A DNA stretch of 64,000 nt, taken from NCBI GenBank assembly GCA_963761425.1, contig CAVXGQ010000004.1:534134-598133 (forward strand), given 5' to 3'. Positions 1 through 64,000 of the stretch are shown here, one piece after another. Position 1 is the first letter of the stretch. Every line of letters begins with the position of its first letter. Made by a program: the position numbers and the translations under genes. Source of the stretch: an uncultured Acidimicrobiaceae bacterium. GTDB lineage: Bacteria > Actinomycetota > Acidimicrobiia > Acidimicrobiales > Bog-793. The notes under the pieces are model-generated. The model was not told where the DNA came from. It saw nothing but the letters and a program-made list of their open reading frames with translations, and made no database searches.

Positions 1-46
1 CGATCCAGTCCCTCTGCTTGGCGGGGGACCTGGAGCGGTTCTCGGG

Positions 47-502
47 TTGGAATCGGGGCCGTGCGCGATAAGGGGCGTCATGTCGGTCGCCGCCGGTGAC
101 GGTGCCCATCACCTGGGCGTGCCGTGCAACGATGCGCGCGTGGAGTCGACGAGGATTGACCGCTGGCTCTGGGCGGTACGGATCTTCCGGAGTCGCACCG
201 AGGCGACAGTGGCGTGTCGTGGCGGGCACGTGCGTCTCAACGGCGTCCGGGCGAAACCGGCGGCCAACGTCAAGGTGGGTGACCGGGTCACGGCCCGCGT
301 CCGGGGACGCGAACGGAGCCTCGAGGTCGTCGGGGTGATCGACCGGCGAGTCGGAGCCTCCATCGCCGCGTCGTGCTTCGTCGACCACACTCCTGCGCCG
401 CTGGCGGGGAGCGTCGAACCGGCGGCCTTTGTCCGAGATCCGGCGAGCGGTCGTCCGACCAAGAGAGATCGTCGCCGGCTGGACCGGCTGCGCGGGCGCT
501 GA
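47..502 (+). CDS. S4-domain RNA-binding protein (Hsp15-like)
   Basis: ORF 47..502. Motif RIDRWLWAVRIFRSRTEA..GGHVRLNG..KVGDRV is typical of the S4 RNA-binding domain. The real start is probably downstream (in-frame GTG at 140). Confidence 0.7.
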   Translation: MESGPCAIRGVMSVAAGDGAHHLGVPCNDARVESTRIDRWLWAVRIFRSRTEATVACRGGHVRLNGVRAKPAANVKVGDRVTARVRGRERSLEVVGVIDRRVGASIAASCFVDHTPAPLAGSVEPAAFVRDPASGRPTKRDRRRLDRLRGR

Positions 503-593
503 CCTCGTCTGGGTCTTGCCGGGAGCGAGCCCGGGTCGGGGCAGGGATTCTCGAGCCTGGTCGGGCAGAAGGGTCCGGAATCGGGGCGGTTCC

Positions 594-1256
594 TCAATGT
601 CGGAGCCGCGGGCCGGGACCGAGTGCTTCGGTCGGGCCGTTCCGGCGGTAGTTCGCGACACGGAAGAACGCCTCGGGGTCGGATCGCAGCACGAGTAGCA
701 GGTTGACCCAGATGTCGTCGAGCGGCAGCGTCGTGTGCGATCGCGGCACGACGCAGAGCGAGAACTCGCAACCATCGGTCCGCCGATACCGCAGGTTGTA
801 GAGCTCGCCGAGCTCGACCGTTCCGTCGACGACCGGCACCTCGAAACAGCCTCGCTCGTGCCACGAGGCGCGTTGGTAGGGGTCGAGGAGCGACTCCAGG
901 AGGTGGCGCGCCACCATCTGGCTCGGGGCCGAATGTGCCCGCGCCGCGCTTTCGGACCGTCGCCGGCTCGTTGTCCAGGTCGCCGGCGCCATCTCATGCC
1001 CGAGTCGGTAACGATTCCTTTCCGCGTGCACCAACGACACTCGAAGCTGGTCGTCGATCTCACAGGGTCCAACGACGTCAGTGGCCCGGGGACACCTCGA
1101 CCCCCGGTATTCGGAGACCAGAACGAGAAGCTCCCCGTCGTGGTCGCCACCGACGACTTCGACGAGGAGACCACTTCCGGGAAGCTCCTCCAACGGGTGC
1201 AGCGACGGCAACTCATCCGCCTTGGAGGGGGCGCACCCAGATGATCTCGTCGGCAT
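594..1256 (-). CDS. hypothetical protein
   Basis: ORF 594..1256. Third-codon-position G+C sampled over 1083..1140 is high in this frame. No motif recognised. The start is uncertain (internal Met candidates) and it overlaps the upstream 74-aa ORF by 44 nt. Confidence 0.4.
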   Translation of the reverse strand: MPTRSSGCAPSKADELPSLHPLEELPGSGLLVEVVGGDHDGELLVLVSEYRGSRCPRATDVVGPCEIDDQLRVSLVHAERNRYRLGHEMAPATWTTSRRRSESAARAHSAPSQMVARHLLESLLDPYQRASWHERGCFEVPVVDGTVELGELYNLRYRRTDGCEFSLCVVPRSHTTLPLDDIWVNLLLVLRSDPEAFFRVANYRRNGPTEALGPGPRLRH

Positions 1257-1437
1257 CCGGATGGAACTCGGTTACCCGCGTGGTGGCGGTTTGAGAACCG
1301 TTCCGTTCAAAGGCCAGCTTGCCCTCGCTCACAAGCTCGTCGAACAGGCGCGCCGCATTGGCGAGCGCCTCGTCGTCGCTCAGGTCCCAGGAGACCTCGG
1401 TGTCCCCGCTGCTGTTCAAGATGCGCATGACGCCCAT
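1213..1437 (-). CDS. hypothetical small acidic protein (74 aa)
   Basis: ORF 1213..1437. Protein-like composition (MRILNSSGDTEVSWDLSDDEALANAARLFDELV...) rather than the Arg/Gly/Pro-rich shadow-ORF type. No family recognised. Confidence 0.5.
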   Translation of the reverse strand: MGVMRILNSSGDTEVSWDLSDDEALANAARLFDELVSEGKLAFERNGSQTATTRVTEFHPDADEIIWVRPLQGG

Positions 1438-1758
1438 CGTCGGTCCCTTTCTGTCGGATCGCGCTATCGAACACCTGTTCGATTGTCAGTGCAAGAGGAA
1501 ATCGCCTGGAGGGGTTTCAACCTGCCCGGATGCGCCGGGCGTTCGGTCGACATCGACGGGTGCCGGGGTGAGCGAGCCGGAATGCAGGTCATCGCCGAGC
1601 GAGCGCGAGGGAAAAGGAGATGGTCATCCCGGTCGTGCCGGTGACCACATCCCGGCGCGTCGGGTTCGATCGCGTGTACCGTTCGCTCACACCCTGTGCA
1701 AGGAGTGCCCGGGGATCGTCATCTCCGGAGATCGTCATCTGATGAACAAGGGGGCTCG

Positions 1759-2202
1759 ATGGCCGAAGTCAAGTTTGATGCCGCTCGATGGTCCAGGAAC
1801 GACCGCATCGTGGGGGTCGCGACCTTGGTGCTGTTCATTTCGCTGTTCTTGGACTGGTTTGGCTGGACCTTTGCCGGGTTCGGCTACAGCTGGGACGGAC
1901 TGACGGCACACGGGTACCTCTACATCGTCCTGATTCTCTGCCTTGCCCTCCTCATCTATCTGGTCATTCGAGCGAGCTACGAGGAGATGCCGTTCAAGTT
2001 GCCATTCGCCCACGACTCGCTTCTGTTCGTCGGGACGGCGATCAACTTTGTCCTCGTTCTGATTGCGTTTCTCGACAAGCCGGGCTACTCGGGACTTGGG
2101 TGGCGTTACGGGGCCTTCATCGCCCTCGTCGCCGCGATTGTGGCGGTCGCCCCCTTTGTGGCCCCCTTCGTCAAGCAGCTCCAGGGCTCGAAGTCCTCGT
2201 AG
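1759..2202 (+). CDS. integral membrane protein (about 4 TM helices)
   Basis: ATG at 1759 is preceded by AAGGGGG. Hydrophobic segments include VGVATLVLFISLFLDWF, YLYIVLILCLALLIYLVI, LLFVGTAINFVLVLIAFL and FIALVAAIVAVAPFVAPF. Confidence 0.65.
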   Translation: MAEVKFDAARWSRNDRIVGVATLVLFISLFLDWFGWTFAGFGYSWDGLTAHGYLYIVLILCLALLIYLVIRASYEEMPFKLPFAHDSLLFVGTAINFVLVLIAFLDKPGYSGLGWRYGAFIALVAAIVAVAPFVAPFVKQLQGSKSS

Positions 2203-2587
2203 CAAGCAGTCGGCGCCCAGTGCGTCGCCAGTCCATCGAACTTTGAATAGGGCCAGAGGAGTAGGCGCGCCCAGGCGTCTGCTCCTCTGGCCGAACGACA
2301 CTCGGCCAGCCGACGTCCACCTCGAACTACGGCTCGGCTACGTACCACGGCTTACCCCGCGCCCCGCGCCGAGTTGGCGAAGGCGTTCTGGGGCGGGTCG
2401 GTGGAGCTGGCCCGAGGGAAGGCCCGACGCGCGATCGCGCCGTTCCGCGAACCCCCGAGGCGACGCTGGGGCCGATGCCATTCTGAGAAGTCGCCCGGCA
2501 ACCGATCCTCGGGAACGTCGCCGCCGGGTCAGCCGGCCTGTCGGGCCGCACCAGCACGTCCCTCGGTCCTGCGATGCGGTGGGCAGT

Positions 2588-3661
2588 TCATCGCGGGTCG
2601 CGAGCGCCTCGGGAACGGTGCAGGTCGTCGCAGGCGGCCTCGTCGATCCGTGTCAGCTCGCTGGTCGCGCTGGTGGGCAACGGCAGGGGGATGGCCGCCG
2701 GGTCAGGCGGGGGCTCGTCGGACGACACCGGGATGGATTGGCCCCGACGGCTCCCCGCCTCGGAGCGAGCGCGGGTGAATCCACCCTGGGAGATAGCCAC
2801 ACCGAGGAGCACGACGATCGCGCCGACGGGCTCGTTCCAGACGAGCACCTCGCCGAGCACGGTGATTCCCAGCACGGTAGAGAAGATGGTGATGAGGTAG
2901 GTGACGAGCGAAGCGTTCGTGGCGCCCGCCTCGCGAATGATCGAGTAGTTGATGACGTAGGCCACCCCGGTCCCGAAGGCGCCGAGGGCCAGGACGCTCA
3001 GGACGCTCACCGTGCTGACGTGTAGGGGCACCTTCGCAAGCCACGGGGCGACGAGGGCCATCTCGACGGTTGCCGCGATGAGCTGGCCTGCCGCCAGCCC
3101 CGTCGGCGAGGCGGACGATCGGGTGATGAACCTCCGCGCATAGGGCATTCCGAGTCCGTAGCAGGCGGAGGCGCTCAGACACGCCAGGTCGCCGGACAGG
3201 TGACCCCCCGAGAGCCCGCTCCAGGCGCCGAGGACGATGACGACCCCGACAAAACCGACGAACAGGCCAGTCACCTTGGCCCAGGTCGCCTTCTCGAAAG
3301 AAAGCATCACGAGAGATACGGGGAAGACGAACAGCGGTGTCGTCGCGTTCCAGATGCCTGCGGCGAGGGAGGGAATCCGCACCTCGCCCCAGGCGATCAG
3401 GGTGAACGGCACGGCGTTCAAGAGCAATCCGGCTACCGCCAGGTGTCCCCACAGGCGCAGCCCCCGCGGCAATGGATGTCGGGACACCACCAGGAGGCCG
3501 ACGAGGATGAGCGCGCCGATCGCGATCCGGACCGACGCGACATCGAAGGGAGCGAAAGAGCGGTCGCCGACCTTGATGAAAAGAAAGCTTGTGCCCCAGA
3601 TCGCGCTGAGAAGGACCGCTCGCGCCTGCCATGACCACCGGATGGACCGGAGAGAACCCAC
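2588..3661 (-). CDS. DMT/EamA-family transporter
   Basis: About 10 hydrophobic helices in two EamA-like halves (LLSAIWGTSFLFIKV ... GTGVAYVINYSIIREAGATNASLVTYLITIFSTVLG). Proline-rich C-terminal tail. Confidence 0.8.
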   Translation of the reverse strand: MGSLRSIRWSWQARAVLLSAIWGTSFLFIKVGDRSFAPFDVASVRIAIGALILVGLLVVSRHPLPRGLRLWGHLAVAGLLLNAVPFTLIAWGEVRIPSLAAGIWNATTPLFVFPVSLVMLSFEKATWAKVTGLFVGFVGVVIVLGAWSGLSGGHLSGDLACLSASACYGLGMPYARRFITRSSASPTGLAAGQLIAATVEMALVAPWLAKVPLHVSTVSVLSVLALGAFGTGVAYVINYSIIREAGATNASLVTYLITIFSTVLGITVLGEVLVWNEPVGAIVVLLGVAISQGGFTRARSEAGSRRGQSIPVSSDEPPPDPAAIPLPLPTSATSELTRIDEAACDDLHRSRGARDPR

Positions 3662-4020
3662 CTCACGCCTCCGGCGGGTGGTGGGCGCGCCCGTCTCTTC
3701 GTGGTACCGCGGGCGCCAAGGCCTTCCCCGTCATGCGAACACCGTCCAAGAACCGCTGCGATCCCGGCGGATCCCGGCTGCGAGGCGTCACGACAGACGG
3801 CTGTGGCGAACGCGGAACCTCGCCACCAGGACCTGGTCTGATCCTACGGGATCCGCCGAGAAGTCCAGGTGGCCCGACCCCGCTCCGTGTCGGGGTCGAG
3901 GCGGGTGTATCGGTCCCTCTGGACGGTTTCCACGGGTTCGTCCAACATGGGACCAGGCGAAGATGTGCGTCCCGGCGACTGACGCTGGAATTTCTATCGC
4001 CGGATTGCGAGGAGACGAGG

Positions 4021-4404
4021 ATGATCGATGCCACCGTGAAGGCCCTTGCCCAGGGGAAGAACTTCGCCGCCATGACAACGATGTTGCCGAGCGGTCGGCC
4101 GATGACCCACGTCATGTGGGTCGATGCGGATGACGACTACGTGCTCATCAACACCGAGGTGCACCGTACCAAGTTCAAGAACGTGGAGCGGAACCCGGTT
4201 GCCACCGTGACGGTGATCGACGCGTCCAACCCTTACCACTACGCGGAGATTCGAGGCCGGGTCGTGGAGCGGATCCGGGGCCCCGAGGCCCGGGCCCACA
4301 TCGACCGGCTCGCGCGCAAGTACACGGGCGCGCCTTACGCCAACAAGATCGAGAGCGAGCGCGTGATTCTGAAGATCGCTCCGGATCGCCAGGTCGTCCG
4401 CTAG
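4021..4404 (+). CDS. PPOX-class (pyridoxamine 5'-phosphate oxidase-like / F420-dependent) protein
   Basis: ATG at 4021. Sequence KNFAAMTTMLPSGRPMTHVMWVDADDDYVLINT...NPVATVTVID...YAEIRGRV is typical of the split-barrel PPOX family. Confidence 0.75.
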   Translation: MIDATVKALAQGKNFAAMTTMLPSGRPMTHVMWVDADDDYVLINTEVHRTKFKNVERNPVATVTVIDASNPYHYAEIRGRVVERIRGPEARAHIDRLARKYTGAPYANKIESERVILKIAPDRQVVR

Positions 4405-4777
4405 CGAATCTGGCGACCCGCCTGCGGTGGCGGGACGCGGCTCCGGCGGGCGATCCCACGCCATGAATCGGACGAACGGTGGTCGGCTAGGGGAACGGCG
4501 GAGCCGGACTCCCGAGGCCGACCGCCCGACGGTCGGAGCGCGCCGGGTGAGAGAAACCGATGGGGCCCCGGGTCAAAGATACGGCCTTCCCACGGGAAAC
4601 CCGCGAACCGGCGGTTGGTGGCCGCAGAACCTGCGTGTTCGCTCTTCGGGGCCAGGACCGGCGCCCGGTAATCGATCCGGCCGTGGCAGGCGGCTCGCCA
4701 AACGTCAGATGTGTCTCGCCGGTGACAACGGACGTCAGTCTCGCCGTCCGGATCCGTCCGGTCGATACGCTCGACCT

Positions 4778-5188
4778 ATGGACATCCTCGAGGCAACGCA
4801 GTTCATCGCCGAGAACCACCGCGCGGTGTTCGCGACCACCGGGTCGGACGGAAAGATCCAGCTCTCGCCGGTCACCGCCGGCGTCGATGACGATGGGCAC
4901 GTGGTCGTCAGCTCACGCGAGACGGCGATGAAGACGGTCAACGTCAAACGAACGCCGTACGCGTCGCTGTGCGTCTTCACCGAGCAGTTCTTCGGTCGAT
5001 GGGTGCAGGTCGAAGGTGAGATCGAGGTGGTGACGCTGCCGGAAGCAATGGATGGTCTTATCGCCTACTACCGGACGATCTCGGGCGAGCATCCGGACTG
5101 GGATGAGTATCGGGCGGCGATGGAAAAGGACCGCCGCGTGCTCCTCCGGATGACGGTACGACGCGCCGGACCGAACCGATCGGGCTGA
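4778..5188 (+). CDS. PPOX-class F420-dependent oxidoreductase family protein
   Basis: ATG at 4778, in frame with ORF 4427..5188. Sequence NHRAVFATTGSDGKIQLSPV....TPYASLCVFTEQFFGRWVQVEGEIEVV. The 117 upstream in-frame codons are Arg/Gly-rich and unlikely to be coding. Confidence 0.75.
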   Translation: MDILEATQFIAENHRAVFATTGSDGKIQLSPVTAGVDDDGHVVVSSRETAMKTVNVKRTPYASLCVFTEQFFGRWVQVEGEIEVVTLPEAMDGLIAYYRTISGEHPDWDEYRAAMEKDRRVLLRMTVRRAGPNRSG

Positions 5189-5246
5189 CGCGGGTCGCAA
5201 AGCAGTCCTAGCGTCCGAGGTGGGAAGGCAAGGAAAGGAAGAGGTG

Positions 5247-6254
5247 ATGTCGGAGCTATCGACGCGAGGGTTGGGCGAGACGGGTATGGAGATCACCCGG
5301 GTTGGCTTCGGGTCGTGGGCCGCGGGCGGGGGAGGGTGGAGGTTCGGCTGGGGCCCGCAGGACGACGCGGCCTCGATCGCCGCGATCCGCCACACGGTCG
5401 AGCTCGGCGTCAACTGGATTGACACGGCCGCCGCCTACGGCCTCGGCCACAGCGAGGAGGTCGTCGCCGCGGCACTGGAAGGTTTCGCGCCCGCCGACCG
5501 CCCTTTCGTGTTCACCAAGGGCGGCACCATCCCGGACCCGAACGACCCGATGGCCACACCGGGTCATGTCGGCGAACCGTCGAGCCTGCGGCGCGAGGTG
5601 GAAGCCAGCCTGCGCAGGCTGCGGGTCGAGCGCATCGACCTGTACCAGATGCACTGGCCGGCGGAGGACGGAACCCCGCTCCAGGCCTACTGGGAGGTCT
5701 TCTTAGAGCTGCGCGAAAAGGACCTGATCGCCGCGGCGGGACTTTCGAACCACGGGGTCGCGCTGCTCGAGGCCGCCGAAGCCCTCGGCCACGTCGACTC
5801 GGTCCAGCCGCCCTATTCGCTCCTCAAACGGGGTGCCGGAGCCGACGTCATCCCCTGGTGCGCCGCCCACCGGACCGGCGTGATCGTGTACAGCCCGATG
5901 CAGTCGGGGCTGCTCTCCGGGACGTTCAGCGAGGCCCGTGCCGCGGCGCTCGCCCCGGACGACTGGCGGCTGAAGAGCCCGGACTTCTCCGGTGTGGAGC
6001 TGGAAAAGAACCTCGCGCTGGCCGATGCCCTGCGTCCGGTCGCAGACCGGCTCCGCACCTCGGTCGGCGCCGTTGCCATCGCCTGGACCCTCGCCACGCC
6101 GGGGGTGTCGGGCGCGATCGTCGGGGCGCGTAGCCCAGCGCAGGTTGACGGGTGGTTCGCCGCGGCCAGCCTCACGCTCGGCCCCGAGGACCTCGCCGAG
6201 ATCACCGCGGCAGTGGAGCGGACCGGCGCGGGCGAGGGCCCGACCGGCCCGTAG
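5247..6254 (+). CDS. aldo/keto reductase
   Basis: ATG at 5247 follows GGAAAGGAAGAGG. Motifs GFGSWA, GVNWIDTAAAYGLGHSEEVV, IDLYQMHWP and PPYSLL match the AKR family. Confidence 0.85.
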   Translation: MSELSTRGLGETGMEITRVGFGSWAAGGGGWRFGWGPQDDAASIAAIRHTVELGVNWIDTAAAYGLGHSEEVVAAALEGFAPADRPFVFTKGGTIPDPNDPMATPGHVGEPSSLRREVEASLRRLRVERIDLYQMHWPAEDGTPLQAYWEVFLELREKDLIAAAGLSNHGVALLEAAEALGHVDSVQPPYSLLKRGAGADVIPWCAAHRTGVIVYSPMQSGLLSGTFSEARAAALAPDDWRLKSPDFSGVELEKNLALADALRPVADRLRTSVGAVAIAWTLATPGVSGAIVGARSPAQVDGWFAAASLTLGPEDLAEITAAVERTGAGEGPTGP

Positions 6255-7725
6255 CCTCACTCGCCGGTCCGAGGTGCACCGGCGCCGGGCCGGCGGCGAC
6301 GCTGGTCGCGGCGAGGGCGGCCAGGAGGTAGGCGACGCACGAGGTGGCCGCCTTGACCGCGGGGAGGTGGAGGCACTCGTCGGGTCCGTGGGCGTTCGAT
6401 CCCGGGCCGAGCACCCCCGTGGTGACGAACTGGGCCGCCGGGCACCGGCGCGCGAGCGACGTCACGAAGGGGATCGATCCGCCGATTCCGAACGCGCGCG
6501 GCGGCTCGCCAAAGTAACGGACCGAGGCGTCGGTCACCGCCCCGTCGAGCCAGGGGTCGAGCTCCGGCGCCACCCAGCCGGCGGAGGTCTGGTCGATCCG
6601 GAGCGAGACGGTGGCGCCCGAGGGGGGATCGTCGGTCAGCGCGGCGCGCAGCGCCTCCGTCACCGCCACGGCATCGGCCGTCGGCGGGGTCCGCAGCGAG
6701 ATCTTCAGCGTGGTCGAAGGACGGAGCACGTTGCCGGCAGCGTCGATCGGCGGCAGGCCCTCGGCGCCGGTGACCTCGAGCGCGGCCCGCCACAGGAGGC
6801 GCACCAGGCGCGAGCTCGCCTCCCCGCCTTCGAGCTCGACCCCGGCAAGGACGGGGAAATGCCCCGCCGCGTCGTCCCCGAACTCCGCGGCGACCTCTTC
6901 GATCTCCCGCAACCGACCGGCGGGGATCTCGAGGTCGCAACCGGGCAGGAGCACGTCGCCGGTGGAGGCGTCCTCGATCCGGTCGAGCAGCTGGCGCAGG
7001 ACGCGGAACGACGATGGCACGATGCCGCCGGCCATTCCACTGTGGACGCCCTCGGTCATCACGTCGGCCCGCAGCGCCGCGTTGATCACACCGCGCAGCG
7101 ACGTCGTGATCCAGAGCCGGTCGTAGCTCGCGCAGCCCGAGTCGAGGCTGACGACCAGCGCCAACGAACTGATCCGTTCGCCGAGGGCGTCGAGGTAGGC
7201 GTCGAGGTCCGAGCTGCCGCTCTCCTCGCTCGCCTCGATGAGAACGAGGACCCGTCCGTGCGGCGCGCCCACCGTCTCGAGGGCCTCGAGAGCGCCGAGC
7301 GCCGCGAACATCGCGTAACCGTCGTCGGCGGTTCCCCGGCCGTACAGGCAGTCGTCGACGCGCACGGCGTGGAATGGGCCGAGTCCTTCCCGCCAATCGC
7401 CGAGCGGTGGCTGCTTGTCGAGGTGGCCATAGACGAGGGCGGTCGGCGCCTGGGAATCCGCGGTCGGACCCACCTCAACGAGCACGCACGGCGTGCGGCC
7501 GGGGAGCTTCACGACCTCGGCCGTGCAGCTAGCGAGCGCCCGTCGCGCCGCCCACGCCCTGAAGAACTCCGCGGCTCGGTCGATCGCCCCGTTGGCTGCC
7601 CAGTCCGGGTCGAACTCCGGCGACAAACAGGGGATCCCCACGTACTCGGAGAGCGAGGCGATGGCGTCGTCCTCCCAGTGCCGCTCGACGAGCGGCACGA
7701 TTCTCGACAGATCTGAAGTGTTCAA
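6202..7725 (-). CDS. M20-family metallopeptidase (dipeptidase-like)
   Basis: Motifs LVYGHLDKQPP, GRGTADDGYAMFA and LIEASEESGS are M20 metal-ligand motifs. Start proposed at the TTG at 7725, downstream of GGAAAGG. The ORF-track start at 7995 adds an Arg/Pro-rich extension overlapping glmU. The 3' end overlaps the convergent AKR gene by about 50 nt. Confidence 0.8.
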   Translation of the reverse strand: MNTSDLSRIVPLVERHWEDDAIASLSEYVGIPCLSPEFDPDWAANGAIDRAAEFFRAWAARRALASCTAEVVKLPGRTPCVLVEVGPTADSQAPTALVYGHLDKQPPLGDWREGLGPFHAVRVDDCLYGRGTADDGYAMFAALGALEALETVGAPHGRVLVLIEASEESGSSDLDAYLDALGERISSLALVVSLDSGCASYDRLWITTSLRGVINAALRADVMTEGVHSGMAGGIVPSSFRVLRQLLDRIEDASTGDVLLPGCDLEIPAGRLREIEEVAAEFGDDAAGHFPVLAGVELEGGEASSRLVRLLWRAALEVTGAEGLPPIDAAGNVLRPSTTLKISLRTPPTADAVAVTEALRAALTDDPPSGATVSLRIDQTSAGWVAPELDPWLDGAVTDASVRYFGEPPRAFGIGGSIPFVTSLARRCPAAQFVTTGVLGPGSNAHGPDECLHLPAVKAATSCVAYLLAALAATSVAAGPAPVHLGPASEATGRSGPRPRRSAPLPR

Positions 7726-7925
7726 TGGAGTGCACCTTTCCGGGCGGGGGACGGTTGGTGGCGCCGGTCGCGGTCGTCCTGCCTCGATGCTGCCAGGGCC
7801 CGAGGGCCGCCGGTCACCCGCCGGACCCCGGGGCGCCCCGGCCCAGGGTTCGGCTTCGAGGATCGTGCTATCACGACGCCAGTTGTAGCGCAGCACGGCT
7901 CTGGTCCTTCGGCGAGAATGGGCCC

Positions 7926-9035
7926 ATGGCGCGTCGCCCGCTCTCCGCGATCGTCCTCGCCGCCGGCGAGGGGACTCGGATGCGTTCGGCGACACCGAAA
8001 CCCCTCCACCCGCTGTGTGGCCGCCCGATGGTGCTGCACGTGCTCGACGCCCTGGCTGGGTTGCCGATTGAACGAGTCGTTGTGGTCGTCGGCTATGGGT
8101 CCGTCGAGGTCGTCAAGGCCGTCCAGGCCGGGGCGCCCTCGGAGCTGCGGATCGAATTCGTGGAGCAATCCCGGCCTTTGGGGACCGGCGACGCCGCCGC
8201 GGTCGCGCTCACCGGCTTCGAAGCCGGTGCTGACCTGAGGGACGGCGACCTGGTGATCCTGCCGGGGGACACCCCGCTGCTGCGCCCGGCGACCCTGGCG
8301 GAACTGGTGCGCACCCATCGGCAACTCGGCGCCGCGGCGACCTTGCTCACGGCCCGGATCGCCGATCCGACCGGCTACGGCCGCGTCGTCCGTTCCAAAA
8401 GCGGGAACGTCGCACGCATCGTCGAGCACGCCGACGCGGACGAAGGAGAACTCGCCATCGACGAGGTCGCAACTTCGATCTACTGCTTCCGACACGGCGT
8501 GCTGGCGCCGACGCTGCGCCGCCTGTCGCCCGCCAACGCCCAGGGCGAGTACTACCTCAGCGACACGATCGCCGTTCTCGACGCGGCGGGCTACCGGGTC
8601 GCAACCGTGGTGGCCCAGTATCCCGCCGAGGCGGCGGGTGTCAACGACCGGTTGCAACTCGCCGAGGCGGAGGCGGTTCTGCGGCGGCGCCTGAACGAGC
8701 GGTGGATGCGACGGGGTGTGACGATGATCGACCCTGGCCACACCTACCTCGATGCGGGGGTGGAACTGGCCGCGGAGGTCGTCCTGGCGCCCGGAGTCAT
8801 CCTCGAGGGCAGGACCGTGGTAGCCGAGGCGGCCGTTATCGGACCGGGCTGCCACTTGGTCGACTGCGTGGTCGGGCCCGCCGCCAAGATCGTCCAGACC
8901 GTGGCGCGCAACGCCACCGTCGGCGCGGGCGCGGTCGTCGGCCCCTTCGTATTCCTCGACGAGGGAAGCCAGGTCGCGGCCCATACGACGACGGGTCCCT
9001 ATTTCATGATCGAATTTGACGACGAACGCGAGTGA
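7926..9035 (+). CDS. glmU: GlmU-like sugar-1-phosphate uridylyltransferase with a short left-handed beta-helix (369 aa)
   Basis: ATG at 7926. N-terminal motif AIVLAAGEGTRMRS..PKPLHPLCGRPMV, then VNDRLQLAEAE and hexapeptide repeats. It sits directly upstream of prs, as glmU does in actinobacteria. It ends well before where the acetyltransferase catalytic region normally lies. Confidence 0.75.
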   Translation: MARRPLSAIVLAAGEGTRMRSATPKPLHPLCGRPMVLHVLDALAGLPIERVVVVVGYGSVEVVKAVQAGAPSELRIEFVEQSRPLGTGDAAAVALTGFEAGADLRDGDLVILPGDTPLLRPATLAELVRTHRQLGAAATLLTARIADPTGYGRVVRSKSGNVARIVEHADADEGELAIDEVATSIYCFRHGVLAPTLRRLSPANAQGEYYLSDTIAVLDAAGYRVATVVAQYPAEAAGVNDRLQLAEAEAVLRRRLNERWMRRGVTMIDPGHTYLDAGVELAAEVVLAPGVILEGRTVVAEAAVIGPGCHLVDCVVGPAAKIVQTVARNATVGAGAVVGPFVFLDEGSQVAAHTTTGPYFMIEFDDERE

Positions 9036-9053
9036 GGATCGAGAAAGGGGCAG

Positions 9054-10028
9054 GTGATGGAGCTCGTGCCGCGACGGCGCCTCGAGTTGTTCAGCGGGAG
9101 ATCGCACCCGGAGCTCGCGCGGGAGATAGCCGACAACCTCGGGATCGCGCTCGGTGAGGCGAACCTGCGCGATTTTGCCGATGGACAGATCCACTGCCGT
9201 TATGACGCCTCGATCCGCGGTTCGGATGTCTTCATCATCCAGACCCACAGCCATCCGGTGAACGACTCGATCATGGAGCAGTTGATCATGATCGACGCCG
9301 CCAAACGCGCCTCGGCCCACCGGATCACCGCGGTCTGCCCGTACTACGGCTACTCTCGCCAGGACCGGAAGTCGATCGGCCGCGAACCGATCACGGCGAA
9401 GCTCATCGCGGATCTGATCTCTGCGGCGGGGGCGGATCGTGTGGTCAGCGTTGACCTGCACTCGGGCCAGATCCAGGGATTCTTCAACTTCCCCGTCGAC
9501 CACCTCACCGCACTGCCGGTGCTCTGCGACTACCTCGCCGAGCGCGATCCTCACGATCTCGTCGTCGTGTCGCCCGATGCCGGTCGGGTGAAGGTCGCCG
9601 AGCGGTTCAGCCAGCAACTCGGCACCGACCTCGCCTTCGTGCACAAACGGCGCCTGACGAGCACGGCGAACAGCGTCGAGGCCCGTGAGGTGATCGGTGT
9701 CGTGAAGGATCGCCGTTGCGTGATCATCGACGACCTCATCGACACCGGGGGGACGGTCATCGCCGCCGCCGAACGCCTGAGGAACGCCGGAGCGACCGAC
9801 GTGTGGGCGATGGCGACGCACGCCGTGCTCTCGGATCCTGCGCTCGAGCGGTTGAAGGCGGACACGATCAGCCGGGTCATCGTGACCAACACGCTGCCGC
9901 TACCCAAGGAGCGGTTGATCGACAAGGTCGAGGTGCTCTCCGTGGCGCCGGTGATCGCGGCCGCCATCGACGCGGTGTTCGAGGACACCTCGGTCTCGGG
10001 CATCTTCGGGGGGAACAACCTGTCCTGA
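9054..10028 (+). CDS. prs: ribose-phosphate diphosphokinase
   Basis: Motifs LFSGRSHPELA, YYGYSRQDRK, DLHSGQIQGFF and IIDDLIDTGGT are classic Prs motifs. Start is GTG 9054 or ATG 9057. Confidence 0.92.
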   Translation: MMELVPRRRLELFSGRSHPELAREIADNLGIALGEANLRDFADGQIHCRYDASIRGSDVFIIQTHSHPVNDSIMEQLIMIDAAKRASAHRITAVCPYYGYSRQDRKSIGREPITAKLIADLISAAGADRVVSVDLHSGQIQGFFNFPVDHLTALPVLCDYLAERDPHDLVVVSPDAGRVKVAERFSQQLGTDLAFVHKRRLTSTANSVEAREVIGVVKDRRCVIIDDLIDTGGTVIAAAERLRNAGATDVWAMATHAVLSDPALERLKADTISRVIVTNTLPLPKERLIDKVEVLSVAPVIAAAIDAVFEDTSVSGIFGGNNLS

Positions 10029-10240
10029 GAATCGCGCCCCGGTTGGCACCCTCCGCAACCGTCGGGCGTGCCGGGGCGCCGGGGTCTTGGTCCCCGTATT
10101 CGGGCGGCCTCCCCCGTCCCGCCCGGTGTGGCGGTTCGCCTAGACTTCCCGGTGCAAACAGCCGTGATGGCCCACCTTGGGTGGCCAAACGCGGATGCCG
10201 CCGTGATCGAGTGGCCTATCGGCCCGAGGAGCGCGTCAAC

Positions 10241-10891
10241 ATGGATGAGATCTCTCTCGTCGCAGAACCTCGCCGCGCCAGGGGCTCGCCCGCGACCCGG
10301 CGTCTTCGGCTGGGTGGCCGGGTGCCCGCGGTCGTCTATGGCCACGGGGTCACACCGATCCCCGTGAGCGTCGATGAGCGGGCGCTGCATGGCGCGTTGT
10401 CGACGGAGGCGGGCGCCAACGCGCTCATCGACCTCACCATCGGCAAGACCCACCACCTGGCGTTGGCCCGGGAGCTCCAGCGTCATCCGGTACACCAGAC
10501 GGTCGCCCATGTCGACTTCATCGTCGTGCGCCGGGACGAGATCGTCTCGGCCGAGGTCCCGGTGACGCTGGTGGGCGAGGCTCTGGCGGTCAGTCGCGCC
10601 GGAGGGACGGTGGAACAGCTGCTGCTGTCGGTCGACGTGCGGGCCAAACCGGCCGACATCCCGCGTTCTTTCGAGGTCGAAATCACCGACCTCGATATCG
10701 GCGAGGCGATACGCCTGTCCTCGGTCGTGATCCCGCCGGGGGTGACGCTTGAGACCGATCCGGACTCCCCGGTGGTCGCCGGTCACGCGGCCCGGGTGGA
10801 GGCCGTCGAGGTTCCCGCCGAGGAGGAGGCTGAGGCCCCGCCGGCCGAGCCTGGAGTCGAGACCCCGACGGACGAAGTCGCCGGGAGCTGA
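10241..10891 (+). CDS. rplY: 50S ribosomal protein L25/general stress protein Ctc
   Basis: ATG at 10241. Sequence RLRLGGRVPAVVYGHG...ALIDL...RELQRHPV...HVDF. Acidic C-terminal tail. Position between prs and pth. Confidence 0.85.
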   Translation: MDEISLVAEPRRARGSPATRRLRLGGRVPAVVYGHGVTPIPVSVDERALHGALSTEAGANALIDLTIGKTHHLALARELQRHPVHQTVAHVDFIVVRRDEIVSAEVPVTLVGEALAVSRAGGTVEQLLLSVDVRAKPADIPRSFEVEITDLDIGEAIRLSSVVIPPGVTLETDPDSPVVAGHAARVEAVEVPAEEEAEAPPAEPGVETPTDEVAGS

Positions 10892-11514
10892 CGACGCTCC
10901 TCGGCCGCCGGTCAGGACGAGCGAGGGAAGGTGCGGCCGCCGACCTCCTCGCGGTCGGCCTGGGCAACCCGGGAAACGAGTTCGCCCACACCCGTCACAA
11001 CGTTGGCGCCGACGCCGTCGCGCTGATCGCTCAGCGCCACGGGGTGGTGCTGCGTTCTGAACGGGGGACCTTCTCGCGAGCCGCCCAGGTGGTCGGAGAC
11101 CACCGCCGGCTCGCGCTGGCGGTCCCCTTCACCTTCATGAACGAGTCCGGGGTCGCGTTGGCGGCGCTCACCCGGCGGTACTCAATCGACGAGCCTTCGT
11201 CGCTCGTCGTCGTTCACGACGAGCTCGACCTCCCGGTCGGCGTGCTCCGGGTCAAGCTCGGTGGGGGGACCGCCGGTCACAACGGCCTGAAATCGGCCGA
11301 GCACCACCTCGGGACGCTCGAATTCGTCCGGGTCCGGATCGGCATCGGAAAGCCGCCCGGGCGCATGTCCGGTGCGGATTACGTCCTACGTCGGCCGTCG
11401 GCGGTCGAGTTCGAGCTCCTCGCGGCGGCTGTCGAAAGGGCCGCCGACGCCGTAGAGCTCATCTTCGGTTCCGGGCTCGACGCCGCGATGGGTGCGGTGA
11501 ACGCCGGAGGATGA
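10888..11514 (+). CDS. pth: peptidyl-tRNA hydrolase (start codon unresolved)
   Basis: The conserved N-terminal motifs GLGNPGNEF (GGC at 10957) and HTRHNVG lie in frame upstream of the first ATG/GTG/TTG (GTG 11044). The only in-frame candidate is CTG 10888, which overlaps the rplY stop. A 1-nt indel after the out-of-frame GTG 10931 is the alternative. C-terminal motifs: HDELDLPVG, GGTAGHNGLKS. Confidence 0.8.
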   Translation: MTTLLGRRSGRAREGAAADLLAVGLGNPGNEFAHTRHNVGADAVALIAQRHGVVLRSERGTFSRAAQVVGDHRRLALAVPFTFMNESGVALAALTRRYSIDEPSSLVVVHDELDLPVGVLRVKLGGGTAGHNGLKSAEHHLGTLEFVRVRIGIGKPPGRMSGADYVLRRPSAVEFELLAAAVERAADAVELIFGSGLDAAMGAVNAGG

Positions 11515-14500
11515 ACGCACCGCTCGCGCCGCTGGTCGGGAAGCTGCGCGCCGAGCCGGCGCTCGTCGAGCTGGCGGCCGCGGGTGACGCCGCCGTCGCC
11601 GATCCCGCCCGCGCCTTCGTGCTGGCGGAACTGGCCGCCTTGGGGAACGCGCCGGTCATGCTCGTCGCCACGCCGACCGGCGTGGAGGCCGACCGGCTGG
11701 CCCATGATCTCGGCGTCTTCCATGACCCGGCGAGAGTCGTCATGCTTCCCGCCTGGGAGACGCTGCCACTCGAGCGGGTCTCACCCGCCGTCGAGACCAT
11801 GGGGGCGCGTCTGCGGACACTCTGGTGGATCGACCGGGCGCAGCGGCATGACCTAGGCGACTGGGAGAGAGGGGACGCGACCTTGGTCGTCGTCGCGCCG
11901 ATCCGGGCCTTGCTGCAGCGTCTGGCGGCGACCCCGGCCGAGGCGGCGCCGATAGTGGTCCGCCCAGGCGACGAGATCGATCCCGCCGCGCTCGCCGCGC
12001 AGCTGGTTGCCGCCGGTTACCGCCGGGAGTACCAGGTCGAACACCGCGGTGAGGTGGCGGTGCGGGGGGGCATCGTCGATCTGTTCCCGTCGACCGGGGA
12101 CAACGGCGTGCGGGTCGATTGTTTCGGCGATCTGGTCGAACGGCTCACTGTCTTTGACGTCGCCGATCAGCGCAGCGTGGCCGACCTCGACTCGGTCGAG
12201 GTGTTCGGCTGCCGGGAGTTCCGCATCTCCGCGGCGCGACGGTCCACCGCCGAGAAGCTGGCCGCCACCGCTCCGTTCGCCCGGGAGCAGTTCGAAAGGA
12301 TCGCCGACGGCGAGGTCTTCGACGGGATCGAGTCTTTCCTGCCGTGGCTCGACGAGGGCGAGCGTCTCGTCACCGATCTGCTCGGCGCAGTCGACCGCAT
12401 GGTGCTCGTGGAGCCGCGGCGGATGCGCGATCGCGCCGCCGAGATCATCGACGAGGAGGAGGCGCTGGCGGCCTCGCTCGCCGAGACCTGGCTTCCGGTC
12501 GGCTCACCCGTGGGGCCCGGGGAGACGGCCCACCCGGCGTTGCACGCGCCGTTCGACCGGCTGCTCGCGGCGACCTCGGTGCCGGTCGCCTCGTTGCTGG
12601 CGACGGCCGAGGGCCCGGGCACCGAGACCGTCCGGGTGGCCGGCTGGCCTCAGGCCTTCGGCGACGCCGCGCCGCTCGCCCGCCGGATCGGCGAGCTCAC
12701 CCGGGCCGGCGGAGTCGTCGCCGTCGCCGCGGAGGGGGTGGGCAGCGCCACCCGCATCGCCGAGGTCCTCGACGAGGCCGGGGTGGTCGTCGACCGGCTG
12801 GAGATGGCGCCGGACGCCGTGGAGCGGCGCACCGCAGCCCTGCGACGGCCCGGGGCCCACGTCGTCGTGGCCTCGTTGGACCGAGGCTTCGTGCTCGAGG
12901 ACGCCGGCGTCGCCGTGTTGGCCGAGGCCGACCTGACCGGTCGGCATCGCCCGCACCGGGTGCCCCGGGCGCGGGCCCGACCGGTCGAGGGCTTCTTCGA
13001 CGATCTGGTCGTCGGCAGCTACGTGGTTCACCACGTCCACGGCGTCGCCCGCTATGCCGGCATGGTCCGACGGGGCGTGGCGGGGACGGAACGCGACTAC
13101 CTCCTCCTGGAGTACCGGGGAGGAGACCGGCTCTACGTCCCTTCGGACCAGATCGACGCCATCACGCCGTACACGGGGGGAGAGCACCCCACGCTCAGCC
13201 GGTTGAACGGCACCGATTGGCAGCGGAACCGGGCCCGCGTGCGCCAGGCGGTGCGGGCTATCGCGCAGGAGCTCGTGGTCCTTTACCGGCGTCGCCTGGC
13301 CTCGCCGGGCCACGCCTTTCCCCTTGACACCCCGTGGCAGGCCGAGCTGGAGCAGTCCTTCCCCTATCCCGAGACCGCCGACCAGCTGCGGGCGGTGGCG
13401 GAAGTGAAGGCGGACATGGAGCGCCCGATCCCGATGGACCGCCTGGTGTGCGGCGACGTCGGCTTTGGAAAGACCGAGGTGGCGGTGCGCGCCGCCTTCA
13501 AGGCGGTCCAGGACGGCCTGCAGGTCGCCGTGCTGGTTCCCACCACCATCCTCGCCCGGCAGCACTACCAGACGATCGCCGACCGCTTCGCGCCCTATCC
13601 GGTGCGGGTCGAGATGCTCTCGCGCTTTCTGACCCCCCACGAGGCCGCGGCGGTGGTCAGGGGCCTCGGCGACGGCACCGTCGACTTGGTCGTCGCCACC
13701 CACCGTCTGCTCGCCGAGGACATCCGTTTCCGCCAGCTGGGCCTGTTGGTCGTGGACGAGGAGCAGCGGTTCGGGGTTAATCAGAAAGAGGCCATCAAGA
13801 AGCTGGCCATCGGCGTCGACGTGCTGACCCTGACGGCCAACCCGATCCCGCGCACCTTGGAGATGGGTCTCACCGGGATCCGGGACCTCTCGGTCATCGA
13901 CAACCCCCCCGCCGAGCGACAGCCGATCCTCACCTACGTCGGGGAGGAGGACGACCGCGCCGTCGGCGAGGCGATCCGTCGGGAGCTGTTGCGGGAGGGC
14001 CAGGTCTTTTTCGTCCACAACCGCGTCCAGGGGATCGAGCAGGTCGCCGCCCGGGTGGCGGCGCTCGCCCCCGAGGCGCGAGTGGCGATCGCCCACGGCC
14101 AGATGGACGAGGGCAGCCTGGAGCGCACCGTCGTCGACTTCGCCGAGGGGCGTTATGACGTGCTGGTGTGCACGACGATCATCGAGTCGGGCATCGACAT
14201 GCCGACGGTGAACACCCTGGTCGTCGACCGCGCCGACCTTTTGGGCCTGGGACAGCTCCACCAGTTGCGCGGCCGGGTCGGTCGCTCCTCGTCGCGGGCT
14301 TACGCCTACCTGTTCCACCCGCGCGATCGGGTGCTCACCGAGCAGGCCTACGAACGGCTCCGCACCATCGGTGAGCACACCGAGCTCGGGTCGGGGTTCA
14401 AGATCGCCATGCGCGACCTCGAGATCCGCGGCGCCGGCAGCCTGCTCGGGACCGACCAGTCCGGTCACATCGCCGCGGTGGGCTACGACCTGTACGTCCG

Positions 14501-15041
14501 ATTGGTTGCCGAAGCCGTCGCCGAGCTGAAAGGCGAGGAGGTCCCTCAGCCGAGCGAGGTCCGGCTCGACGTGCCGCTCGACGCCCACCTGCCGGCGAGC
14601 TACGTCGGTCGGGAGGACCTCCGTCTGGAGGCTTATCGCCGGCTCGCCGGGGTGCGTGACGCCGCCGAGGTCGACGACATCGGCGCCGAGTGGCTCGACC
14701 GCTACGGGCCGCTGCCGCCGGCGGCGTCGTCGCTGCTGGAAATCGCCCGCCTGCGTGCCGAGTGCACACGCGTCGGCGTGACCGAGGTGACGGTGGTCCC
14801 GGTGCGGCCCGGGTCGATCGGTCCGGGCCGTCCCGGCGAGGCGGTGGCCCGTCTCACCCCGCTCCGCCTCCCCGCCTCGGCCCGGGTCCGGCTCACCCGA
14901 CTGGCGCCCCGGGCGGTGCTGAAAGAGGACCCCCCCCAGCTCGTCGTGCCGCTGGCGGGTGGACCGCGACTCGCCGCCGACCTGGAGGCGCTGCTCGCGG
15001 CGCTCCTTCCCGCCGGCGCCGGGGTCGGGCCGAAGGAATAG
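11511..15041 (+). CDS. mfd: transcription-repair coupling factor
   Basis: 1176 aa. ATGA overlap with the pth stop. CarD-like segment (VVHHVHGVARY), helicase motifs GDVGFGKTEVA, DEEQRFG, TATPIPRT-like TANPIPRT and QLHQLRGRVGR, and a TRCF C-terminal domain. Confidence 0.93.
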   Translation: MNAPLAPLVGKLRAEPALVELAAAGDAAVADPARAFVLAELAALGNAPVMLVATPTGVEADRLAHDLGVFHDPARVVMLPAWETLPLERVSPAVETMGARLRTLWWIDRAQRHDLGDWERGDATLVVVAPIRALLQRLAATPAEAAPIVVRPGDEIDPAALAAQLVAAGYRREYQVEHRGEVAVRGGIVDLFPSTGDNGVRVDCFGDLVERLTVFDVADQRSVADLDSVEVFGCREFRISAARRSTAEKLAATAPFAREQFERIADGEVFDGIESFLPWLDEGERLVTDLLGAVDRMVLVEPRRMRDRAAEIIDEEEALAASLAETWLPVGSPVGPGETAHPALHAPFDRLLAATSVPVASLLATAEGPGTETVRVAGWPQAFGDAAPLARRIGELTRAGGVVAVAAEGVGSATRIAEVLDEAGVVVDRLEMAPDAVERRTAALRRPGAHVVVASLDRGFVLEDAGVAVLAEADLTGRHRPHRVPRARARPVEGFFDDLVVGSYVVHHVHGVARYAGMVRRGVAGTERDYLLLEYRGGDRLYVPSDQIDAITPYTGGEHPTLSRLNGTDWQRNRARVRQAVRAIAQELVVLYRRRLASPGHAFPLDTPWQAELEQSFPYPETADQLRAVAEVKADMERPIPMDRLVCGDVGFGKTEVAVRAAFKAVQDGLQVAVLVPTTILARQHYQTIADRFAPYPVRVEMLSRFLTPHEAAAVVRGLGDGTVDLVVATHRLLAEDIRFRQLGLLVVDEEQRFGVNQKEAIKKLAIGVDVLTLTANPIPRTLEMGLTGIRDLSVIDNPPAERQPILTYVGEEDDRAVGEAIRRELLREGQVFFVHNRVQGIEQVAARVAALAPEARVAIAHGQMDEGSLERTVVDFAEGRYDVLVCTTIIESGIDMPTVNTLVVDRADLLGLGQLHQLRGRVGRSSSRAYAYLFHPRDRVLTEQAYERLRTIGEHTELGSGFKIAMRDLEIRGAGSLLGTDQSGHIAAVGYDLYVRLVAEAVAELKGEEVPQPSEVRLDVPLDAHLPASYVGREDLRLEAYRRLAGVRDAAEVDDIGAEWLDRYGPLPPAASSLLEIARLRAECTRVGVTEVTVVPVRPGSIGPGRPGEAVARLTPLRLPASARVRLTRLAPRAVLKEDPPQLVVPLAGGPRLAADLEALLAALLPAGAGVGPKE

Positions 15042-15078
15042 TCGGTTGGCTCCGCACCCGGTCGGCCCGTACCATCGA

Positions 15079-16140
15079 GTGACCGTGCACCGGATCCCGG
15101 TAGTCCTCGGTGTCGTGCTCGTCGCGGCGTTGGCGCTCGGCGCCTGTGACGCCCAGTTCACGCCGTTCGCCGCTCGCGTCGACGGCGCGGCCGTCTCGCA
15201 GTCAAACCTCGACGCCGCGCTGGACTCGGTGGCGATCGACCCGGGCTACCGGTGCCTGGTCGAATCGGCTTCCGGCGGCAAGACCGGTGTGATCGGCGTC
15301 GTGCCGGGAACCTACAACGCGGCCTTCGTCGCCGACTCGCTCTCGTTGCTCATCGAAGCCGAAGCCATCCACGTGGTGGTCTCCCGGCGGGGGCTCGCCG
15401 AGGGAGCGCTCGCCACCCAGCTCGCCCGGGATCAGATCACCACGGACCTGTCGCCCGGGAGCGGCTCGACGTGCGAGGTTACCGGCGCCCAGGTGTTCGC
15501 CGGTCTGGCGGAACCGTTCCGCACCTCCCTCGTCGAGCTCCGGGCCGACGAGGACGCGCTCGCCGCCCACGCCGTCGGGGTGGAGCTCACCTCCGCCGGG
15601 GTCGCCGCCTACGAGCGGCACCACCGTGCCACGACCACTCTCGACTGCACCTGGGCGATCGAGATCGCCTCCGAGGACAAGGCGGCGCAGCTGGCGGTGG
15701 CGATCGACCACGGGGTCAGCTTCGCCGAAGTCGCCCGCAAGGACTCGCTCGACGCCGCCTCGGCGGACCGGGGGGGCGACCTCGGGTGCATCTTGCCGGC
15801 GACCCTCCGGAGCCCGCTCGGGAAGGATGTCGAACGGCTTTCCCTGGGTCGGCTCTCCAGTCCGATCCCGTTCGGGAAGTACTGGCTGCTCTTTCGGGTC
15901 ACCCGCCGTCCCGTGGCCCCGCTCAGTGAGGCTGCGGCGGTGGCGGTCGGCGCCGGCACGGCCGCCGCCCAGAAGCAGCTCAGCGCCATCGTCGTCGCCG
16001 CCCACATCTCCGTCGACCCCACCTTCGGCAGCTGGGCAAAGGTCTCCGGCACCTGGACGGTGCGCCCACCGAGCGGTCCGCCGGTCGACTTGGTGCCGAA
16101 CCCCTCGGCGGTCATGGCCGGAACCGACCCCGCCCACTAG
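15079..16140 (+). CDS. parvulin (PpiC)-type peptidyl-prolyl isomerase, probable lipoprotein
   Basis: GTG at 15079 or 15085. Signal peptide with lipobox-like ALALGAC. C-terminal region IEIASEDKAAQLAVAIDHGVSFAEVARKDSLDAASADRGGDLGC...GRLSSPIPFGKYWLLFRV fits the PpiC rotamase pattern. Confidence 0.65.
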   Translation: MTVHRIPVVLGVVLVAALALGACDAQFTPFAARVDGAAVSQSNLDAALDSVAIDPGYRCLVESASGGKTGVIGVVPGTYNAAFVADSLSLLIEAEAIHVVVSRRGLAEGALATQLARDQITTDLSPGSGSTCEVTGAQVFAGLAEPFRTSLVELRADEDALAAHAVGVELTSAGVAAYERHHRATTTLDCTWAIEIASEDKAAQLAVAIDHGVSFAEVARKDSLDAASADRGGDLGCILPATLRSPLGKDVERLSLGRLSSPIPFGKYWLLFRVTRRPVAPLSEAAAVAVGAGTAAAQKQLSAIVVAAHISVDPTFGSWAKVSGTWTVRPPSGPPVDLVPNPSAVMAGTDPAH

Positions 16141-19423
<3,283 letters not shown>

Positions 19424-19466
19424 GCGAATCACGACCCGGCCGTCGGGGCCTGGCGGTCGGACCCCG

Positions 19467-19928
19467 GTGGTAGCGGCCGTGTCGGCGGGGACGCCGAGGG
19501 CGCACCCCCGCAGCCGTGGGGCGCAAGGGCGCCCAGCCAAGGACGCGCCCGAGGTGCTCACCGTGGCGAGCCGAGCCGGTCTCGACGCTGGCGGATTAGC
19601 GTGCCTCGGCGAGGTGATGGGTAGCTACGTGTACCACCTCGGGCCTCGGGGCCGACGCCACGGGCTTGGCAGTCTCGGGCGCGAAGTTGAGGCCCGGATT
19701 CCCGCCGGGGCCGTCGATGACGCGGGCCAGCTCGCGATGAGCCGGATGCCAACCGACGCCGAGCCGTTCCCCGCCCGGGGGATCTTCGGCGTCCCAGTCC
19801 GGTCCCTCGCCCACCGCGGCGCCGGTCCGACGGCGGCGTTATTCGCCATCGGTGCGCTGGCGGGCGCCGGGCGTTCCGACCACCCCATCGCGACCCCCGG
19901 GATCGTGCTGCCGCTCACCTACCGGTGA
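19467..19928 (+). CDS. hypothetical protein (weak call)
   Basis: High third-position G+C in this frame when codons were read by eye. The stop overlaps the next ORF's start as GTGA (19925-19928). The sequence is Arg/Gly/Ala-rich with no motif. A competing 72-aa antisense ORF lies at 19596..19814. Confidence 0.3.
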   Translation: MVAAVSAGTPRAHPRSRGAQGRPAKDAPEVLTVASRAGLDAGGLACLGEVMGSYVYHLGPRGRRHGLGSLGREVEARIPAGAVDDAGQLAMSRMPTDAEPFPARGIFGVPVRSLAHRGAGPTAALFAIGALAGAGRSDHPIATPGIVLPLTYR

Positions 19929-20347
19929 CTGAGGAGCCGACCTCCGGGCCGGGCCCGACCCCGGTCGAACTCCTCGCCGCGGCGCTCCGGGCCGACGACG
20001 CCGACCTCGGTTCGTACGCGCGAATGTTATGGGGCGCCTTCGCAGAATCGCTGCCGGCCGGGATGCTCGAGGTGGTCCGCGAGCGCACGGTTGCTGACCG
20101 TGTTGCCGGCAGGAGAGGCGAGATCCGGATGATCCGCGCCCACTTCGGCGCGGTGGTCCTGGAGCTCGCCGAGGGGCGTGCCGCGGCGGTCGGCACGGTG
20201 GTGCGCCAGGTGCGCGGCGTGATCATCAGCCGCCGACAGGTCGACCTCGACGAGTGGAGGCGGTTGTTGGCGACCGAGCTCACCCGTTTCGCGGCCGAAC
20301 ACACCGCGGCGCGTCAAGCGCTGGCCCGCATCTTGAGCCGGGAGTGA
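19925..20347 (+). CDS. hypothetical protein (140 aa)
   Basis: ORF 19925..20347 with GTG start. Codon pattern and composition look coding. No family recognised. Confidence 0.5.
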   Translation: MTEEPTSGPGPTPVELLAAALRADDADLGSYARMLWGAFAESLPAGMLEVVRERTVADRVAGRRGEIRMIRAHFGAVVLELAEGRAAAVGTVVRQVRGVIISRRQVDLDEWRRLLATELTRFAAEHTAARQALARILSRE

Positions 20348-20349
20348 CC

Positions 20350-21384
20350 CTAGAAGCCGAGCATCGCCGAGCAGGCGGGCCAGGGGCGCCAGCCGTCGCG
20401 CTGGTAGAGCAGGTAGGCGGCGGAGTCCTGCGTCGCCGGCGACGCGTCACTCGGCAGGCCGGTCTCGCCGAGCCCGAGCCAGGTCGGGAGCGAGAACTGG
20501 TAGGCGCCGTAGTAGCCGTTCCCGGTGTCATCCTGGTAGTTCCCACTCGCCTCGCAGTTGCGCAGGGCGGCGAAATCCTGGTTGAGCGATCCGCCCGGGA
20601 TCGGCGAGCTCCCGATGCCCTTCGTTCCCGCCAAGGACGGCGGACCCGTCTGGTTCCCGGCGGCGGACTTGGCGGCTGCCGCCTTCAGCGCGGCGGCCTG
20701 CTGGGCGGCCAGCTGGGCTGCGACAAGCGCGGCCAGCTGGCCCTGAACCGAGTCGTAGAGCTGTTGCTCGCGCTGCAGCGTGCCGAGGACGGCCGTGCGC
20801 GTGGTCGTCGTGCGGGCCAGGGCGAGCTTGGCGACGCTGGCGTCGTGCATCTCGGCGGCGAGCGAGACCTGCAGACGTGACTGTTCGCCCTCGTAGCTCG
20901 CGATCGTCGCGTTGAGCTTGCCCTCGGAGTAGCGGAGGTAGGTCTGCTCCACCTGCCCATTGTCGGGCTTTTCGATGAGCAAGCTCCCCAGGTCGGTCGT
21001 GGTGCCGGCGTCGACGTAGGCACCAATCGCCGCGGCGGTCATCGCGGCACGGTCGCGGACCAGCACGCTCGCGATCCGGCTCGCCACCCGGGAGGTGATC
21101 CTGGCGGCGGCGCTCGCCCGCTCATAGTCGGACCGGGCGGTGAGGTACTGCTCGCCCAGCGCGTTGAGCTCGTTTTCGTCCGCGGCCAGCCGGGCCGCGA
21201 TGGCGCTCGCCTCGGCCTGGAGGCTCCCGGTCGTTCCGGTCCCGGCGGCGGCGGGCGCGGCGGCGGCGAGCAGGCCCACGAGGACCACGACCGCCGCGAC
21301 GCGGGCCGCCCCGGTCCGTGTCGTCCCGCCGAACCGCCCTCGTCCGTGGCGGCCGCGGATCGCGCCCTCGGCAGCGTCAGGCAC
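20350..21384 (-). CDS. secreted coiled-coil protein with a C-terminal Rpf-like transglycosylase domain
   Basis: Signal/TM segment VAAVVVLVGLLAAAAPAAAG and a long Ala/Gln/Leu-rich coiled coil. The C-terminal LRNCEASGNYQDDTGNGYYGAYQFSLPTWLGLG...QDSAAYLLYQRDGWRPWPAC matches the resuscitation-promoting-factor transglycosylase-like domain pattern. Confidence 0.7.
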   Translation of the reverse strand: MPDAAEGAIRGRHGRGRFGGTTRTGAARVAAVVVLVGLLAAAAPAAAGTGTTGSLQAEASAIAARLAADENELNALGEQYLTARSDYERASAAARITSRVASRIASVLVRDRAAMTAAAIGAYVDAGTTTDLGSLLIEKPDNGQVEQTYLRYSEGKLNATIASYEGEQSRLQVSLAAEMHDASVAKLALARTTTTRTAVLGTLQREQQLYDSVQGQLAALVAAQLAAQQAAALKAAAAKSAAGNQTGPPSLAGTKGIGSSPIPGGSLNQDFAALRNCEASGNYQDDTGNGYYGAYQFSLPTWLGLGETGLPSDASPATQDSAAYLLYQRDGWRPWPACSAMLGF

Positions 21385-21485
21385 AAAAAGACGTTAGCCA
21401 AGGACCACTCCCGCCCGTGGGTCCGCGCCGCCTTCCCGGCCCGCCGGGAGAACCGGGCCGGTCGCCGCGCTTCTAAGCTGCGACG

Positions 21486-23396
21486 ATGGACACGATGGCC
21501 GCCATCCTCGCGGTCGACCGGCCCCCCGGCGCGACCCCCGGCCGGCTGGGCGAACTCGTCGGGGCGGCCCGGGGAGCCGGTCCCGACGAGGTCGTGGTGG
21601 TGGTCGGCCCGGCGACGTCACTGCGCCACCTGCCCGAGGAGGCCACGGTGATCGTCGACCACGCCGGTGCGCCGAGCGAGGCGGCGGCACTTCGGGCCGT
21701 GGTCGATTACGCCCAGCGGTCGGGTGCCGGTGAGCTCGTCGTCGCGCTCGGCGCCGCGGTGGGCAACCTTCCCGCGGCCGACCCGGAGAGCTGGCGCCGG
21801 CTGCGGGAGGCGCCAGCGGGCGAGATCGTCGTCGGCACCGTCGGCGGCCAGCCGGCCGGCATGGTCCGACTAGCCGCGGCGGTCTGGCCACTGCTGCCCC
21901 TTGACGGTCGGGTGGAGAGGTGGCTCGCCGCCCAGGCCGGCCGGGTCGCCAGCTGTCCGCTCGAAGGCCCCGCCGGCGAGCCGACGCCTGCCGCCGGGCA
22001 GCCTCGCCGGGAAGGGGGGCGCGGCGAGGAAGCGTCCCCCGCTGATGTCGCCGCGGTGACGGCGTTGCTCGGCCGCCCGCCGGCCGGTGGTTTTGCGGTC
22101 GTGGTTCGGGGTCCGGCCGGCGGTCCGGTGGTCATCCGCAACGCCCCGTTCCTCTCCGACGGCACGCCGATGCCGACCATCTACTGGCTGGTCGGCCGCG
22201 TCGAGCGGGAGCTTGTCGGACGACTGGAGGCCGGCGGTGGTGTGCGGCGGGCCGAGGCGGCGGTCGGCGCCGCGCCCATCGCCGCGGCCCACGCCCGTTA
22301 CGCGGCCGAGCGCGAGGCGATGATCCCCGCCGACCATCCCGGACCGCGTCCAACCGGAGGGGTCGGTGGCACGCGGACCGGGGTGAAGTGCCTCCACGCC
22401 CATCTGGCGTGGTACCTGGCGGGCGGCGGCGACCCGGTGGGTCGCTGGGTGGCGCAGCAGCTCGCGCCAGGGCTGGCCGGCGCGGTGGCGGCCATCGACT
22501 GCGGGACCAACTCGACCCGTCTTCTCGTCCTGGCCGCGGACGGCACCACGCTCGAGCGGCAGATGGTCGTCACCCGGCTCGGCCAGGGCGTCGACCGCAC
22601 CGGCGAGCTCGCGGTGACGGCCATCGAGCGCACGTTGGCGGTTCTCACCGAGTACCGCGGTTTTTTGGACGCGCACGGCGTGGTGCGCGTGCGGGCCACC
22701 GCGACCTCGGCGGCCCGGGACGCCTCGAACGCCGCGGACTTCTTCGAGGCCGCGACGGAGATCCTCGGGGTTAGGCCGGAGCTCTTGACGGGGGAGGAGG
22801 AGGGTCGTCTCGCCTACCAGGGTGCGACGGCCGAGCTCGACCGCCGCCAGGGCCCGTTCCTGGTCGTCGACCTCGGCGGGGGGTCGACCGAGCTCGTCGC
22901 CGGGCGGGCGACCGGCGACGGCGCCCCGGCGGTCGTCTCGCTCGACGTCGGCTGCGTGCGGGTGACGGAGCGGTTCCTGGTGAGCGACCCCCCGACCGCG
23001 GCCGAGCTTTCCCGGGCCCGGGGTTTTGTCGGGCAGGTCGTCGAGGCGGCGGTGGCCCGCCGGCCCGAACTCGGCTTGCCCCGCCACCTGGTCGGGGTCG
23101 CCGGCACGATCTCCACGCTGGCCGCCCTCGAGCTCGGCCTCGACCACTACGACTCCGAGCGGGTCCACCTCGTCCGGATGTCCCGGGACTCGGTTGAGAA
23201 CTGGCTCCTAGCGCTGTCGGGTGAGACCCTGGTCCAGCGCCGGGCCCGCAGTGCCATCGAGCCCGGACGCGCCGACGTGATCGTCGGCGGCGTCGCCGTC
23301 CTGGCCGAGGTGATGGCGCACCTCGGCCACGAGGAGCTGGTCCACTCGGAAAGGGACATCCTCGACGGGATCGCGGCCGAGTTGCGCGCGATCTGA
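21486..23396 (+). CDS. fusion protein: degenerate MobA-like N-domain + DUF501 + Ppx/GppA phosphatase
   Basis: Residues about 1-160 are MobA/NTP-transferase-like but lack the GxSxRMG signature. The middle segment PVVIRNAPFLSDGTPMPTIYWLV...GTRTGVKCLHAHLAWYLAGG is DUF501-like. The C-terminal segment AAIDCGTNSTRLLV...DLGGGSTEL...AGTISTLAA is Ppx/GppA, ASKHA fold. Confidence 0.8.
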   Translation: MDTMAAILAVDRPPGATPGRLGELVGAARGAGPDEVVVVVGPATSLRHLPEEATVIVDHAGAPSEAAALRAVVDYAQRSGAGELVVALGAAVGNLPAADPESWRRLREAPAGEIVVGTVGGQPAGMVRLAAAVWPLLPLDGRVERWLAAQAGRVASCPLEGPAGEPTPAAGQPRREGGRGEEASPADVAAVTALLGRPPAGGFAVVVRGPAGGPVVIRNAPFLSDGTPMPTIYWLVGRVERELVGRLEAGGGVRRAEAAVGAAPIAAAHARYAAEREAMIPADHPGPRPTGGVGGTRTGVKCLHAHLAWYLAGGGDPVGRWVAQQLAPGLAGAVAAIDCGTNSTRLLVLAADGTTLERQMVVTRLGQGVDRTGELAVTAIERTLAVLTEYRGFLDAHGVVRVRATATSAARDASNAADFFEAATEILGVRPELLTGEEEGRLAYQGATAELDRRQGPFLVVDLGGGSTELVAGRATGDGAPAVVSLDVGCVRVTERFLVSDPPTAAELSRARGFVGQVVEAAVARRPELGLPRHLVGVAGTISTLAALELGLDHYDSERVHLVRMSRDSVENWLLALSGETLVQRRARSAIEPGRADVIVGGVAVLAEVMAHLGHEELVHSERDILDGIAAELRAI

Positions 23397-23404
23397 CGAT
23401 CCGT

Positions 23405-24607
23405 TCAGGTCGGGGGCCGGGGCGCTCCGGGGTCTTCCCCGAGTACGAGGGCGGTCGTCCGGGAGACGAAGGCGTCGTTGTCGCCGTGCCGGGCCTGCGC
23501 GTAGGCGCGTCCCTGCGCGGCGAGCTTGGCGCCGATCCGATCGTTCAGCACCACCCGGACCGCGTCGAGCAGCTCGCCGACGTTCCGGTACCACAGCCCG
23601 CCGTTGGCCGCGGCGACGTGGGCCCGGGCGGCCGAGTCGTCCGGGACGATGACGGGCACCCCGAGCAGCATCGACTCGAGGGCGAGGGCGCCGACCGGGC
23701 CCGGGGGGCGGACGTCGATAGTGGCCCGCGCCCGGGCGATGAGCCGGGAGAAGTTCACGTGGCTCGGGTTGACCGGCAGCGCCGCGGCGTTGTAGGCGTC
23801 GCAGATGCGCCAGGTCTCGCCGTCGACCTCGGCCACCGAGAGGCCTTCGAGGATGGGCGGGAGTATCTCGGCGTTCACCGCCCGGGCAAGGCGGGGGCTT
23901 CCGGAGGGGAAGCGCCGGACGAGCAGGACATAGTCGCCGTAGGCGGCGACGCCGACCAGCGGATCGGCCATGGCGTGGCGGTTGACCCCGATCGCCAGCT
24001 CGACGGGGATGAAGTCGCGCTGGCGCTGGGGCGCCAGCGCCACCAGCGCGGGGTGCTCGCCGGGGTGGACGGTGCCGATGCGGTCGGCGTGATCGACGAG
24101 CCGGGCGATCTCGGATGGCAGGGGCCGCCCGTCGCTGAGAAAGGGGATCGCGACCACCCGGGTCCGGCCAGTGTCGCCGGGCCTTCCCAAGGTCTCGAGG
24201 TCCCAGGGCTGGTGGAACCCGGCGATGACGATGGCGTCGGGGGCGATCGCCTCGAGGGATCCGATGACCTCGGTTGCCTCGCCCTCGTACCGGTCGAGGA
24301 GGTCCACCGCCGCCGCCGGGAGCCCGGATGGGCCGACGTGCCCGGCGAGGGCCTCGCGTAACAGGGCGCTGCGGCGGGGATTCGCACCTCGCACCGGGAC
24401 CCGGTGGACCTCGAAGACACTGTCGGCGTAGGTGGCATGCCCGGCGGTTCCCAGCTGGACCACGGCGACGTCAGCCCGACAGGCGAGCGCCCCGGCGATG
24501 AGCCGTGTCGCGGTGACCGCTTCGTTCTGGGACTCACCCCAGTAGCGCGTGACGATGGCGACGACCGGGCGGGTCCGGGGACGTGGCGCATCCGGGGCGG
24601 CGGCCAC
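23405..24607 (-). CDS. glycosyltransferase (GT-B fold, family 1/4-like)
   Basis: The C-terminal segment GALALESMLLGVPVIVPDDSAARAHVAAANGGLWYRNVGELLDAV resembles the GT1 nucleotide-sugar-binding half. Confidence 0.65.
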   Translation of the reverse strand: MAAAPDAPRPRTRPVVAIVTRYWGESQNEAVTATRLIAGALACRADVAVVQLGTAGHATYADSVFEVHRVPVRGANPRRSALLREALAGHVGPSGLPAAAVDLLDRYEGEATEVIGSLEAIAPDAIVIAGFHQPWDLETLGRPGDTGRTRVVAIPFLSDGRPLPSEIARLVDHADRIGTVHPGEHPALVALAPQRQRDFIPVELAIGVNRHAMADPLVGVAAYGDYVLLVRRFPSGSPRLARAVNAEILPPILEGLSVAEVDGETWRICDAYNAAALPVNPSHVNFSRLIARARATIDVRPPGPVGALALESMLLGVPVIVPDDSAARAHVAAANGGLWYRNVGELLDAVRVVLNDRIGAKLAAQGRAYAQARHGDNDAFVSRTTALVLGEDPGAPRPPT

Positions 24608-24613
24608 CTCGGG

Positions 24614-25090
24614 TCAGCGGTGGTTGTCGGCCGCGTCGAGCCGGTGCTCTAGGTGGCGGGCGAGGTCGATGAGGTCCTGCCGGACCGCTCCGAGCAGCGC
24701 CCGTTGGTCGGCGTAGCTGATGTTGTCGACCCGGTAGGCGATGGCGTCGATCGCCCGGGCGAGATTGGAGCGGAACGCCTGTTCCTCGGCGTAGTAGTGG
24801 CTCATCGCGCCGTTGACGATCCGGCTGAGCACGCGCTGCACGATCGCCTTCGGTCCCCAGCCGATCCCTTTGCACATGCGGGAGTTCGCCATATCCCAGT
24901 GATGATGGAGATAGTGGAGGCTCTCCAGGAGGTGGATCGGCTCGCGGCCGTCGTCCACCACGAGGTCCTCGTAGGTGGCCCGTGGCACCCAGGTGCGCGG
25001 GTACTCGTTGCGGCCTTCGGCCACGAGTGACCTCAGCTGTTCGACGATGGATCCGGCGTCGAGAGCGTCGTCGTGAGAAAGTTCGTCCAT
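24614..25090 (-). CDS. hypothetical protein in the glycosyltransferase cluster
   Basis: ORF 24614..25135. Met at 25090. An alternative GTG at 25024 sits 6 nt after GAGG and just past the upstream stop. His-rich motif LHYLHHHWDM. No family recognised. Confidence 0.5.
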   Translation of the reverse strand: MDELSHDDALDAGSIVEQLRSLVAEGRNEYPRTWVPRATYEDLVVDDGREPIHLLESLHYLHHHWDMANSRMCKGIGWGPKAIVQRVLSRIVNGAMSHYYAEEQAFRSNLARAIDAIAYRVDNISYADQRALLGAVRQDLIDLARHLEHRLDAADNHR

Positions 25091-26985
25091 CGTTCGTCCT
25101 CCTGTACCGTCGAGATCGGGCACCAGTCTCGCCACTTGCTGAGCAGAGTGTTGTAGTAGGGATCACCGGCCGCGAGCGTCGTTCCCCAGCGGTCGAGGAT
25201 CCGGCGGTGGGCCGCGGCGTCCTCGGTGTGCCCCCGGGAACGGGACTCGTGGTGCACGAGCTCGGTGAGCGGGGTGTACACGACCAGGTATCCGGCCGCG
25301 CGCAACTTCAGGCAGAAGTCGACGTCGTTGAACGCGACCGAGAGCCTTTCATCGAACCCGCCGACTGATTCATACACCTCGCGCCGGGTCATCATGCAGG
25401 CGCCGGTGACCGCGGAGCAGTCCCGGGTCTGAACCGCCATGGCCCCGTAGCCGGGACGATCGTCGGGCAGTCCCCGCAGTACATGGCCGGCCAGCCCGCC
25501 GAGGCCGAAGACCACCCCCCCGTGCTGGAGGGACCCGTCTGGGTAGACGAGACGCGCCCCTACCGCCCCGACCTCGGGGCGGAGCGCGTGGCCGACGAGG
25601 GCGTCGAGCCAGCGTGGCCGGCGGGCTTCGATGTCGTTGTTCATGAAAACGAGGAGCTCGCCGTCGCAGGCCCGGACCGCGGCGTTGTTGATCGCCGACC
25701 AGTTGAAGGAGCCCGGCGCGTCGACCAGGCGCACGTTCGGCTCGGTGAGCAGCCTCTCGACCAGGGCCTTGGTCTCGGGTAGCTCGCTTTCGTTGTCGAC
25801 CAGGACGAGCTCGAAACGGTCGTAGCCGGGCTCGGAGCGGATCGAGGTCACGCAGGTCGACAGCAGTGACGGCTCGTCCCGGAACGGGATGATGATGCTG
25901 ACGAGCGGGCGTCGGTCGATGGCCCACCGCACGTTGAAGCTGCCCTCCAGCGCGCTCGTCTCGATCGCGGCCTCGCGACCCCGGCGGGCGAGCGCTTCGA
26001 CGATGACTCGCCGCCTCGGGTGGTCGGCCGCGTCCGGCTCGCCAGATCGGGAGGCGGCCGGCTGCCGACGGTGGTAGGCGACACCCGGCACGTGTACGAT
26101 CCCCCGCGCCCGCTCGGTCGCCCGCAGCACGAGGTCGTAGTGCGAAGCGCTGTCGAACCCCGCTCGCAATCCACCGAGGTCGACCACCAGGGCACGTCGG
26201 AGCGCCACCAGCTGGCCGAGGTAGTCGCAGCCGAGGAACAGGTCCGGCGACCAGGCGGGCTTGAGCCGCGGCGCGAACCGCTCGCCAGCCGGGTCGATCC
26301 GATCTTCGTCGGTGTAGACGACGTCGGCCTCCGGCGATTGCGCCGCCGCTTCGGCGACGGTTTCGAGAGCCTCGGGCGCCAGTTCGTCGCTCGCCCCGAC
26401 CAAGACGACGAACTCGCCCTGGGCCGCGGCGATCACCCCGTTGATGGTGTCCGTCAACTCCCCGGCCGCGGCCTCAACCGCCCGGGCGCGTCGGTCGGCC
26501 CGTCGCAGCGAGCCGAGGACCTCCGACGTCGCCGGGTCCGCGCCGACCCGGACCACGACGAGCTCCCAGCGGGCGAAGGACTGGGCCAGGACCGACCCGA
26601 TGCAGCGTTCCACGAACTCGGTCGGCGTGTCGGCCGCACCAATTACGACGGTGAAGGTGGGCACGCCCCTCCAGGGTCGTCTCGTCGCCGCGGTACGGCC
26701 GAACTCGCTCCCCGGCGGTCCGACCCCGGTCGGCTCGCCGCGCTGGGCGAGCCACCGGTGATAGGCGCGGCGGTCCTCGGCGGCATCGAGGGGGTAACCG
26801 CCCTCGGGCCGAGCGGCAAGCTCCTCGGCGTCGGGATCGTCCCGGTCGCGTCCCCGCCAGTGGTCGTAGGTTCGGGTCGGCCCGGTGGTCTCCAGGGTGT
26901 CGAGTTCACGTGCCGCCCGGTCGAGCGCCGCAACGAGGCGGGCGACCTCGCCCGCGCTGTCACGGAGGTGATGCTGGCTCGTCAT
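25033..26985 (-). CDS. glycosyltransferase with two family-2 (GT-A) domains
   Basis: Two GT2 modules: FTVVIGAADTP...DVVYTDEDR and VSIIIPFRDEP...VLVDNESE...LLVFMNNDIE...DVDFCLKLRAAGY...HHES. Start set at ATG 26985 to avoid overlap with the divergent GNAT gene. Confidence 0.8.
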   Translation of the reverse strand: MTSQHHLRDSAGEVARLVAALDRAARELDTLETTGPTRTYDHWRGRDRDDPDAEELAARPEGGYPLDAAEDRRAYHRWLAQRGEPTGVGPPGSEFGRTAATRRPWRGVPTFTVVIGAADTPTEFVERCIGSVLAQSFARWELVVVRVGADPATSEVLGSLRRADRRARAVEAAAGELTDTINGVIAAAQGEFVVLVGASDELAPEALETVAEAAAQSPEADVVYTDEDRIDPAGERFAPRLKPAWSPDLFLGCDYLGQLVALRRALVVDLGGLRAGFDSASHYDLVLRATERARGIVHVPGVAYHRRQPAASRSGEPDAADHPRRRVIVEALARRGREAAIETSALEGSFNVRWAIDRRPLVSIIIPFRDEPSLLSTCVTSIRSEPGYDRFELVLVDNESELPETKALVERLLTEPNVRLVDAPGSFNWSAINNAAVRACDGELLVFMNNDIEARRPRWLDALVGHALRPEVGAVGARLVYPDGSLQHGGVVFGLGGLAGHVLRGLPDDRPGYGAMAVQTRDCSAVTGACMMTRREVYESVGGFDERLSVAFNDVDFCLKLRAAGYLVVYTPLTELVHHESRSRGHTEDAAAHRRILDRWGTTLAAGDPYYNTLLSKWRDWCPISTVQEDERWTNFLTTTLSTPDPSSNS

Positions 26986-27125
26986 CGCGGCTCTGCCGGA
27001 TCGGTCGTCGCGCCCACCGCGACGACCCGGCGTCCGGTGAGTGTAGGTGGTGAGGGGCGCCGGGGGATCTGGCAGCATGGGGCGGTGGTCGACTGCTTGC
27101 CGGGCGGGGTCGGGATGATCCCGTC

Positions 27126-27770
27126 GTGGCGCGAAGGCGCGCGGTGGCCGAGCTGACAACCCGCGATCTCGGCCAGGAGTTGTCCGGTCGGCGTGTGACC
27201 CTGCGCCCCTTGCGGGTGGGGGACTACCGCGCCTGGCTCGAGGTGAGGACGCGGGCCCGCGAATGGCTCGTGCACTGGGAGCCGCGTCGGGCCGGGGGGC
27301 CGTACCTCGCCGAGGACCGCGCCTCGTTCGCAGCGCGTTGTTCGATGCGCGAACGCGAACGCCAGCTCGGTACCGCCTACAGCTTCGGGATCTTCGTGAA
27401 GGGGGCCTTCGTCGGCGAGATCAACCTGTCGTCGATCCAGCGCGGCGCCTCCCAGGGTGCCTACCTCGGTTACTGGGTCGACGAGGCGCACGCTGGCCGA
27501 GGTTACGTGCCGGAGTCGTGTGTTGTCGTGTTCGGCTTCGCTTTCGATGAGCTGAATTTGCACCGCGTCCAGGTGGCGATCATCCCGCGTAACTGGCCGA
27601 GCCGACGGGTGGCCGAGAAGCTCGGACTCGTCGAGGAGGGTCTCGCCCGGGGTTACCTGGAGATCGACGGAGCCTGGGAGGACCACGTCCGCTACGCGAT
27701 CAGCGCCGAGGACTGGGCGGAACGCCGCGAGGCCTATCTCGACGACTGGATCCGACCGAATGGCGCCTGA
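27126..27770 (+). CDS. GNAT N-acetyltransferase (RimJ/RimL-like)
   Basis: VTLRPLRVGDYRAW...FGIFVKGAFVGEINLSSI...AYLGYWVDEAHAGRGY...LHRVQVAIIPRNWPSRRVAEKLG. Confidence 0.8.
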   Translation: MARRRAVAELTTRDLGQELSGRRVTLRPLRVGDYRAWLEVRTRAREWLVHWEPRRAGGPYLAEDRASFAARCSMRERERQLGTAYSFGIFVKGAFVGEINLSSIQRGASQGAYLGYWVDEAHAGRGYVPESCVVVFGFAFDELNLHRVQVAIIPRNWPSRRVAEKLGLVEEGLARGYLEIDGAWEDHVRYAISAEDWAERREAYLDDWIRPNGA

Positions 27771-27782
27771 GCCGCCCGCCGG

Positions 27783-29015
27783 TCAGGGTCGACCGGCCCC
27801 GACGAAGCCGAAGTAGTACATCGGCGAGTACGAGACGGTCTCACCGGTCTCGGGCGCCTGGATGATCGTCTCGGTGCCGTAGGGGCCCGAACCGACGTAC
27901 ATCGCGACGTGGGTGATGGGATCGGGGCCATCGTCGGGGAACGAGTAGAACAGCAGATCGCCGGGTTCGATCGCCGACAGGGGGATGTGCTGGGTCTCCT
28001 GGTACTGGTACCAGGCGGAATGGGTCAGGCTGACGCCCGCCGCCGCCCAGGCGACCATGGTGAGCCCGGAACAGTCGAACCCCGACGGACCGGCCCCACC
28101 CCAGACGTAGGGCACGCCGAGGTACCCCAGCGCGGTCTCGACGGCACGGTTTCCCGCCGCGGTGGATCCCGCCGGGACGAGCGCCGGGTAGCCGGCCTCG
28201 CTCGCCAGTGCCGCTTGGGCTTGCGCCGCTTCGGCCGCCGCGGGATCACTCCCGGCCAGGGCGCTCGCCAGCTCGAACTCGGCCGCGGCACTGGAGGCGT
28301 CCTGGTTGCGGGCCTTGGCGGCCGTGGCCGCCCGGGCCGCCGCGGCTTTGGCCGCGGCCTCGGCCGCGGCCTGCTCGGCGATCAGCGTGGCGAGTTGTCC
28401 TTTGACCCGACTGAGGGCCGCGGCGGTCTGCTGCTCGGCGGCCACCGCCTGGGAGCGCGCCGCGGCGGCGGTGAGCGCCGCGTCGTGGGCGTCGGCGACC
28501 TCGGTGCGTTCCGCGGCTTCGTGGGCGACCAGGCGAGCCTTCGCGGCGTCGAGACGGATCACGGCGGCGTGGAGCGAACGCGTGGCCACCTCGGCGTAGG
28601 TGGTGAGCGATTCGGCGTTGGCGAGCGAGGAGGTGAACAATCCGGCGTACTCAGCCGAGGCGCTGTTGTCCTCGATGTAGGCCTCGACGGCGGCTTTCTG
28701 GACCCTGAGCTTTCCAGCCTCGATGGCGCGGTTGTCGTGGCGGATCTCGCGGCGCAGCTCCTTTAAGCGTCCCTGGGCCAGCCCGATGAGGACGTTGGCC
28801 TGGTCGTAGCGCTCGCCGGCCGTCTGCTCCTTCTCGTTGTCGGTGGCGATGAGCTGGGAGAGCTGGGCCGCCTGGGACCGTGCCGCCTGGATCTGGGCGT
28901 TGGTCGGGCCCCCCGGGGCGCCCGGGGCGGCAGAAGCCGGACCGGCGCAAACTCCCACCAGGACGAATGCGCCCAGCAGGGACGCGATTGCCCCCCTGAA
29001 CCTCACCGATAACAC
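27783..29015 (-). CDS. secreted coiled-coil NlpC/P60 peptidoglycan endopeptidase (RipA/PcsB-like architecture)
   Basis: Signal peptide and a long coiled coil. C-terminal YLGVPYVWGGAGPSGFDCSGL...HVAMYVG contains the NlpC/P60 catalytic Cys and His. Confidence 0.85.
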   Translation of the reverse strand: MLSVRFRGAIASLLGAFVLVGVCAGPASAAPGAPGGPTNAQIQAARSQAAQLSQLIATDNEKEQTAGERYDQANVLIGLAQGRLKELRREIRHDNRAIEAGKLRVQKAAVEAYIEDNSASAEYAGLFTSSLANAESLTTYAEVATRSLHAAVIRLDAAKARLVAHEAAERTEVADAHDAALTAAAARSQAVAAEQQTAAALSRVKGQLATLIAEQAAAEAAAKAAAARAATAAKARNQDASSAAAEFELASALAGSDPAAAEAAQAQAALASEAGYPALVPAGSTAAGNRAVETALGYLGVPYVWGGAGPSGFDCSGLTMVAWAAAGVSLTHSAWYQYQETQHIPLSAIEPGDLLFYSFPDDGPDPITHVAMYVGSGPYGTETIIQAPETGETVSYSPMYYFGFVGAGRP

Positions 29016-29139
29016 CCATTAACTTTGGTCACAGCGGGGGCAATTGTCAAAGATATCGGGCGAATCGCCAGGTGAGAGGCCCCGACCGGTCCGGTAGCGT
29101 CGTGTCGGCAGGTCGGGGCGCACTCCGGGGAGGGACGAG

Positions 29140-30762
29140 GTGTCCAAGCGAGCCGTCAGCACCCGCTCGGGGGACGTGCGCGGGATCGAAGCCGACGGGG
29201 TGTGGTCCTACCGGGCGATTCCCTACGCCGCCGCCCCGATCGGCTCGCTCCGCTTCCGGTCCCCGCAGCCGCCGCCGTCGTGGGCCGGCGCCCGAGACGC
29301 CTCCACCTTCGGCCCGGTGGCGCCGCAACCGCCGTCGGGGATCGGCAGCTACTTCCCGGGTGATCCCGTCGAACAGAGTGAGGACTGCCTGGTGTGCAAC
29401 GTCTGGACCCCGGCTCCCGGGGGCGGGTCGCGGCCGGTGATGGTGTTCGTCCACGGCGGCGCCTTCTCCAACGGGAGCGGATCGGGCGTCATGTACCGCG
29501 GGGACCGCTTGGCCGCCCGGGGGGTCGTCGTGGTGACCTTCAACTATCGGCTCGGCGCGCTGGGTTTTCTCGCCCACCCGGCCCTGGCGGAGGGGGCGCA
29601 GGGTGGGTTCGGAAACTGGGGGCTTCTCGACCAGATCGCCGCTCTCCGTTGGGTGCGCGACAACATCGGGTCGTTCGGAGGCGACTCGGGGAACGTCACC
29701 GTGTTCGGCGAGTCGGCGGGGGCGATGTCGATCTGTGACCTGTTGGCCGCGCCGGCGGCGCGGGGACTGTTTCGCCGGGCCATCGTCGAAAGCGGCGCGG
29801 CGCTGGCCATCGACCCTCCCCCGGCGGCCCGCATCGCCGAACGGCTAGCGAGCCTGCTCGGGCTGTCGGAGCTCGGCCGGGAGGCGCTGTCGGCCGTCCC
29901 GGCCGACGAGCTCATCGGCGCGCAGATCGAGGTGAACGCCGAGGTGGACGCCGGCGTCGGGCTGCCGTTCCAGCCGGTGGTCGACGGGGGACTGTTCCCC
30001 CGCCATCCCGAGGACGCCATCGTGGCGGGTTCCTCGGAGGGGGTCGACCTGCTCATCGGGTCGAACCGGGACGAGTTCAAGCTGTTTTCGTTCGCGGTCC
30101 TGGCCGCCCGGGAGCTGTCGGAGGCCGATCTCGAGGGGCTCGTCGGGCGGTACCTGCGGGGGGCGGGGATTGCCGACGACACGCTTGGTACCGAAGCGAT
30201 CGCCGAGTATCGGCGGGCGCGGGCCGGCCGGGGCGAGCCGGCGAGCGCCCGGGCGATCTTCGACGCGATCGTCACCGACTGGATCTTCCGTGTCCCCCAG
30301 CTTCGTCTCGCCGACGCGCACCGGAGCCGCACCCCGGCGACCTACGCCTACCTGTTCGACTGGGAGTCACCATTCGCCGGCGGGGGCCTGGGCGCCTGCC
30401 ATGGCGTCGAGCTCCCCTTCGTGTTCGGCACGGTGCACGAACCGATCATCGGGCTGTTCTCCGGAACCGGGGCGGAAGCCTTCCAACTCTCGGAGGAGAT
30501 GCAGGCTTCGTGGGTCGCCTTCGCCGGCCACGGCGACCCGTCGAACGAGCTGACGGGCAGCTGGCCCCGCTACGAGACGAGCACCCGGGCGACCATGCGG
30601 TTCGGGGCCCGGTCAGGGCTCGTCGACGCGCCCTACGAGTCCGAACGACAGTTCTGGGAGCGACGGCTCGGCCGCTACGGTGTCGGCGGTCCGATCGAGG
30701 GCGCGCGACGCCACGACGTCGCCCTCGTCGCTCCGGAACAGGAAGAACAGGCGGGGACGTAG
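29140..30762 (+). CDS. type-B carboxylesterase/lipase
   Basis: GTG at 29140 follows GGGGAGGGA. Motifs EDCLVCNVWTP, VFVHGGAF and the nucleophile elbow FGESAGAMS. Confidence 0.88.
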   Translation: MSKRAVSTRSGDVRGIEADGVWSYRAIPYAAAPIGSLRFRSPQPPPSWAGARDASTFGPVAPQPPSGIGSYFPGDPVEQSEDCLVCNVWTPAPGGGSRPVMVFVHGGAFSNGSGSGVMYRGDRLAARGVVVVTFNYRLGALGFLAHPALAEGAQGGFGNWGLLDQIAALRWVRDNIGSFGGDSGNVTVFGESAGAMSICDLLAAPAARGLFRRAIVESGAALAIDPPPAARIAERLASLLGLSELGREALSAVPADELIGAQIEVNAEVDAGVGLPFQPVVDGGLFPRHPEDAIVAGSSEGVDLLIGSNRDEFKLFSFAVLAARELSEADLEGLVGRYLRGAGIADDTLGTEAIAEYRRARAGRGEPASARAIFDAIVTDWIFRVPQLRLADAHRSRTPATYAYLFDWESPFAGGGLGACHGVELPFVFGTVHEPIIGLFSGTGAEAFQLSEEMQASWVAFAGHGDPSNELTGSWPRYETSTRATMRFGARSGLVDAPYESERQFWERRLGRYGVGGPIEGARRHDVALVAPEQEEQAGT

Positions 30763-30826
30763 CCCAACCGGTAGAGGCAGAGCGCTTAAAACGTTCACAG
30801 TGAGGGTTCGACTCCCTCCGTCCCCA
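30753..30826 (+). tRNA. 74-nt class I tRNA, anticodon UAA (nominally Leu), atypical
   Basis: Hand-folded cloverleaf. Perfect 7-bp acceptor stem GGGGACG/CGTCCCC. D-arm GCCC/AGGC with one C-A mismatch and GG in the loop. 5-bp anticodon stem GAGCG/CGTTC with loop CTTAAAA (U33, UAA, A37). 5-nt variable loop. T-arm GAGGG-TTCGACT-CCCTC. Discriminator A. No encoded CCA. Overlaps the last 10 nt of the esterase CDS. Confidence 0.7.
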
Positions 30827-30841
30827 CGAAGAGCCGGGCGA

Positions 30842-32362
30842 TCAGGCCTGGGTGGCGAGCCCGCCCGGCGAAGCGGTGGAGAGGGGCACCTCCTCGGACC
30901 AGACCCGGGTCGACACCGGGGCGATGGCGGTCTCGTCCTCGCCCGAGACCGCCTCGAGGGTGCGACGCGCCGGCTCGGGCAGGATGAAGGTGAGGAGGAA
31001 GCCGGTTGCCGCGGCGGTTCCCGCCACGACGAGCATTCCCCGCAGTCCGATGTGCAGCTCGAGCTGGGGCACCAGGAACACCCCGACGAAGGCGCCGAGC
31101 TTGCCGATCCCGGCCGCGATCCCGTGCCCGGTGGTGCGCATCGAGACCGGGAAGACCTCGGAGGGGAGCACGAACGTTGTCGTGTTCGGACCGAACTCGA
31201 TGAAGAAGTAGCTGAGCCCGAAGACGGCGAGGAAGGGCCCGATGGCGGCGGTGAGCTCGTGGACCGCGCCGAGAACGAGGAACGCCACCGCGATCACGGC
31301 GAAGCCGAGGTGTTGGAGCCGGCGGTGGCCGATCCGGTCCATGCGGGACACGGCGAGCGCGTAGCCGGGGAGGGCGAAGACGACGAAGATGCCGAGGGTC
31401 CAGACGAGCTTGGAGACGAGGGTCGCGGCGGGGTCGACGTCTTTTAGGATCACCGGCAGGGACAAGGTGTTGCCGTAGTAGGCGTAGTCGAAAAGGAACC
31501 AGGTCCCAGCGGTTCCGACCAAGAGGGCGAGCATCCGGCTTTGGGTGAGGAACTGGCGCAGCGAGATTCGCTGGGTGTCCTCGGGCTTGGTGCCGTCGGC
31601 GGCGACGGTGCCCTCGAAGAAGGAGGCCGCGTCGAGGGCCGCTTCGGCGGCTTCCCCGCGTACCTGGGCCCGGAAACGGGGTGACTCGGGCATCCTCGAC
31701 CGCAGGTAGATGACCGCGGCGGCGGGGAGGGCGCCGAAGGCGAGCAACAGCCGCCAGGTGAGCTCGTGGCCGACCCCCGAGGCGAGGAGCACCAGGGCGA
31801 CGAGGGGGCCGACGATGAGGCCGAGGGCTTGCATGGAAAAGACGAGGCCGACGAACCGTCCCCGGTCGACCCGGTTGGAGTACTCGCTCATGAGGACGGC
31901 CGACACGGGGTAGTCGCCACCGATGCCGAGTCCGAGCACGAATCGGGCGACTACCAGCCAGAAAAAGCTCGGCGCGGCCGCGCTGGCGACGGCCCCGGTG
32001 ATCATGATCAGCGCGACGATCACGTACACCCGTTTGCGCCCGACCAGGTCGGCGAGACGGCCAAAGAGCACCGCCCCGAAGAACGCCGCCAGGATCGCCG
32101 AGCCCGTCACCCAGCTCGTCTGGGTCGTCGACAGGTTCCACTGCTTGGTGACGAGCGCCGCGACGGTGCTGATGACAAACAGGTCGTAGGCATCGGTGAA
32201 GAATCCGGCACCGGAGACGATGACGGCCCGGTGGTGGAACCTGCTGCGGGGTGCCTCGTTGAGCAGATCGCTCACCGTCGGGGAGCCGATGGTCCGCTCG
32301 GCGAGGGTCGGATCGATCATCGGCTGCCGAGCTGGGGCATGGACGACATCGCGGACACACAA
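30842..32362 (-). CDS. MFS transporter, inorganic phosphate/H+ symporter (PHS)-like
   Basis: 12-TM MFS. The N-terminal motif GAGFFTDAYDLFVISTV is typical of Pho84/PHS-type phosphate transporters. It is divergent from phoU. An alternative start is ATG 32320. Confidence 0.8.
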   Translation of the reverse strand: MCVRDVVHAPARQPMIDPTLAERTIGSPTVSDLLNEAPRSRFHHRAVIVSGAGFFTDAYDLFVISTVAALVTKQWNLSTTQTSWVTGSAILAAFFGAVLFGRLADLVGRKRVYVIVALIMITGAVASAAAPSFFWLVVARFVLGLGIGGDYPVSAVLMSEYSNRVDRGRFVGLVFSMQALGLIVGPLVALVLLASGVGHELTWRLLLAFGALPAAAVIYLRSRMPESPRFRAQVRGEAAEAALDAASFFEGTVAADGTKPEDTQRISLRQFLTQSRMLALLVGTAGTWFLFDYAYYGNTLSLPVILKDVDPAATLVSKLVWTLGIFVVFALPGYALAVSRMDRIGHRRLQHLGFAVIAVAFLVLGAVHELTAAIGPFLAVFGLSYFFIEFGPNTTTFVLPSEVFPVSMRTTGHGIAAGIGKLGAFVGVFLVPQLELHIGLRGMLVVAGTAAATGFLLTFILPEPARRTLEAVSGEDETAIAPVSTRVWSEEVPLSTASPGGLATQA

Positions 32363-32380
32363 TGTCGCTGGAAGCTAACT

Positions 32381-32402
32381 GGAGGGTGACATTCAGGTGA
32401 AC
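32381..32402 (-). promoter_or_regulatory. candidate PHO box (two 11-nt direct repeat units)
   Basis: The minus strand reads GTTCACCTGAA TGTCACCCTCC. Each unit matches most positions of the actinobacterial PhoP direct-repeat consensus G(G/T)TCAYYYR(G/C)G. It lies in the divergent transporter/phoU intergenic region. Confidence 0.4.
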
Positions 32403-32445
32403 AAAACGCGAACGAATCGCGAATTCTCCACTACCGGTAGGTAGG

Positions 32446-33150
32446 GTGGCCATCGCCATGAGCGACGACTTCCCGCCCCACTCGCTGGTCGATCAGCGCG
32501 TCGCCCAGCTCTTCGCGCTGGTGCGCGAGGCGCTCGCCGGCGCGACGGCGTCGCTCCTCGACCTGGAACCCGAGACCGGCCAGGCGATCGTCGACGCCGA
32601 CCGGGTGATCGACGAGCTCACGAGCGAGGTCGTCGAGATCATCTGGCGGCAGATCGAGGCAGGAACGGTGTCGACCGACGAGCTCCGCCGTTTCGTCAGC
32701 GTGCTTCTGATCCTGCCCGAGCTCGAGCGAAGTGCCGACCTCGCCGAGCACATCGCCCAGCGGGCGGTCCGCAGTCTCGGGGCGGAGATGACCCCGGTGA
32801 GCCGCGGGTTGGTGCAGCGCATGAGCGAGGTTGCCCTGGAGATGTGGAGTGCCGCGGCCAACTCCTACGCCGACCGAACCGCGCGGGCCATTGCGCTCGA
32901 ACAGGCCGACGTGGAGCTCGACATCCTCCACGAACGGCTCACCCACGAGATCGGGATCTCGGGGATGTCGAATCCGGTCACGACGGAGGTGACCCTGGTG
33001 GCCCGTTTCTACGAGCGTCTCGGCGACCACGCCGTGAACCTGGCGCGTCGCATTGCCACCCTGCCCGAGGTCCAGGCCGGCCGCGAACCGACGGCGGAGG
33101 ACCAGGAGGGCGAGGCGTCGACCGAAGGAGGGGCGCCGCCGACCGGCTAG
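32446..33150 (+). CDS. phoU: PhoU-family phosphate signalling protein
   Basis: Two PhoU repeats ending in ...LERSADLAEHIAQR and ...YERLGDHAVNLARRI. Acidic C-terminal tail. Confidence 0.8.
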   Translation: MAIAMSDDFPPHSLVDQRVAQLFALVREALAGATASLLDLEPETGQAIVDADRVIDELTSEVVEIIWRQIEAGTVSTDELRRFVSVLLILPELERSADLAEHIAQRAVRSLGAEMTPVSRGLVQRMSEVALEMWSAAANSYADRTARAIALEQADVELDILHERLTHEIGISGMSNPVTTEVTLVARFYERLGDHAVNLARRIATLPEVQAGREPTAEDQEGEASTEGGAPPTG

Positions 33151-33163
33151 CCGCCGGGAGAGG

Positions 33164-34169
33164 TCAAATCTTCGTCGTCGTCGCGCCCCGGCGCACCGCC
33201 AGCCCGGCCAGCACCTCGAGAACGACCCGGTGGGCGTTGTTCACCGTCACCTCGGCGGAGTCGTAGGCGGGCGCGACCTCGACGATGTCGGCGGCGACGA
33301 GCGGGGTGTCGATGGCGAGTCGCCGTACCGCCCGCAGCAGGTCGACGGGGGCCATCCCGCCAGGTTCGGGCGTCCCGGTTCCCGGGGCGAACGCCGGGTC
33401 AAGGACGTCAATATCCACCGAGAGATAGAGCGCGTCGCTTGCCTCGAGGGCTTCGGCGATGGCGTCCTCGAGCACCGCCGGCAGACCGCGTTCCCAGATC
33501 TCCTGCATGAAGTGGTAGCGCATTCCCTGGGCGCGCATCCAGGCGAAGGTGGCCGCGTCGGGCCAGTAGCCGCGCAGCCCGATCTGGACGAAGTTTTGAC
33601 CCGGGACGGCGCCCGATTCGATGAGACGACGCATCGGCCTCGCCGTGGCTCGCCAGGTTGCCGTCGATCGAGTAAGCGGTGTCGGCGTGGGCGTCGAAAT
33701 GGACGACGCCGATCGATCCCCAGCCGACGGCCGTCGAAACCGCGGTCGCCGAGGGCCAGGTGATGGAGTGGTCACCACCGAGCACGATCGGGACGATGCC
33801 CCGCTCGGCGACCTGGGCGACCCGTTCGCGGATGGCTGCGTGCGACGCCTCGACGAGCCCGCGCGGACAGATGGCGTCGCCGAAGTCGACCACTTTCAGT
33901 TGGTCGAAAATCTCGATCCCGAGGTCGAGGTGGAAGGTTCCCGGTCCGTAGGCGAGGCCCCGCAGGGCCCGCGGGCCGAAGCGGGCGCCGGGCCGGTTCG
34001 TGGTCGAGCCGTCCCAGGGAGCGCCGACGATCGCGACGTCCGGGCGCCAGGTGTCGAGCTCGCCGGGCTCGGTGAGGAGCGGTCTCTGGGCAAAGGTGCC
34101 GACACCCTGGAACGAAGCCCCCCCTAGCTGGGCGGCGAGTCCGGGTGGGACGCTCCGATCAGGTGCCAT
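33164..34169 (-). pseudogene. agmatinase/ureohydrolase-family gene interrupted by a 1-nt frameshift
   Basis: The N-terminal half is in ORF 33408..34169 (GGDHSITWP, HFDAHADT, ...SHG). The C-terminal half is in ORF 33164..33778 (PMRRLIESG, QIGLRGYW, SVDIDVLDPAFAPGTGTPEPGG). The frames meet between SHG and PMRR, where 4 nt (33638..33641) stand in place of one codon. Confidence 0.7.
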
Positions 34170-35543
34170 CGGGCGACTGGGCCATCGAGTCGAGCACCGT
34201 GTCGATATCGGACTCGTTGGTGCGGGGGTTGACGATCGCCACCCGCGCCATGACCTCGCCGAGATGGGTCGTCGGCGTGACGAACGCCACTCCTTCCTCG
34301 CGCAGCTGGTTCGACCACCGGTTGTAGTGCTCGCGAGACCAGCCGTTCCGCATGAAGCACACCACGGTGAGCTCCGGCTCGCGCACCAGTGTCAGATAGG
34401 GGCGCTGATGAATCGCCTTGGCGGTGTAGCGGGCCACCTCGAGGGTCCGTTCGATGGCTTGCGAATAGGCCTCGGTCCCGTAGGTCGCCAGCGAGAACCA
34501 GAACGGCAGGCCGCGGGCCCGTCTGGTCAGGTGGATGGCGTAATCGGAGGGATTCCACTCGCCGGTCTGCGCCAGCGGCTCCAGGTAGCTGGCGTGCTGG
34601 GCATGGGTGGCGCGGGCGAGTTCCGGCTGGCGGTAGATGAGCGCGGCACAGTCGAACGGTGCGAAGAGCCACTTGTGCGGGTCGACGATGAACGAGTCGG
34701 CGAGTTCGATGCCTGTAAAGCGGGGCGCGCGCTCGGTGCTGCCAAGGCGGCGGCTCCGTAGGCGCCGTCGACGTGGAACCAGATCCCACGCTCGGCGGCG
34801 ACGGCGCCGACAGAACGAAGGTCGTCGATGACGCCGAGGTTCGTCGTTCCGGCCGACGCCACGACGGCGAAGACGTTCTGTGCGCCCTCCCTCTCTACGG
34901 CATCGAGGGCGCGGTCGAGGCTCGCGCCGCCGAGTCGCTGCTCAGCGTCGACCTCCACGACGACGAGGTCGACGTCCATCACGCCTGCCGCTTCTTCCAG
35001 CGACGAATGCACGTCGGGACTCACCGCGATCGCCCAGCGACGTCCCTTGGCGCGCGAGGCCGAAGTCCGGTCGCGCACCGCGTGGCGGGCGGTGACGAGC
35101 GCCGAGAGGTTGGCGATGGTCCCGCCCTGCACGAACGTCCCCCCCGCACCCGGCGGGAAATCCGCGAGGTCCGCGATCCACCGCAGCGCCTGATTCTCGG
35201 CGTAGACGGCACCCGCCGCCTCCAGCCAGTTGCTTCCGCACATCGAGGAGGCCCCGACGACCAGGTCGAACAGCATCGAGGCCTGGGTCGGCGCGCACGG
35301 GATGAAGGCGAGGAAACGAGGGTGGTCGACGGTTATGCAAGCCGGTGCCAACACATCGGCGAAGATTCTCAGCGCTTCTTTGCCGCCGATACCGTCGGCG
35401 GTGATGGTCGAACCGGCCTCGGCGGCCAGTTCGGCGAATGGACGAGTGTTGTCGAGCGGAAGCGGCTCGAGCTGCAGGCGGTTCTTCGCGTAGGCGAGCA
35501 CGTCTTCGGCGAGACGTTCGACGTCGCCGTTCCAACCGTGCAT
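34159..35543 (-). pseudogene. group II PLP-dependent decarboxylase interrupted by a 1-nt frameshift
   Basis: The N-terminal part is in ORF 34527..35543 (FVQGGTIANL..., WFHVDGAYGAAA). After ...APSARP the reading continues in another frame as RFTGIELADSFIVDPHKWLFAPFDCAAL... (PLP-lysine motif DPHKW) down to the stop at 34159. The shift maps to a G4 run at 34722..34725 (C-run on the coding strand). Confidence 0.7.
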
Positions 35544-35812
35544 GAGCGGAATATAGGGCCGATCGCCCAGAGCCGCACCTTCCTAGAGGAGATGCGAAAC
35601 CTTGGTCCGCGTCGTGACCCCGGCGCGCGTAACCTCAGCGGTACATGCCGTCGCGACCATTGCGTGGGAGAACCCGAGGACGAATCGGGGCCGACGAGTC
35701 GATGAGACGAGTTTTCCGGTGCCGACTCTTTTCTGCCGGGCCCCTGGGGGATCCAGTGCAGCTTGTCGCGGGCGAAGAGGCCAGCCTTGTGGGCCTCGGG
35801 GTTTGACGGGCC

Positions 35813-36586
35813 ATGCTTGTCGCTCTCGCCGTGGGCCTGGGCCTATTCGGCCTGATCGTGGGATCTTTCCTCAACGTCGTCATCTACCGAGTGCCCCGTG
35901 ACGAATCGATCGTCGCCCCGCGCTCGCACTGTCCCGCTTGTGGGATGACGATTCGCGCCTTCGACAACATTCCTGTGGTCTCGTACCTGGTGCTCCGGGG
36001 TCGATGCCGCAGCTGCAAAGCATCGATCTCGGTGCGGTACCCCATCGTCGAGCTGTTGACTGCGGGTCTTTTTGCGGGGACTGCGGCCCATTTTGGGTTC
36101 GCCTGGTCGCTGCCGGCCTATGTGGTCTTGGCCGCAGGCCTGCTGACGCTGGCGTCGATCGACCTCGCGGAGAACATTCTGCCGAAAAGGATCGTGTACT
36201 TCGTCACGGTCATCGTCGGCGTGCTCCTCGTTCTCGCCTCGGCAGAGACGGGAGACTGGCACCGACTCGTCATCGGCGTCTGCAGCGCGGCCGCTTGGTT
36301 CGGTTTGTTCTTCGCGATCAATGCTGTAGGTCCGCGATGGCTTGGTTTTGGCGACGTCCGCCTCGTCGGCGTGCTCGGACTCTCGTTGGGCTGGCTCGGT
36401 GTCGGCTATGTCCTTCTGGGTCTTTATTTTGCTGCACTCATCGGTGCGGCGGTTGGCATCGGGTTGATCGTGGCGAAGCGCGGCGGTCTCGCCACGCCGG
36501 TTCCCTTCGGGCCGTTCCTCGCGCTCGGCGCTGAAATTGCCATCTTCGCCGGCTCATCGTTGCTTCGCCCCTTCCACGGCCTTTGA
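35813..36586 (+). CDS. pilD: prepilin peptidase / N-methyltransferase (A24 family)
   Basis: GSFLNVVIYRVP, then the Cys pairs CPACG...CRSC of the N-terminal methyltransferase domain, then A24 peptidase helices with GFGDV and GPFLALGA. Confidence 0.9.
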   Translation: MLVALAVGLGLFGLIVGSFLNVVIYRVPRDESIVAPRSHCPACGMTIRAFDNIPVVSYLVLRGRCRSCKASISVRYPIVELLTAGLFAGTAAHFGFAWSLPAYVVLAAGLLTLASIDLAENILPKRIVYFVTVIVGVLLVLASAETGDWHRLVIGVCSAAAWFGLFFAINAVGPRWLGFGDVRLVGVLGLSLGWLGVGYVLLGLYFAALIGAAVGIGLIVAKRGGLATPVPFGPFLALGAEIAIFAGSSLLRPFHGL

Positions 36587-37398
36587 GGCTGGTCCACGGC
36601 GCGTCGCACGACCCGAGGTCCCAGGAGGGTCGGGGTCGCCGGCGGGATAGTCGGGACCGTGCGGTTCCGAATTGCCGGTTTCTTTCCCATTGGTGGTACC
36701 GGGAGAGATAACCACCGGGCTCGGGTCCAGTCGCAGATCTTCGCTTCACTGGTCCTGACAGCTCCGTCCCGCCGGGAGGGTCGGTTGTGACGATGACTGG
36801 CGCGAGGCGTTGACAATTTGAGTAAAAAGCGAAGGAGCGGGTCGGGCCACCATCGACCGATGATGGCAGTGAGTTCTGCCATCTCACCCAATCCATTCGA
36901 CGAGCCATGCGGAGTACACGCCTGAAACTCTCCCACGCGGAGGGCACAACCGCATTGCAAGCTGGACTGACGAAGCAATTTGAGGCGAGGGACCCTCCAA
37001 CGCAGCAGCCCTGGCCAAGGGCGAACCACCGACCTGGTGAGTTTGGGGACTCACGAGACGTGAGCTGGGCGATCCCGCCGATGCATTCAGACGATGGGGG
37101 GAGCTCGTATTGGCCACGGGTCGATCCCAACTCTTTGCCAGGGGCGTGACACATTCGGGCGTACGGAGAGGCGGGAGGGTGGGGTAGCATTGCGTGGTGT
37201 TTGGGTGGGAACGCTGGACCTGCGAGTCGGAATGACTGCCGCGCTCCACGAAGGCGAGCCCGATGCCGTCATGCGGCAACTCGCGGGCGTCGGTGGATTG
37301 GCGGACGTCAGCTACATATTCAGAGGCTTTAATGGGAGTCTTATCGTGGTGGCTCTCGGGTCGGGCGCTGGTCGTGCTTGCGGACTGGTGAAGTTGCC

Positions 37399-38838
37399 AT
37401 GAGGCGACGAATAATTCGAGCGTTGATCCCGGCCGAATGGCGCTCCCACACGGGCAATGCCCGCTCGAATGACGAGCATGGATTTACTCTGGTCGAACTG
37501 CTCATCGTCTGCGTGGTCACCCCGATCATCATCGGTGGGCTCGCCTATGCGCTCATCGAACTCCTTTCGCTCTCGCAAGGGACTCAAAACAGGATCTCGG
37601 ACGCGGCCGATGCTCAGACCGTTTCGAGCTACTACGAAAAAGACGTTCTGAGCGCTGAACAGCTCACCACGAGTTCCTCACCACTGGTTCCACTGAGTTC
37701 CCCCGGCGCCCAGTGCGGAACCGGGACGCAGTTGCTCGGACTGGAGTGGAACCTCAATCCGCAGACCGGCCAATACCAGACCGTCGTTTCATATGTGTTG
37801 GAAGGCACCACATTGGTGCGCCGGTATTGCACTTCCGGAGACGTGTCAAACCCGACGAGCAGTACCACCGTCTCCACTGATGTCTCCTCCAGCCAGCAGC
37901 CGCCGACAGTCTCTTTCGTGTCCGGTTATGCGGGCAGCCCTTCGACCGTGTGGTCGACGACGGTGGGCGTGACGGACGTCAAGTTCCCTATCACCGAGCC
38001 GGCAAGCCAGTTTTCGTACAGTCTGGACGCTGTCCCATCGGCGGGTTCGTCGTCGGGATCGCTCTCGGGAGTGGGTACCCCCTCGTCGCTGACAGGATGT
38101 GGCTTCGCGACGCCGGATACCGGTACGTACGCCTCGACGCTTTGTTTCGTGGATTTCAGCAACTTCAACTACTCCCTGTACAACCAAAATCCGAATCCGG
38201 CCAATTCTCCGTTGGCGACAGCGCCCACGAACTGCGAGCAGATGTCAGCAGATGTAGCGGACACGCCCTATGTGCTTTCGTTCTGTTTCAGCACGACGTC
38301 ATCTGGCACGGCGACACCAGGAATGCCCGGATACCCCGGCCCCGGTGCAGTCATCCCCTACATGATCCCCACCTATTTCAACCCCGGGGTGAGCGAGTCG
38401 TACATGGGAAATAACGGCGTCTACACGGGCATCCCAGGTGATCCCGCCCTCTACCAGAATTCCGAGGGTGCCACCTCTTACGTCTACTTTTCGAACATCA
38501 AGCTTCTGGACTCGAACGGCAACGCTGCGACGAACTGGGAGCTCGTGACCGGGGACGCGGAGTCCACTGACACCAGTGAGTCGATCACCTGGACATCCAA
38601 CAAACCGCTGTATCTGGTGCCCGACAGTCCGACGTCCCCCTACGGAAACGCCTGTGCTGGATCTTCATCCCCGGCCGGCTTGACGGGTCTCGGCACGGAG
38701 ACCGTCACCTGCGGGGCATCGGTAAGTTCGGACAAGACCGGCACCGTGATTCTCGAGGCCCTGGCTCCGACGACGCTCACCGTCAAGATGGTGGGGGAGG
38801 GTCTCGAGGCGATCTTCGTGGGTGTACTCCTGCCATGA
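37399..38838 (+). CDS. large pilin-like protein (prepilin N-terminus, GspJ/PilW-like core, unknown C-terminal domain)
   Basis: The leader ends ...NDEHG followed by FTLVELLIVCVVTPIIIGGLAYAL (Gly-1, Phe+1, Glu+5). Then QLLGLEWNL...VVSYVLEGTTLVRRYC resembles minor pseudopilins. About 280 further Ser/Thr/Gly/Pro-rich residues are unassigned. Confidence 0.75.
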   Translation: MRRRIIRALIPAEWRSHTGNARSNDEHGFTLVELLIVCVVTPIIIGGLAYALIELLSLSQGTQNRISDAADAQTVSSYYEKDVLSAEQLTTSSSPLVPLSSPGAQCGTGTQLLGLEWNLNPQTGQYQTVVSYVLEGTTLVRRYCTSGDVSNPTSSTTVSTDVSSSQQPPTVSFVSGYAGSPSTVWSTTVGVTDVKFPITEPASQFSYSLDAVPSAGSSSGSLSGVGTPSSLTGCGFATPDTGTYASTLCFVDFSNFNYSLYNQNPNPANSPLATAPTNCEQMSADVADTPYVLSFCFSTTSSGTATPGMPGYPGPGAVIPYMIPTYFNPGVSESYMGNNGVYTGIPGDPALYQNSEGATSYVYFSNIKLLDSNGNAATNWELVTGDAESTDTSESITWTSNKPLYLVPDSPTSPYGNACAGSSSPAGLTGLGTETVTCGASVSSDKTGTVILEALAPTTLTVKMVGEGLEAIFVGVLLP

Positions 38839-39008
38839 GGGCGGAGACGAAGTCCCCGACTGTGTTCGGTGTCCGTGGCTCGGCGGCGCTGGTGACGCGT
38901 GCCGCGAGGCGGCCGCTGGCGGCGCGTCGAACCGCTCCTGCGGGAGTTTTCCAGGCCGATAGTGATGCTCGGTCGGTCATCGAACCGTCGGGGTTCCTGA
39001 GCCGATGA
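38835..39008 (+). CDS. possible 57-aa coupling ORF (weak)
   Basis: Its ATG at 38835 overlaps the upstream stop (ATGA), and its stop at 39006-39008 overlaps the ATG of the giant gene (ATGA). Third-position G+C is moderately high. No motif. It is below the ORF-track size cutoff. Confidence 0.3.
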   Translation: MRAETKSPTVFGVRGSAALVTRAARRPLAARRTAPAGVFQADSDARSVIEPSGFLSR

Positions 39009-42000
39009 GACATCTTTGCCGTTGCCTGACTGCAAGAGGCTCGCTTCGAAGCGATGCTGAACAAACGCGACAGTTGGAGGTTGGCGACACGCTGATCGAG
39101 GTGCTCATTGCGCTCGTCGTGATTGGCGTGGCCGCGCTGTCCCTCCTCCTCGCCTTTTCCACGTCGCTCTGGGGCTCGTCCGACTACCGCAACGTCGCCA
39201 CCATCGACACCGTGCTGAGGACTGCCGCCGAAGAGACGACCAGCCTGCTCCAGCAGCAACCGGCCACCGCCTGGCAAGACTGCAGTGGCGCCTCCGACAT
39301 CAACAGCAGCAATCTTCTCCAACTCCCGAGCGGCTACACGGCGACAATCTCCGCCGAGTACTGGAACAGCACGCCTCCGCCACCGAGCTTCACCTCGACC
39401 TGCGTCCCCAACGCGACGCAACTCGACCTCATCACCGTGACCTATGCGGGGAAGACCTACCAGATCAGCGTCGTTGTCGACGATCCCCTGGCTCGCCCAG
39501 TGGCCCAAGCGGGTGCGTCTTACCAGCTCGTCTTCCTTTCCCAACCGAGCAGCGGTGTCAGCGCATCGGGTCTTTCGCCAACGCCGGTGGTCGCGGTCGA
39601 AGACGATAACGGCAACATCGTCACGACTGACCTGTCGACGGTCAGCCTCGCCATCACCCCGTCGACCAACCTGAGCGACGCGACGCTGTCGCCGAACTGC
39701 TCAGAGAACGAGTTCTACGGAGTGGTCACCTTCGCGAATTGCAGCATTGACAGGGCGGGAATCGGCTACACCCTCACCGCGAGCGATGGCAGTCTCGAGC
39801 CGGCTACGAGTGCTGCCTTCAACATCACACCCGGCCCAGCCAGCCAGCTCGCTTTCACGCCGACCCCGCCCGCCTCGGTCTTCGCCGGAGTCAAGTTCTC
39901 GGTCGTCGTGGCGGAGCAGGACGCCTACGGCAACACCGAGACGGGCGATTCCACCACGACGCTCACCCTTGCCGCTAGTGGCGGAGGATTTTCGTGCACG
40001 AGCCGGCTGACACAAGCAGTCACGGGCGGGGTTGCGACTTTCACCGGTTGTTCCTTCACGAGTGTGAGCACTACCGCTTACACCTTGACGGCCTCCTCCG
40101 GCACGCTGACCCCTGCGACAACTACCACCATGGTCGCGGCGAGCGCGGCCACCCAGCTCGTCTATCTCACCGGATCACAGACCTTCGTCGCGGGTACAGG
40201 GACTGCCGCTGGCTCCGGAGCGGTGATAGTTCAGCTGCAAGACGCCTATGGCAACCCGGTCAACGCTACCGCGGCCGTCGCACTCAGCTTCAGCGGGACT
40301 TCAGGAGTGACCTACATCCCGACGTTCGGGTCGACGACCGCTTGCACGTCCTCGACGTGCCGGATCCCGGCAGGTTCCTCGATCGGGACCTTCTATATGA
40401 CTGACAACGCGGCGAACGGTGCGTCAATCTCCGTCACTACGACCGCGAATGGCCTCAGCACCCCGGCGCAGTCGGAAACGGTCCTGCAGTCGAGCACCTT
40501 CAGCGGTTCGGTGGGGATCAGCTCTCAGAGTGGGGCACTGTCGCCCACCGGCACGGCGACGTACACGATCACCGTGCATAACACCGCCTCGAGCACCCGG
40601 TATATCGAGACGCTCATAAATGGCGTGCCCTCCAGTGCGACGAGCACGCTGGCGCCGACTTCGATCACGTGTGTGCAGATCGCGGGCGGCTCCAGCGCCA
40701 CATGGTCGTTGAGCGTGGTAACGAATGGGAAAACCCCGGCGGTTACCTCGAAGTTCTCGGTCGTCGCAGAAGGTTGGACCACCAGCGGCTGTTCTGGCAC
40801 GTTGGGCGAAGACACCGAGACTTCTGGGACGCTGACCATCACCCCCGGGTCCGAGCACGAGCTCGTGGTCACGACCCAGCCTGCTTCGTCGATCACCGCC
40901 GGCGGGACGGTTTCGCTAAGCGTGGCGGTCGAGGACCTATACGGCAACGTGTTGACCTCGGGCACCGGCTCGACCGACAGCATCCAGGTGGCTCTGTCCT
41001 CTGGCAGCTTCGTCGCTAGCACCACCACGGCGACCGCGTCCTCGGGCGTGGCCAGTTTCAGCGGCCTCGAGATCACCTCGACCGCCGGTTCGCCCTACAC
41101 GATCATTGTCAGTGACACGACTGACACCTCGGTCACCCCGGTGCCGACCAACTCCGTCACTGTCAACCCCGGTCCGGCGAGCCAGCTTGCCTTCACCCCG
41201 GCCACCCCCGGCCCCGGCATGGCGGGGAACCCCATCCCGAGCGTGGCGGTCTCGGCCGAGGACACCTACGGCAACGTGGCGACCTCGGCCAGCGGCTCGG
41301 TGGTCATGTCGATCGCCTCCGGCAGCCCGCAGTCCGGCTTCAACTCCGGGGCGACGACGGTCAGCCTGTCGAGCGGGGTGGCGAGCTTCACCAACCTGGT
41401 AGTCGACACCTCGGGGAGCTACACCTTTACCGCGAAGCCGAGCAGGATCAGCGGGGTGACCGCGGCGGTCAACTCCAACGCCTTCACCGTGAGCAGCTCG
41501 TCCACGGTGAACTCGTTGGCCATCACGACCATCCCGTCGGAGACCGCCGGGTCGGGCTTCACCGTCACGGCCACGGCGAAGGACGCCTTCGGCAACGTGG
41601 CGAACAACTCGGTGGACTCGGTGACCTTGAGCATCGTGTCGGGCAGCCCGCAGACGACGTTTTCCAACAACGGCTCGACCACCATGACGACGACGCTGTC
41701 CTCCGGTGTGGCCACCTTCCCGGCGGTGGCCTTCGACACCGCTGGCCCTAACTACACGCTGTCGGCTGAGGACACCTCGGCGAACGAAACGGCGCCCAAT
41801 TCCAACGCCTTCACCGTCCGCCCGGCGGCGGCCAGCCAGCTCGCCTTCACTACCCAGCCGGTGGGGGGCGTCACCGAGGGCACCAACTTCGGCACCTCGC
41901 CGGCCGTCTCGGTGGAGGACACCTACGGCAACGTGGTGACCACCGACACCGGCCACGTCACCCTGGCGACCTACTCGGGGCCGTCGGCGGCGGCCCTTAG

Positions 42001-45000
42001 CTGTTCGAACACCGGCTTCCCGACCATCTCGGCGGTGGCGGGGGTGGCCACCTTCACCAACTGCAAGATCACCGGGACGGCGGCGGCCGGGACCTACACC
42101 CTGAGCGCCAGCCGCACCGGCCTCACCCAGGCCGTCTCGGGCAACGTGGTGATCAACCCCGGTGCGGCCAGCCAGCTCGCCTTCACCCCGGCCACCCCCG
42201 GTCCGGGTGTGGCGGGGAGCGTGATCCCGAGCGTGGCGGTCTCGGCCGAGGACACCTACGGCAACGTGGCGACCTCGGCCAGCGGCTCGGTGGTCATGTC
42301 GATCGCCTCGACCGACCCGCAGACCAGCTTCACCTCCGGGACGACGACGGTCAGCCTGTCGAGCGGGGTGGCGAGCTTCACCAACCTGGTAGTCGACACC
42401 TCGGGGAGCTACACCTTTACCGCTACCCCGAGTGGGATCAGCGGGGTGACCGCGGCGGTCAACTCCAATGCCTTCACCGTCAGCGGATCGCCCACGGTGA
42501 ACTCGTTGGCCATCACGACCATCCCGTCGGAGACCGCCGGGTCGGGCTTCACCGTCACGGCCACGGCGAAGGACGCCTTCGGCAACGCGGCGCACAACTC
42601 GGTGGACTCGGTGACCTTGAGCATCGTGTCGGGCAGCCCGCAGACGACGTTTTCCAACAACGGCTCGACCACCATGACGACGACGCTGTCCTCCGGTGTG
42701 GCCACCTTCTCGGCGGTGGCCTTCGACACCGCCGGCTCCTACACGCTGTCGGCCAAGGACACCTCGGCGAGCGTGACGGCGCCCAACTCCAACGCCTTCA
42801 CCGTCCGCCCGGCGGTGGCGAGCCAGCTCGCCTTCACCACCCAGCCGGTGGGAGGCGTCACCGAGGGCACCAACTTCGGCACCTCGCCGGCCGTCTCGGT
42901 GGAGGACACCTACGGCAACGTGGTGACCACCGACACCGGCCACGTCACCCTGGCGAAGAGCACGGGGCCGGCGGCGGGGGCCCTTAGCTGTTCGAACACC
43001 GGCTTCCCGACCATCTCGGCGGTGGCGGGGGTGGCCACCTTCACCAACTGCCAGATCACCGGGACGGCGGCGGCCGGGACCTACACCCTGAGCGCCAGCC
43101 GCACTGGCCTCACCCAGGCCGTCTCGGGCAACGTGGTGATCAACCCCGGTGCGGCCAGCCAGCTCGCCTTCACCCCGGCCACCCCCGGTCCGGGTGTGGC
43201 GGGGAGCGTGATCCCGAGCGTGGCGGTCTCGGCCGAGGACACCTACGGCAACGTGGCGACCTCGGCCAGCGGCTCGGTGGTCATGTCGATCGCCTCCGGC
43301 AGCCCGCAGTCCGGCTTCAACTCCGGGGCGACGACGGTGGCCCTGGCTAGCGGGGTGGCGAGCTTCACCAACCTGGTAGTCGACACCTCGGGGAGCTACA
43401 CCTTTACCGCTACCCCGAGTGGGATCAGCGGGGTGACCGCGGCGGTCAACTCCAATGCCTTCACCGTCAGCGGATCGCCCACGGTGGCCTCGCTGGCCAT
43501 CACGACCATCCCGTCGGAGACCGCCGGGTCGGGCTTCACCGTCACGGCCACGGCGAAGGACGCCTTCGGCAACGCGGCGCACAACTCGGTGGACTCGGTG
43601 ACCTTGAGCATCGTGTCGGGCAGCCCGCAGACGACGTTTTCCAACAACGGCTCGACCACCATGACGACGACGCTGTCCTCCGGTGTGGCCACCTTCTCGG
43701 CGGTGGCCTTCGACACCGCCGGCTCCTACACGCTGTCGGCCAAGGACACCTCGGCGAGCGTGACGGCGCCCAACTCCAACGCCTTCACCGTCAGCCCGGC
43801 GGTGGCGAGCAAGCTCGCCTTCACCACCCAGCCGGTGGGAGGGGTCACCGAGGGCACCAACTTCGGCACCTCGCCGGCCGTCTCGGTGGAGGACACCTAC
43901 GGCAACGTGGTGACCACCGACACCGGCCACGTCACCCTGGCGAAGAGCACGGGGCCGGCGGCGGGGGCCCTTAGCTGTTCGAACACCGGCTTCCCGACCA
44001 TCTCGGCGGTGGCGGGGGTGGCCACCTTCACCAACTGCCAGATCACCGGGACGGCGGCGGCCGGGACCTACACCCTGAGCGCCAGCCGCACCGGCCTCAC
44101 CCAGGCCGTCTCGGGCAACGTGGTGATCAACCCCGGGGCGGCCAGCCAGCTCGCCTTCACCACCCAGCCGGTGGGAGGGGTCACCGAGGGCACCAACTTC
44201 GGCACCTCGCCGGCCGTCTCGGTGGAGGACACCTACGGCAACGTGGTGACCACCGACACCGGCCACGTCACCCTGGCGACCTACTCGGGGCCGTCGGCGG
44301 GGGCCCTTAGCTGTTCGAACACCGGCTTCCCGACCATCTCGGCGGTGGCGGGGGTGGCCACCTTCACCAACTGCCAGATCACCGGGACGGCGGCGGCCGG
44401 GACCTACACCCTGAGCGCCAGCCGCACCGGCCTCACCCAGGCCGTCTCGGGCAACGTGGTGATCAACCCCGGGGCGGCCAGCAAGCTCGCCTTCACCACC
44501 CAGCCGGTGGGAGGGGTCACCGAGGGCACCAACTTCGGCACCTCGCCGGCCGTCTCGGTGGAGGACACCTACGGCAACGTGGTGACCACCGACACCGGCC
44601 ACGTCACCCTGGCGAAGAGCACGGGGCCGGCGGCGGGGGCCCTTAGCTGTTCGAACACCGGCTTCCCGACCATCTCGGCGGTGGCGGGGGTGGCCACCTT
44701 CACCAACTGCCAGATCACCGGGACGGCGGCGGCCGGGACCTACACCCTGAGCGCCAGCCGCACCGGCCTCACCCAGGCCGTCTCGGGCAACGTGGTGATC
44801 AACGTCGGGGCGGCCAGCCAGCTCGCCTTCACCACCCAGCCGGTGGGAGGGGTCACCGAGGGCACCAACTTCGGCACCTCGCCGGCCGTCTCGGTGGAGG
44901 ACACCTACGGCAACGTGGTGACCACCGACACCGGCAACGTCACCCTGGCGTACTACTCGGGGCCGGCGGCGGGGGCCCTTAGCTGTTCGAACACCGGCTT

Positions 45001-46525
45001 CCCGACCATCTCGGCGGTGGCGGGGGTGGCCACCTTCACCAACTGCCAGATCACCGGGACGGCGGCGGCCGGGACCTACACCCTGAGCGCCAGCCGCACT
45101 GGCCTCACCCAGGCCGTCTCGGGCAACGTGGTGATCAACCCCGGGGCGGCCAGCAAGCTCGCCTTCACCACCCAGCCGGTGGGAGGGGTCACCGAGGGCA
45201 CCAACTTCGGCACCTCGCCGGCCGTCTCGGTGGAGGACACCTACGGCAACGTGGTGACCACCGACACCGGCCACGTCACCCTGGCGAAGAGCACGGGGCC
45301 GGCGGCGGGGGCCCTTAGCTGTTCGAACACCGGCTTCCCGACCATCTCGGCGGTGGCGGGGGTGGCCACCTTCACCAACTGCCAGATCACCGGGACGGCG
45401 GCGGCCGGGACCTACACCCTGAGCGCCAGCCGCACCGGCCTCACCCAGGCCGTCTCGGGCAACGTGGTGATCAACCCCGGGGCGGCCAGCCAGCTCGCCT
45501 TCACCACCCAGCCGGTGGGAGGGGTCACCGAGGGCACCAACTTCGGCACCTCGCCGGCCGTCTCGGTGGAGGACACCTACGGCAACGTGGTGACCACCGA
45601 CACCGGCCACGTCACCCTGGCGACCTACTCGGGGCCGTCGGCGGGGGCCCTTAGCTGTTCGAACACCGGCTTCCCGACCATCTCGGCGGTGGCGGGGGTG
45701 GCCACCTTCACCAACTGCCAGATCACCGGGACGGCGGCGGCCGGGACCTACACCCTGAGCGCCAGCCGCACCGGCCTCACCCAGGCCGTCTCGGGCAACG
45801 TGGTGATCAACCCCGGTGCGGCCAGCCAGCTCGCCTTCACCCAGTCGCCGGCGAACACGGGTGTTGGTGTGGCGTTCGCCACTCAACCCGCAGTGGCGGT
45901 GGAGGACAGCTACGGCAACGTGGTGACGACGAACACGTCAACGGTGACTCTCGCCATCACGGCGGGCACGCCCACTTCGGGTGGCCCAGGGACGCTGACG
46001 TGCACGGGCGGTCTGAGCAAGGGGGCGTCCGCTGGCATCGCCACCTTCGCGGGATGTTCGATCAGCACCGAGGGCGCTAATTACGAACTCCATGCCACGG
46101 ACGGGTCCCTGGTGGCTGCCAACAGCAGTGCCTTTAACGTGTTCAGCTCGGGCACGTACTCGGGGAGCAGCGGCACAAGCGATATTCCCAGTTCCGCCAC
46201 GTATTACGGGATCAACGCCTCTTCCGCCGGGTCGGGTACTTCCACGAACAACACCATCACGCCGGGTGTGGGCGAGACCCTGACCGGCCTGACGTTCACC
46301 ATCAATCGCACCAGCACGACGAGCCACACGGCCACGGTGGGGATCGTTACGAGCGGGGTCTGGGCTGCGACGGCGCTCACGTGCACTATTACCGGGGGTT
46401 CAGGCTTGACGAGCTGCACGATCACCGCCAACGTGAGCGTCTCGGCGACGCAGTCGATCAACATTCAAGCCGTAGGAAACGGGACCCGCACCGGAACGTG
46501 GACGACGACCTACACACAGCCGTAG
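39005..46525 (+). CDS. giant pilin-like surface protein: prepilin-type N-terminus + about 19 Ig-like domains + unique C-terminal domain (2,506 aa)
   Basis: N-terminus ...QLEVG DTLIEVLIALVVIGVAALSLLLAF (Gly-1, Glu+5, hydrophobic helix). An alternative TTG start at 39074 would give a 4-aa leader. There are 19 copies of the domain pattern [QKE]L[AV][FV]...P.V.V.D.[YFN]GN...G[VI]A[TS]F...Y.L[ST]A. No LPXTG motif. Confidence 0.85.
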   Translation: MRHLCRCLTARGSLRSDAEQTRQLEVGDTLIEVLIALVVIGVAALSLLLAFSTSLWGSSDYRNVATIDTVLRTAAEETTSLLQQQPATAWQDCSGASDINSSNLLQLPSGYTATISAEYWNSTPPPPSFTSTCVPNATQLDLITVTYAGKTYQISVVVDDPLARPVAQAGASYQLVFLSQPSSGVSASGLSPTPVVAVEDDNGNIVTTDLSTVSLAITPSTNLSDATLSPNCSENEFYGVVTFANCSIDRAGIGYTLTASDGSLEPATSAAFNITPGPASQLAFTPTPPASVFAGVKFSVVVAEQDAYGNTETGDSTTTLTLAASGGGFSCTSRLTQAVTGGVATFTGCSFTSVSTTAYTLTASSGTLTPATTTTMVAASAATQLVYLTGSQTFVAGTGTAAGSGAVIVQLQDAYGNPVNATAAVALSFSGTSGVTYIPTFGSTTACTSSTCRIPAGSSIGTFYMTDNAANGASISVTTTANGLSTPAQSETVLQSSTFSGSVGISSQSGALSPTGTATYTITVHNTASSTRYIETLINGVPSSATSTLAPTSITCVQIAGGSSATWSLSVVTNGKTPAVTSKFSVVAEGWTTSGCSGTLGEDTETSGTLTITPGSEHELVVTTQPASSITAGGTVSLSVAVEDLYGNVLTSGTGSTDSIQVALSSGSFVASTTTATASSGVASFSGLEITSTAGSPYTIIVSDTTDTSVTPVPTNSVTVNPGPASQLAFTPATPGPGMAGNPIPSVAVSAEDTYGNVATSASGSVVMSIASGSPQSGFNSGATTVSLSSGVASFTNLVVDTSGSYTFTAKPSRISGVTAAVNSNAFTVSSSSTVNSLAITTIPSETAGSGFTVTATAKDAFGNVANNSVDSVTLSIVSGSPQTTFSNNGSTTMTTTLSSGVATFPAVAFDTAGPNYTLSAEDTSANETAPNSNAFTVRPAAASQLAFTTQPVGGVTEGTNFGTSPAVSVEDTYGNVVTTDTGHVTLATYSGPSAAALSCSNTGFPTISAVAGVATFTNCKITGTAAAGTYTLSASRTGLTQAVSGNVVINPGAASQLAFTPATPGPGVAGSVIPSVAVSAEDTYGNVATSASGSVVMSIASTDPQTSFTSGTTTVSLSSGVASFTNLVVDTSGSYTFTATPSGISGVTAAVNSNAFTVSGSPTVNSLAITTIPSETAGSGFTVTATAKDAFGNAAHNSVDSVTLSIVSGSPQTTFSNNGSTTMTTTLSSGVATFSAVAFDTAGSYTLSAKDTSASVTAPNSNAFTVRPAVASQLAFTTQPVGGVTEGTNFGTSPAVSVEDTYGNVVTTDTGHVTLAKSTGPAAGALSCSNTGFPTISAVAGVATFTNCQITGTAAAGTYTLSASRTGLTQAVSGNVVINPGAASQLAFTPATPGPGVAGSVIPSVAVSAEDTYGNVATSASGSVVMSIASGSPQSGFNSGATTVALASGVASFTNLVVDTSGSYTFTATPSGISGVTAAVNSNAFTVSGSPTVASLAITTIPSETAGSGFTVTATAKDAFGNAAHNSVDSVTLSIVSGSPQTTFSNNGSTTMTTTLSSGVATFSAVAFDTAGSYTLSAKDTSASVTAPNSNAFTVSPAVASKLAFTTQPVGGVTEGTNFGTSPAVSVEDTYGNVVTTDTGHVTLAKSTGPAAGALSCSNTGFPTISAVAGVATFTNCQITGTAAAGTYTLSASRTGLTQAVSGNVVINPGAASQLAFTTQPVGGVTEGTNFGTSPAVSVEDTYGNVVTTDTGHVTLATYSGPSAGALSCSNTGFPTISAVAGVATFTNCQITGTAAAGTYTLSASRTGLTQAVSGNVVINPGAASKLAFTTQPVGGVTEGTNFGTSPAVSVEDTYGNVVTTDTGHVTLAKSTGPAAGALSCSNTGFPTISAVAGVATFTNCQITGTAAAGTYTLSASRTGLTQAVSGNVVINVGAASQLAFTTQPVGGVTEGTNFGTSPAVSVEDTYGNVVTTDTGNVTLAYYSGPAAGALSCSNTGFPTISAVAGVATFTNCQITGTAAAGTYTLSASRTGLTQAVSGNVVINPGAASKLAFTTQPVGGVTEGTNFGTSPAVSVEDTYGNVVTTDTGHVTLAKSTGPAAGALSCSNTGFPTISAVAGVATFTNCQITGTAAAGTYTLSASRTGLTQAVSGNVVINPGAASQLAFTTQPVGGVTEGTNFGTSPAVSVEDTYGNVVTTDTGHVTLATYSGPSAGALSCSNTGFPTISAVAGVATFTNCQITGTAAAGTYTLSASRTGLTQAVSGNVVINPGAASQLAFTQSPANTGVGVAFATQPAVAVEDSYGNVVTTNTSTVTLAITAGTPTSGGPGTLTCTGGLSKGASAGIATFAGCSISTEGANYELHATDGSLVAANSSAFNVFSSGTYSGSSGTSDIPSSATYYGINASSAGSGTSTNNTITPGVGETLTGLTFTINRTSTTSHTATVGIVTSGVWAATALTCTITGGSGLTSCTITANVSVSATQSINIQAVGNGTRTGTWTTTYTQP
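41182..45825 (+). repeat. in-frame near-identical tandem array: three ~990-nt three-domain units followed by five 336-nt single-domain units
   Basis: The landmark CCAGCT(C/T)GCCTTCACC recurs at 41182, 42172, 43159 and 44146 (periods 990, 987, 987). Within 44138-45818 the repeat start recurs every 336 nt (44138, 44474, 44810, 45146, 45482, 45818). Copies differ at only a few positions by eye. Confidence 0.9.
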
Positions 46526-46604
46526 CCGGGGTACTGAAAGATGAGCAGAAGATAGTCATGGCCGAAACGTTGGTTGTGGAGGTCTTGGAGGCGCGAAAGG
46601 CGAT

Positions 46605-48221
46605 TTGGTGACGGAGAGTCCAAGAACAGGGTTCCACATCGCTGGACTTCGCACGGGACGCGCAGTTCGGCCCGGACGCGGTGGAGAACACGACGAACCG
46701 GGTGCGATCCTGGTTCTGGCGCTTGTCTTCCTGCTGGTGGGAACCGTTGTTGTCGGTGCGCTGGTGAGCGCGCTGACGAATGACCTCAACAACTCGAACA
46801 CCTTCCAGTCGGTCCGGTCTCTCCAGTACGCGGCCCGGAGCGCGACCGATTTCGCGATCCAGAGCATCCGCTACACCCCGTTGCTGTCGACGTCCCAGAC
46901 ACTGAACGCCAGCCCGCCGAACTACTGCTGGGGGAGCGGTCCGGTCTCCACGTTCCAGACGATTGACGGCGTATCTGGGATGACGGTGTGGTGCAGCACG
47001 GTTTGGAACCCGACGAGTGCTGAGACCCGGGTCGTGACCTTCTCGACCTGCCTACTGCCCAGCAACCTGGCGAGCTACCAGGACGCTGCCGCTCAGTGCG
47101 AGCAGAATCCGTTCCTCCAGGCTGTGGTCACCTTTGATGACTACCCTCCGGGCATCAGCGCGCCGACGACCGCGGAGTGCGTGGTGTACTGCGGCGCGAG
47201 CATGGCCGTGAACAGCTGGGTGTGGTCGCCGGTGGTCCCGATCGTCACGGGGATCAGCCCCGGTTCTGGTCCGATCACCGGTAGCACGCCTAGCACGCCG
47301 TTGACCATCACCATCACGGGGACTGGGTTTGTGGCCGGAGCCGCCGTCAACTTTATCGAGGAATCTGGCGGTGTCCCGGCCAGCGACAACGTGGTGTTGT
47401 CGGTGCCTGCCGCGAACGTGACGGTGAACGGACCTGGTTCGATCGCGGTCCTCGCACCGGCGGCAACCGAGGGGTCCACTTACTACGTCACCGTGACGAC
47501 ATCGACGGGAACCAGCGCCTACAGCACCAACGACGTGTTCACGTATTCCCCTGTCGCCCCGACCGTCGCGGGGATCAGTCCTAATTCGGGATTGATCGGC
47601 GGGGGCAACGCGGTGACCATCACGGGAACCGGGTTCTTGAACGACGCGACCGTCAATTTCATCGAGGAGTCGGGCGGCTACCCGGTCTTGCCGACGGTGA
47701 GCGTTCCGGCCACCTACGTGTCGGTGACCAGTTCGACTTCTATCACCACAGTCTCGCCGCCCGTATCCGCCACGGGAACCTATTTCGTCACCGTCACGAC
47801 CTCGGATGGCACCTACACGCCGACCCCGGGAACGGTCTGCCCGTCTCCGCTGCTGGCGGGCACGCAGTGTGACACCTTCTCGTATGGGACGTTGACCCCG
47901 ACCATCTCCTCCATCACTCCGCTGTCTGGCTCGGTGCATGGCGGCACGGCGGTGACGGTCACTGGGGTCGGATTCGTGTCTGGGAACACCGTCACCTTTG
48001 TTAAGTTCTCCGGCCTGGATTCGAACGGCAACCCCATCACGACCGGTTATTCAGCCAATGCGTCTTCCGTAACGGTGAACGAATCAGGCGTCACGGGCAC
48101 TTCGACGATGACCGTCGTCTCGCCGGCGGTGAGCTCTTCGGGGACGTACTACATCGACGTCACGACGTCGCAGGGCACCAGCCTCTACAGCGGTGCCCCT
48201 GATGTCTTCACTTATTCGTAG
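46605..48221 (+). CDS. pilus-associated protein: PilX_N/TadG-like N-terminal hydrophobic segment + three IPT/TIG domains
   Basis: The N-terminus ...EHDEPGAILVLALVFLLVGTVVVGALVSAL resembles PilX_N/TadG-type anchors. It carries three repeats of the pattern P.(V/I).(G/S)I(S/T)P.SG...GG..VTITGTGF......V.F.........V.V.S...I....P......TYYV.V.T..G.S.....D.F(T/S)Y, which is IPT/TIG-like. Confidence 0.7.
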   Translation: MVTESPRTGFHIAGLRTGRAVRPGRGGEHDEPGAILVLALVFLLVGTVVVGALVSALTNDLNNSNTFQSVRSLQYAARSATDFAIQSIRYTPLLSTSQTLNASPPNYCWGSGPVSTFQTIDGVSGMTVWCSTVWNPTSAETRVVTFSTCLLPSNLASYQDAAAQCEQNPFLQAVVTFDDYPPGISAPTTAECVVYCGASMAVNSWVWSPVVPIVTGISPGSGPITGSTPSTPLTITITGTGFVAGAAVNFIEESGGVPASDNVVLSVPAANVTVNGPGSIAVLAPAATEGSTYYVTVTTSTGTSAYSTNDVFTYSPVAPTVAGISPNSGLIGGGNAVTITGTGFLNDATVNFIEESGGYPVLPTVSVPATYVSVTSSTSITTVSPPVSATGTYFVTVTTSDGTYTPTPGTVCPSPLLAGTQCDTFSYGTLTPTISSITPLSGSVHGGTAVTVTGVGFVSGNTVTFVKFSGLDSNGNPITTGYSANASSVTVNESGVTGTSTMTVVSPAVSSSGTYYIDVTTSQGTSLYSGAPDVFTYS

Positions 48222-48445
48222 CACCCTTTTCGCGGACGGGTAGTCGCCTCATCCGCGGACCATTGCCGGGAAGGCATCCCCGCAGGCGGTGATGGTCACA
48301 CTGGACCTCAATTACTCCTTCGGAGCCAGTTCGGAGCGCGCCCGGGCTGGTCGGGAGCCTCCGAGGATGCGAGGTCGGTGATCGCGCCGTTGGCTGGCGA
48401 TCGGAAGTTCAAGTAGTCGTCGTGCCGCAGAGGCGGAGGCGCCGC

Positions 48446-49519
48446 CTACGCCGCCACCGCCCGGGCGAGGTCCTTGGGATACATGGATACCTCGAGCGCG
48501 GTGTCGTAGGAGATGGTGCCGGAATTGACCAGTTCGATGAGGCTCGTCTCCAGCGTCTGCATGCCCTCGGACCGGCTCGTGGTGATCACGTTGCGGAGCT
48601 GGAAGGTCTTGCCTTCTCGAATCAGCGCCCGGCAGGCGCTGTTGGCGAGTAGCACCTCGAAGGCGGCCACCCGTCCCCCGTCGACCCGGGGCATGAGGCG
48701 CTGGGCGATCACCGCGGCGAGGGACCCGGCCAGCTGGATACGGATGAGGTCCTTGCGATCGGCGGGGAACACGTCGATGATCCGGTCGATCGCCTGGGGC
48801 GCGTCGTAGGTGTGGAGCGTGGCGAACACCAGGTGGCCGGTCTCGGCCATCGTCAAGGCGATCTGGATGGACTCCAGATCGCGCATCTCCCCGACAAGCA
48901 GGACGTCGGGGTCTTCGCGCAGGCAGGAACGAAGTCCCCGCTCGAAGCTGGGGCAGTCGACTCCCACCTCCCGTTGATTGACGATGGACCGCTTGTGGTG
49001 ATGGAGATACTCGATCGGGTCCTCGATGGTGAGCACGTGGACCGGCCGGTTGTCGTTGATGTAGTCGATGACCGAGGCGAGGCTCGTCGACTTCCCCGAT
49101 CCGGTCGGCCCCGTCACCAGGATGAAACCACGAGGGAGGTTGGCGAGCGAACTGGCCACCGCCGGCAGCAGGAGCTCCTCGAAGCTCGGAATCCGCATCG
49201 GGATCATGCGGAGCTCGAGGGCGGGGCTCCCCCGTTGGTGGAAGGCGTTGCCGCGGATTCGGGCGACGTCGTTCCAGGAGAAGGCGAAGTCGTAGTCCTG
49301 GCGTTCCTCGAAGGACTCGTGCTGTTCGGGAAGCAGGAGCGAGCGGATGACCTGGCCGATCTGATCCGGCGTCAAGTTCGGCACCCCGTCGATCGGGACG
49401 AGTAAGCCGTCCAGACGGACCCGGGGGGCCGAACCCGCGGACAACAGGAGGTCGGAGCCTTTGCGGTCCCAGAGAAGCTGCAGCCAGGGATCGATCGGAG
49501 TGGTGTCGATATTTGCCAT
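48446..49519 (-). CDS. pilT: type IV pilus retraction ATPase
   Basis: 357 aa. Walker A GPTGSGKST, TIEDPIEYLH, REDPDVLLVGEMRD and GHLVFATLHT. The size and absence of a long N-terminal domain fit PilT rather than PilB. Confidence 0.92.
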   Translation of the reverse strand: MANIDTTPIDPWLQLLWDRKGSDLLLSAGSAPRVRLDGLLVPIDGVPNLTPDQIGQVIRSLLLPEQHESFEERQDYDFAFSWNDVARIRGNAFHQRGSPALELRMIPMRIPSFEELLLPAVASSLANLPRGFILVTGPTGSGKSTSLASVIDYINDNRPVHVLTIEDPIEYLHHHKRSIVNQREVGVDCPSFERGLRSCLREDPDVLLVGEMRDLESIQIALTMAETGHLVFATLHTYDAPQAIDRIIDVFPADRKDLIRIQLAGSLAAVIAQRLMPRVDGGRVAAFEVLLANSACRALIREGKTFQLRNVITTSRSEGMQTLETSLIELVNSGTISYDTALEVSMYPKDLARAVAA

Positions 49520-49550
49520 GTGTCTAGTAGAGCTTCATCGGAGACCCGCG

Positions 49551-49588
49551 TCAAAGACCGAAAGGGGCCCGGCGACATGCCGGACCCC
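49551..49588 (-). terminator. intrinsic terminator downstream of pilA
   Basis: The minus-strand RNA reads GGGGUCCGGC-AUGUC-GCCGGGCCCC (10-bp stem with one G-U pair) followed by UUUCGGUCUUU. It lies 35 nt after the pilA stop, before pilT. Confidence 0.55.
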
Positions 49589-49623
49589 TCGGTCCTCGAT
49601 CTGAGATCGGAGCAGGTACGCCG

Positions 49624-50142
49624 TTAGGTGACCGTGTTGCAGACGTCCGCGCCGGCAGTAACGCTGGTGTCGTAGTTGGTCCAAGTAGCCGGGGTTGCGG
49701 CCCCCGCGTCGGTATGGGCAGTGCTCACCCAGACCTGGCCCGGCGACACGCCAGCCACGTCCACGCCCGCCGTGACGCCGGCAGAGGTCTCGTAGCGGAC
49801 ACCGGTCTCGCCGCTAATCACGATACCGATGTAGTAGTGGGTGCTGTTACTCGGCCAGGAGCGCAAGGCCTTAGTGGTCCCGACGAGATCCGCGATCGAT
49901 CCCGGAAAGGCGCCGCCAGAGTTGGTGGCCTGGTAGGCCGCGATTCCGACCTCGACGGTCTTCGCGTCCGTGTTGCACGCCGACTTGGCGCTGGAGCTGG
50001 TGACGCCGCCGAGCGCGAAGACGACGACGGCGGCGAGGATGCCCATGATGATGATGACGATGAGGAGTTCGATCAGGGTGAAGCCTTCCTGACCGGACCG
50101 CTCGATGCCTGTTCTACGCATGGTGCGGTAACGACTGAACAT
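49624..50142 (-). CDS. pilA: type IV major pilin
   Basis: The leader ends ...GQEG followed by FTLIELLIVIIIMGILAAVVVFAL (canonical class III signal, Glu+5). 172 aa with two Cys residues. AAAGGAA lies 9 nt upstream of the ATG. Confidence 0.88.
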   Translation of the reverse strand: MFSRYRTMRRTGIERSGQEGFTLIELLIVIIIMGILAAVVVFALGGVTSSSAKSACNTDAKTVEVGIAAYQATNSGGAFPGSIADLVGTTKALRSWPSNSTHYYIGIVISGETGVRYETSAGVTAGVDVAGVSPGQVWVSTAHTDAGAATPATWTNYDTSVTAGADVCNTVT

Positions 50143-50182
50143 GTCGGCTAGTTCCTTTCTTCAGATCGATGGCCCTAACTCA

Positions 50183-50204
50183 CTACGAGGGCAGATTAGC
50201 CCTC
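50183..50204 (-). promoter_or_regulatory. 8-bp perfect hairpin in the pilA leader region
   Basis: ACGAGGGC-AGATTA-GCCCTCGT on the + strand, 40-60 nt upstream of the pilA ATG. Confidence 0.4.
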
Positions 50205-50293
50205 GTCATCAATGAGGTCGTCGATTTCGACCCATGCAGGCCAGAAAGAATAGTCAATATGTATCAGCTATGCCTATGGGAGAATGCCGCCTT

Positions 50294-50413
50294 GTCACCG
50301 TGCGTCACGATCCCGACACCACCAGTGGGAAAATATCGCCTCATCTCCAGAGGCCTTGGACGGTGGCTCCTGCGCCGGCGGGTCACCGTGCGACACGATC
50401 TCGACAGCACCAG
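50294..50413. repeat. two 32-nt imperfect direct repeats, 88 nt apart, upstream of pilA
   Basis: GTCACCGTGCGTCACGATCCCGACACCACCAG at 50294..50325 and GTCACCGTGCGACACGATCTCGACAGCACCAG at 50382..50413. 29 of 32 positions are identical. Both carry an internal GTCAC/G(T/A)CAC submotif with 10-nt spacing. Confidence 0.6.
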
Positions 50414-50564
50414 AGCCCCGCAAGTGGCCCGGATTGGCTGCGTCGATTGTCGGAAATTGTGCGTCCCGATCAAGTCACCATCACCGGCATTGATATGGTC
50501 TCGGACGGCGGTTAGAAGCGCCGACGGGCGGGGCGTATTGTTTCCCCGGACGAGATTCCTCGGG

Positions 50565-51773
50565 TTAGGTGATCTTTACCTGGCGGTAGATGCCGTACAT
50601 GGCGGAGATGAGCGCGATCGCGACGAAACCGACGATGAGCCCCATGACGATGATGATGGCGGGCTCGAAGTAACCGGTGAACCGCTTGAGCTTGTAGTCG
50701 AGCTCCCTCGCGTAGTACTTGGCCGCGGTGTCCAGCTGCTCTTCGAGGGTCCCGGTCTCCTCGCCGACGCGCATCATCTGGCGAGCCGCGCTCGGGAACA
50801 GGTCGCTCGTCGCGACGGGATCGGCGAGGCCACGGCCTTCGAGCATCTCGTCCCGGATGCCGTCGATTCCCTTCTTGTAGACGTCATTCGACACCGAGTC
50901 GGAGGTCACGATCAGCGCCTCGGGGAGCGAGACACCGGCCTGGATCATCGACGAGAGGATCCGACAGATCCGCTCGATCATGACGTGCTGGACGAGGTCC
51001 CCGGCGATGGGGAGGCGGAGGACCCATGAATCGATCACCGCCCGTCCTTTTTTGGAGCGCCAGGCGATCATGAAGACGATGACCAGGAAGACGATCACCC
51101 CGAGGATGATGTCCCACCGGGCCTCGAAGAAGTTGGTGAACCGGATCAGGAGCATCGTGGGGAGGGGGAGCTTGGCGCCGAGCGACGCGAAGAAGGTCTT
51201 GAACCTCGGCATGACGAACACCCCGAGCACGACGACCACGACGACCGACATGCAGAGCACGATCCCCGGATAGATCATCGCCCCGGTGACCTTGCTGCGC
51301 GCGTCGGCGTCCCGTTCCATGTAGTCGGAGAGCTGGCCGAGAACGACGTCCAGGTTTCCTGCCAGCTCGGCCGCGCTGAGCATCCCGATGTAGTAGGGAG
51401 GAAAGGCCTCGGGGTGGGCCTCGGCGGCGAGCGAGAGGGTGTCGCCGGCCGCGATGGCCTCGATCATCGAACGCAGCGCCTTTTTGAACAGCTTGTCGGT
51501 CGTCTCTCCCTCGATGATCTCCAGGGCGTCGAGGATCGGGATTCCCGCCTTCACGAAAACTCCGAGCTGGCGCGAGAAGTGCATGACCACCTGACGCGGG
51601 ACCTTTCTCTTGGTCACCTCGTACTGGAGGATGCTCGTCTTCTCTTCAATGGAGAGCGGCTCGAGCTCCCGGCTCAGCATCAACAGGTGGGCGGCACCCG
51701 CGTTGGGGGACGCGATCACCCCCGAGACTTCCCTGCCGCTCTTGTCGATTGCGGTGTAGCTGAATCGGGCCAT
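50565..51773 (-). CDS. pilC: type IV pilus platform protein (GspF/PilC family)
   Basis: 402 aa with two T2SSF repeats (FSRQLGVFVKAGIPILDAL ... ICRILSSMIQAGVSLPEAL) and three TM segments. AGGA lies upstream of the ATG, 12 nt after the pilB stop. Confidence 0.92.
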   Translation of the reverse strand: MARFSYTAIDKSGREVSGVIASPNAGAAHLLMLSRELEPLSIEEKTSILQYEVTKRKVPRQVVMHFSRQLGVFVKAGIPILDALEIIEGETTDKLFKKALRSMIEAIAAGDTLSLAAEAHPEAFPPYYIGMLSAAELAGNLDVVLGQLSDYMERDADARSKVTGAMIYPGIVLCMSVVVVVVLGVFVMPRFKTFFASLGAKLPLPTMLLIRFTNFFEARWDIILGVIVFLVIVFMIAWRSKKGRAVIDSWVLRLPIAGDLVQHVMIERICRILSSMIQAGVSLPEALIVTSDSVSNDVYKKGIDGIRDEMLEGRGLADPVATSDLFPSAARQMMRVGEETGTLEEQLDTAAKYYARELDYKLKRFTGYFEPAIIIVMGLIVGFVAIALISAMYGIYRQVKIT

Positions 51774-51785
51774 GGACGATCCTGT

Positions 51786-53684
51786 CTACAACGTGTAGAT
51801 GCTGCGGACCACTTCAGACACGGTCGTGATGTCCTGGGTGACCAGATCGATCGCCTGCTCGCGCAGGGTTCGCATGCCTTGCTCTTGGGCCGCGTTGCGG
51901 AGCTCGTCGTGGGTGCTGGCCGCGACGATGAGACGTTTGATCATCGAAGTGACGGCCAGGAGCTCATAGACGCCGATCCGGTCCTGATATCCGGTGTGGG
52001 CGCAGAAGTTGCACCCCTCGCCGTGGTAGAAGTCTTCCTTCTTGGTTCCTTTCGTCTCCTCGTAAAAGGCGAGTTCATCAGGCGTTGGGGTGTAGCGCGT
52101 CTTGCAGGCGGGGCAAATGCGGCGCACCAGCCGTTGGCTCAAGACGGCGATGACCGAGGCGGAGATGAGGAAGGGCTCGATCCCCATGTCGTAGAAGCGG
52201 AGCAACGCGGTGACCGTGTCGGTGGCGTGGAGCGACGAGAGAACCAGGTGACCGGTCATCGCCGATTGCACCGCGATACGTGCCGTCTCGACGTCCCGGA
52301 CCTCACCGACCAGGATGACGTCGGGGTCCTGGCGCAGGATCGACTTGAGTCCGCTCGCAAAGGTCAGGCCCGCCTGTTCGTTCGTCTGGATCTGGTTCAT
52401 GGAGGAAAAGACGTACTCGACGGGATCCTCGATGGTCATGATGTTGCGTGACGGGAGGTTGAGCTCGTTGAGGGTCGCGTAGAGCGTGGTGGTCTTGCCG
52501 CTTCCCGTCGGTCCGGCACAGACGACCATCCCGAACGGAGCGCGGATGACCTCCGAGTAGGACTCGCGGATGTCGGCTGCCATTCCGAGGTGTTCCAGGC
52601 GGAGCACCGACCGGGTCTTGTCGAGGATCCGCATGACGCACTTCTCGCCGAAGATCGTCGCCAGTGTCGAGACGCGCACATCGACCGATTTGTCGTCCAC
52701 GGTCGTGGTGAACTGTCCGTCCTGGGGTCGGCGGCGCTCGACGATGTTCATCCCGGCCATGATCTTGATCCGGTTCACCAGACCGAGGCCCATCGCCGCC
52801 GGGAGCAGGAGCATCTCTTTCATGACCCCGTCGATGCGGTAGCGGACCCGCACCGCGTCTTCCTGCGGCTCGATGTGGACGTCGGACGCCCGGTCACGCA
52901 GCGCCTGGGTGAGGATGCGGGTGACGACCTGGACGACCGGAGCGTCGTCGGCGACGACCTCCAGCTTCGGGGGCTCAGCCCCCCGCCGTCGGACCCCTTC
53001 GATCGACTGGAACACCTGGACGAGGGTGGTGACGCCCCCCAGAGCGCCGTAGTTGCTGTCGATCGCCTGGCGGATGTCGCTCACCGGCACGATCATGAGC
53101 TGCACCTCGTGCCGGGTGGTCTTTTCGAGAAGCTCCTGAAGCTCCTCGCTCGGTTCGGCGACGGCGATGAAGACGATGTTGCCGCTCAATGAGACCGGGA
53201 GCACGAGCTGCGCCCTGGCGATCTCCTCGGGAACGAGTTCGAGCGCTTCTTTCTGCGGGATCTGCGTCCGCAGATCGCACTCGGGCATATCGAACTTCCA
53301 CGCCAGCGCGTCGACGAGACCGCGCTCGCCAAGGACCCCCATGTCGACCAGGATCTGCCCGAGGCGGCCGCCGGATTCGCGCTGCTTCGCCAGCGCCTCG
53401 TTGACCTGCTCCTCGGTGACGAGGCCCCGACCGACGAGGAGATCGCCGAGCCGGAGTGCCATTTTGTCGGCGACGTCGTGCACGCCGAGGCGGACGATCT
53501 CTCCGAGTCCGTCCCCTCGGAGAAGGCCGTTCCCCTCCATTCCGACCGTCGAGTACGGCAGGCTGAGGTCGCTCCACGGCAGCGCCCCGGACTCGGCCGG
53601 CGCCTCGGGTGGCGGCGCGGGCTCCGCACCGTCGACCTCGACGCGCTGGGACGAGTGGGCGCGGTCACCACGTCGGAGTCTCAC
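51786..53684 (-). CDS. pilB: type IV pilus assembly ATPase (GspE/PilB family)
   Basis: T2SSE_N-like region LGDLLVGRGLVTEEQVNEALAKQ. Walker A GPTGSGKTTT, TIEDPVEY and RQDPDVILVGEVRD. Tetracysteine motif CPACK...C..C. The start is uncertain (GTG 53684, ATG 53540 or ATG 53462). Confidence 0.92.
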   Translation of the reverse strand: MRLRRGDRAHSSQRVEVDGAEPAPPPEAPAESGALPWSDLSLPYSTVGMEGNGLLRGDGLGEIVRLGVHDVADKMALRLGDLLVGRGLVTEEQVNEALAKQRESGGRLGQILVDMGVLGERGLVDALAWKFDMPECDLRTQIPQKEALELVPEEIARAQLVLPVSLSGNIVFIAVAEPSEELQELLEKTTRHEVQLMIVPVSDIRQAIDSNYGALGGVTTLVQVFQSIEGVRRRGAEPPKLEVVADDAPVVQVVTRILTQALRDRASDVHIEPQEDAVRVRYRIDGVMKEMLLLPAAMGLGLVNRIKIMAGMNIVERRRPQDGQFTTTVDDKSVDVRVSTLATIFGEKCVMRILDKTRSVLRLEHLGMAADIRESYSEVIRAPFGMVVCAGPTGSGKTTTLYATLNELNLPSRNIMTIEDPVEYVFSSMNQIQTNEQAGLTFASGLKSILRQDPDVILVGEVRDVETARIAVQSAMTGHLVLSSLHATDTVTALLRFYDMGIEPFLISASVIAVLSQRLVRRICPACKTRYTPTPDELAFYEETKGTKKEDFYHGEGCNFCAHTGYQDRIGVYELLAVTSMIKRLIVAASTHDELRNAAQEQGMRTLREQAIDLVTQDITTVSEVVRSIYTL

Positions 53685-54020
53685 GAGCGTCTTTCGGCAG
53701 GCTCAGCGGACCAGACCACCATGGACCCAGGTTACTGCCGCGGTCCGGGAAAGACGTAGCTCCTGATAGCCGTCGCGCGATCGAGTCGGTCCGCAGGTGC
53801 CGGTGCGCTCAGAGGCTCCCTCGTCAGGCGGCGCTGCTCGTCTGGCTGCGGCGCCATCAGAGCTTTGAGGGACGCTCCCAGCCGAGACCCCGCTTTGGTG
53901 GACGGTTCCGTCCCCGCTTCCGATTTCGGGCTGCGAGCCAGGCGGGCAGTCGCGCCAGGGGCTGGTCAGATCCCGCCCTCGCCGCGGCACCCTGCACCTG
54001 GTTCGGTTGCGGGCGACGAT

Positions 54021-55730
54021 CTAGCCGAAGGTGAAGTCGTAGGCCTGGATTCCCGGGGTCGCCGCGAGAACGAGCGAAGACCTTTCGTAGGAGCGACCCG
54101 ATACCAGCGTGTAGAGGCGCGGGATCCCGCCCACCGTGAACGTCTTTCGCCGCGTGCCGTTCACCCAGACGCTGAGCGAGCCGTGTCCGCCGAGCACGAG
54201 GTAGACGTCGTGGGCGGCGAACTCCAGGCGCAACTCGGCGTGGCGTCCCGCGGTCATCTCCTCATGGTCGATGGTCCAGGTTCCCGCGAGTTCGACGCCA
54301 TACGGATTCAGGACCTGTGAGAACGAGTACTTGGTCGGGACTCCGAGGAAGGCGGGCTGGCTGTAGAGGCTGTCCTGCGGGTCGCCTCCCAGGTAGTCGT
54401 AGCCGAGGTAGGTCTCCGGGGTGAGCGGCGTCTGGGGGGTGAGGTCGGGAACGTCGGTACGCGGGGGGAGGTGCACGAGGGGGTTCGCCTCGACGAGGAG
54501 CTCGCGGATGAACGACTCCGTCCGGCTGTAGTCGCCCTCGCCGATCGCCAAGTAGCGGAGTTGGCCCTGGGAGCTGATCAGGTACTCGGCGGGCCAGTAG
54601 CTGTTCCGGTAGGCGTTCCAGGTCGCCGAGTCGTTGTCGATGGCGATCGGGAAGTTGACGTGGAGCTGTCGGGCCGCCGCGGCGACGTTCGACACGACGT
54701 GTTCGAAGGCGAACTCCGGCGTGTGCACCCCGACGACGACCAATCCGTCCCGGCGATAGCGCTGATACCAGGCTTCGACGTGCGGCAGCTCGCGCTGGCA
54801 GTTGATGCAGGAGTAGGTCCAGAAATCGACCAGGACGACCTTGCCGCGCAGGCCGGCGAGCGACAGCGGCGCGTCGTGGGGTGTGTTCAGCCAGGCGGTG
54901 ATCCCGGTGAAGGCGGGCGCCGGGCCACAGCGGGCGAGCACCGGCGAGTCCGCCGTGCACTGGCCGAGCGTTCCCGCGGGCACCCCGGTCACCGCGGCGA
55001 GCTGGTTGCGCGCGAAGGTCGTCCCCTCGACGTCAGTCTGGAGGGTGTTGGTGTAGCCGGGGATCAGCCGTTGCAAGCCGTCGGTGAGGTTGGCAGCTAG
55101 GACGAGGCACATGGCGACGAGGATGACGCCTCCGACCTGGCGGATGAGCGGGGTGTGCCGTCGTAGGGCGTGCACCCGTTCGACCAGCTGGTCGCCCGCG
55201 AAGGCCACCGCCAGCAGGGGCACGGCCGCGCCGGCGGAGAAGGCCAAGGCGAGCACGACCGCGCCAGGCCCGAAATGGCGGGAATTCCCGACGGTGGTGA
55301 GGGCGGCGAGGACGGGACCCGCGCACGGGATGAACAGCGGTCCGAGTCCGACCCCGAGGACGAAGCCGCTCGTCGTGCCCCTGGGGGGCCGTGTCCTTAG
55401 GCGAGCGAAGGGGCGCTCGATCAGCTGGCCGATCCGGGGTACGACGAGGCCAACTCCGACCAGACCGAGGATGACTAGTCCCGCGTCGCGTAGCAGATCC
55501 TGGGGCAGGTGGAGCGCGCTGAGCAGCGCCGATCCGCCAAGTATGAACGCGGCGAAGCTGAGTACGAGCCCGATGACGACGGCGACGGGTCGTCGGCTGT
55601 GTCGGAGCCCCGCCTTACTCGCGACCGGGGTGGCCCCGGCGACCAGGACGACCGGCAGGACCGGCAGGATGCAGGGGGAAATCCCGGTAATCAGCCCCGC
55701 GACGAGCCCGATCGCGAGCAACGCCAACAT
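54021..55730 (-). CDS. DipZ-like protein: CcdA/DsbD membrane domain + thioredoxin-like domain + C-terminal beta domain
   Basis: N-terminal LITGISPCILPVLPVVL (CcdA-type). Redoxin segment VVLVDFWTYSCINCQRELPHVEAW. About 170-aa C-terminal extension, as in mycobacterial DipZ. Confidence 0.8.
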   Translation of the reverse strand: MLALLAIGLVAGLITGISPCILPVLPVVLVAGATPVASKAGLRHSRRPVAVVIGLVLSFAAFILGGSALLSALHLPQDLLRDAGLVILGLVGVGLVVPRIGQLIERPFARLRTRPPRGTTSGFVLGVGLGPLFIPCAGPVLAALTTVGNSRHFGPGAVVLALAFSAGAAVPLLAVAFAGDQLVERVHALRRHTPLIRQVGGVILVAMCLVLAANLTDGLQRLIPGYTNTLQTDVEGTTFARNQLAAVTGVPAGTLGQCTADSPVLARCGPAPAFTGITAWLNTPHDAPLSLAGLRGKVVLVDFWTYSCINCQRELPHVEAWYQRYRRDGLVVVGVHTPEFAFEHVVSNVAAAARQLHVNFPIAIDNDSATWNAYRNSYWPAEYLISSQGQLRYLAIGEGDYSRTESFIRELLVEANPLVHLPPRTDVPDLTPQTPLTPETYLGYDYLGGDPQDSLYSQPAFLGVPTKYSFSQVLNPYGVELAGTWTIDHEEMTAGRHAELRLEFAAHDVYLVLGGHGSLSVWVNGTRRKTFTVGGIPRLYTLVSGRSYERSSLVLAATPGIQAYDFTFG

Positions 55731-55814
55731 GTCCTTCGTCCCCCCAGTGACCGAGCACTCACCAGTCTTACCGGTGCACCTGCTTGGCGGGGCGCGCCCC
55801 AGATCGACGAGGCG

Positions 55815-56579
55815 TTAGAGGTCGCGCACCGATGCGGCCGGGCCGATGATGACGAGGGGGTGGCGGGCTGGGCGCAACCATCGAAGCGTGCGGACGAGCT
55901 CGGGCTCGTCGAGGCTAACGCAACCGTCGGTCGCGCTTGTTGTGGAGACGTGGAGAAAGATCGCCGAGCCTCGCCCCGGCACGATGGGAGCGGTGTTGTA
56001 CTCGATCACGGCGAAGTAGTCGTAGGCCGGGATCTCGGTCCACAACGCTTCGCTGTCGCCTCCGAACGGGGGCCGTTGCCCGCAGGGGACGTGGACGAAG
56101 CGGTTGTAGGCGGGCGTCGTCGGGTCCTCGTCCCACCAGTCGCCGCACGTGAGTTGGTGGTAGCGGTAGACGACGCCGGGATCGGGCGCGACGCCGTACA
56201 TCACGGGCCCGACCCCGAAGGCGCCGATCGGCGTGGTGCCGTCGCCTTCGAGGTGATGGCTGGAAAGGCCGTGCCAGCCGAGCCGGGCCGGCCACGGGCC
56301 ACCGACCTCAGCAAAGCACCCCGCCCGGCGGTCCCACAGCGTCACCGTCGCCGTCGTGGAGGAGGTGGTGGGCGCCTCGACGAGTACCAGCTGGGCGGCG
56401 TTCGCCGTCGAGCGAAGGCGGTCAGCCAGATTGGCGCGGCAGGCGCCGGCGGGACGCTCGGGCGCAGCTTCGTGGACTGGCCGCGCCGGCATCGGGCTGA
56501 TCCCGAAAAGAACCGGCGTCGCGAGTGCCACCGCGGCGAACCGTGCCACGCCCCGGCCGAGCTTCGAAGTCAGCGTCAT
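55815..56579 (-). CDS. YkuD-like L,D-transpeptidase-family protein
   Basis: Signal peptide. The C-terminal GSAIFLHVSTTSATDGCVSL fits the YkuD His...Gly-Cys catalytic motif. Confidence 0.6.
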   Translation of the reverse strand: MTLTSKLGRGVARFAAVALATPVLFGISPMPARPVHEAAPERPAGACRANLADRLRSTANAAQLVLVEAPTTSSTTATVTLWDRRAGCFAEVGGPWPARLGWHGLSSHHLEGDGTTPIGAFGVGPVMYGVAPDPGVVYRYHQLTCGDWWDEDPTTPAYNRFVHVPCGQRPPFGGDSEALWTEIPAYDYFAVIEYNTAPIVPGRGSAIFLHVSTTSATDGCVSLDEPELVRTLRWLRPARHPLVIIGPAASVRDL

Positions 56580-56606
56580 CGGGCCCGCCGATCGGTCGCG
56601 GTCGGT

Positions 56607-57326
56607 TCAGTGACCGTTCACCGAGAAGTGCTGGTAGTCGGGCGAGCCGGTCCAGTCTCCACCCCAGTACCAGCCGACCGCGGCGAACGCCTCGACCAGG
56701 GTCCCCCCGGGGACGGCCATGCCCGGCCGGACGTCGGCGCGGTCGAGGAACTTCGCTCCCGCCGCGGGTTGAACCACCCCGTCTTCGATGTAGGGGTTCT
56801 CGACCGGGTTCACGTCGATGGCCTCGCCGTAGGCGTGCATCGACCACTGGGGTGGCCCGGGTGCCACCGCCTTCCGGCAGTTGAACCCGGAGGTGTTGTC
56901 CGCCGCCATCGAGGCGGGGTCTTTCCCGAGATAGACGTCGACGGGGACCATGCGCCGGATCGGAAAGCGCGCCGCATAGAGGAGGCGGAAAACCGTGATG
57001 ACGTCGTCCACGACGGCGGCGTTCACGACGATCGTCCCGACGTGGCTCCGGTGGTCGAAGCCGTAGTAGCGGAGGCGCAGGCGCCGGAGCGCGCTCAGTG
57101 GAACCGGGCAGCCGGGGCGCCAGGAGTAGCGAAGGGACGATCTCGTCACGCTCGACACCGTCGCGGTGTAGGGGGGAAGCGGCGAGTCGCCGCGGGGCCG
57201 TGCGGCGGAGACCGGTCCCGCGGTCACGGCGACGAGCACCATTGCCACGACGAGCGCCGACAACCGTCCGCGACAGCCCCAGAAGGGATGTGGCCCGGAT
57301 TTAGGTCGGTTCGGGCGCTTCGTCAC
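56607..57326 (-). CDS. M15-family (VanY/D-Ala-D-Ala carboxypeptidase-like) metallopeptidase
   Basis: Signal peptide. The motif SMHAYGEAIDVNPVENPY fits the M15 zinc-binding pattern. Its GTG start overlaps the lgt stop (GTGA). Confidence 0.7.
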   Translation of the reverse strand: MTKRPNRPKSGPHPFWGCRGRLSALVVAMVLVAVTAGPVSAARPRGDSPLPPYTATVSSVTRSSLRYSWRPGCPVPLSALRRLRLRYYGFDHRSHVGTIVVNAAVVDDVITVFRLLYAARFPIRRMVPVDVYLGKDPASMAADNTSGFNCRKAVAPGPPQWSMHAYGEAIDVNPVENPYIEDGVVQPAAGAKFLDRADVRPGMAVPGGTLVEAFAAVGWYWGGDWTGSPDYQHFSVNGH

Positions 57327-58141
57327 GCGGTGGTCCCCGATCTTGTCGGTGCGCTGATGGTATCGACCGGCGGGGTTGCCCGTCGCTGCCGGTTGCGCGC
57401 CCAGAGCGCAACCACCGCCAGCCCTCCGACCACGAAGAGCGCGAGCCCGGCGATCTCCACCGCGTCGGTGCCGTTGTCGTAGCTCAGCCAGAAGTACTCA
57501 TCGACGAAGCGACTGAGTCCCCACAGCCCCACGGTTACCGCCGTCACGTACCCCACCGGGCCGCTCCGGGCCGCGACGAGGCGTTCGACCCATAGCGCGA
57601 CGAGAAAGATTGCGCCGCACTCGATTGCCTGGAAGATCGGAACGGGGAGGCGCTTTCCGATCTCACCGGCGTAGTACATGCCGAACCAGGCCGACGTCGG
57701 CTTCCCTCCGCCCGCGACCTCGAGCTGTGGACCGAGCAGGCGCCCGATCGCCCACGAGCAGACGAGGACGGGAGCGACGAGGTCGGCAGCGACACCGAGC
57801 CGGAGTTGCGGACAGCGACGGTGCGCTGAGTAGAAGCCCGCCGGGAGGCCGAGGACCAGGCCTCCGAAGGAGGAGAGTCCGCCGTGCCAGACCGCCAGGA
57901 CCTCGACCGGGTCCCGTGAATAGACACCGAAATTGGAGATCACGTGGGCCGCCCGCGCGCCGACGAGAGCGGCGACGATCACCCAGAGGAAGGTTACGAG
58001 AAGCCACTCGTCGGGGTATCCGTGGTCCCGCAGTCGTTTCGCGAAGTACCGGTAGCCGAGCCAGAAGGTGATCGCGAGCCCGATGCCGTAGGTGTGGACC
58101 TCCAGCGGGCCGATGTGGAAAGCGACCGGAATCGGCTTCAG
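57323..58141 (-). CDS. lgt: prolipoprotein diacylglyceryl transferase, apparent CTG start
   Basis: The conserved first helix KPIPVAFHIGPLEVHTYGIGLAITFWLGY lies in frame upstream of the first ATG/GTG/TTG (57982). The CTG at 58141 is preceded by GGAGG (58152..58148) with a 6-nt spacer. An in-frame TAG lies further upstream. Downstream motif VWHGGLSSFGG. Confidence 0.85.
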   Translation of the reverse strand: MKPIPVAFHIGPLEVHTYGIGLAITFWLGYRYFAKRLRDHGYPDEWLLVTFLWVIVAALVGARAAHVISNFGVYSRDPVEVLAVWHGGLSSFGGLVLGLPAGFYSAHRRCPQLRLGVAADLVAPVLVCSWAIGRLLGPQLEVAGGGKPTSAWFGMYYAGEIGKRLPVPIFQAIECGAIFLVALWVERLVAARSGPVGYVTAVTVGLWGLSRFVDEYFWLSYDNGTDAVEIAGLALFVVGGLAVVALWARNRQRRATPPVDTISAPTRSGTTA

Positions 58142-58304
58142 CGTGTGCCTCCGCTCGGTGGTGTCGGGACCGCGGCCCGCGCCCCTCTTCGAACAGTATC
58201 GCCGTGCCAGCGGGGGCTACGACGGCGGGCGTCGTTCACCTCGACCGGAGGAGGTTCTCGCAGTGGGCCCGCCACCTTTCATGTGGCCCGCCGCCAACCG
58301 TGGT

Positions 58305-59549
58305 CTATCCGGTCTCGTCGGGCACCGCGTCGAGCTTGGTGCCTTTCGTCTCCGGCACGAAGCGCCACAGAACGGGGAGCGCCACCAGGAGGAGGACCGC
58401 AAGGATGCTCACGGTGTTCCCGATGCTTCCGATCAGTCCCCCCCGTTCACTGAGGACACCGACGATCGACCCCCCCGTCACCTCTCCGGTGTTGGCGAAG
58501 CCGTTGCCGACGATCGCCGAGGCTTGGGCCCGGATCCGAGTCGGGAAGGACTCCGCGGACATCGCCGACAGCGCAGGGCCGACGCCGAGCCCGAAGAAGA
58601 CGGCGAGAACGAGGAAGACGAAGTTCGCCGCCTCGGAGCTCGACTGGAAGAGCGCGACGCCGCTCGCACACGCCGCGAGGAAGTAGATCGTCGCGACCGG
58701 CTTGCGGCCGAACTGATCGATGAGCCGACCACAGACGTAGTAGCCGAAGGTCCCGACGACGAAAGCGGTTCCGAGATCGAGCGACACCAGCCCGGTCGAG
58801 AAGTGATGCTCGCGTTCTGCGTAGAGAACCCACCAGCCGGCTCCCGCGGTCACCGGGATCTTCTCGAGGAGCGAGACGACACCGAGTGCGACGACGCGTT
58901 GTCGCCATGGCGTGACGAACGCCGCTCGCAACGGCTCCCGCTTCGGACGGTTCACCTTCATCTCTTTGAACGCGATCGTCTCGCGCACGTAGCGGCGAGC
59001 GAAGCCGATGGCGAGGGCCGGCAGGACCCCGATGAGGTAGAAGGCCCGCCAACCGAGCGAGGTGTGTTGGAGGCCCACCGCCAGTAGAGCGGCTGTTGCC
59101 ACCGCGCCCAGCGGCACGGCGACGAGGAGCTTCCCGAGGGCCCGTCCCCGGGTGGCCGTCGGGAATTCTTCGAGGACCACGATGGCGGCGAGGGCGAACT
59201 CGGCTCCGGCGAAGATCTGGGTCAGCGACTGGAACAGCGCGAACGACCAGACGCTCCAGCTCGTGGCGGTGAGTCCGGTGAAGATCGCGTACCCGAAAAG
59301 CCCGATGAGCAGGATCGGCCGGCGCCCGACGCGGTCGGCGAGCCGGATCGCGAAGAACGCGACGAACGACCCGGCTGCGATGGGCACGTTCGCGAGCCCG
59401 AGCGTGCCGAGGCTGACGTGGAAGGCACGCTGTAGTTGGGGCAAGAGCAGGGCGCGGAGTTCGCCGTCGTATCCGTTAAAGAAGGCGGCGGGAATGAGAA
59501 GGAAGAGAAGGATGCGAAGGTACCGCTCCGATCGCTCCTCGATCGCCAC
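58305..59549 (-). CDS. MFS transporter
   Basis: 414 aa, about 12 TM helices. The loop motif LADRVGRRPILL between TM2 and TM3 is the MFS signature. Confidence 0.8.
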   Translation of the reverse strand: MAIEERSERYLRILLFLLIPAAFFNGYDGELRALLLPQLQRAFHVSLGTLGLANVPIAAGSFVAFFAIRLADRVGRRPILLIGLFGYAIFTGLTATSWSVWSFALFQSLTQIFAGAEFALAAIVVLEEFPTATRGRALGKLLVAVPLGAVATAALLAVGLQHTSLGWRAFYLIGVLPALAIGFARRYVRETIAFKEMKVNRPKREPLRAAFVTPWRQRVVALGVVSLLEKIPVTAGAGWWVLYAEREHHFSTGLVSLDLGTAFVVGTFGYYVCGRLIDQFGRKPVATIYFLAACASGVALFQSSSEAANFVFLVLAVFFGLGVGPALSAMSAESFPTRIRAQASAIVGNGFANTGEVTGGSIVGVLSERGGLIGSIGNTVSILAVLLLVALPVLWRFVPETKGTKLDAVPDETG

Positions 59550-60210
59550 TGGGTGATCACCCTAGTGAGAGCCCGGTCAGGGGGGAGGACTGGGGTCCAG
59601 ACGCGGCACGGTCCCGGGTAGCCTTTCGGCCGAAGCCGTCCGTACTCTCCGGGACCAATGCCTGTGGCGACAGGCGCCATGCCGATCACCTCGCGGCTCT
59701 CGGCCGACAGGCCGCCTCTCGACGGCCCCACAGCACCGGTGCCTCCCCGGAGGGAGTCCTTGCACTGCTTCCTGCCTACCCCCGAGGCTCCGTAGTCCCC
59801 CGTTTTCGGTTCGGTCGCCCCCCTCTTTCGAGTGGAACGCCCGTCCCGTCCGAATGAGACAACTCGGCCTTGGTGCATGCATCGTGCTCTCGTTGCCGTC
59901 GCACGTCAAGGGGGTTACGCGAGATCCACGGCTTGTCGACAGAGTTCTCGAAAGATACCCACGTCGTCCCCATACGATCCCCAGAGAATCAACAGACCTG
60001 TCCACAGAGGGCTGGGAGCGGTCGCCGGGCGGTCGCCATTCGGTGACCCGGTGGCGGGGGTTGGCGCGGTGCTGCGCGAGGAGGAGAAGGGCGTTGCCGG
60101 AGCAACCAGGCTGGCCGCCAGGTCCCGGCCCGCCCGTTGAAGTGGCAGAACACCTGGCTGCGGGGGATCGGTGGCCCCGCCGTTAACGTCGCCCGGGAGG
60201 TGAGGCGATC

Positions 60211-60402
60211 ATGACGGCGCACCACGAGCTCCTGGGGCGGTTGGTCCAGTCGGTCATCAATCTCAACGGCCCGGGTCGCTACGTGCACTGGGGCTTCATC
60301 CAGATCTCGGTGGCGAACCTCGTGGTCATCGCGTTGATGATCGTCGTGTTCGCGGCGGCGATCCTCGTTCCGTTCCCCCGGCGCGGCGGGGGCGACCGGT
60401 GA
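60211..60402 (+). CDS. small membrane protein (63 aa), first gene of the cytochrome b operon
   Basis: The ATG follows GGGAGGTGAGG. One TM helix (ANLVVIALMIVVFAAAILV). Its stop overlaps the next start (GTGA). Confidence 0.55.
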   Translation: MTAHHELLGRLVQSVINLNGPGRYVHWGFIQISVANLVVIALMIVVFAAAILVPFPRRGGGDR

Positions 60403-61118
60403 CGATCGACTCGGGTGAGCCGGACGTCGGCCTGCAGGCCGACCGGCCCGAAGACGCCGGCTCGTGGAGCGCGCGACTGCGGCGCGCCGCCGTGTCGGCG
60501 TTCCCTCCCGGGCGTCTCCTGCCCGATCGCCAGCCGGCGTACGTCGCATCGTGGATCTACGTCTTCGGCGCGCTCACCCTCGCCGCGCTCGCGATCGTCG
60601 TGCTCTCGGGCATGGTGCTGGCGATCGAGGGCCCGACTTGGTGGCACCTGTCAAGCGTCGGACTGTTCGTGAACTCCGTGCACCTGTGGAGCGTCGAGCT
60701 CTTCTTTTTCTTCATGGTCGTCCATCTGTGGGGGAAGTTCTTCATGGCGGCTTGGCGAGGACGGAGACGCGCGACGTGGATAACGGGTGTGCTCTCTTTC
60801 CTGGTTTCGGTGGCGGCGGCGTTCACCGGGTACCTGTCGCAACAAAACTTCGACTCCCAATGGATTGGGACCCAGGCCAAGGACGGGATCAACGCGACCG
60901 GAGCCGGGGCGGTCTTCAACGTCCTCAACTTCGGGCAGATGCTGATGTGGCACATCCTGTTGCTGCCCCTCGTCGTCGGGCTGTTGGTCATCGTCCACGT
61001 CCTGCTGGTCCGGCGGCGTGGGGTCGTCCCACCGTTCGCACCCGATGCGGGTGACCTCGTCGGCCCCGGGGTCGTCCCGGCCGCCGTCACCGCCGTCGAA
61101 CGGACGAGGCCACGATGA
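60399..61118 (+). CDS. cytochrome b N-terminal-domain protein (b6-like, four helices)
   Basis: Two His pairs sit in TM helices: SVHLWSVELFFFFMVVHLW (13 residues between the His) and MWHILLLPLVVGLLVIVHVL (14 between), as expected for bis-heme ligation. Confidence 0.8.
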   Translation: MTIDSGEPDVGLQADRPEDAGSWSARLRRAAVSAFPPGRLLPDRQPAYVASWIYVFGALTLAALAIVVLSGMVLAIEGPTWWHLSSVGLFVNSVHLWSVELFFFFMVVHLWGKFFMAAWRGRRRATWITGVLSFLVSVAAAFTGYLSQQNFDSQWIGTQAKDGINATGAGAVFNVLNFGQMLMWHILLLPLVVGLLVIVHVLLVRRRGVVPPFAPDAGDLVGPGVVPAAVTAVERTRPR

Positions 61119-62110
61119 AGCCGCCGCGGGCGAACCCCGGCCGGATCAGACGGTTCCGGCCCGACCGCGACGTCGAGGAGTGGCACGGGCGCTACGTGCC
61201 CTATGACATCGTGAAGGAGTTCGCCGCCGCGTTTCTCGTCGTGCTACTCCTGACGCTCGGCCTGGCGATCGTCCTGTCCTCGCCGGACGTGCGTCCGGTC
61301 ACCATCAAGAGCTGGTCCCAGCACGCCCCCCTCGACTTCGCCCGGACCGCCGTCACCGAACTCGCCGGCACGAGCCCGACAGCGACGTACGGGCCGCCGT
61401 ACAACAACACCCCAGGGGTGAGCCAGTCGATCGGTCCCTTGTCGCTCGAGAGCCTGATGGGGGTGCACCACCCGATCAACACCACCCTCGACGACGTCAT
61501 CGACCCACTGAAGACGCTTCCTCCCAATGCGACCCTCACCGCGGCGATCAAGCAGTACACGTCGGCTCCAGCCCAGACCAAACAGCGCTGGACGAACGCG
61601 TATGGCACGGCGTTGGCGCACGCCCGGTACACCAACGGGATGCTCATGACCGGTTCCGGACACTACGGGCCGGTTGCCGAGATGATCGGGACGTTGACGA
61701 CGATGGCGCGCAGTGGAGCCCTCGACGGCGCGCTCGTCAGCTCCAGGCAGTTCTACGGGACCGACTACACCAAGCCGCTGCTCTTCATCGCTGACGGCAC
61801 CTACCTGGCGAAACTCGCCGCGGCCCAGCACCTGCAGGGAACGCAGTGGGGGATGATGAACGAGACCGGCAACTTCCCCGGTCAGTCGTGGCTCTGGTTG
61901 TACACCTTCTGGTACCAGATCCCGCCCTTTACGACCTCGACGAACGCCGACGCCCTCGTCTGGGCCATCATGGTCGTTCTCACCGTTCTCCTAATGCTCG
62001 TGCCGTTCCTGCCGGGGGTGCGCGCGATCCCTAGGAAGGTGCGCATCTATCGGTTGATCTGGCGGCGGCACTACCGTTCTCTAGCGGTTCGATCGGATGG
62101 CGCCGTGTGA
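61115..62110 (+). CDS. membrane protein with a large extracytoplasmic loop, coupled to cytochrome b
   Basis: ATGA overlap with the upstream gene. Two TM helices (AAAFLVVLLLTLGLAIVL, ALVWAIMVVLTVLLMLVPF) flank about 230 residues. The segment SWLWLYTFWYQIPPF before the last helix is loosely reminiscent of the cytochrome b C-terminal/subunit IV PEWY region. Confidence 0.6.
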   Translation: MKPPRANPGRIRRFRPDRDVEEWHGRYVPYDIVKEFAAAFLVVLLLTLGLAIVLSSPDVRPVTIKSWSQHAPLDFARTAVTELAGTSPTATYGPPYNNTPGVSQSIGPLSLESLMGVHHPINTTLDDVIDPLKTLPPNATLTAAIKQYTSAPAQTKQRWTNAYGTALAHARYTNGMLMTGSGHYGPVAEMIGTLTTMARSGALDGALVSSRQFYGTDYTKPLLFIADGTYLAKLAAAQHLQGTQWGMMNETGNFPGQSWLWLYTFWYQIPPFTTSTNADALVWAIMVVLTVLLMLVPFLPGVRAIPRKVRIYRLIWRRHYRSLAVRSDGAV

Positions 62111-62161
62111 TCGGCTGATGGGTCGCTCGCCCAGGCGCGCGTGCCGGAAGGAGGCGCAGGC

Positions 62162-62905
62162 ATGGAAGTTGCGATTCCGGCGGCCGGAGGTGACGTCCCC
62201 GCCTACCTTGCCCTACCGCCGAGCGGACGCCCCGAACCCGGGGTGATCCTTGTCCACGACGTGTTCGGCGTGACCCAGGACCTGAGGAACCAGGCGGATT
62301 GGTTGGCGGCTGAAGGGTACCTGGCGGTCGCACCCGACTTGTTCCACGGTCGCAAGAAGATGGCTGGCGTGAGCGGAGTCCGGCGCGACATCGCGAGACG
62401 TCAAGGGAGGACCTTCGACGACGTCGAGGCGGTGCGCAGCTGGGTAGCGGGCCGAGATGAGTGCACGGGCACCGTCGGCGTCATCGGCTTCTGCATGGGT
62501 GGCGGCCTGGCCCTCATGCTCGCTATTGGGCGCGGCTTTTCGGCGTCGAGCGTCAACTACGGATCGGCCCCCAAGGACGCCTACGACGCGAGCTTCCTTG
62601 CCCACGCCTGCCCGATCGTCGCCAGCTACGGTGCCAAGGACCGGTCGCTTCGAGGCGCCGCGAGCCGACTCGCACGGGCCCTTGGGGTGGCTGGCGTCGT
62701 GAATGATGTGAAGGAGTATCCCGACGCCGGACACGGGTTCCTGAACGATCACGAAGGCGCCCATGACCGTGTTTCCGCCGCCTTCCGGTTGATGAGCAAG
62801 TTCATCAACTACGGCTACCATGGCCCGTCCGCGGCGGATGCGCGGCGACGGATCCTCTCGTTTTTCGACGCGCACTTGAGATCGGGTCAAGCTCCTGCGG
62901 GGTAG
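62162..62905 (+). CDS. dienelactone hydrolase-family protein
   Basis: ATG at 62162 follows GGAAGGAGG. GVILVHDVFG...APDLFHG...IGFCMGGGLAL (nucleophile Cys) ...YPDAGHGF. Confidence 0.85.
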   Translation: MEVAIPAAGGDVPAYLALPPSGRPEPGVILVHDVFGVTQDLRNQADWLAAEGYLAVAPDLFHGRKKMAGVSGVRRDIARRQGRTFDDVEAVRSWVAGRDECTGTVGVIGFCMGGGLALMLAIGRGFSASSVNYGSAPKDAYDASFLAHACPIVASYGAKDRSLRGAASRLARALGVAGVVNDVKEYPDAGHGFLNDHEGAHDRVSAAFRLMSKFINYGYHGPSAADARRRILSFFDAHLRSGQAPAG

Positions 62906-63168
62906 GGAGGGCGATGTTCCGGTGCGGCGGAACGTCATGGTGGGCGTCGCGTGCCCATCGGGTGGACACGTCTTCGGGGCGGTTCATGCGATGTCGGCCT
63001 GACGCGGGTGCTGCTAGTCCTTGGCAGCGTCTAGGTGATCACGACCGCCGGGAAACGGTGGGGTTTACCGGTGGAATAGGCGATCACGCGTCATCTACGC
63101 GTCATCGACCCGAAGGTCGTGTGCTGGCTCACCAAGGCGGAGTGAACCGCAGCAGACGAGCGGGTTCG

Positions 63169-63690
63169 CTATTCCTGTTGGTCGATGCGCACAACCCAGG
63201 ATCCGGAACCGCTAGCGGCGATAACCACCGAAGTCGGGCCGGAGTCGTTGCCCGGGTCGAAGATGCAGCCCTGCAGAGCCGTCGCGTCGGCGCCGACATC
63301 GTCGAAAAGGAGCGTGGAACCACCGATCGGTGAACCAATTTGGTACGTGAGCTTGCCGACGGAAAGCGAACCGACCGCGTAGCAGATCTTGAGCGGGCGA
63401 TTGGCGAAGTTGACCGTGGCCGACCCAGAAGTCGGGCTAAACGCCGCGAGGGGCGCGTAACCGTTTGTAACGGTCGGCAGGGTCGGGCACCCGGAGCCAC
63501 ACACTGCCGCGACCATCGTGTTCGCTTGTTGGTTGGCTACCGCAAGCGGAGGGCCGCCGATCGCCTGCGGTCCACCGGTCGCGCAGGCTGTCAGGCCGAA
63601 GGCGGCGAGGCCGAGCGCGATGAACCCAACCGTGACCTTCCAGATAGTGGCTCGCTTTAGGGTCCGGGTCGGCTGCATCGAGACAATCAT
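63169..63690 (-). CDS. probable lipoprotein (hypothetical)
   Basis: ATG at 63690 or 63678. Signal peptide with lipobox GLTAC. Gly/Ser/Thr-rich mature part. No family recognised. Confidence 0.55.
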   Translation of the reverse strand: MIVSMQPTRTLKRATIWKVTVGFIALGLAAFGLTACATGGPQAIGGPPLAVANQQANTMVAAVCGSGCPTLPTVTNGYAPLAAFSPTSGSATVNFANRPLKICYAVGSLSVGKLTYQIGSPIGGSTLLFDDVGADATALQGCIFDPGNDSGPTSVVIAASGSGSWVVRIDQQE

Positions 63691-64000
63691 CGCGCCGTGG
63701 GCGTGCGAGCGACGGCACCTGACGTGACCGGTGCGCACTAGATGCCCGATCACGCCTGAGGTTCCCGCGCACTCCACGATTGACCTGCACTTCTCTACCC
63801 AGGCGACGCGGCGCCCCCGCCTACTTCGCTCCCTCTGCGCTTTTCGAGCGCATCCACCAGCCCTACAACAGAGAGGGCCAACGAACCGGAACAGTGCGCT
63901 TCGGGGACCAACGCGCCATGGCCCTGGCCGGTGCACTCTGCCTCCTCGTCCACGCCGTCACCGGCTTCACCAACAAGAGCCTTCGCGGGTGGTGGCCGGA

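Follow-up and report, generated by a model that had tools for sequence, protein, structure and literature searches.

Type IVa pili have already been predicted by surveys in Actinobacteria (PMC6668835, PMC6916266) and in Acidimicrobiia (PMC12008989). Of the three minor pilins of Streptococcus sanguinis, PilA is GspI-like, PilB has a vWA module, and PilC bears Ig-like and lectin modules; PilC is a binding partner of PilA, and the minor pilins were proposed by the authors to cap the pilus (PMC8179133, PMC9934059). PilM, PilN and PilO were reported to be restricted to type IVa pili and to be indispensable in S. sanguinis (PMC6916266). A 2021 survey of modular pilins in InterPro found more than 1,200 proteins with 264 architectures, the largest noted being a protein of 860 aa from Candidatus Falkowbacteria (PMC8179133).

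The locus described here is an unusual, inherited variant of the known type IV pilus machine. Positions 35813-53684 of the window (the whole stretch of 64,000 nucleotides that was analysed) encode PilD, pilin-like proteins of 479, 2,506 and 538 aa, PilT, a 172-aa major pilin, PilC and PilB (Table 1). The gene layout of the original prediction was borne out, with all named genes in their places; profiles and motifs support a type IV pilus locus of the PilB/PilC/PilD/PilT kind, its major pilin being of normal size, and the presence of three oversized pilin-like genes in it was likewise supported. Judged by the relatives of its proteins, the host is an uncultured peat or soil actinobacterium of the order Acidimicrobiales: enolase in the window shows 84-88% identity to proteins named Acidimicrobiales, the named relatives of the 479-aa pilin are all Acidimicrobiales, and the closest PilT proteins among species-representative genomes are from Acidimicrobiaceae. 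Because of these three relationships, the earlier comparison with relatives of Mycobacterium and their Tad pili was misplaced. The housekeeping backbone assumed around the locus is present at 9-23 kb of the window (prs, pth, mfd, mazG, eno, rpf, ppx), but the immediate neighbours are other genes, namely glycosyltransferase, NlpC/P60, carboxylesterase, MFS transporter, PhoU and decarboxylase genes at one end and, at the other, a DsbD-thioredoxin fusion gene. Two neighbouring window genes are split by frameshifts, which hints at some sequence errors.

Table 1. Features of the pilus locus, with window coordinates
Feature	Position	Strand	Evidence or property
pilD, prepilin peptidase/N-methyltransferase, 257 aa	35813..36586	+	Pfam A24_N_bact 127.9 bits, Peptidase_A24 38.3 bits
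Untranslated spacer, 812 nt, upstream of minor-pilin operon	36587..37398	+	G+C 0.628
First minor pilin, 479 aa	37399..38838	+	prepilin motif G/FTLVE
Second minor pilin, intact 2,506-aa ORF	39005..46525	+	G/DTLIE, predicted folds
Near-identical tandem repeats inside giant gene	41177..45820	+	TRF
Third minor pilin-like protein, 538 aa from TTG start	46605..48221	+	Pfam TIG, E 8.9e-18, three stretches
pilT, retraction ATPase, 357 aa	48446..49519	-	TIGR01420 PilT/PilU family, 443.5 bits
G+C-rich hairpin then UUUCGGUCUUU, 3' of pilA	49554..49596	-	RNA fold -51.5 kcal/mol, z = -3.66 vs shuffles
pilA, major pilin candidate, 172-aa precursor	49624..50142	-	N_methyl 31.5 bits and TIGR02532, above cut-off
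Leader upstream of pilA, 422 nt	50143..50564	-	G+C 0.58
pilC, platform protein, 402 aa	50565..51773	-	T2SSF twice, 185.5 bits
pilB, extension ATPase, 632 aa from GTG start	51786..53684	-	T2SSE 416 bits, MshEN 55.8 bits

Regarding the machine genes, both Pfam matches of PilD exceeded their cut-offs, and the protein was 70% identical to the product of the same-position gene in the relative L087. For PilT (TIGR01420 cut-off 319.1), the best matches among solved relatives were PilT proteins with 315-337 bits, followed by PilU (281) and DotB (117); the protein carries the Walker A sequence GPTGSGKST and ACRALIRE, which resembles the AIRNLIRE motif of PilT proteins. PilB scored 546 bits with TIGR02538 and 537 bits with GspE, both under cut-off, and its best solved relatives were Thermus PilF and the PilB proteins of Geobacter and Myxococcus. 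PilT grouped with other PilT proteins, and PilB fell into the PilB/GspE group; neither joined the competence or Tad ATPases. The N-terminal MshEN c-di-GMP-binding motif of PilB (aa 77-130, nt 53295-53456) scored 66.5 bits with the c-di-GMP motif NF053729 (cut-off 38), and a doubled RLGxxLVxxG... motif with a spacer of 5 residues is visible; the true start of pilB is probably downstream of the GTG. The best profile score of PilC was that of GspF; its identity reached 47-86% against the 80 metagenome loci and dropped to about 30% against the PilC proteins of common actinobacterial pilus loci. The pilA product has a 21-residue leader followed by G/FTLIELLIV, and the position of pilA between pilC and pilT is kept in relatives.

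By profile and predicted model, the 479-aa protein, which is identical to a product on record for the source contig, is a GspJ/PilW-like pilin module with a C-terminal CshA_NR2-like adhesin domain. The model (pLDDT 78) has a helix at residues 31-85 and then beta-sheet; its structural matches were weak, the top pilin matches in Foldseek being XcpW/EpsJ (probability about 1, E 2.5e-3, target TM about 0.5). The C-terminal 279 aa matched PF18651 CshA_NR2 with 36.7 bits (cut-off 24), and a weak NCBIfam match to the polysaccharide-secretion pseudopilin HpsC was also obtained. The family comprises at least 527 clusters, the 120 listed having lengths of 342-558 aa.

The 2,506-aa protein starts with a pilin module (aa 1 to about 170), continues with about 20 Ig-like domains and ends in a C-terminal domain of about 130 aa. 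Its G/DTLIE motif is invariant across the family; the predicted cleavage would leave Asp as the first residue, an uncommon start for a methylated pilin. A profile of the pilin module aligned GDTLIEVL to GFTLIELL of a Geobacter pilin (E 0.003), and the model shows a helix at 29-83, a small sheet at 111-158 and then tandem Ig-like domains. The fold search was dominated by Ig-like matches, the array matching S-layer proteins (best SbsC, SbsB and Sap), titin and invasin. Nineteen D/E-x-Y/F-G-N motifs occur at a spacing of 106-112 aa, except for one gap of 231 aa. The repeats are arranged as three super-units of about 987 nt (41177-44140, 94-98% identity) and then five units of 336 nt (44141-45820, 95.5-99.7% identity); TRF reported a period of 336 with 6.1 copies and 97% matches. 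The copy number could be an assembly estimate. For the pilin module 919 relatives were found, with lengths of 97-2,684 aa, and 44 of the best 150 family representatives exceed 1,000 aa (longest 2,684 aa). Complete copies of the second gene in related loci encode between 171 aa, the bare pilin, and 1,310 aa, and across the family its product spans 171 to about 2,700 aa.

The 538-aa protein has a hydrophobic N-terminus (G/AILVL) without Glu5, a globular domain and three IPT/TIG stretches, and yielded an NCBIfam CoaZ repeat match. Its start is uncertain and its length is counted from TTG. PilX_N matched only weakly (E 0.05-0.1); in the family, 9 of 18 members matched at E <= 1, the best at 0.0048. 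In all three large pilin-like proteins the N_methyl and PilX_N Pfam scores were under cut-off. Homologues of the third protein measure 514-721 aa in the subgroup of the window and 166-275 aa, with no TIG, in a distant subgroup. Since the second gene ranges from 171 aa upward and the third lacks TIG in that subgroup, the comparison suggests that surface modules were added to a plain ancestor.

A 22-nt motif, TTTCCCAYTGGTGGTRYCGGGA, occurs in the 812-nt spacer (36683-36704) and in the pilA leader (50311-50332) and nowhere else, with a chance expectation of 0. No Rfam match was obtained for the spacer, and none at E <= 1 for the leader. A 102-aa ORF inside the spacer lacks a GC3 signal and has no homologue. 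The 57-aa ORF at 38835-39008 (G+C at codon positions 1/2/3 of 0.67/0.67/0.71), which lacks conservation in relatives, looks non-coding. The terminator predicted after pilA corresponds to a strong hairpin, likely a terminator or attenuator, which was missed by a simple terminator scan because its T run is interrupted.

In dozens of metagenome loci from peat and soil, the three large-pilin genes occur together as a conserved minor-pilin operon. Conservation of this unit and its linkage to pilB/C/T are supported by L002, L083, L085, L087 and more than 20 metagenome loci; in L083 the three genes are without pilB/C/T within 10 kb, and in one subgroup they lie directly behind pilT on the same strand. 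Relatives hold the locus with equally large pilins, not ordinary small minor pilins, and it is therefore a trait of the lineage and not an oddity of one genome. Neither PilM/N/O nor a secretin was present among the predicted genes of the window, as originally noted, and PilM/N/O profiles run against all six reading frames of the entire window found nothing. These profiles gave no match in the window and 89 related loci (1.05 Mb); on 75 other type IV pilus loci they detected PilM in 28, PilN in 19 and PilO in 15. GspL/M, GspC and a PilY1 homologue were not found at the locus. The absence of a secretin is expected because the bacterium has a single membrane; with PilM/N/O not near the locus, the machine may work in a different mode or need genes located elsewhere.

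We consider it reasonably probable that the locus encodes a native type IVa-like retractile pilus whose three minor pilins act as a modular priming complex and adhesin at the tip. PilD would process the prepilins, PilB and PilC would assemble the 172-aa PilA into a filament, with PilB probably switched on by c-di-GMP via its MshEN domain, and PilT would retract it. The genes at 37399-48221 would be the core minor pilins of this lineage, most likely forming a complex at the filament tip that corresponds to the I/J/K (PilV/W/X) priming complex. Each would be a small pilin module, plugged into the filament, that has gained surface modules: a CshA_NR2-like lectin-fold domain in the first, a stalk built from about 20 Ig-like domains plus a terminal domain in the second, and three IPT/TIG stretches in the third. 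If extended, the stalk would measure roughly 70-80 nm (assuming about 3.5-4 nm per Ig-like domain), and recombination between near-identical repeats could change its length. The pilus would then be a retractable line with a multi-part adhesin tip, and the adhesive role proposed originally is reasonable. Points against the tip model are the Asp at the predicted cleavage site of the giant pilin, the N_methyl and PilX_N scores under cut-off, the weak structural matches of the first protein, the lack of PilM/N/O nearby and the need for an appendage of 2,300 residues to cross the cell wall at the pilus tip.

Several observations would also fit surface display or secretion, in which the prepilin signal would serve only for PilD processing and anchoring in the membrane or a short pseudopilus: the S-layer matches of the Ig-like arrays, the HpsC match of the first protein, the GspF-like score of PilC and the almost equal GspE score of PilB, the arrangement in L083 and the lack of PilM/N/O nearby. 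The three proteins would then form an adhesin or fibril layer on the cell, like archaeal bindosome proteins or secretion pseudopili, with PilA, PilB, PilC and PilT separate or helping. We regard this as rather unlikely, considering that the three genes adjoin pilB/C/T in more than 20 loci (directly behind pilT in one subgroup), that PilT is encoded alongside a normal major pilin, that the second and third genes of distant relatives code for minor pilins of the ordinary kind (170-275 aa), as would suit a priming complex, and that secretin, GspL/M and GspC were not found.

It is improbable that the giant size is partly an artefact of mis-assembled near-identical repeats, the real gene being much shorter. 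The repeats are 94-99.7% identical across 4.6 kb, the contigs of L087, L086 and L002 end inside the giant gene, and the frameshift-split neighbours point in the same direction; however, the ORF is open for 7.5 kb, independent assemblies gave lengths of 1,882 aa (L085) and at least 1,324, 1,241 and 1,025 aa, many family representatives exceed 1,000 aa, and about 960 residues are left once the roughly 1,550 residues of the 4.6-kb repeat block are subtracted.

Regarding composition, total G+C was 0.60-0.65 over most of 36-53 kb compared with about 0.70 in the flanks, a dip which also occurs at the pilus locus of relatives and is due to Thr/Ser-rich proteins and long spacers. First-codon-position G+C was 0.557 in the locus and 0.712 in the flanks, with the remaining dip in spacers, whereas pooled GC3 was 0.860 and 0.864, respectively. 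The claimed preference for A/T-ending codons held for pilD (GC3 0.75) and the 479-aa gene (0.73), about 2 SD under the flank mean (0.851 +/- 0.050, range 0.74-0.92), and to some extent for the giant gene outside its repeats (0.80; repeats 0.96) and the 538-aa gene (0.80), but not for pilT, pilC and pilB (0.87-0.90), which resembled the flanks. Overall, synonymous sites do not differ from the flanks, which argues against acquisition. In L087 the left flank has the same genes in unchanged order (75-88% aa identity), after which come pilD, a homologue of the 479-aa pilin and a giant pilin, and the right flank beside pilB is common to L085 and the window. The locus is thus native and not a recent import, and the horizontally acquired adhesion island in a Mycobacterium-like backbone suggested originally is largely refuted and most improbable: the total G+C, the low GC3 of two genes, a tRNA-Leu 5 kb upstream and rearrangement of the locus between relatives are outweighed by the flank-like GC3, the shared site and recurrent dip in relatives, the synteny of the tRNA region in L087, the common assignment of housekeeping and pilus genes to Acidimicrobiales and the absence of integrase or transposase genes from the flanks.

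Compared with known systems, the common actinobacterial and monoderm type IVa loci (for example L012-L063 from Solirubrobacterales, Gaiellaceae and Actinomycetes) belong to the same phylum and likewise cluster pilB, pilT, pilC and pilD with pilins of 150-170 aa, but their identity to the window is only about 30% (PilC) and about 40% (PilB), and they often have the pilM/N/O genes lacking from the window type. The compact loci L004-L006 (Nocardioides jensenii, a Nocardioides MAG and Amycolatopsis vancoresmycina) share the machine subtype (identities of 56-58% for PilT, 52-53% for PilB and 44-49% for PilC) and also lack pilM/N/O. The gene order is pilA-pilT-pilB-pilC, pilin-like genes, pilD in L004 and L005, with pilD on the opposite strand in L006. 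L004 encodes a large PilX-like protein (716 aa) but has only two pilin-like genes called after pilC, the first of 277 aa; the three loci have no Ig-like giant and belong to another class of Actinomycetota.

The GspH/I/J/K and FimU/PilV/W/X priming complexes, which belong to type II secretion and to diderm type IVa pili, are similar in having consecutive genes, a J-like first protein here and a K/PilX-like member without Glu5, and plain versions of 170-275 aa occur in distant relatives of the locus. They differ in that only three members are present here, with no H/FimU counterpart seen, in gene order (here J-like, putative I-like, K-like), and in the large C-terminal additions and the missing PilY1 partner. 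The PilY1/PilC adhesins of diderm type IVa pili are analogous as large modular tip adhesins dependent on a minor-pilin complex, but PilY1 is a non-pilin with a beta-propeller, whereas here adhesin domains are fused straight onto pilin modules.

The S. sanguinis type IVa pilus shares a single-membrane host, a PilB/C/D/T-type machine and exactly three minor pilins with adhesin domains on pilin modules, including Ig-like and lectin-fold domains, proposed at the tip. Its cluster holds the essential pilM/N/O; here all three minor pilins carry extra modules, the sequences are unrelated, PilB has an MshEN c-di-GMP motif, and the giant pilin with its Ig-like array contrasts with an S. sanguinis PilC of about 50 kDa. 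As in the surveyed modular pilins, a pilin module at the N-terminus is joined to non-pilus domains, and CarboxypepD_reg-like and lectin-type modules recur, but the family here reaches 2,000-2,700 aa, about three times the largest noted there (PMC8179133). A search keyed on the N_methyl signature would probably miss the giant-pilin family because its N-termini score under the N_methyl cut-off. The locus extends the known idea of the modular pilin.

The gene layout of the original prediction was reproduced by the ORF list and by domain scans, and the 479-aa and 2,506-aa products are matched exactly in sequence by NCBI and ENA records of a 599,729-bp contig. Of the 57-aa ORF between the first and second pilin-like genes the reading frame is present, but a coding signature and homologues are absent. 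Like the 102-aa ORF in the spacer behind pilD, it has no GC3 signal and no homologue in relatives, and both were treated as non-coding. A strong hairpin lies 3' of pilA. No riboswitch or other known RNA was detected in the long leaders by an Rfam search over 35.0-54.5 kb (no match at E <= 1); tRNA-Leu is the sole RNA gene found in the whole window (Rfam, gathering threshold). A sigma-70 promoter scan returned no site, and such a scan is uninformative for a high-G+C actinobacterium.

Features of the pilus locus and its surroundings (positions in the window)
Feature	Position	Strand	Remarks
tRNA-Leu	30753-30827	+	anticodon TAA
arginase/agmatinase-family gene, C-terminal half	33164-33778	-
arginase/agmatinase-family gene, N-terminal half	33408-34169	-
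PLP-dependent decarboxylase, two pieces	34159-34437, 34527-35543	-
pilD	35813-36586	+	prepilin peptidase; both A24 domains
spacer	36587-37398		812 nt
22-nt motif, copy 1	36683-36704	+	in spacer before minor-pilin operon
102-aa ORF	37094-37402		in spacer
first gene, 479-aa pilin-like	37399-38838	+	G↓FTLVE
57-aa ORF	38835-39008
second (giant) gene, 2,506 aa	39005-46525	+
residues 27-32 of giant protein	39083-39100		predicted mature N-terminus
repeats of giant gene	41177-45820		super-units and units
third gene, 538 aa	46605-48221	+	three IPT/TIG stretches
pilT	48446-49519	-
pilA	49624-50142	-	G↓FTLIE
leader	50143-50564		422 nt
22-nt motif, copy 2	50311-50332	-	in pilA leader
pilC	50565-51773	-
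pilB	51786-53684	-
DsbD-thioredoxin fusion gene	54021-55730	-	569 aa

The 22-nt motif TTTCCCAYTGGTGGTRYCGGGA occurs exactly twice in the 64 kb (chance expectation 0), and both copies are oriented alike with respect to the pilin gene downstream of them. A shared regulatory site is possible; the motif is missing from the loci of relatives, in L085-L088 (comparison loci) even with five mismatches allowed.

The retractile PilB/PilC/PilD machine with PilT, as originally proposed, was borne out by domain, model and PDB matches. PilT exceeds the cut-off of the curated PilT/PilU model TIGR01420 (443.5 bits, cut-off 319.1), has PilT structures as its top PDB matches and contains a Walker A motif as well as the motif ACRALIRE, which resembles the AIRNLIRE motif of PilT proteins. 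PilB carries a T2SSE domain (416 bits), and over its full length the closest solved relatives are Thermus PilF and the PilB proteins of Geobacter and Myxococcus. Residues 77-130 of PilB contain the doubled motif RLGDLLVGRGLVTEEQVNEALAKQ-RESGG-RLGQILVDMGVLGERGLVDALAWKF, of the RLGxxLVxxG... type with a spacer of five residues, and the N-terminus passes the curated MshE-related c-di-GMP-binding model NF053729 (66.5 bits, cut-off 38). The MshEN motif is a doubled 24-residue RLGxx(L/V/I)(L/V/I)xxG(L/V/I)(L/V/I)xxxxLxxxLxxQ with about five residues between the copies; a c-di-GMP receptor domain of this type is predicted for PilB. PilC has two T2SSF domains (185.5 bits). PilA is a pilin of normal size with a 21-residue leader and the sequence G↓FTLIELLIV, above cut-off for both N_methyl and TIGR02532; long pilin leaders are described as typical for single-membrane bacteria (PMC6916266). 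Directly adjoining pilB is a gene for a fusion of a DsbD/CcdA-type membrane domain and thioredoxin-like domains. As the pilin-like proteins contain many invariant cysteines, a link of this fusion to disulfide handling is conceivable; the gene is missing beside pilB in L085.

The first minor pilin (G↓FTLVE) was modelled (pLDDT 78) as a long N-terminal helix followed by a sheet, and its top pilin matches in Foldseek were the GspJ-type pseudopilins XcpW and EpsJ (probability 0.93-1.0, E 2.5e-3 to 5e-2, target TM 0.45-0.55). The C-terminal 279 residues pass Pfam CshA_NR2, a streptococcal adhesin domain (36.7 bits, cut-off 24). The family of this gene comprises at least 527 clusters, of which the 120 listed are 342-558 aa long and 46-76% identical. 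N_methyl matches stay below the Pfam cut-off in the 479-aa protein (20.1 bits) and in the 2,506-aa protein (14 bits). Pilin N-termini under the standard cut-off bear on annotation of the family; some sources leave these pilins unnamed or label them "hypothetical protein" or "PulG pseudopilin".

The N-terminal 170 residues of the giant second protein form a pilin module, modelled as a helix (residues 29-83) and a small sheet; the module profile matches pilin alpha-1 (E 0.003). G↓DTLIE is invariant in the family, and the predicted mature N-terminus is thus an invariant Asp (alignments A3 and A4 of the family). At the mature N-terminus of pilins, normally an N-methylated residue, Phe or Met is usual and Asp is unusual. 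Behind the module follow 19 D/E-x-Y/F-G-N motifs, spaced by 106-112 aa except for one gap of 231 aa that holds a different domain, and the protein ends in a C-terminal domain of about 130 aa. The two domains that were modelled are tandem Ig-like folds, and Ig-like matches dominate a fold search with the N-terminus of the protein. The repeat region consists of three super-units of about 987 nt and five units of 336 nt that are 94-99.7% identical, which points to a recent expansion by recombination. When the pilin module by itself was used in an exhaustive search, 919 representative proteins were recovered; in all but one of the 150 listed representatives the module lies at or near the N-terminus. 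Total lengths range from 97 to 2,684 aa; among the best 150, 44 are longer than 1,000 aa.

Regarding the third protein, the N-terminus throughout the family reads G↓A-x-L-x-L-A-L-x-F, with no Glu at position +5, as in GspK/PilX-type minor pilins. A weak match to PilX_N recurs in the family (9 of 18 members, always below the cut-off); a PDB sequence search with a profile of the N-terminal domain returned only a spurious designed protein. The three IPT/TIG stretches match TIG (E 9e-18). With a class III signal peptide and a pilin module, the 479-aa and 2,506-aa proteins would qualify, in sequence and model, as modular pilins, and the extra domains predicted behind the pilin module (CshA_NR2, tandem Ig-like, TIG) are of non-pilus type.

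The three large genes are conserved as a unit of minor pilins. They occur together and in the same order in the comparison loci L083 (506, 373 and 551 aa), L082 and L101, and co-occur in more than 20 of 80 metagenome loci that were recovered with PilC; in L085 the third gene is on the opposite strand, and of the three genes the fetched stretch of L002 covers no more than the third and the end of a giant repeat gene. Across related loci of both subgroups the first gene encodes 439-822 aa. In the distant subgroup (PilC about 50-55% identical) the second gene encodes 171-1,310 aa, with several plain pilins of 171-203 aa, and the third 166-275 aa without TIG; the corresponding ranges in the subgroup of the window are 1,000-2,500 aa and 514-721 aa. 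This series from plain to giant is the pattern expected from a stepwise addition of adhesin modules onto an ordinary set of core minor pilins. A DUF429 (PF04250) gene of about 240 aa adjoins pilT or the third gene in 41 related loci (e.g., L002 11071-11793 and L112 8332-9051); the window has no such gene, and none was detected in its closest relatives. An accessory role in this pilus subtype, so far uncharacterised, is conceivable.

The mechanism considered most likely is that of a pilus with an adhesive tip. PilB, responding to c-di-GMP, and PilC would extend the PilA filament; the three minor pilins would prime it and stay at the tip, where they would expose a lectin-fold domain, a stalk of Ig domains with a length of tens of nm, and TIG domains; PilT would retract the filament. 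We infer tip location, complex formation, ligand and regulation. The main rival explanation places the large pilin-like proteins on the cell surface or in a short pseudopilus, independent of the PilA filament. In the metagenome loci the three genes converge on pilB-pilC-pilA-pilT or sit directly behind pilT on the same strand. In L083 they stand alone (12940-18338), with the trp operon and argH on either side; a complete rRNA operon (5S, 23S, 16S) comes immediately afterwards, and there is no pilB, pilC or pilT within 10 kb of them.

Other classes of filament fared less well. Regarding type II secretion, the GspE model (537 bits) scores just behind the best NCBIfam model for PilB, which is TIGR02538 PilB (546 bits, below the equivalog cut-off of 676), and is likewise below its cut-off; the best model for PilC is GspF (310 bits), followed by the Myxococcus-type PilC (266 bits), neither reaching its cut-off. 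Neither a secretin nor GspL/M was found among the predicted genes of the window, and PilT is present. In model scores and nearest structures, PilT sides with PilT proteins and PilB with the group of PilB and GspE, and neither sides with competence ATPases; a place of the ATPases among type II secretion or competence systems had been named by the original prediction as counting against it. A competence (Com) pilus is disfavoured by ComGA (258 bits) and ComGB (137 bits), far under PilB/GspE and GspF, and by PilT. A Tad/Flp (type IVc) pilus is dismissed by a TadA-family score of 34-38 bits (cut-off 373), a single PilC with two T2SSF domains instead of paired TadB/TadC, a 172-aa GFTLIE pilin and the presence of PilT. 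PilB, PilC, PilT, the major pilin and PilD all have the sequence features by which the locus would be assigned to type IVa.

The PilM-PilN-PilO sub-complex is stated to be specific for type IVa and essential in S. sanguinis (PMC6916266). Its absence from the window, noted originally by eye, was confirmed with profiles in all six frames. When 134 neighbouring ORFs of 14 window-type loci (relatives of the pilus locus) were scanned in bulk against Pfam, PilM, PilN and PilO were not listed; the families that recurred were N_methyl, T2SSF, T2SSE, A24 peptidase and, as a surprise, DUF429 (9 ORFs). As a positive control, the same scan of 14 ordinary actinobacterial pilus loci gave six ORFs for PilM, four for PilN and three for PilO. 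Custom profiles built from these control proteins had no match in the window and in 89 window-type loci (1.05 Mb, six frames), and matched in 28 (PilM), 19 (PilN) and 15 (PilO) of 75 other loci. The same machine subtype was found in compact loci of Nocardioides and Amycolatopsis, one of which (L004) is arranged as pilA-pilT-pilB-pilC-pilin-PilX-like-pilD. At the loci examined, the subtype is consistently without linked pilM/N/O. A PilT-containing system with no PilM/N/O nearby would be a natural test of a minimal machine for extension and retraction.

Regarding the host, the housekeeping backbone is present (prs, pth, mfd, mazG, eno, rpf and ppx at 9-23 kb), but the suggested kinship with Mycobacterium did not hold. 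Enolase shares 84-88% identity with proteins listed under Acidimicrobiales by NCBI, every named relative of the 479-aa pilin belongs to Acidimicrobiales or Acidimicrobiia, and the closest PilT proteins among species-representative genomes are from Acidimicrobiaceae MAGs (67% and 63%); the host is therefore an uncultured member of the Acidimicrobiales and no relative of Mycobacterium. The claim of an excess of A/T-ending codons stood in part: GC3 is about 2 SD low only in pilD (0.75) and in the gene of the 479-aa pilin (0.73), both still at the margin of what the flanks show, but pooled GC3 is 0.860 in the locus versus 0.864 in 35 flanking genes. Total G+C drops to 0.60-0.65 over much of the locus and is 0.58-0.63 in the long spacers; GC1 is 0.557 versus 0.712 in the flanks, because the proteins contain 17.6% Thr and 13.6% Ser.

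The left flank recurs in the comparison locus L087 in the same order and with 75-88% amino acid identity (acetyltransferase, NlpC/P60, carboxylesterase, MFS transporter, PhoU, decarboxylase), followed by pilD (70%), a homologue of the 479-aa pilin (50%) and a giant pilin, which runs into the contig end after 1,025 aa or more. L085 has the right flank in common with the window (75-86%), beside pilB (78%), and has homologues of all three large genes in rearranged order: third (60%), first (56%) and giant (1,882 aa, 54% over 1,606 aa). The flanks yielded neither an integrase nor a transposase. These shared flanks, the equal composition at synonymous sites and the missing mobility genes speak against the horizontal acquisition that had been suggested, and the pilus locus is judged from them to be native. 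The surface proteins evolve much faster than the flanking genes. The tRNA-Leu gene, 5 kb upstream of pilD, separates the carboxylesterase gene from that of the MFS transporter; the gene order around it is kept in L087 and no integrase is nearby.

Two genes upstream of pilD, of the arginase/agmatinase family and for a PLP-dependent decarboxylase, are split across frames and are either pseudogenes or the result of sequencing indels; in L087 the decarboxylase is intact (455 aa) and the agmatinase-like piece is missing. A homologue of the decarboxylase (50% over 274 aa) lies just upstream of the pilus locus in L004 (7275-8630), from a Nocardioides MAG of another class of Actinomycetota, which may be a coincidence or a conserved neighbourhood.

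It is possible, if on balance doubtful, that these loci represent a separate type IV filament subtype of Acidimicrobiales and some Actinomycetes, in which PilB/C/D/T work without any PilM/N/O and the whole three-protein priming complex has been turned into a compound adhesin, its pilin-anchored stalks of Ig domains (1,000-2,700 residues) among the parts and varying in length by repeat recombination. In this reading the pilus would be a retractable grappling line, gated by c-di-GMP and common among actinobacteria of peat and soil. Proteins of this size raise the question of how a bulky tip is assembled and passes through a Gram-positive-type wall. Peat, bog and soil metagenomes contain the family in abundance, in an uncultured lineage of Acidimicrobiales for which the pilus may be a main means of attachment.

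Earlier predictions of type IVa pili exist for Actinobacteria (PMC6668835, PMC6916266) and for Acidimicrobiia (PMC12008989); a limited literature search found no published description of the giant-pilin family. The closest experimental precedent for the system of the window is the pilus of S. sanguinis with its three minor pilins, the GspI-like PilA, the vWA-bearing PilB and the Ig-plus-lectin-bearing PilC, of which PilA binds PilC and which were proposed by the authors to cap the pilus (PMC8179133, PMC9934059). The concept of modular pilins has been described before, and the most extreme one noted in a 2021 survey has 860 aa (PMC8179133). New here are the extra modules on all three core minor pilins, the systematic absence of pilM/N/O from the loci of the subtype, and the scale, which at 2,506 aa in the window and a family maximum of about 2,700 aa is roughly threefold above that of the survey.

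Follow-up and report, generated by a model that had tools for sequence, protein, structure and literature searches.

A probable type IV pilus subunit with a predicted pilin module and about 20 Ig-like domains in an uncultured Acidimicrobiaceae bacterium

The 2,506-aa protein encoded by the ATG-start open reading frame at 39005..46525 (+) of the window (the whole 64,000-nt stretch of DNA that was analysed) is very probably a type IV pilus subunit, in which a small pilin "foot" bears about 20 Ig-like domains. With moderate confidence we regard it as a GspI/PilV-like modular tip minor pilin with an Ig stalk of variable length that would cap a PilA filament. A preliminary description of the locus had proposed a giant modular pilin, and this reading is supported by the fold model, the pilin HMM matches and the linkage to pil genes. 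The giant protein is not a one-off: it stands at the upper end of a large family whose members commonly have 1,000-2,700 aa. The family consists of oversized pilins of uncultured Acidimicrobiales-type actinobacteria and is apparently undescribed.

Class III signal and pilin module

The protein comprises a 27-aa leader, a pilin-like module of about 145 aa, 19 Ig-like domains, one divergent beta domain and a 122-aa C-terminal domain (Table 1). Its codon-position GC contents (0.51/0.62/0.90) resemble those of the adjacent pil genes, and with its GC3 of 0.90 39005-46525 is a real coding frame. By our own estimate a random codon in DNA of 68% GC is a stop at a rate of about 0.02, so that 2,506 open codons lie far beyond chance. 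An antisense ORF (40937-45886, 1,649 aa) with a GC1 of 0.95 was rejected as a shadow of the giant frame.

Table 1. Positions of the giant pilin gene, its parts and the surrounding pil genes in the window
Feature	Coordinates	Strand	Evidence or remarks
pilD, prepilin peptidase/N-methyltransferase	35813..36586	+	A24_N_bact 1.6e-37, Peptidase_A24 1.9e-9
486-aa minor-pilin-like protein	37378..38838	+	N_methyl 20.1 bits; weak HpsC and GspH matches
Giant pilin, leader peptide	39005..39085	+	Translation; 27 aa, basic, C-terminal Gly
Giant pilin, pilin module, aa 28-173, starting DTLIEVLIALVVIG	39086..39523	+	AlphaFold models, family alignments; ~145 aa
Giant pilin, D1-D5, five unique domains, aa 174-726	39524..41182	+	Domain table, identity matrix
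Giant pilin, A-B-C super-repeat x3, ~987 nt each, aa 727-1714, nine Ig-like domains	41183..44146	+	Repeat search
Giant pilin, five more C units, 336 nt each, aa 1715-2274	44147..45826	+	TRF
Giant pilin, D20, final Ig-like domain, aa 2275-2384	45827..46156	+	~48% identity to C units
Giant pilin, D21, unique C-terminal domain, aa 2385-2506 (122 aa, one Cys pair), and stop	46157..46525	+	Distal end of the stalk
538-aa PilX/GspK-like protein	46605..48221	+	TIG 8.9e-18; weak PilX_N (E 0.095)
pilT, retraction ATPase, 357 aa	48446..49519	-	T2SSE 2.8e-46; 79% identity to L011 pilT
pilA, candidate major pilin, 172 aa, QEG/FTLIELLIV	49624..50142	-	N_methyl 31.5 bits, TIGR02532 30.7 bits
pilC, platform protein	50565..51773	-	T2SSF 4.1e-55
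pilB, assembly ATPase	51786..53684	-	T2SSE 1.4e-124 and MshEN

The N-terminus reads MRHLCRCLTARGSLRSDAEQTRQLEVG/DTLIEVLIALVVIGVAALSLLLAF (here and below, a slash within an N-terminus marks the predicted cleavage site), with Gly at -1, Glu at +5 and a hydrophobic stretch of 24 residues. The elements of a class III signal (Gly -1, Glu +5, about 20 hydrophobic residues and a short basic leader) are thus all present around QLEVG/DTLIEVLIALVVIGVAALSLLLAF, and the prepilin-type signal claimed in the preliminary description is borne out by the translation. In the giant's family the leader has a median length of 27 aa, similar to that of PilA (20 aa) and of the 486-aa protein (about 28 aa) in the window, and the whole 64 kb contains only three class III motifs, all within the pil cluster. 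The Asp at +1 had been called atypical; it turns out to be a family signature, present in 135/138 relatives when counted without fixing the +1 residue, and is thus not a defect. Nevertheless, we know of no characterised precedent for Asp at +1 of a pilin, so that cleavage or methylation of the giant pilin by PilD is putative. Among 163 relatives, E5 and L7 occur in 163/163, L3 in 162/163, F24 in 158/163 and Gly14 in 115/163, the pattern used for selection having in part dictated the E5 and L3 counts.

The pilin module has a conserved Cys93-Cys133 pair and is predicted to combine an alpha1 helix with a four-stranded sheet, and G-1, E5, F24, C93, Y119, W120 and C133 are invariant in the family alignment (A4). 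In the AlphaFold model of aa 20-170 (pLDDT 85, pTM 0.64), a 60-residue helix (aa 24-83) is followed by an alpha-beta loop and four strands, which form an antiparallel sheet predicted to pack against the C-terminal half of that helix. The N-terminal segment is thus modelled as an alpha1 helix plus a sheet rather than as a bare signal anchor. A model of 277 aa places a low-confidence linker (aa 161-166) and then an Ig sandwich behind the module; on prediction, the order typical of a modular pilin is therefore present, with 20 further domains to follow. A Foldseek search of the PDB with the module returned nothing significant (best E 0.09, unrelated proteins), so that the assignment of a pilin fold rests on predicted topology only.

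Profile searches gave a divided answer to the question raised in the preliminary description: the matches do go to pilin families, but the giant protein itself misses the curated cut-offs. It scores 14.1-17.8 bits with N_methyl (PF07963; cut-off 21.2), 15.5 with TIGR02532 (16.3), 19.4 bits with gspI (TIGR01707; 44.35) and 14.4 bits with PilV (TIGR02523; 52.2), the last two matches covering the helix only. All of the sub-threshold HMM matches of the giant's module are to pilin families, and the recurrent sub-threshold matches, from HMMs and PDB profiles alike, nearly all point to pilins. N_methyl of Pfam matches 28/36 family N-termini at E<=0.01 (best 5.3e-5), the commonest weak NCBIfam match among the same 36 is gspI (22/36), ahead of gspH (16), PilV (10) and ComGE (6), and the top three matches of a PDB-profile search are Geobacter PilA-N (E 0.011-0.09). 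Membership of the giant in the I-subunit group (GspI/PilV), a group marked by a small three-stranded fold, is not established, the weak matches being confined to the N-terminal helix.

Ig-like stalk and distal domain

By prediction, the C-terminal 2,330 residues form a chain of about 20 Ig-like domains with disulfides, in which short Pro/Gly linkers connect one domain to the next, and the cysteines of the stalk occur as intradomain pairs only. Domains start at aa 174, 281, 384, 495, 619, 727, 837, 945, 1057, 1167, 1274, 1386, 1496, 1603, 1715, 1827, 1939, 2051, 2163 and 2275. The preliminary count of about 19 Ig-like domains with a shared pattern holds: QL[AV]F...V.V.D.[YF]GN...G[VI]A[TS]F...Y.L[ST]A recurs in 19 domains of 103-112 aa each. 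D1-D5 are 25-47% identical to one another; D1, D2, D3 and D5 are Ig-like, and D4 (aa 495-618, 124 aa) is a divergent DUF11-like beta domain (DUF11 match E 0.044). D1 is modelled as a beta-sandwich (pLDDT 80-90), with Foldseek matches to Ig-like domains in the PDB. Big_1 or Invasin_D3 match 5/36 Ig domains of the family at about 1e-14; the whole giant protein gave no match to either at gathering score, its best single domain (type B against Invasin_D3) reaching 18.2 bits with a cutoff of 33.

The stalk has a higher-order architecture, [A-B-C]x3 followed by five C units, which had been overlooked in the preliminary description. The A-B-C copies are spaced by 987-990 nt and are 92-99% identical in DNA and 88-99% in protein. 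The third C domain and the five C units form a six-unit tandem array with two alternating subtypes (Q/ATYSGPS and K/AKSTGPA), for which TRF reported a period of 336 at 43795-45841 (6.1 copies, 97% matches); the 336-nt units are 97-99% identical, and domains 14 and 18, like 15 and 19, are identical in protein sequence. The longest exact repeat measures 665 bp (offset 1344), and several others measure 300-375 bp. The DNA identity of 97-99% indicates that part of the array has been amplified recently by tandem duplication.

The unique C-terminal domain, first estimated at about 125 aa, comprises 122 aa. Counterparts with 50-55% identity stand at the extreme C-terminus of two family members (P0168 and P0221), and the domain was found in five short metagenomic fragments; searches returned neither a Pfam match nor an informative homologue for it. 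Searches of the stalk and of D21 revealed no ligand-binding or adhesive domain. The protein ends in ...TWTTTYTQP, and the reported absence of an LPXTG sorting signal was confirmed.

Gene neighbourhood and family

Pfam matches confirm the earlier placement of pilD 2.4 kb upstream of the giant gene and of pilT, pilA, pilC and pilB downstream on the minus strand. The PilD translation contains CPAC...CRSC and GFGD motifs and is 77% identical to its counterpart at the related locus L011, and the PilA scores exceed the cutoff of both N_methyl and TIGR02532. A search of the window for pilM, pilN and pilO found none of them.

Both genes that flank the giant gene encode pilin-like proteins, an aspect that had been overlooked. 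The 486-aa protein probably starts with MRRR at 37399, carries the class III signal HG/FTLVELLIV and has a beta-rich C-terminal part of about 400 aa. The 538-aa protein has the N-terminus ...EPG/AILVLALVFLLVG, which lacks Glu5; behind it come a globular part rich in Cys and three TIG/IPT domains. The L002 orthologue of the 538-aa protein matches PilX_N with an E of 0.0086.

Seven related places were examined. A three-gene set consisting of a large N_methyl protein, a pilin with the GDTLIE motif and a PilX_N/TIG protein was found in 7/7 wherever the contig allows, in an order that is kept everywhere except in L014. Orthologues of the 486-aa protein, which bear weak DUF7305 or CshA_NR2 matches, lie immediately 5' of the GDTLIE pilin in L001, L002, L011, L012 and L015, and orthologues of the 538-aa protein lie directly 3' of it in L002, L007, L011, L012 and L015. 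L014 departs from this layout: the best match to the 486-aa protein sits downstream, past pilC fragments, and the 538-aa orthologue is about 0.7 kb 3' of the GDTLIE pilin, with small called ORFs between. The pil machinery is encoded on the same stretch in 6/7 places (L001, L002, L007, L011, L014 and L015); in L012/L013, pilB, pilC and pilT were not found within 10 kb of the set. The question whether homologues co-localise with pil genes is thus answered in the affirmative, for pilB, pilC, pilT and pilD as well as for both flanking pilin-like genes, and the PilB/PilC/PilD machinery accompanies the pilin in the window and in these six places. Identity to the L011 orthologues is 49-54% for the three pilin-like proteins, compared with 76-83% for PilB, PilC, PilT and PilD, and greater divergence than that of the machinery is the pattern expected of exposed subunits.

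A profile of the pilin module retrieved 2,676 cluster representatives at E<=1e-3, and among the best 150 of these 2,676 matches the module stands at the N-terminus with a single exception. Of 144 previously unseen best matches, 45 reach a length of 1,000 aa or more and 7 one of 2,000 aa or more, with a maximum of 2,684. The number of Ig copies per member ranges from 0 to 21: the L007 member has 163 aa without any extension, and the closest orthologue, at the same locus in L011, has 374 aa and consists only of the pilin module, D1 and D2, that is, two Ig domains. The range of copy numbers and the two-domain orthologue indicate that stalk length is evolutionarily plastic. Pairs of members with module identities of 94-99% also differ in length (374 vs 921 aa, 591 vs 890 aa), although some sequences may be fragments or come from different species.

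Possible roles and known systems

According to the model that we favour, the giant pilin would enter the membrane through its class III signal and would be cut by PilD after Gly27. Its GspI/PilV-like module would join the 486-aa protein and the Glu5-less 538-aa PilX/GspK-like protein, and the complex of these three minor pilins would prime a PilA filament and cap it, with PilB and PilC assembling this filament and PilT retracting it. If each Ig-like domain is taken to measure about 4 nm, the string of Ig domains would be a flexible stalk of about 80 nm and would hold D21 far past the pilus tip as a long-reach tether or adhesin. The adhesin role is inferred only, no binding domain having been identified.

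It is possible, if doubtful, that the protein is instead a pilin-anchored cell-surface fibre, processed by PilD, with the module serving as a membrane foot or as part of a very short, T2SS-like pseudopilus; the stalk would then cross the wall and decorate the cell itself, not the end of a long pilus. The class III signal and the pil linkage would serve this reading equally, a stalk of the estimated length would more than span a monoderm wall, a 250-kDa subunit might incorporate poorly, no known anchor is present in roughly one half of the fibrillar adhesins predicted (PMC9210967), and in L012/L013 the three-gene set lies away from pilB/pilC/pilT. However, the small canonical PilA and the PilT ATPase of the locus point to real, dynamic pili, the conserved J/W-like and K/X-like partners are expected of a tip-priming complex (PMC9934059), and the extension-free members such as that of L007 make sense as ordinary minor pilins.

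Somewhat less likely still is that the length is in part an assembly artefact, the 336-nt and 987-nt repeats having been mis-counted so that the true number of Ig domains is below or above 20. The near-identical units and the long exact repeat are beyond short-read resolution, the exact giant protein is not on record elsewhere, and a contig of run SRR28012360, which matches pilA and pilT with 100% identity, stops inside the 538-aa gene, near the giant gene. Against this, the copies bear ordered, alternating variants in a frame that is open throughout, and ten distinct domains and about 1,250 aa remain even when all near-identical copies are collapsed. Moreover, long arrays recur in other assemblies: contigs as long as 464 kb and 1.31 Mb carry relatives with 9-21 Ig domains, and in some of these relatives the domains are at most 62-79% mutually identical, so that an assembler can have neither collapsed nor inflated these arrays. 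The artefact considered in the preliminary description thus does not account for long arrays as such, while the giant's own copy count stays uncertain because of the 665-bp exact repeat.

That the giant is an ordinary surface protein with an uncleaved signal anchor, its prepilin likeness superficial and its pil adjacency coincidental, is very improbable: its sub-threshold pilin HMM scores, the Foldseek result and the +1 Asp would fit, but G-1 and E5 occur in every motif-bearing relative and the +1 Asp in nearly all, a charged Glu inside the helix has no reason to persist in a plain membrane anchor, most family members match pilin-family HMMs, the predicted sheet packs on the helix, and the pil synteny recurs in 6/7 places.

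Modular pilins are widespread (Raynaud et al. 2021, PMC8179133) and include S. sanguinis PilB (vWA) and PilC (lectin) and ETEC CofB (PMC8179133). The giant resembles them in its class III pilin module, short linker, non-pilin modules, position in a pil locus and expected display at the tip. It differs in its roughly 21 extra domains and 2,506 aa, where the most extreme multi-domain example of the survey had 860 residues and 12 repeats (PMC8179133), in a +1 residue that is Asp and not Phe/Met, and in an extension that is a repetitive stalk and not a single recognisable binding module. It would probably escape a signature-based survey of this type, since its N_methyl motif and its Ig domains fall under the Pfam/NCBIfam thresholds tested.

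The co-encoded small set of minor pilins is reminiscent of the GspH-I-J-K/FimU-PilV-W-X tip complexes, the 538-aa protein lacking Glu5 like GspK/PilX and the giant's module having the tip subunit GspI as its commonest weak match, then GspH and PilV. The three minor pilins and one major pilin also parallel the monoderm S. sanguinis PilA-B-C system, in which a GspI-like PilA and the modular PilB and PilC have been modelled as a pilus cap (PMC9934059). In contrast to GspH-I-J-K complexes, the largest extension belongs here to the putative I-like subunit, which is normally the smallest of the set, and all three partners bear Ig-type or other beta-rich modules.

The stalk shares its V.V.D..GN core and beta-sandwich build with the Ig domains of invasin/intimin (Big_1 PF02369, Invasin_D3 PF09134), although its own domains score below threshold and stand in a pilin context, not in an outer-membrane beta-barrel adhesin. 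In contrast to sortase-anchored Gram-positive pilins and MSCRAMMs, the giant has no C-terminal LPXTG sorting signal. Periscope proteins and fibrillar adhesins (SasG, Rib, Sgo_0707, CdrA; PMC8201768, PMC9210967) offer a further parallel in tandem folded domains of very high DNA identity (here 97-99% for the 336-nt and 92-99% for the 987-nt units), short Pro-containing linkers, large length differences among relatives and a distinct distal domain. Repeat number varies from 2 Ig domains in the L011 orthologue to 20 here, with machinery that is 76-83% identical, whereas periscope variation is defined within one species. Of the parts of a fibrillar adhesin (PMC9210967), the giant has the stalk, its pilin module would act as the anchor, and no adhesive domain was found. 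The polarity is reversed, the C-terminus being distal, because the anchor is an N-terminal pilin module and not a C-terminal LPXTG or outer-membrane anchor. If the tip-pilin model is true, the stalk would be mounted on a retractable filament, unlike those of wall-borne fibrillar adhesins.

The N-terminal module of a probable giant pilin

The open reading frame of the giant pilin lies where the preliminary description had placed it (Table) and has the composition of a coding frame, with GC1/GC2/GC3 values of 0.51/0.62/0.90 that resemble those of the neighbouring pilA, pilB, pilC and pilT. An ORF of 1,649 aa on the minus strand (40937-45886), which spans the repeats, was rejected as a gene, since its GC1 of 0.95 and GC3 of 0.52 mark it as a shadow of the GC3-rich coding frame. 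Three minus-strand ORFs of 106 aa (at 41419, 42409 and 43396) recur with the 987-nt unit described below because they, likewise, are shadows of that frame.

The N-terminus reads MRHLCRCLTARGSLRSDAEQTRQLEVG/DTLIEVLIALVVIGVAALSLLLAF, with the slash at the putative cleavage site. In profile searches the giant pilin itself scores below the curated thresholds (N_methyl, 14.1-17.8 bits versus a cut-off of 21.2; TIGR02532, 15.5 versus 16.3), whereas the N-terminal modules of 28 of 36 relatives match N_methyl at E<=0.01. The giant pilin has further weak matches to GspI, PilV, ComGE and GspH, and the most frequent NCBIfam matches among the 36 modules are gspI (22/36), gspH (16), PilV (10) and ComGE (6). 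A sequence profile search of the PDB returned Geobacter PilA-N as the top three entries (E 0.011-0.09).

AlphaFold modelling of aa 20-170 with 25 sequences (pLDDT 85, pTM 0.64) yielded a single 60-residue helix, two short helices and four strands, a predicted arrangement that is the pilin 'lollipop' topology. A 277-aa model reproduces the module topology and places a linker of low confidence (aa 161-166) between the module and a beta-sandwich; the Foldseek matches of this model in the PDB are solely to Ig domains and bear on the stalk, not on the pilin part. The model of the module, which as a query consists of a lone 60-residue helix and a small sheet, gave nothing significant in Foldseek against the PDB (best E 0.09); most solved pilin structures lack alpha1N. 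The long helix and the four-stranded topology were predicted but were not matched by a significant structural hit, and the pilin fold is therefore argued from topology.

In 163 relatives, Glu5 and Leu7 are invariant (163/163 each), and Leu3 (162/163) and Phe24 (158/163) are nearly so, the counts for Glu5 and Leu3 being set in part by the selecting pattern. Position 14, the helix-breaking position in classical T4a pilins, is Gly in 115/163. The leader has a median length of 27 aa in the family, close to that of PilA (20 aa) and of the 486-aa pilin (about 28 aa) of the same locus. When the +1 residue was counted without fixing it, Asp was found in 135 of 138 sequences (Glu in two, Ser in one); Asp+1, which had been flagged as atypical, is instead a signature of the family.

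Domain anatomy and the length of the stalk

The pilin-like module is followed by 21 domains (D1-D21), 19 of which bear the motif of the Ig-like domains, the same count as in the preliminary description. In the DNA, the A-B-C triplet is a repeat of 987-990 nt with 92-99% identity, and the longest exact repeat in the gene is 665 bp. Cysteines occur only as intradomain pairs, including C93/C133 of the pilin module, as expected of an extracytoplasmic protein. LPXTG is absent, as noted before, and sortase anchoring was rejected on that ground. D21 is also present at the extreme C-terminus of two more family members (50-55% identity); Pfam and homology searches with D21 gave nothing of recognisable function, and Pfam searches with individual stalk domains likewise yielded no functional clue.

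Features of the giant pilin and of its gene neighbourhood (nucleotide positions refer to the window, aa positions to the giant pilin)
Feature	Position	Strand	Description
pilD	35813-36586		
486-aa protein	37378-38838	+	textbook class III signal HG/FTLVELLIV; N_methyl 20.1 bits
Giant pilin	39005-46525	+	ATG start; 2,506 codons
336-nt array (C units)	43795-45841		6.1 copies, 97% matches; two subtypes in alternation
538-aa protein	46605-48221	+	N-terminus ...EPG/AILVLALVFLLVG; without Glu5; weak PilX_N resemblance, then three TIG domains
pilT	48446-49519	-	
pilA	49624-50142	-	
pilC	50565-51773	-	
pilB	51786-53684	-	
Leader			27 aa
Pilin-like module	aa 28-173		
D1-D5			unique; mutual identity 25-47%
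D4	aa 495-618		differs from other domains; DUF11-like beta domain
A-B-C triplet	aa 727-1714		three copies, 88-99% identity between copies
Further C units	aa 1715-2274		five units
D20			diverged Ig-like domain after the C units
D21			122 aa, unique; C-terminal end

How many near-identical units there are is uncertain: an exact repeat extends over 665 bp, exact-sequence look-up did not retrieve the giant pilin, and a short-read contig (run SRR28012360) that is 100% identical over pilA and pilT ends within the neighbouring gene for the 538-aa protein. PilC was likewise absent from the records, and PilA and PilT were found only on one 2.5-kb Logan contig. If all near-identical copies are collapsed, about 10 distinct domains are still left. 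In several relatives of 2,000-2,500 aa, the identity between the domains of an array does not exceed 62-79%; these arrays cannot be repeat artefacts, and long stalks are therefore a real trait of the family. The giant pilin, 33 of whose domain pairs reach at least 90% identity, is the most extreme example of recent amplification.

When the module by itself was used as the query of an exhaustive profile search, 2,676 cluster representatives passed E<=1e-3, of which 183 also passed E<=1e-30; every one of the 150 matches listed, except one, has the module at its N-terminus. The 144 previously unseen top matches have a median length of 591 aa; of these, 45 reach at least 1,000 aa, seven reach at least 2,000 aa, and the longest has 2,684 aa. 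These many relatives of 1,000-2,700 aa overturn the view that all relatives are small, which a word-indexed protein search had suggested by listing no match above 482 aa. An HMM of the Ig-like domains of the window detected 0-21 copies per protein, and at least one in 88 of 145; as for other modules, one member (locus L002) has four FN3-like domains and another (L007, 163 aa) has none. Length differs even at high identity of the module, for example 374 versus 921 aa (94%) and 591 versus 890 aa (99%). In their source annotations the proteins are unnamed, 'hypothetical', 'pseudopilin PulG' or 'trimeric autotransporter adhesin', and L001, L002 and L007, the records of named genomes in which the module is clearly encoded, are Acidimicrobiales MAGs.

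The pil locus and its relatives

The gene neighbourhood is as the preliminary description had it, with pilD upstream and pilT, pilA, pilC and pilB downstream; it had overlooked that both genes flanking the giant pilin also encode pilin-like proteins. A six-frame pattern scan of the 64 kb revealed only three credible class III motifs, namely those of two pilins and of PilA. The 486-aa protein has a beta-rich, Cys-containing extension of about 400 aa, and its orthologues have faint matches to CshA_NR2 or DUF7305. Since sizeable beta-rich extensions are present on both partners, three TIG domains in the case of the 538-aa protein, all three putative tip subunits would be modular. A scan of ORFs near the cluster turned up no recognisable homologue of pilM, pilN or pilO; any alignment subcomplex must be encoded at another site or have diverged beyond detection.

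The gap of about 0.8 kb between pilD and the gene for the 486-aa protein (36587-37398) has a lower GC content (about 0.62) and lacks a credible ORF; Rfam, promoter and terminator scans revealed no Rfam family, promoter or convincing terminator, and DNA similarity to the locus of the nearest relative (L011) is absent. Next to pilB (54021-57982, minus strand) are genes for a DsbD_TM/thioredoxin fusion, a YkuD L,D-transpeptidase, an M15 D-Ala-D-Ala carboxypeptidase and Lgt. Their roles in disulfide handling and wall remodelling could serve Cys-paired, wall-crossing pilins, or their adjacency could be coincidental. Elsewhere in the window, a lone tRNA gene (30753-30826, Rfam 57.5 bits) lies at the end of a carboxylesterase ORF (29140-30762), with a mechanical ORF overlap of 10 nt.

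The co-localisation of homologues with pil genes, which had been proposed as a check, is strong in six related loci (L011, L015, L014, L001, L002 and L007). In L011, PilB, PilC, PilT and PilD are 83%, 76%, 79% and 77% identical to those of the window, and the order is a 460-aa protein, a 374-aa GDTLIE pilin homologous to the giant pilin, a 477-aa TIG protein, pilD, one more gene and pilT-pilA-pilC-pilB. The three pilin-like proteins are 49-54% identical to their L011 counterparts and thus diverge much faster than the machinery, and the L011 pilin aligns only with the pilin module, D1 and D2. The locus is rearranged around the expanded giant pilin gene: the window has pilD upstream of the three minor-pilin genes, L011 (12858-13631) has it downstream of them, and the multi-pass membrane protein of 594 aa encoded after pilD in L011 lacks a counterpart in the window (tblastn, no match).

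In L015 (1.31-Mb contig) the order is a 394-aa protein, a 2,133-aa pilin, a 641-aa TIG protein, pilB, pilC, pilA, pilT and pilD, and the arrangements in L001, L002 and L007 agree with the pil synteny. L014 (464 kb; ERZ25039595 contig_21307) encodes a 2,542-aa member amid pil gene fragments; pilB, pilC and neighbours are each called as a series of short ORFs, a fragmentation that points to indel errors or pseudogenisation, yet the pilin ORF is intact, and two Big_1/Invasin_D3 multi-domain proteins are encoded just downstream. Only in L012/L013 is the three-gene set (a large N_methyl protein, the giant-pilin homologue and a PilX_N/TIG protein) apart from the pil machinery, beside a trp operon. 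There, downstream of the three minor-pilin genes, a stretch of 5.8 kb (12857-18715) with no called gene and no ORF of at least 200 aa could represent an rRNA operon or sequence that was masked.

A candidate tip stalk and its implications

The giant pilin has an N-terminus of class III type, a module with predicted pilin topology and, beyond it, Ig-like, disulfide-paired domains strung together by short P/G linkers, and its gene has a conserved place between those of a large Glu5-bearing pilin and a Glu5-less PilX/GspK-like protein, adjoining PilA, PilB, PilC, PilT and PilD. One reading, to which we give slightly less than an even chance, is that a core tip minor pilin of I-type appearance in Acidimicrobiales-type actinobacteria has become a 'periscope' stalk of variable length, with up to about 21 Ig-like domains, and that the near-invariant Asp+1 implies a non-classical chemistry of N-terminal processing or packing in place of N-methyl-Phe. 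The I-type subunit is thought to nucleate pilus assembly. PilD would cut the giant pilin after Gly27, the three minor pilins would form a priming and capping complex on the PilA filament, and a stalk of about 80 nm (estimated at about 4 nm per Ig-like domain) would hold D21 past the pilus tip.

The main alternative to this tip stalk is that the processed protein, anchored by its pilin module, remains on the cell body as a fibre. An unprocessed signal anchor is less likely, because the intramembrane Glu is invariant and because of the pil synteny. A major subunit of a 'bottle-brush' filament was rejected, as there is a canonical PilA of 172 aa and the giant pilin belongs to the minor-pilin gene set.

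Modular minor pilins are a known class, and the giant pilin conceptually extends an established idea; new are the scale, the repetitive stalk architecture, the Asp+1 signature and a large family that is mostly missed by curated signatures. A 2021 survey of modular pilins, which used InterPro signatures, had 860 residues as its most extreme multi-domain example (PMC8179133), and the giant pilin is about threefold larger. Full-text searches found no literature on pilins as large as this. Repeats of high identity, together with differing lengths among close relatives, recall the concept of periscope proteins (PMC8201768).

Modular pilins are the current explanation for new functions of simple type IV filaments, and the locus and its family suggest a whole class of far larger pilins, of up to about 2,700 aa, which has been overlooked because the prepilin motif with Asp+1 and the stalk domains are both below curated thresholds. 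If the reading as a periscope stalk is true, these would be the largest pilins known (1,000-2,700 aa, many cluster representatives), and a stalk of an estimated 80 nm at the pilus tip would be reeled in by PilT-driven retraction. The host organisms are uncultured, and the importance is for now conceptual, but it is noteworthy to pilus biologists and yields testable questions: whether a pilus machine can prime on a 250-kDa subunit, how a tip stalk of about 80 nm (estimated) passes the wall and behaves during retraction, and how Asp+1 affects PilD cleavage, methylation and the pairing of Glu5 with the N-terminus. The pilin module would also be a candidate for the missing anchor of some actinobacterial fibrillar adhesins, and the idea of periscope proteins, in which high-identity repeats allow length variation, would be tied to a dynamic filament.

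Follow-up and report, generated by a model that had tools for sequence, protein, structure and literature searches.

A mosaic tandem array of near-identical Ig-like domains in a giant pilin-like, putatively surface-exposed protein of an uncultured Acidimicrobiaceae bacterium

The window analysed here is a 64,000-nt stretch of DNA from an uncultured environmental (soil) Acidimicrobiaceae bacterium, whose lineage is known from metagenomes only and whose genome is a 6-contig metagenome assembly, 91.5% complete. A single uninterrupted open reading frame of ~7.5 kb on the forward strand (39005–46525) encodes a giant pilin-like protein of 2,506 aa, in which a prepilin-type N-terminus is followed by about 20 Ig-like modules. 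Two genes on the same strand precede it: a prepilin peptidase of the PilD type (35813–36586; Pfam A24_N_bact 1.6e-37, Peptidase_A24 1.9e-9) and a pilin-like gene (37378–38838) that carries a GFTLVE motif and an N_methyl match and also adjoins the giant gene in congeners (synteny, 6 loci). Downstream lie a gene for a protein with three IPT/TIG domains (46605–48221, forward strand; Pfam TIG 8.9e-18) and, on the reverse strand, the type IV pilus machinery (48446–53684), which comprises a PilT-like ATPase, a pilin (49624–50142), a PilC platform protein and a PilB ATPase, with Pfam matches to T2SSE, N_methyl, T2SSF and T2SSE plus MshEN. The giant gene thus encodes a prepilin-type protein within a type IV pilus locus, and its prepilin signal together with this setting suggests that the product is located at the cell surface.

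The pilin module (39005–39505, forward strand) consists of a 27-aa leader that ends at Gly27, the segment DTLIEVLIALVVIGVAAL with Glu at position +5, and a globular part of ~110 aa with two conserved Cys. The features of a class III signal peptide are present (...LEVG|DTLIEVLIALVVIGVAALSLLLAF, Glu at +5, ~20 hydrophobic residues), with Asp at +1 in place of Phe/Met. Because the prepilin model TIGR02532 scores 15.4 bits, near but under its cut-off of 16.3, we call the giant protein 'pilin-like' and not 'pilin'; matches of the module to GspI, PilV and ComGE fall far below their cut-offs. The same sub-threshold matches to the four models recur in all 6 orthologues. Among orthologues the module has 60 invariant columns, with G, T, L and E and the helix invariant in 6, and both the GDTLIE motif and synteny are kept in congeners.

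The most conspicuous part of the gene is a 4.6-kb array (41165–45808, forward strand) of 14 near-identical Ig-like domains, built from a trio of domains (A-B-C) present three times (990, 987 and 987 nt) and five further C units. Every unit is in frame, has a length that is a multiple of 3 and shares 94–100% nucleotide identity. An earlier note on this DNA had described such an in-frame array, with trio periods of 990/987/987 nt followed by five C repeats of 336 nt, and had stressed the near-identity of the copies. Both descriptions are borne out by TRF (period 336 nt, 6.1 copies, 97% matches and 0% indels at 43795–45841) and by a repeat search, which recovered eight C copies spaced 987, 987 and then five times 336 nt and the A region in three copies spaced 990 and 987 nt. 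The start proposed in the note, 41182, delimits the same units but in a phase shifted by +17 nt. Unit ABC1 (41165–42154; 990 nt) divides into A (41165–41494), B (41495–41818) and C1 (41819–42154), is 94.2% identical to ABC2 and holds one codon more than the other trios (columns 585–587). In ABC2 (42155–43141; 987 nt) the patch of the A domain at 42310–42341 differs from that of A1 and A3, with 6 A2-specific derived sites inside 14 nt. ABC3 (43142–44128; 987 nt) is 97.9% identical to ABC2 and carries an A3 patch (43297–43328) identical to the A1 patch. The remaining units, C4 to C8 (44129–45808), are 336 nt each and start at 44129, 44465, 44801, 45137 and 45473. The C copies differ from one another at 0–16 of 336 nt, C4 being identical to C8 and C5 to C7 over all 336 nt; consensus polishing could contribute in part to these exact identities. 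Copy number and allele order are those of one metagenome-assembled consensus. An antisense open reading frame of 1,649 aa (40937–45886) overlaps the array; we rejected it as a gene and take it as a by-product of repeats with a high GC3 (G+C content at third codon positions) that lacks independent support.

Differences among the C copies occupy 23 variable columns, and 8 of the 11 that lie beyond nt 51 fall in one 24-nt window (p<1e-5). The concentration of differences in one short patch, remarked upon earlier, is therefore non-random, and all the peptide variants quoted at the time (TLATYSGPSAG, TLAKSTGPAAG and TLAYYSGPAAG, ASQL/ASKL and NPG/NVG) were found, besides TYSGPSAA in C1. The patch occupies 41969–41991 in C1 (forward strand; unit nt 150–172, codons 51–58) and begins at unit start + 150 in the other C units. 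In an AlphaFold model it comprises the end of strand 46–53 and the turn ahead of strand 58–61, a predicted hairpin loop, and the homologous loop in related proteins is variable, with indels. The two main loop alleles, X and Y, are separated by 6.5 non-synonymous and 0.5 synonymous changes, a pN/pS contrast drawn from only 7 differences. The differences that survive between copies are thus those of one hairpin loop and are nearly all amino-acid-changing. The assembled order of alleles from C1 to C8 is X Y Y X Y X' Y X. Both alleles recur along the array, as had been noticed, but they are more than interspersed, since over C3–C8 they alternate strictly (Y X Y X' Y X). These six units form three Y-X dimers of 672 nt, a higher-order repeat also seen in the self-identity of the C region, which is 98.6% at a shift of 672 nt and 99.3% at 1344 nt, versus 97.3% at 336 nt; at a shift of 1344 nt there is an exact repeat of 657 nt. 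If a 672-nt block of two units was duplicated, the alternation is accounted for more simply than under conversion.

The array domains are members of an Ig-like family without a curated model. For the C unit, AlphaFold2 run on an alignment of 46 sequences gave an all-beta, Ig-like structure (pLDDT 91.1), whereas the single-sequence AlphaFold prediction of the ABC unit reached a pLDDT of 40. Foldseek searches with the C-unit model returned the C-terminal Ig-like domain of GH2 (TM 0.66–0.75, E 3e-4), intimin D00-D0 and 1f00. The whole giant protein had no match to Big_1 or Invasin_D3 above the Pfam gathering threshold, and the 46 aligned domains, taken individually, gave sub-threshold matches to Invasin_D3 in 9 cases and to Big_1 in 4 (best E 0.0014–0.0046), as well as to Glyco_hydro2_C5. 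Profile searches of PDB sequences with an array domain and with the pilin module yielded noise only. An HMM made from the C units matched 18 domains in the giant protein; residues 377–613 are without a match to it, yet domain-sized. The array is closed by the D domain (45809–46138, forward strand), a diverged C-like Ig domain with 50% amino acid identity to C. It is followed by a Ser/Thr/Gly-rich C-terminal module of ~130 aa (46139–46525, forward strand), which is presumed to be the distal tip of the fibre. No family match was found for this module, and it is conserved only in the nearest species (G006).

How could such a mosaic have arisen? By four-gamete tests, the eight C copies must have taken part in 4 or more exchanges (Rm>=4, where Rm is the minimum number of recombination events). 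The loop patch of C1 stands in a C3-type background in C4 and C8, within a tract of 15–121 nt. The third A copy is a genuine chimera, as the earlier note had proposed: at 9 consecutive variable sites (unit columns 156–187) A3 equals A1 and not A2 (permutation p<5e-6), whereas at 47 other sites unit 3 equals unit 2. When the nearest species' A domain is used as outgroup, A1, A2 and A3 show three mutually incompatible groupings within ~50 nt: at 3 sites the derived state is common to A1 and A3, and at 3 others it is common to A1 and A2 but missing from A3. The four-gamete tests and the outgroup together require short conversion tracts in addition to block duplication. The attribution of the mosaic to unequal crossing-over or gene conversion is thus upheld by the Rm values, the transplanted patches and the outgroup incompatibilities, and is amended in that the alternation of C alleles more probably goes back to a 672-nt block duplication. 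The suggestion that the variation is antigenic is not supported, as nothing points to an immune host for this uncultured member of the Acidimicrobiaceae, which comes from the environment, and we prefer the neutral term surface-loop variation.

Orthologues of the giant gene occur in 8 of 8 congeneric species and range from ~900 to ~2,460 aa. Congeners carry arrays of their own (348 nt x9.1, 348 nt x6.1 and 411 nt x7.0), and these three independent arrays are likewise mosaic, with Rm of 2–14; one congener (G001) displays a clean 3-unit higher-order repeat and another (G002) has comparable alleles in an unrelated 137-aa unit. The C units of the window are monophyletic (support 100/99). A search of a protein collection with the N-terminus found no cluster above 64% identity and no protein at >=90%, the closest C-like unit in a metagenome scan was 79% identical, and a scan of a genome collection for same-species relatives returned distant relatives only. 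These sequences support length variation between species only.

On this evidence we consider it likely, with a probability of about 0.7, that the array makes up the stalk of a fibre-like protein at the cell surface, which is anchored, and probably assembled, via its type IV prepilin N-terminus, that is, a Periscope-like arrangement on a modular minor pilin. The 14 Ig-like beta-sandwich domains with their short Pro/Gly linkers would form a rod, which at ~4 nm per domain would give the whole protein a length of ~70–80 nm and would hold the C-terminal module at a distance, whether from the cell or from the tip of a pilus. The array may have originated by two duplications of the A-B-C trio, with ABC1 diverging first (5.8%) and ABC2 and ABC3 later (2.1%), after which the C unit adjoining ABC3 would have been amplified, mainly as the 672-nt Y-X block. 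Copy number could then be altered, possibly still within present populations, when near-identical units slip during replication or recombine unequally in a RecA-type process, while loop patches would be carried between copies by short non-reciprocal exchanges (tens to ~120–200 nt) and the remainder of every unit would be held homogeneous.

Among known systems the Periscope Protein comes closest, in this case with a modular pilin as its base. Periscope Proteins, which include SasG, Rib, Sgo_0707 and CdrA (Whelan et al. 2021, PMC8201768), likewise have tandem folded, mostly Ig-like (E-set) domains encoded by highly identical DNA, short Pro-rich linkers and a repeat number changed by proposed intragenic recombination, so that relatives differ greatly in length. 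They are attached by an LPXTG anchor in the wall or by a partner in the outer membrane, whereas the anchor here is prepilin-type, encoded in a type IV pilus locus and N-terminal, and the functional distal end should therefore be C-terminal. The repeat here is moreover composite (ABC trio, then C only), the organism is environmental and not host-associated, and the variation in repeat number seen here is between species, while Periscope Proteins are defined by variation between close strains. Modular type IV pilins such as PilB and PilC of Streptococcus sanguinis, surveyed by Raynaud et al. [quoted passage not shown] However, the extreme of that census is 860 aa with 12 short repeats (PMC8179133), compared with 2,506 aa and ~20 modules here, and in the giant protein a recombining array that was amplified recently takes the place of the grafted modules, while the pilin motif, which has Asp at +1, scores below threshold. 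With the Big_1 and Invasin_D3 rods of invasin and intimin the array domains have in common the Ig-like beta-sandwich and a conserved ...V.V.D..GN.V... motif, but they reach no Pfam threshold and have two conserved Cys, and those rods follow the inverse autotransporter route instead of a prepilin route.

Several other explanations of the mosaic have to be weighed against a recombining stalk. One is that the array exists but that its copy number, exact identities and allele placement result from repeat collapse or expansion or from strain mixing during assembly and polishing. That the array is at risk of mis-assembly, as the earlier note had warned, is plausible: the organism is uncultured and its assembly incomplete (6 contigs, 91.5% complete), a neighbouring decarboxylase gene has one frame change in a G/C run typical of long-read consensus errors, polishing is difficult where exact repeats reach 657 nt, and the fragmented assembly of the nearest species ends exactly at its A domain. 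As an account of the mosaic we nevertheless find it unlikely, because the 7.5-kb frame is intact with all units multiples of 3 and 0% indels, the patch alleles are each present in several copies and are linked coherently to other variants (ASKL with the KST patch), a KST-type loop is found in a related metagenomic protein, three independently assembled congeners have mosaic arrays, and the assembly is without alternative haplotigs.

Less probable still is that successive block duplications (of the 987-nt trio and the 672-nt dimer) and point mutation produced everything, with no gene conversion. The strict Y-X alternation and the exact equalities C3C4=C7C8 and C5=C7 fit duplication of dimers, and G001 has a clean 3-unit higher-order repeat, but the four-gamete incompatibilities persist, the 7-site loop patch of C1 appears unchanged in C4 and C8 with a background unlike C1 on both sides, and the conflicting derived sites of A1, A2 and A3 lie within 50 nt; a short exchange is a far more probable origin than two separate occurrences of the same multi-nucleotide change. 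Where multi-nucleotide differences, nearly all of them non-synonymous, cluster in the surface loop of a pilus protein, programmed diversification also comes to mind, whether through a diversity-generating retroelement or through silent cassettes of the Neisseria pilE/pilS type, in which short variable patches are likewise transferred non-reciprocally into a pilus protein gene. We rejected both mechanisms and give them hardly any weight: no reverse transcriptase (RVT_1) was found in the genome (91.5% complete) and no copy of an A, B or C unit outside the giant gene, there are two to three discrete alleles and no spectrum, and the changes span more than one base type. Unlike in Neisseria, donor and recipient are here units of one open reading frame, and nothing points to high-frequency switching.

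The array is a genuine, well-behaved case of a known process, in which the repeats of surface proteins grow, shrink and swap patches by recombination. As a recombining stalk, it extends the Periscope idea, that length is tuned by recombining identical domains, to metagenome-only soil actinobacteria, to an uncurated Ig-like family and to a prepilin-type anchor, and it suggests that type IV pilus tips may be able to bear very long, fast-evolving fibres. In practice, the length of the giant gene in any assembly is a value that needs long-read confirmation.

The array also stands apart in composition. GC3 is 0.93–0.98 in the array, versus 0.77–0.84 (about 0.80) in the remainder of the giant gene, the genome having a median of 0.835 and a 95th percentile of 0.91, while GC12 (codon positions 1 and 2) is flat along the gene. 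A speculative and rather doubtful extension of the stalk model is that the fibre acts as a combinatorial display of loops, in which selection (phage, grazers or ligand range) would keep apart a few alleles of the hairpin loop, which A and C carry at equivalent sites, while frequent GC-biased conversion homogenises the rest and drives GC3 to ~0.97. If true, this would represent a new mode of anchoring for Periscope-type proteins and a clean instance of bacterial biased gene conversion inside one gene. Because the copies are non-independent data points, the excess could also have been inherited from GC3-rich founder domains and not reflect biased conversion. The GC3 excess of the array has the same direction in 7 of 9 loci, and a contrast of this kind, within one gene and recurring across species, offers a small, naturally occurring system in which GC-biased conversion can be examined in bacteria.

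The whole repeat array lies inside a single open frame (39005-46525, plus strand, 2,506 codons), the giant gene for a pilin-like surface protein. A gap-free repeat finder placed eight copies of the C-type Ig-like domain at start-to-start spacings of 987, 987, 336, 336, 336, 336 and 336 nt, and three copies of the part upstream of C at spacings of 990 and 987 nt; Tandem Repeats Finder called 6.1 copies of a 336-nt period at 43795-45841, matching at 97% and free of indels. With the unit phase set at the domain boundary N/R/S-P-G/A-A-A-S-Q/K-L, the trios of domain types A, B and C occupy 41165-42154 (ABC1), 42155-43141 (ABC2) and 43142-44128 (ABC3), C4 to C8 start at 44129, 44465, 44801, 45137 and 45473, and the array ends at 45808. 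The architecture described in the earlier note, made from the sequence alone, is real: three trios with periods of 990, 987 and 987 nt followed by five C units at 336 nt, its starts marking the same units 17 nt further in. So is the near-identity of the copies at the nucleotide level, with 97.9% between ABC2 and ABC3, 94.2% between ABC1 and ABC2, and pairwise differences among C copies at 0-16 of 336 positions. An antisense open frame of 1,649 codons (40937-45886, minus strand) spans the array; it is expected from repeats rich in G+C at codon position 3 (GC3), and nothing backs its status as a gene.

How did the variants come to be spread along the array? The eight C copies differ from one another at 23 nucleotide columns, 12 of them within the first 51 nt, where the context is not the same throughout, the preceding unit being either B or another C. 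Eight of the remaining 11 columns fall in one 24-nt window (unit nt 150-172, codons 51-58), a clustering reached in none of 100,000 random placements, so that the alignment of the units bears out the earlier claim of one short variable patch: the variants are patch-wise and not randomly placed. The two main alleles of this loop, X (TYSGPSAG) and Y (KSTGPAAG), are 6.5 non-synonymous and 0.5 synonymous changes apart, with no other difference between them outside codon 7; C6 has a hybrid loop as its own, third allele (YYSGPAAG, X′) plus four private changes. The allele order from C1 to C8, read like the copy number from one consensus, is X Y Y X Y X′ Y X. The two main alleles are indeed mixed along the array as the earlier note had it, but from C3 on they alternate strictly, as 672-nt blocks. 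C4 is identical to C8, and C5 to C7, at all bases, array self-identity rises from 97.3% at a shift of 336 nt to 98.6% at 672 and 99.3% at 1344, and the longest exact repeat (657 nt) sets C3C4 against C7C8. The 672-nt periodicity and the identical pairs therefore make the C run three copies of a two-unit block, and block duplication, not conversion, explains the interspersed alleles.

Besides block duplication, recombination between copies is needed. Four-gamete analysis of 15 informative C sites found 50 incompatible pairs and at least four exchange events. C4 and C8 have the seven-site loop patch of C1 unchanged, with flanks at nt 50 and nt 172 of the C2/C3 type, which bounds the transferred tract at 15-121 nt. 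In the alignment of the three ABC units, unit 1 differs from the other two at 47 of 68 variable sites, but columns 156-187 hold nine consecutive sites with unit 2 as the odd one out, a run equalled in none of 200,000 shuffles; the third A copy is thus chimeric, as had been proposed, matching A1 there amid sites where unit 3 resembles unit 2. Polarising the sites with the A domain of G006, the nearest species (80% identical at the protein level over the unique part), gave six changes private to A2 at the start of this patch and then three derived states common to A1 and A3; the three sites that follow the patch are derived in A1 and A2 and ancestral in A3. This 50-nt stretch fits no single tree, although the G006 A domain may be one of several collapsed copies. 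Exchange thus stands as part of the explanation first offered, and the interspersion of alleles does not belong to it.

An orthologue of the giant gene occurs in all eight other species of the genus, and its length, where complete, varies widely: about 900 aa in G004 and G007, with no array reported; about 1,410 aa in G002 (411 nt, 7.0 copies, 97%); about 1,490 aa in G001 (348 nt, 6.1 copies, 93%, a clean three-unit higher-order repeat); about 2,400 aa in G003 (348 nt, 9.1 copies, 90%, adjoining an older 4-copy array); and 2,506 aa here, with three ABC trios and five further C units. In the G002 orthologue (locus L016, 6071-10426, minus strand) the seven 411-nt copies are built from an unrelated 137-aa domain, and their two-allele patches, ANVANG/STVSAS and TTTAGAA/ATTGAQ, are reassorted among copies as in the window. 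In G003 (L013, 7737-15113, minus strand) the array mixes A-type and C-type domains in C-A-C blocks with identical copies and then runs on in C only, so the composite-then-single architecture arose more than once. None of the three foreign arrays passes the four-gamete test (minimum numbers of recombination events 2, 2 and 14). In the domain tree the eight C units of the window form one clade (100/99) apart from those of G001 and G003, and the three A units also group together; such clustering by genome means that expansions are lineage-specific or that copies evolve in concert. The G006 gene lies on two contigs (L002 on C160, L028 on C119) joined by an overlap of ~40 residues, one of them holding the diverged C-like domain D and the C-terminal module. 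This short-read-like assembly is interrupted where the A domain ends, and any internal repeats have therefore dropped out of it, as happens when such assemblies meet a repeat. Searches with the N-terminal protein and a metagenome scan found no same-species sequence. Two other arrays were seen in congeners: 330 nt in six copies in the upstream pilin-like gene of G002 (L016, 10563-14036), and, downstream of the pilus genes in G001 (L015, 11738-12924), a separate 162/486-nt array that lies in a different gene and codes for a Cys-rich motif (VSCSSDGNCAAGGYY...).

GC3 is 0.93-0.98 across the array (41165-45808) against 0.77-0.84 in the rest of the gene (39005-41164 and 45809-46525), while positions 1 and 2 stay at 0.55-0.60; among the long ORFs of the genome the GC3 median lies at 0.835 and the 95th percentile at 0.91. 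Orthologous arrays in other species show this contrast too. Among loci holding both recently duplicated (at least 85% identical) and unique (under 70%) domains, GC3 is higher in the duplicated ones at seven of nine, including all five from Acidimicrobiaceae. GC-biased gene conversion would leave such a contrast, but the copies are not independent data and GC3-rich founder domains would yield the same picture, so it is suggestive only.

Could the mosaic be an assembly product? The 7.5-kb frame is uninterrupted, variants are coherently linked, and mosaics recur in assemblies made independently, all of which argues that it is real. A PLP-dependent decarboxylase gene (34100-35550, minus strand) switches frame once near a G/C run (~34722), and the adjoining arginase-family gene is also split. 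Either both are pseudogenes or the breaks are indel errors of long reads, a point that matters for the quality of the assembly; the decarboxylase frameshift hints at consensus errors.

No Pfam or NCBIfam model scored above threshold on the repeats, and individual domains gave sub-threshold matches to Invasin_D3, Glyco_hydro2_C5 and Big_1. An HMM built from the C units found 18 related domains along the giant protein, and many also in giant proteins of other phyla. AlphaFold2 confidently predicted an all-beta C unit from a 46-sequence alignment of related domains (pLDDT 91.1, pTM 0.84); ABC2 from single sequence reached a pLDDT of 40 only. Foldseek matched the C model to the Ig-like domain at the C-terminus of GH2 glycosidases (TM 0.66-0.75, E about 3e-4), with weaker matches to intimin domains. 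In the model, the variable patch covers the last part of strand 46-53 and the turn ahead of strand 58-61. The same loop is the most variable segment, with a 6-residue indel, when C-type domains from other species and from metagenomic relatives are aligned, and a KST-type loop is present in a distant metagenomic relative. The A-domain patch probably lies at the equivalent place, after a ...V-x-I/L-A strand.

The N-terminus of the giant protein (...RQLEVG|DTLIEVLIALVVIGVAALSLLLAF) combines a Gly with a Glu at +5 and a hydrophobic helix; behind these comes a conserved module of ~110 residues with two Cys, and 60 columns are invariant across six orthologues. A curated prepilin model stayed below its cut-off on this protein (15.4 against 16.3 bits), and the best named similarities, all sub-threshold, were to the minor pilins GspI, PilV and ComGE. 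The gene sits in a type IV pilus locus. Directly upstream is a 486-aa pilin-like gene and downstream a TIG-domain protein; the locus also encodes a PilD-type peptidase and, on the opposite strand, a PilT-like ATPase together with a small pilin, PilC and PilB. Congeners keep the arrangement in which a GFTLIE gene precedes the GDTLIE giant gene. Relatives place the source organism among uncultured Acidimicrobiaceae. Because of its prepilin-like N-terminus, pilus locus and conserved gene pair, we read the product as a very large modular minor-pilin-like protein, which would be processed and incorporated into the pilus.

The array is best read as a stalk of the Periscope type (Whelan et al. 2021, PMC8201768) borne by a modular pilin (Raynaud et al. 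2021, PMC8179133). Copy number would shift through out-of-register recombination, or slippage, between near-identical units, short conversion tracts would carry loop patches between copies, and most of each unit would be homogenised. Silent cassettes were rejected as donors, as no further copy of any array unit occurs elsewhere in the 2.28-Mb assembly, and a retroelement as patch writer, the genome being without reverse transcriptase. The observation is thus confirmed and its first interpretation partly supported; the term antigenic variation is unsupported for a soil organism, and pressure from phages, grazers or ligands would be equally plausible. The kind of array is already known, and its interest lies mainly in the pilin anchor, the protein scale, the replicated turnover between species and the GC3 signature. 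The protein ends in a Ser/Thr/Gly-rich module of ~130 aa (46139-46525) that holds two Cys, matches no family and among the congeners is conserved in G006 alone. Since the proteins of the other congeners close with an Ig-like domain of another sort, the distal tip is exchangeable too.
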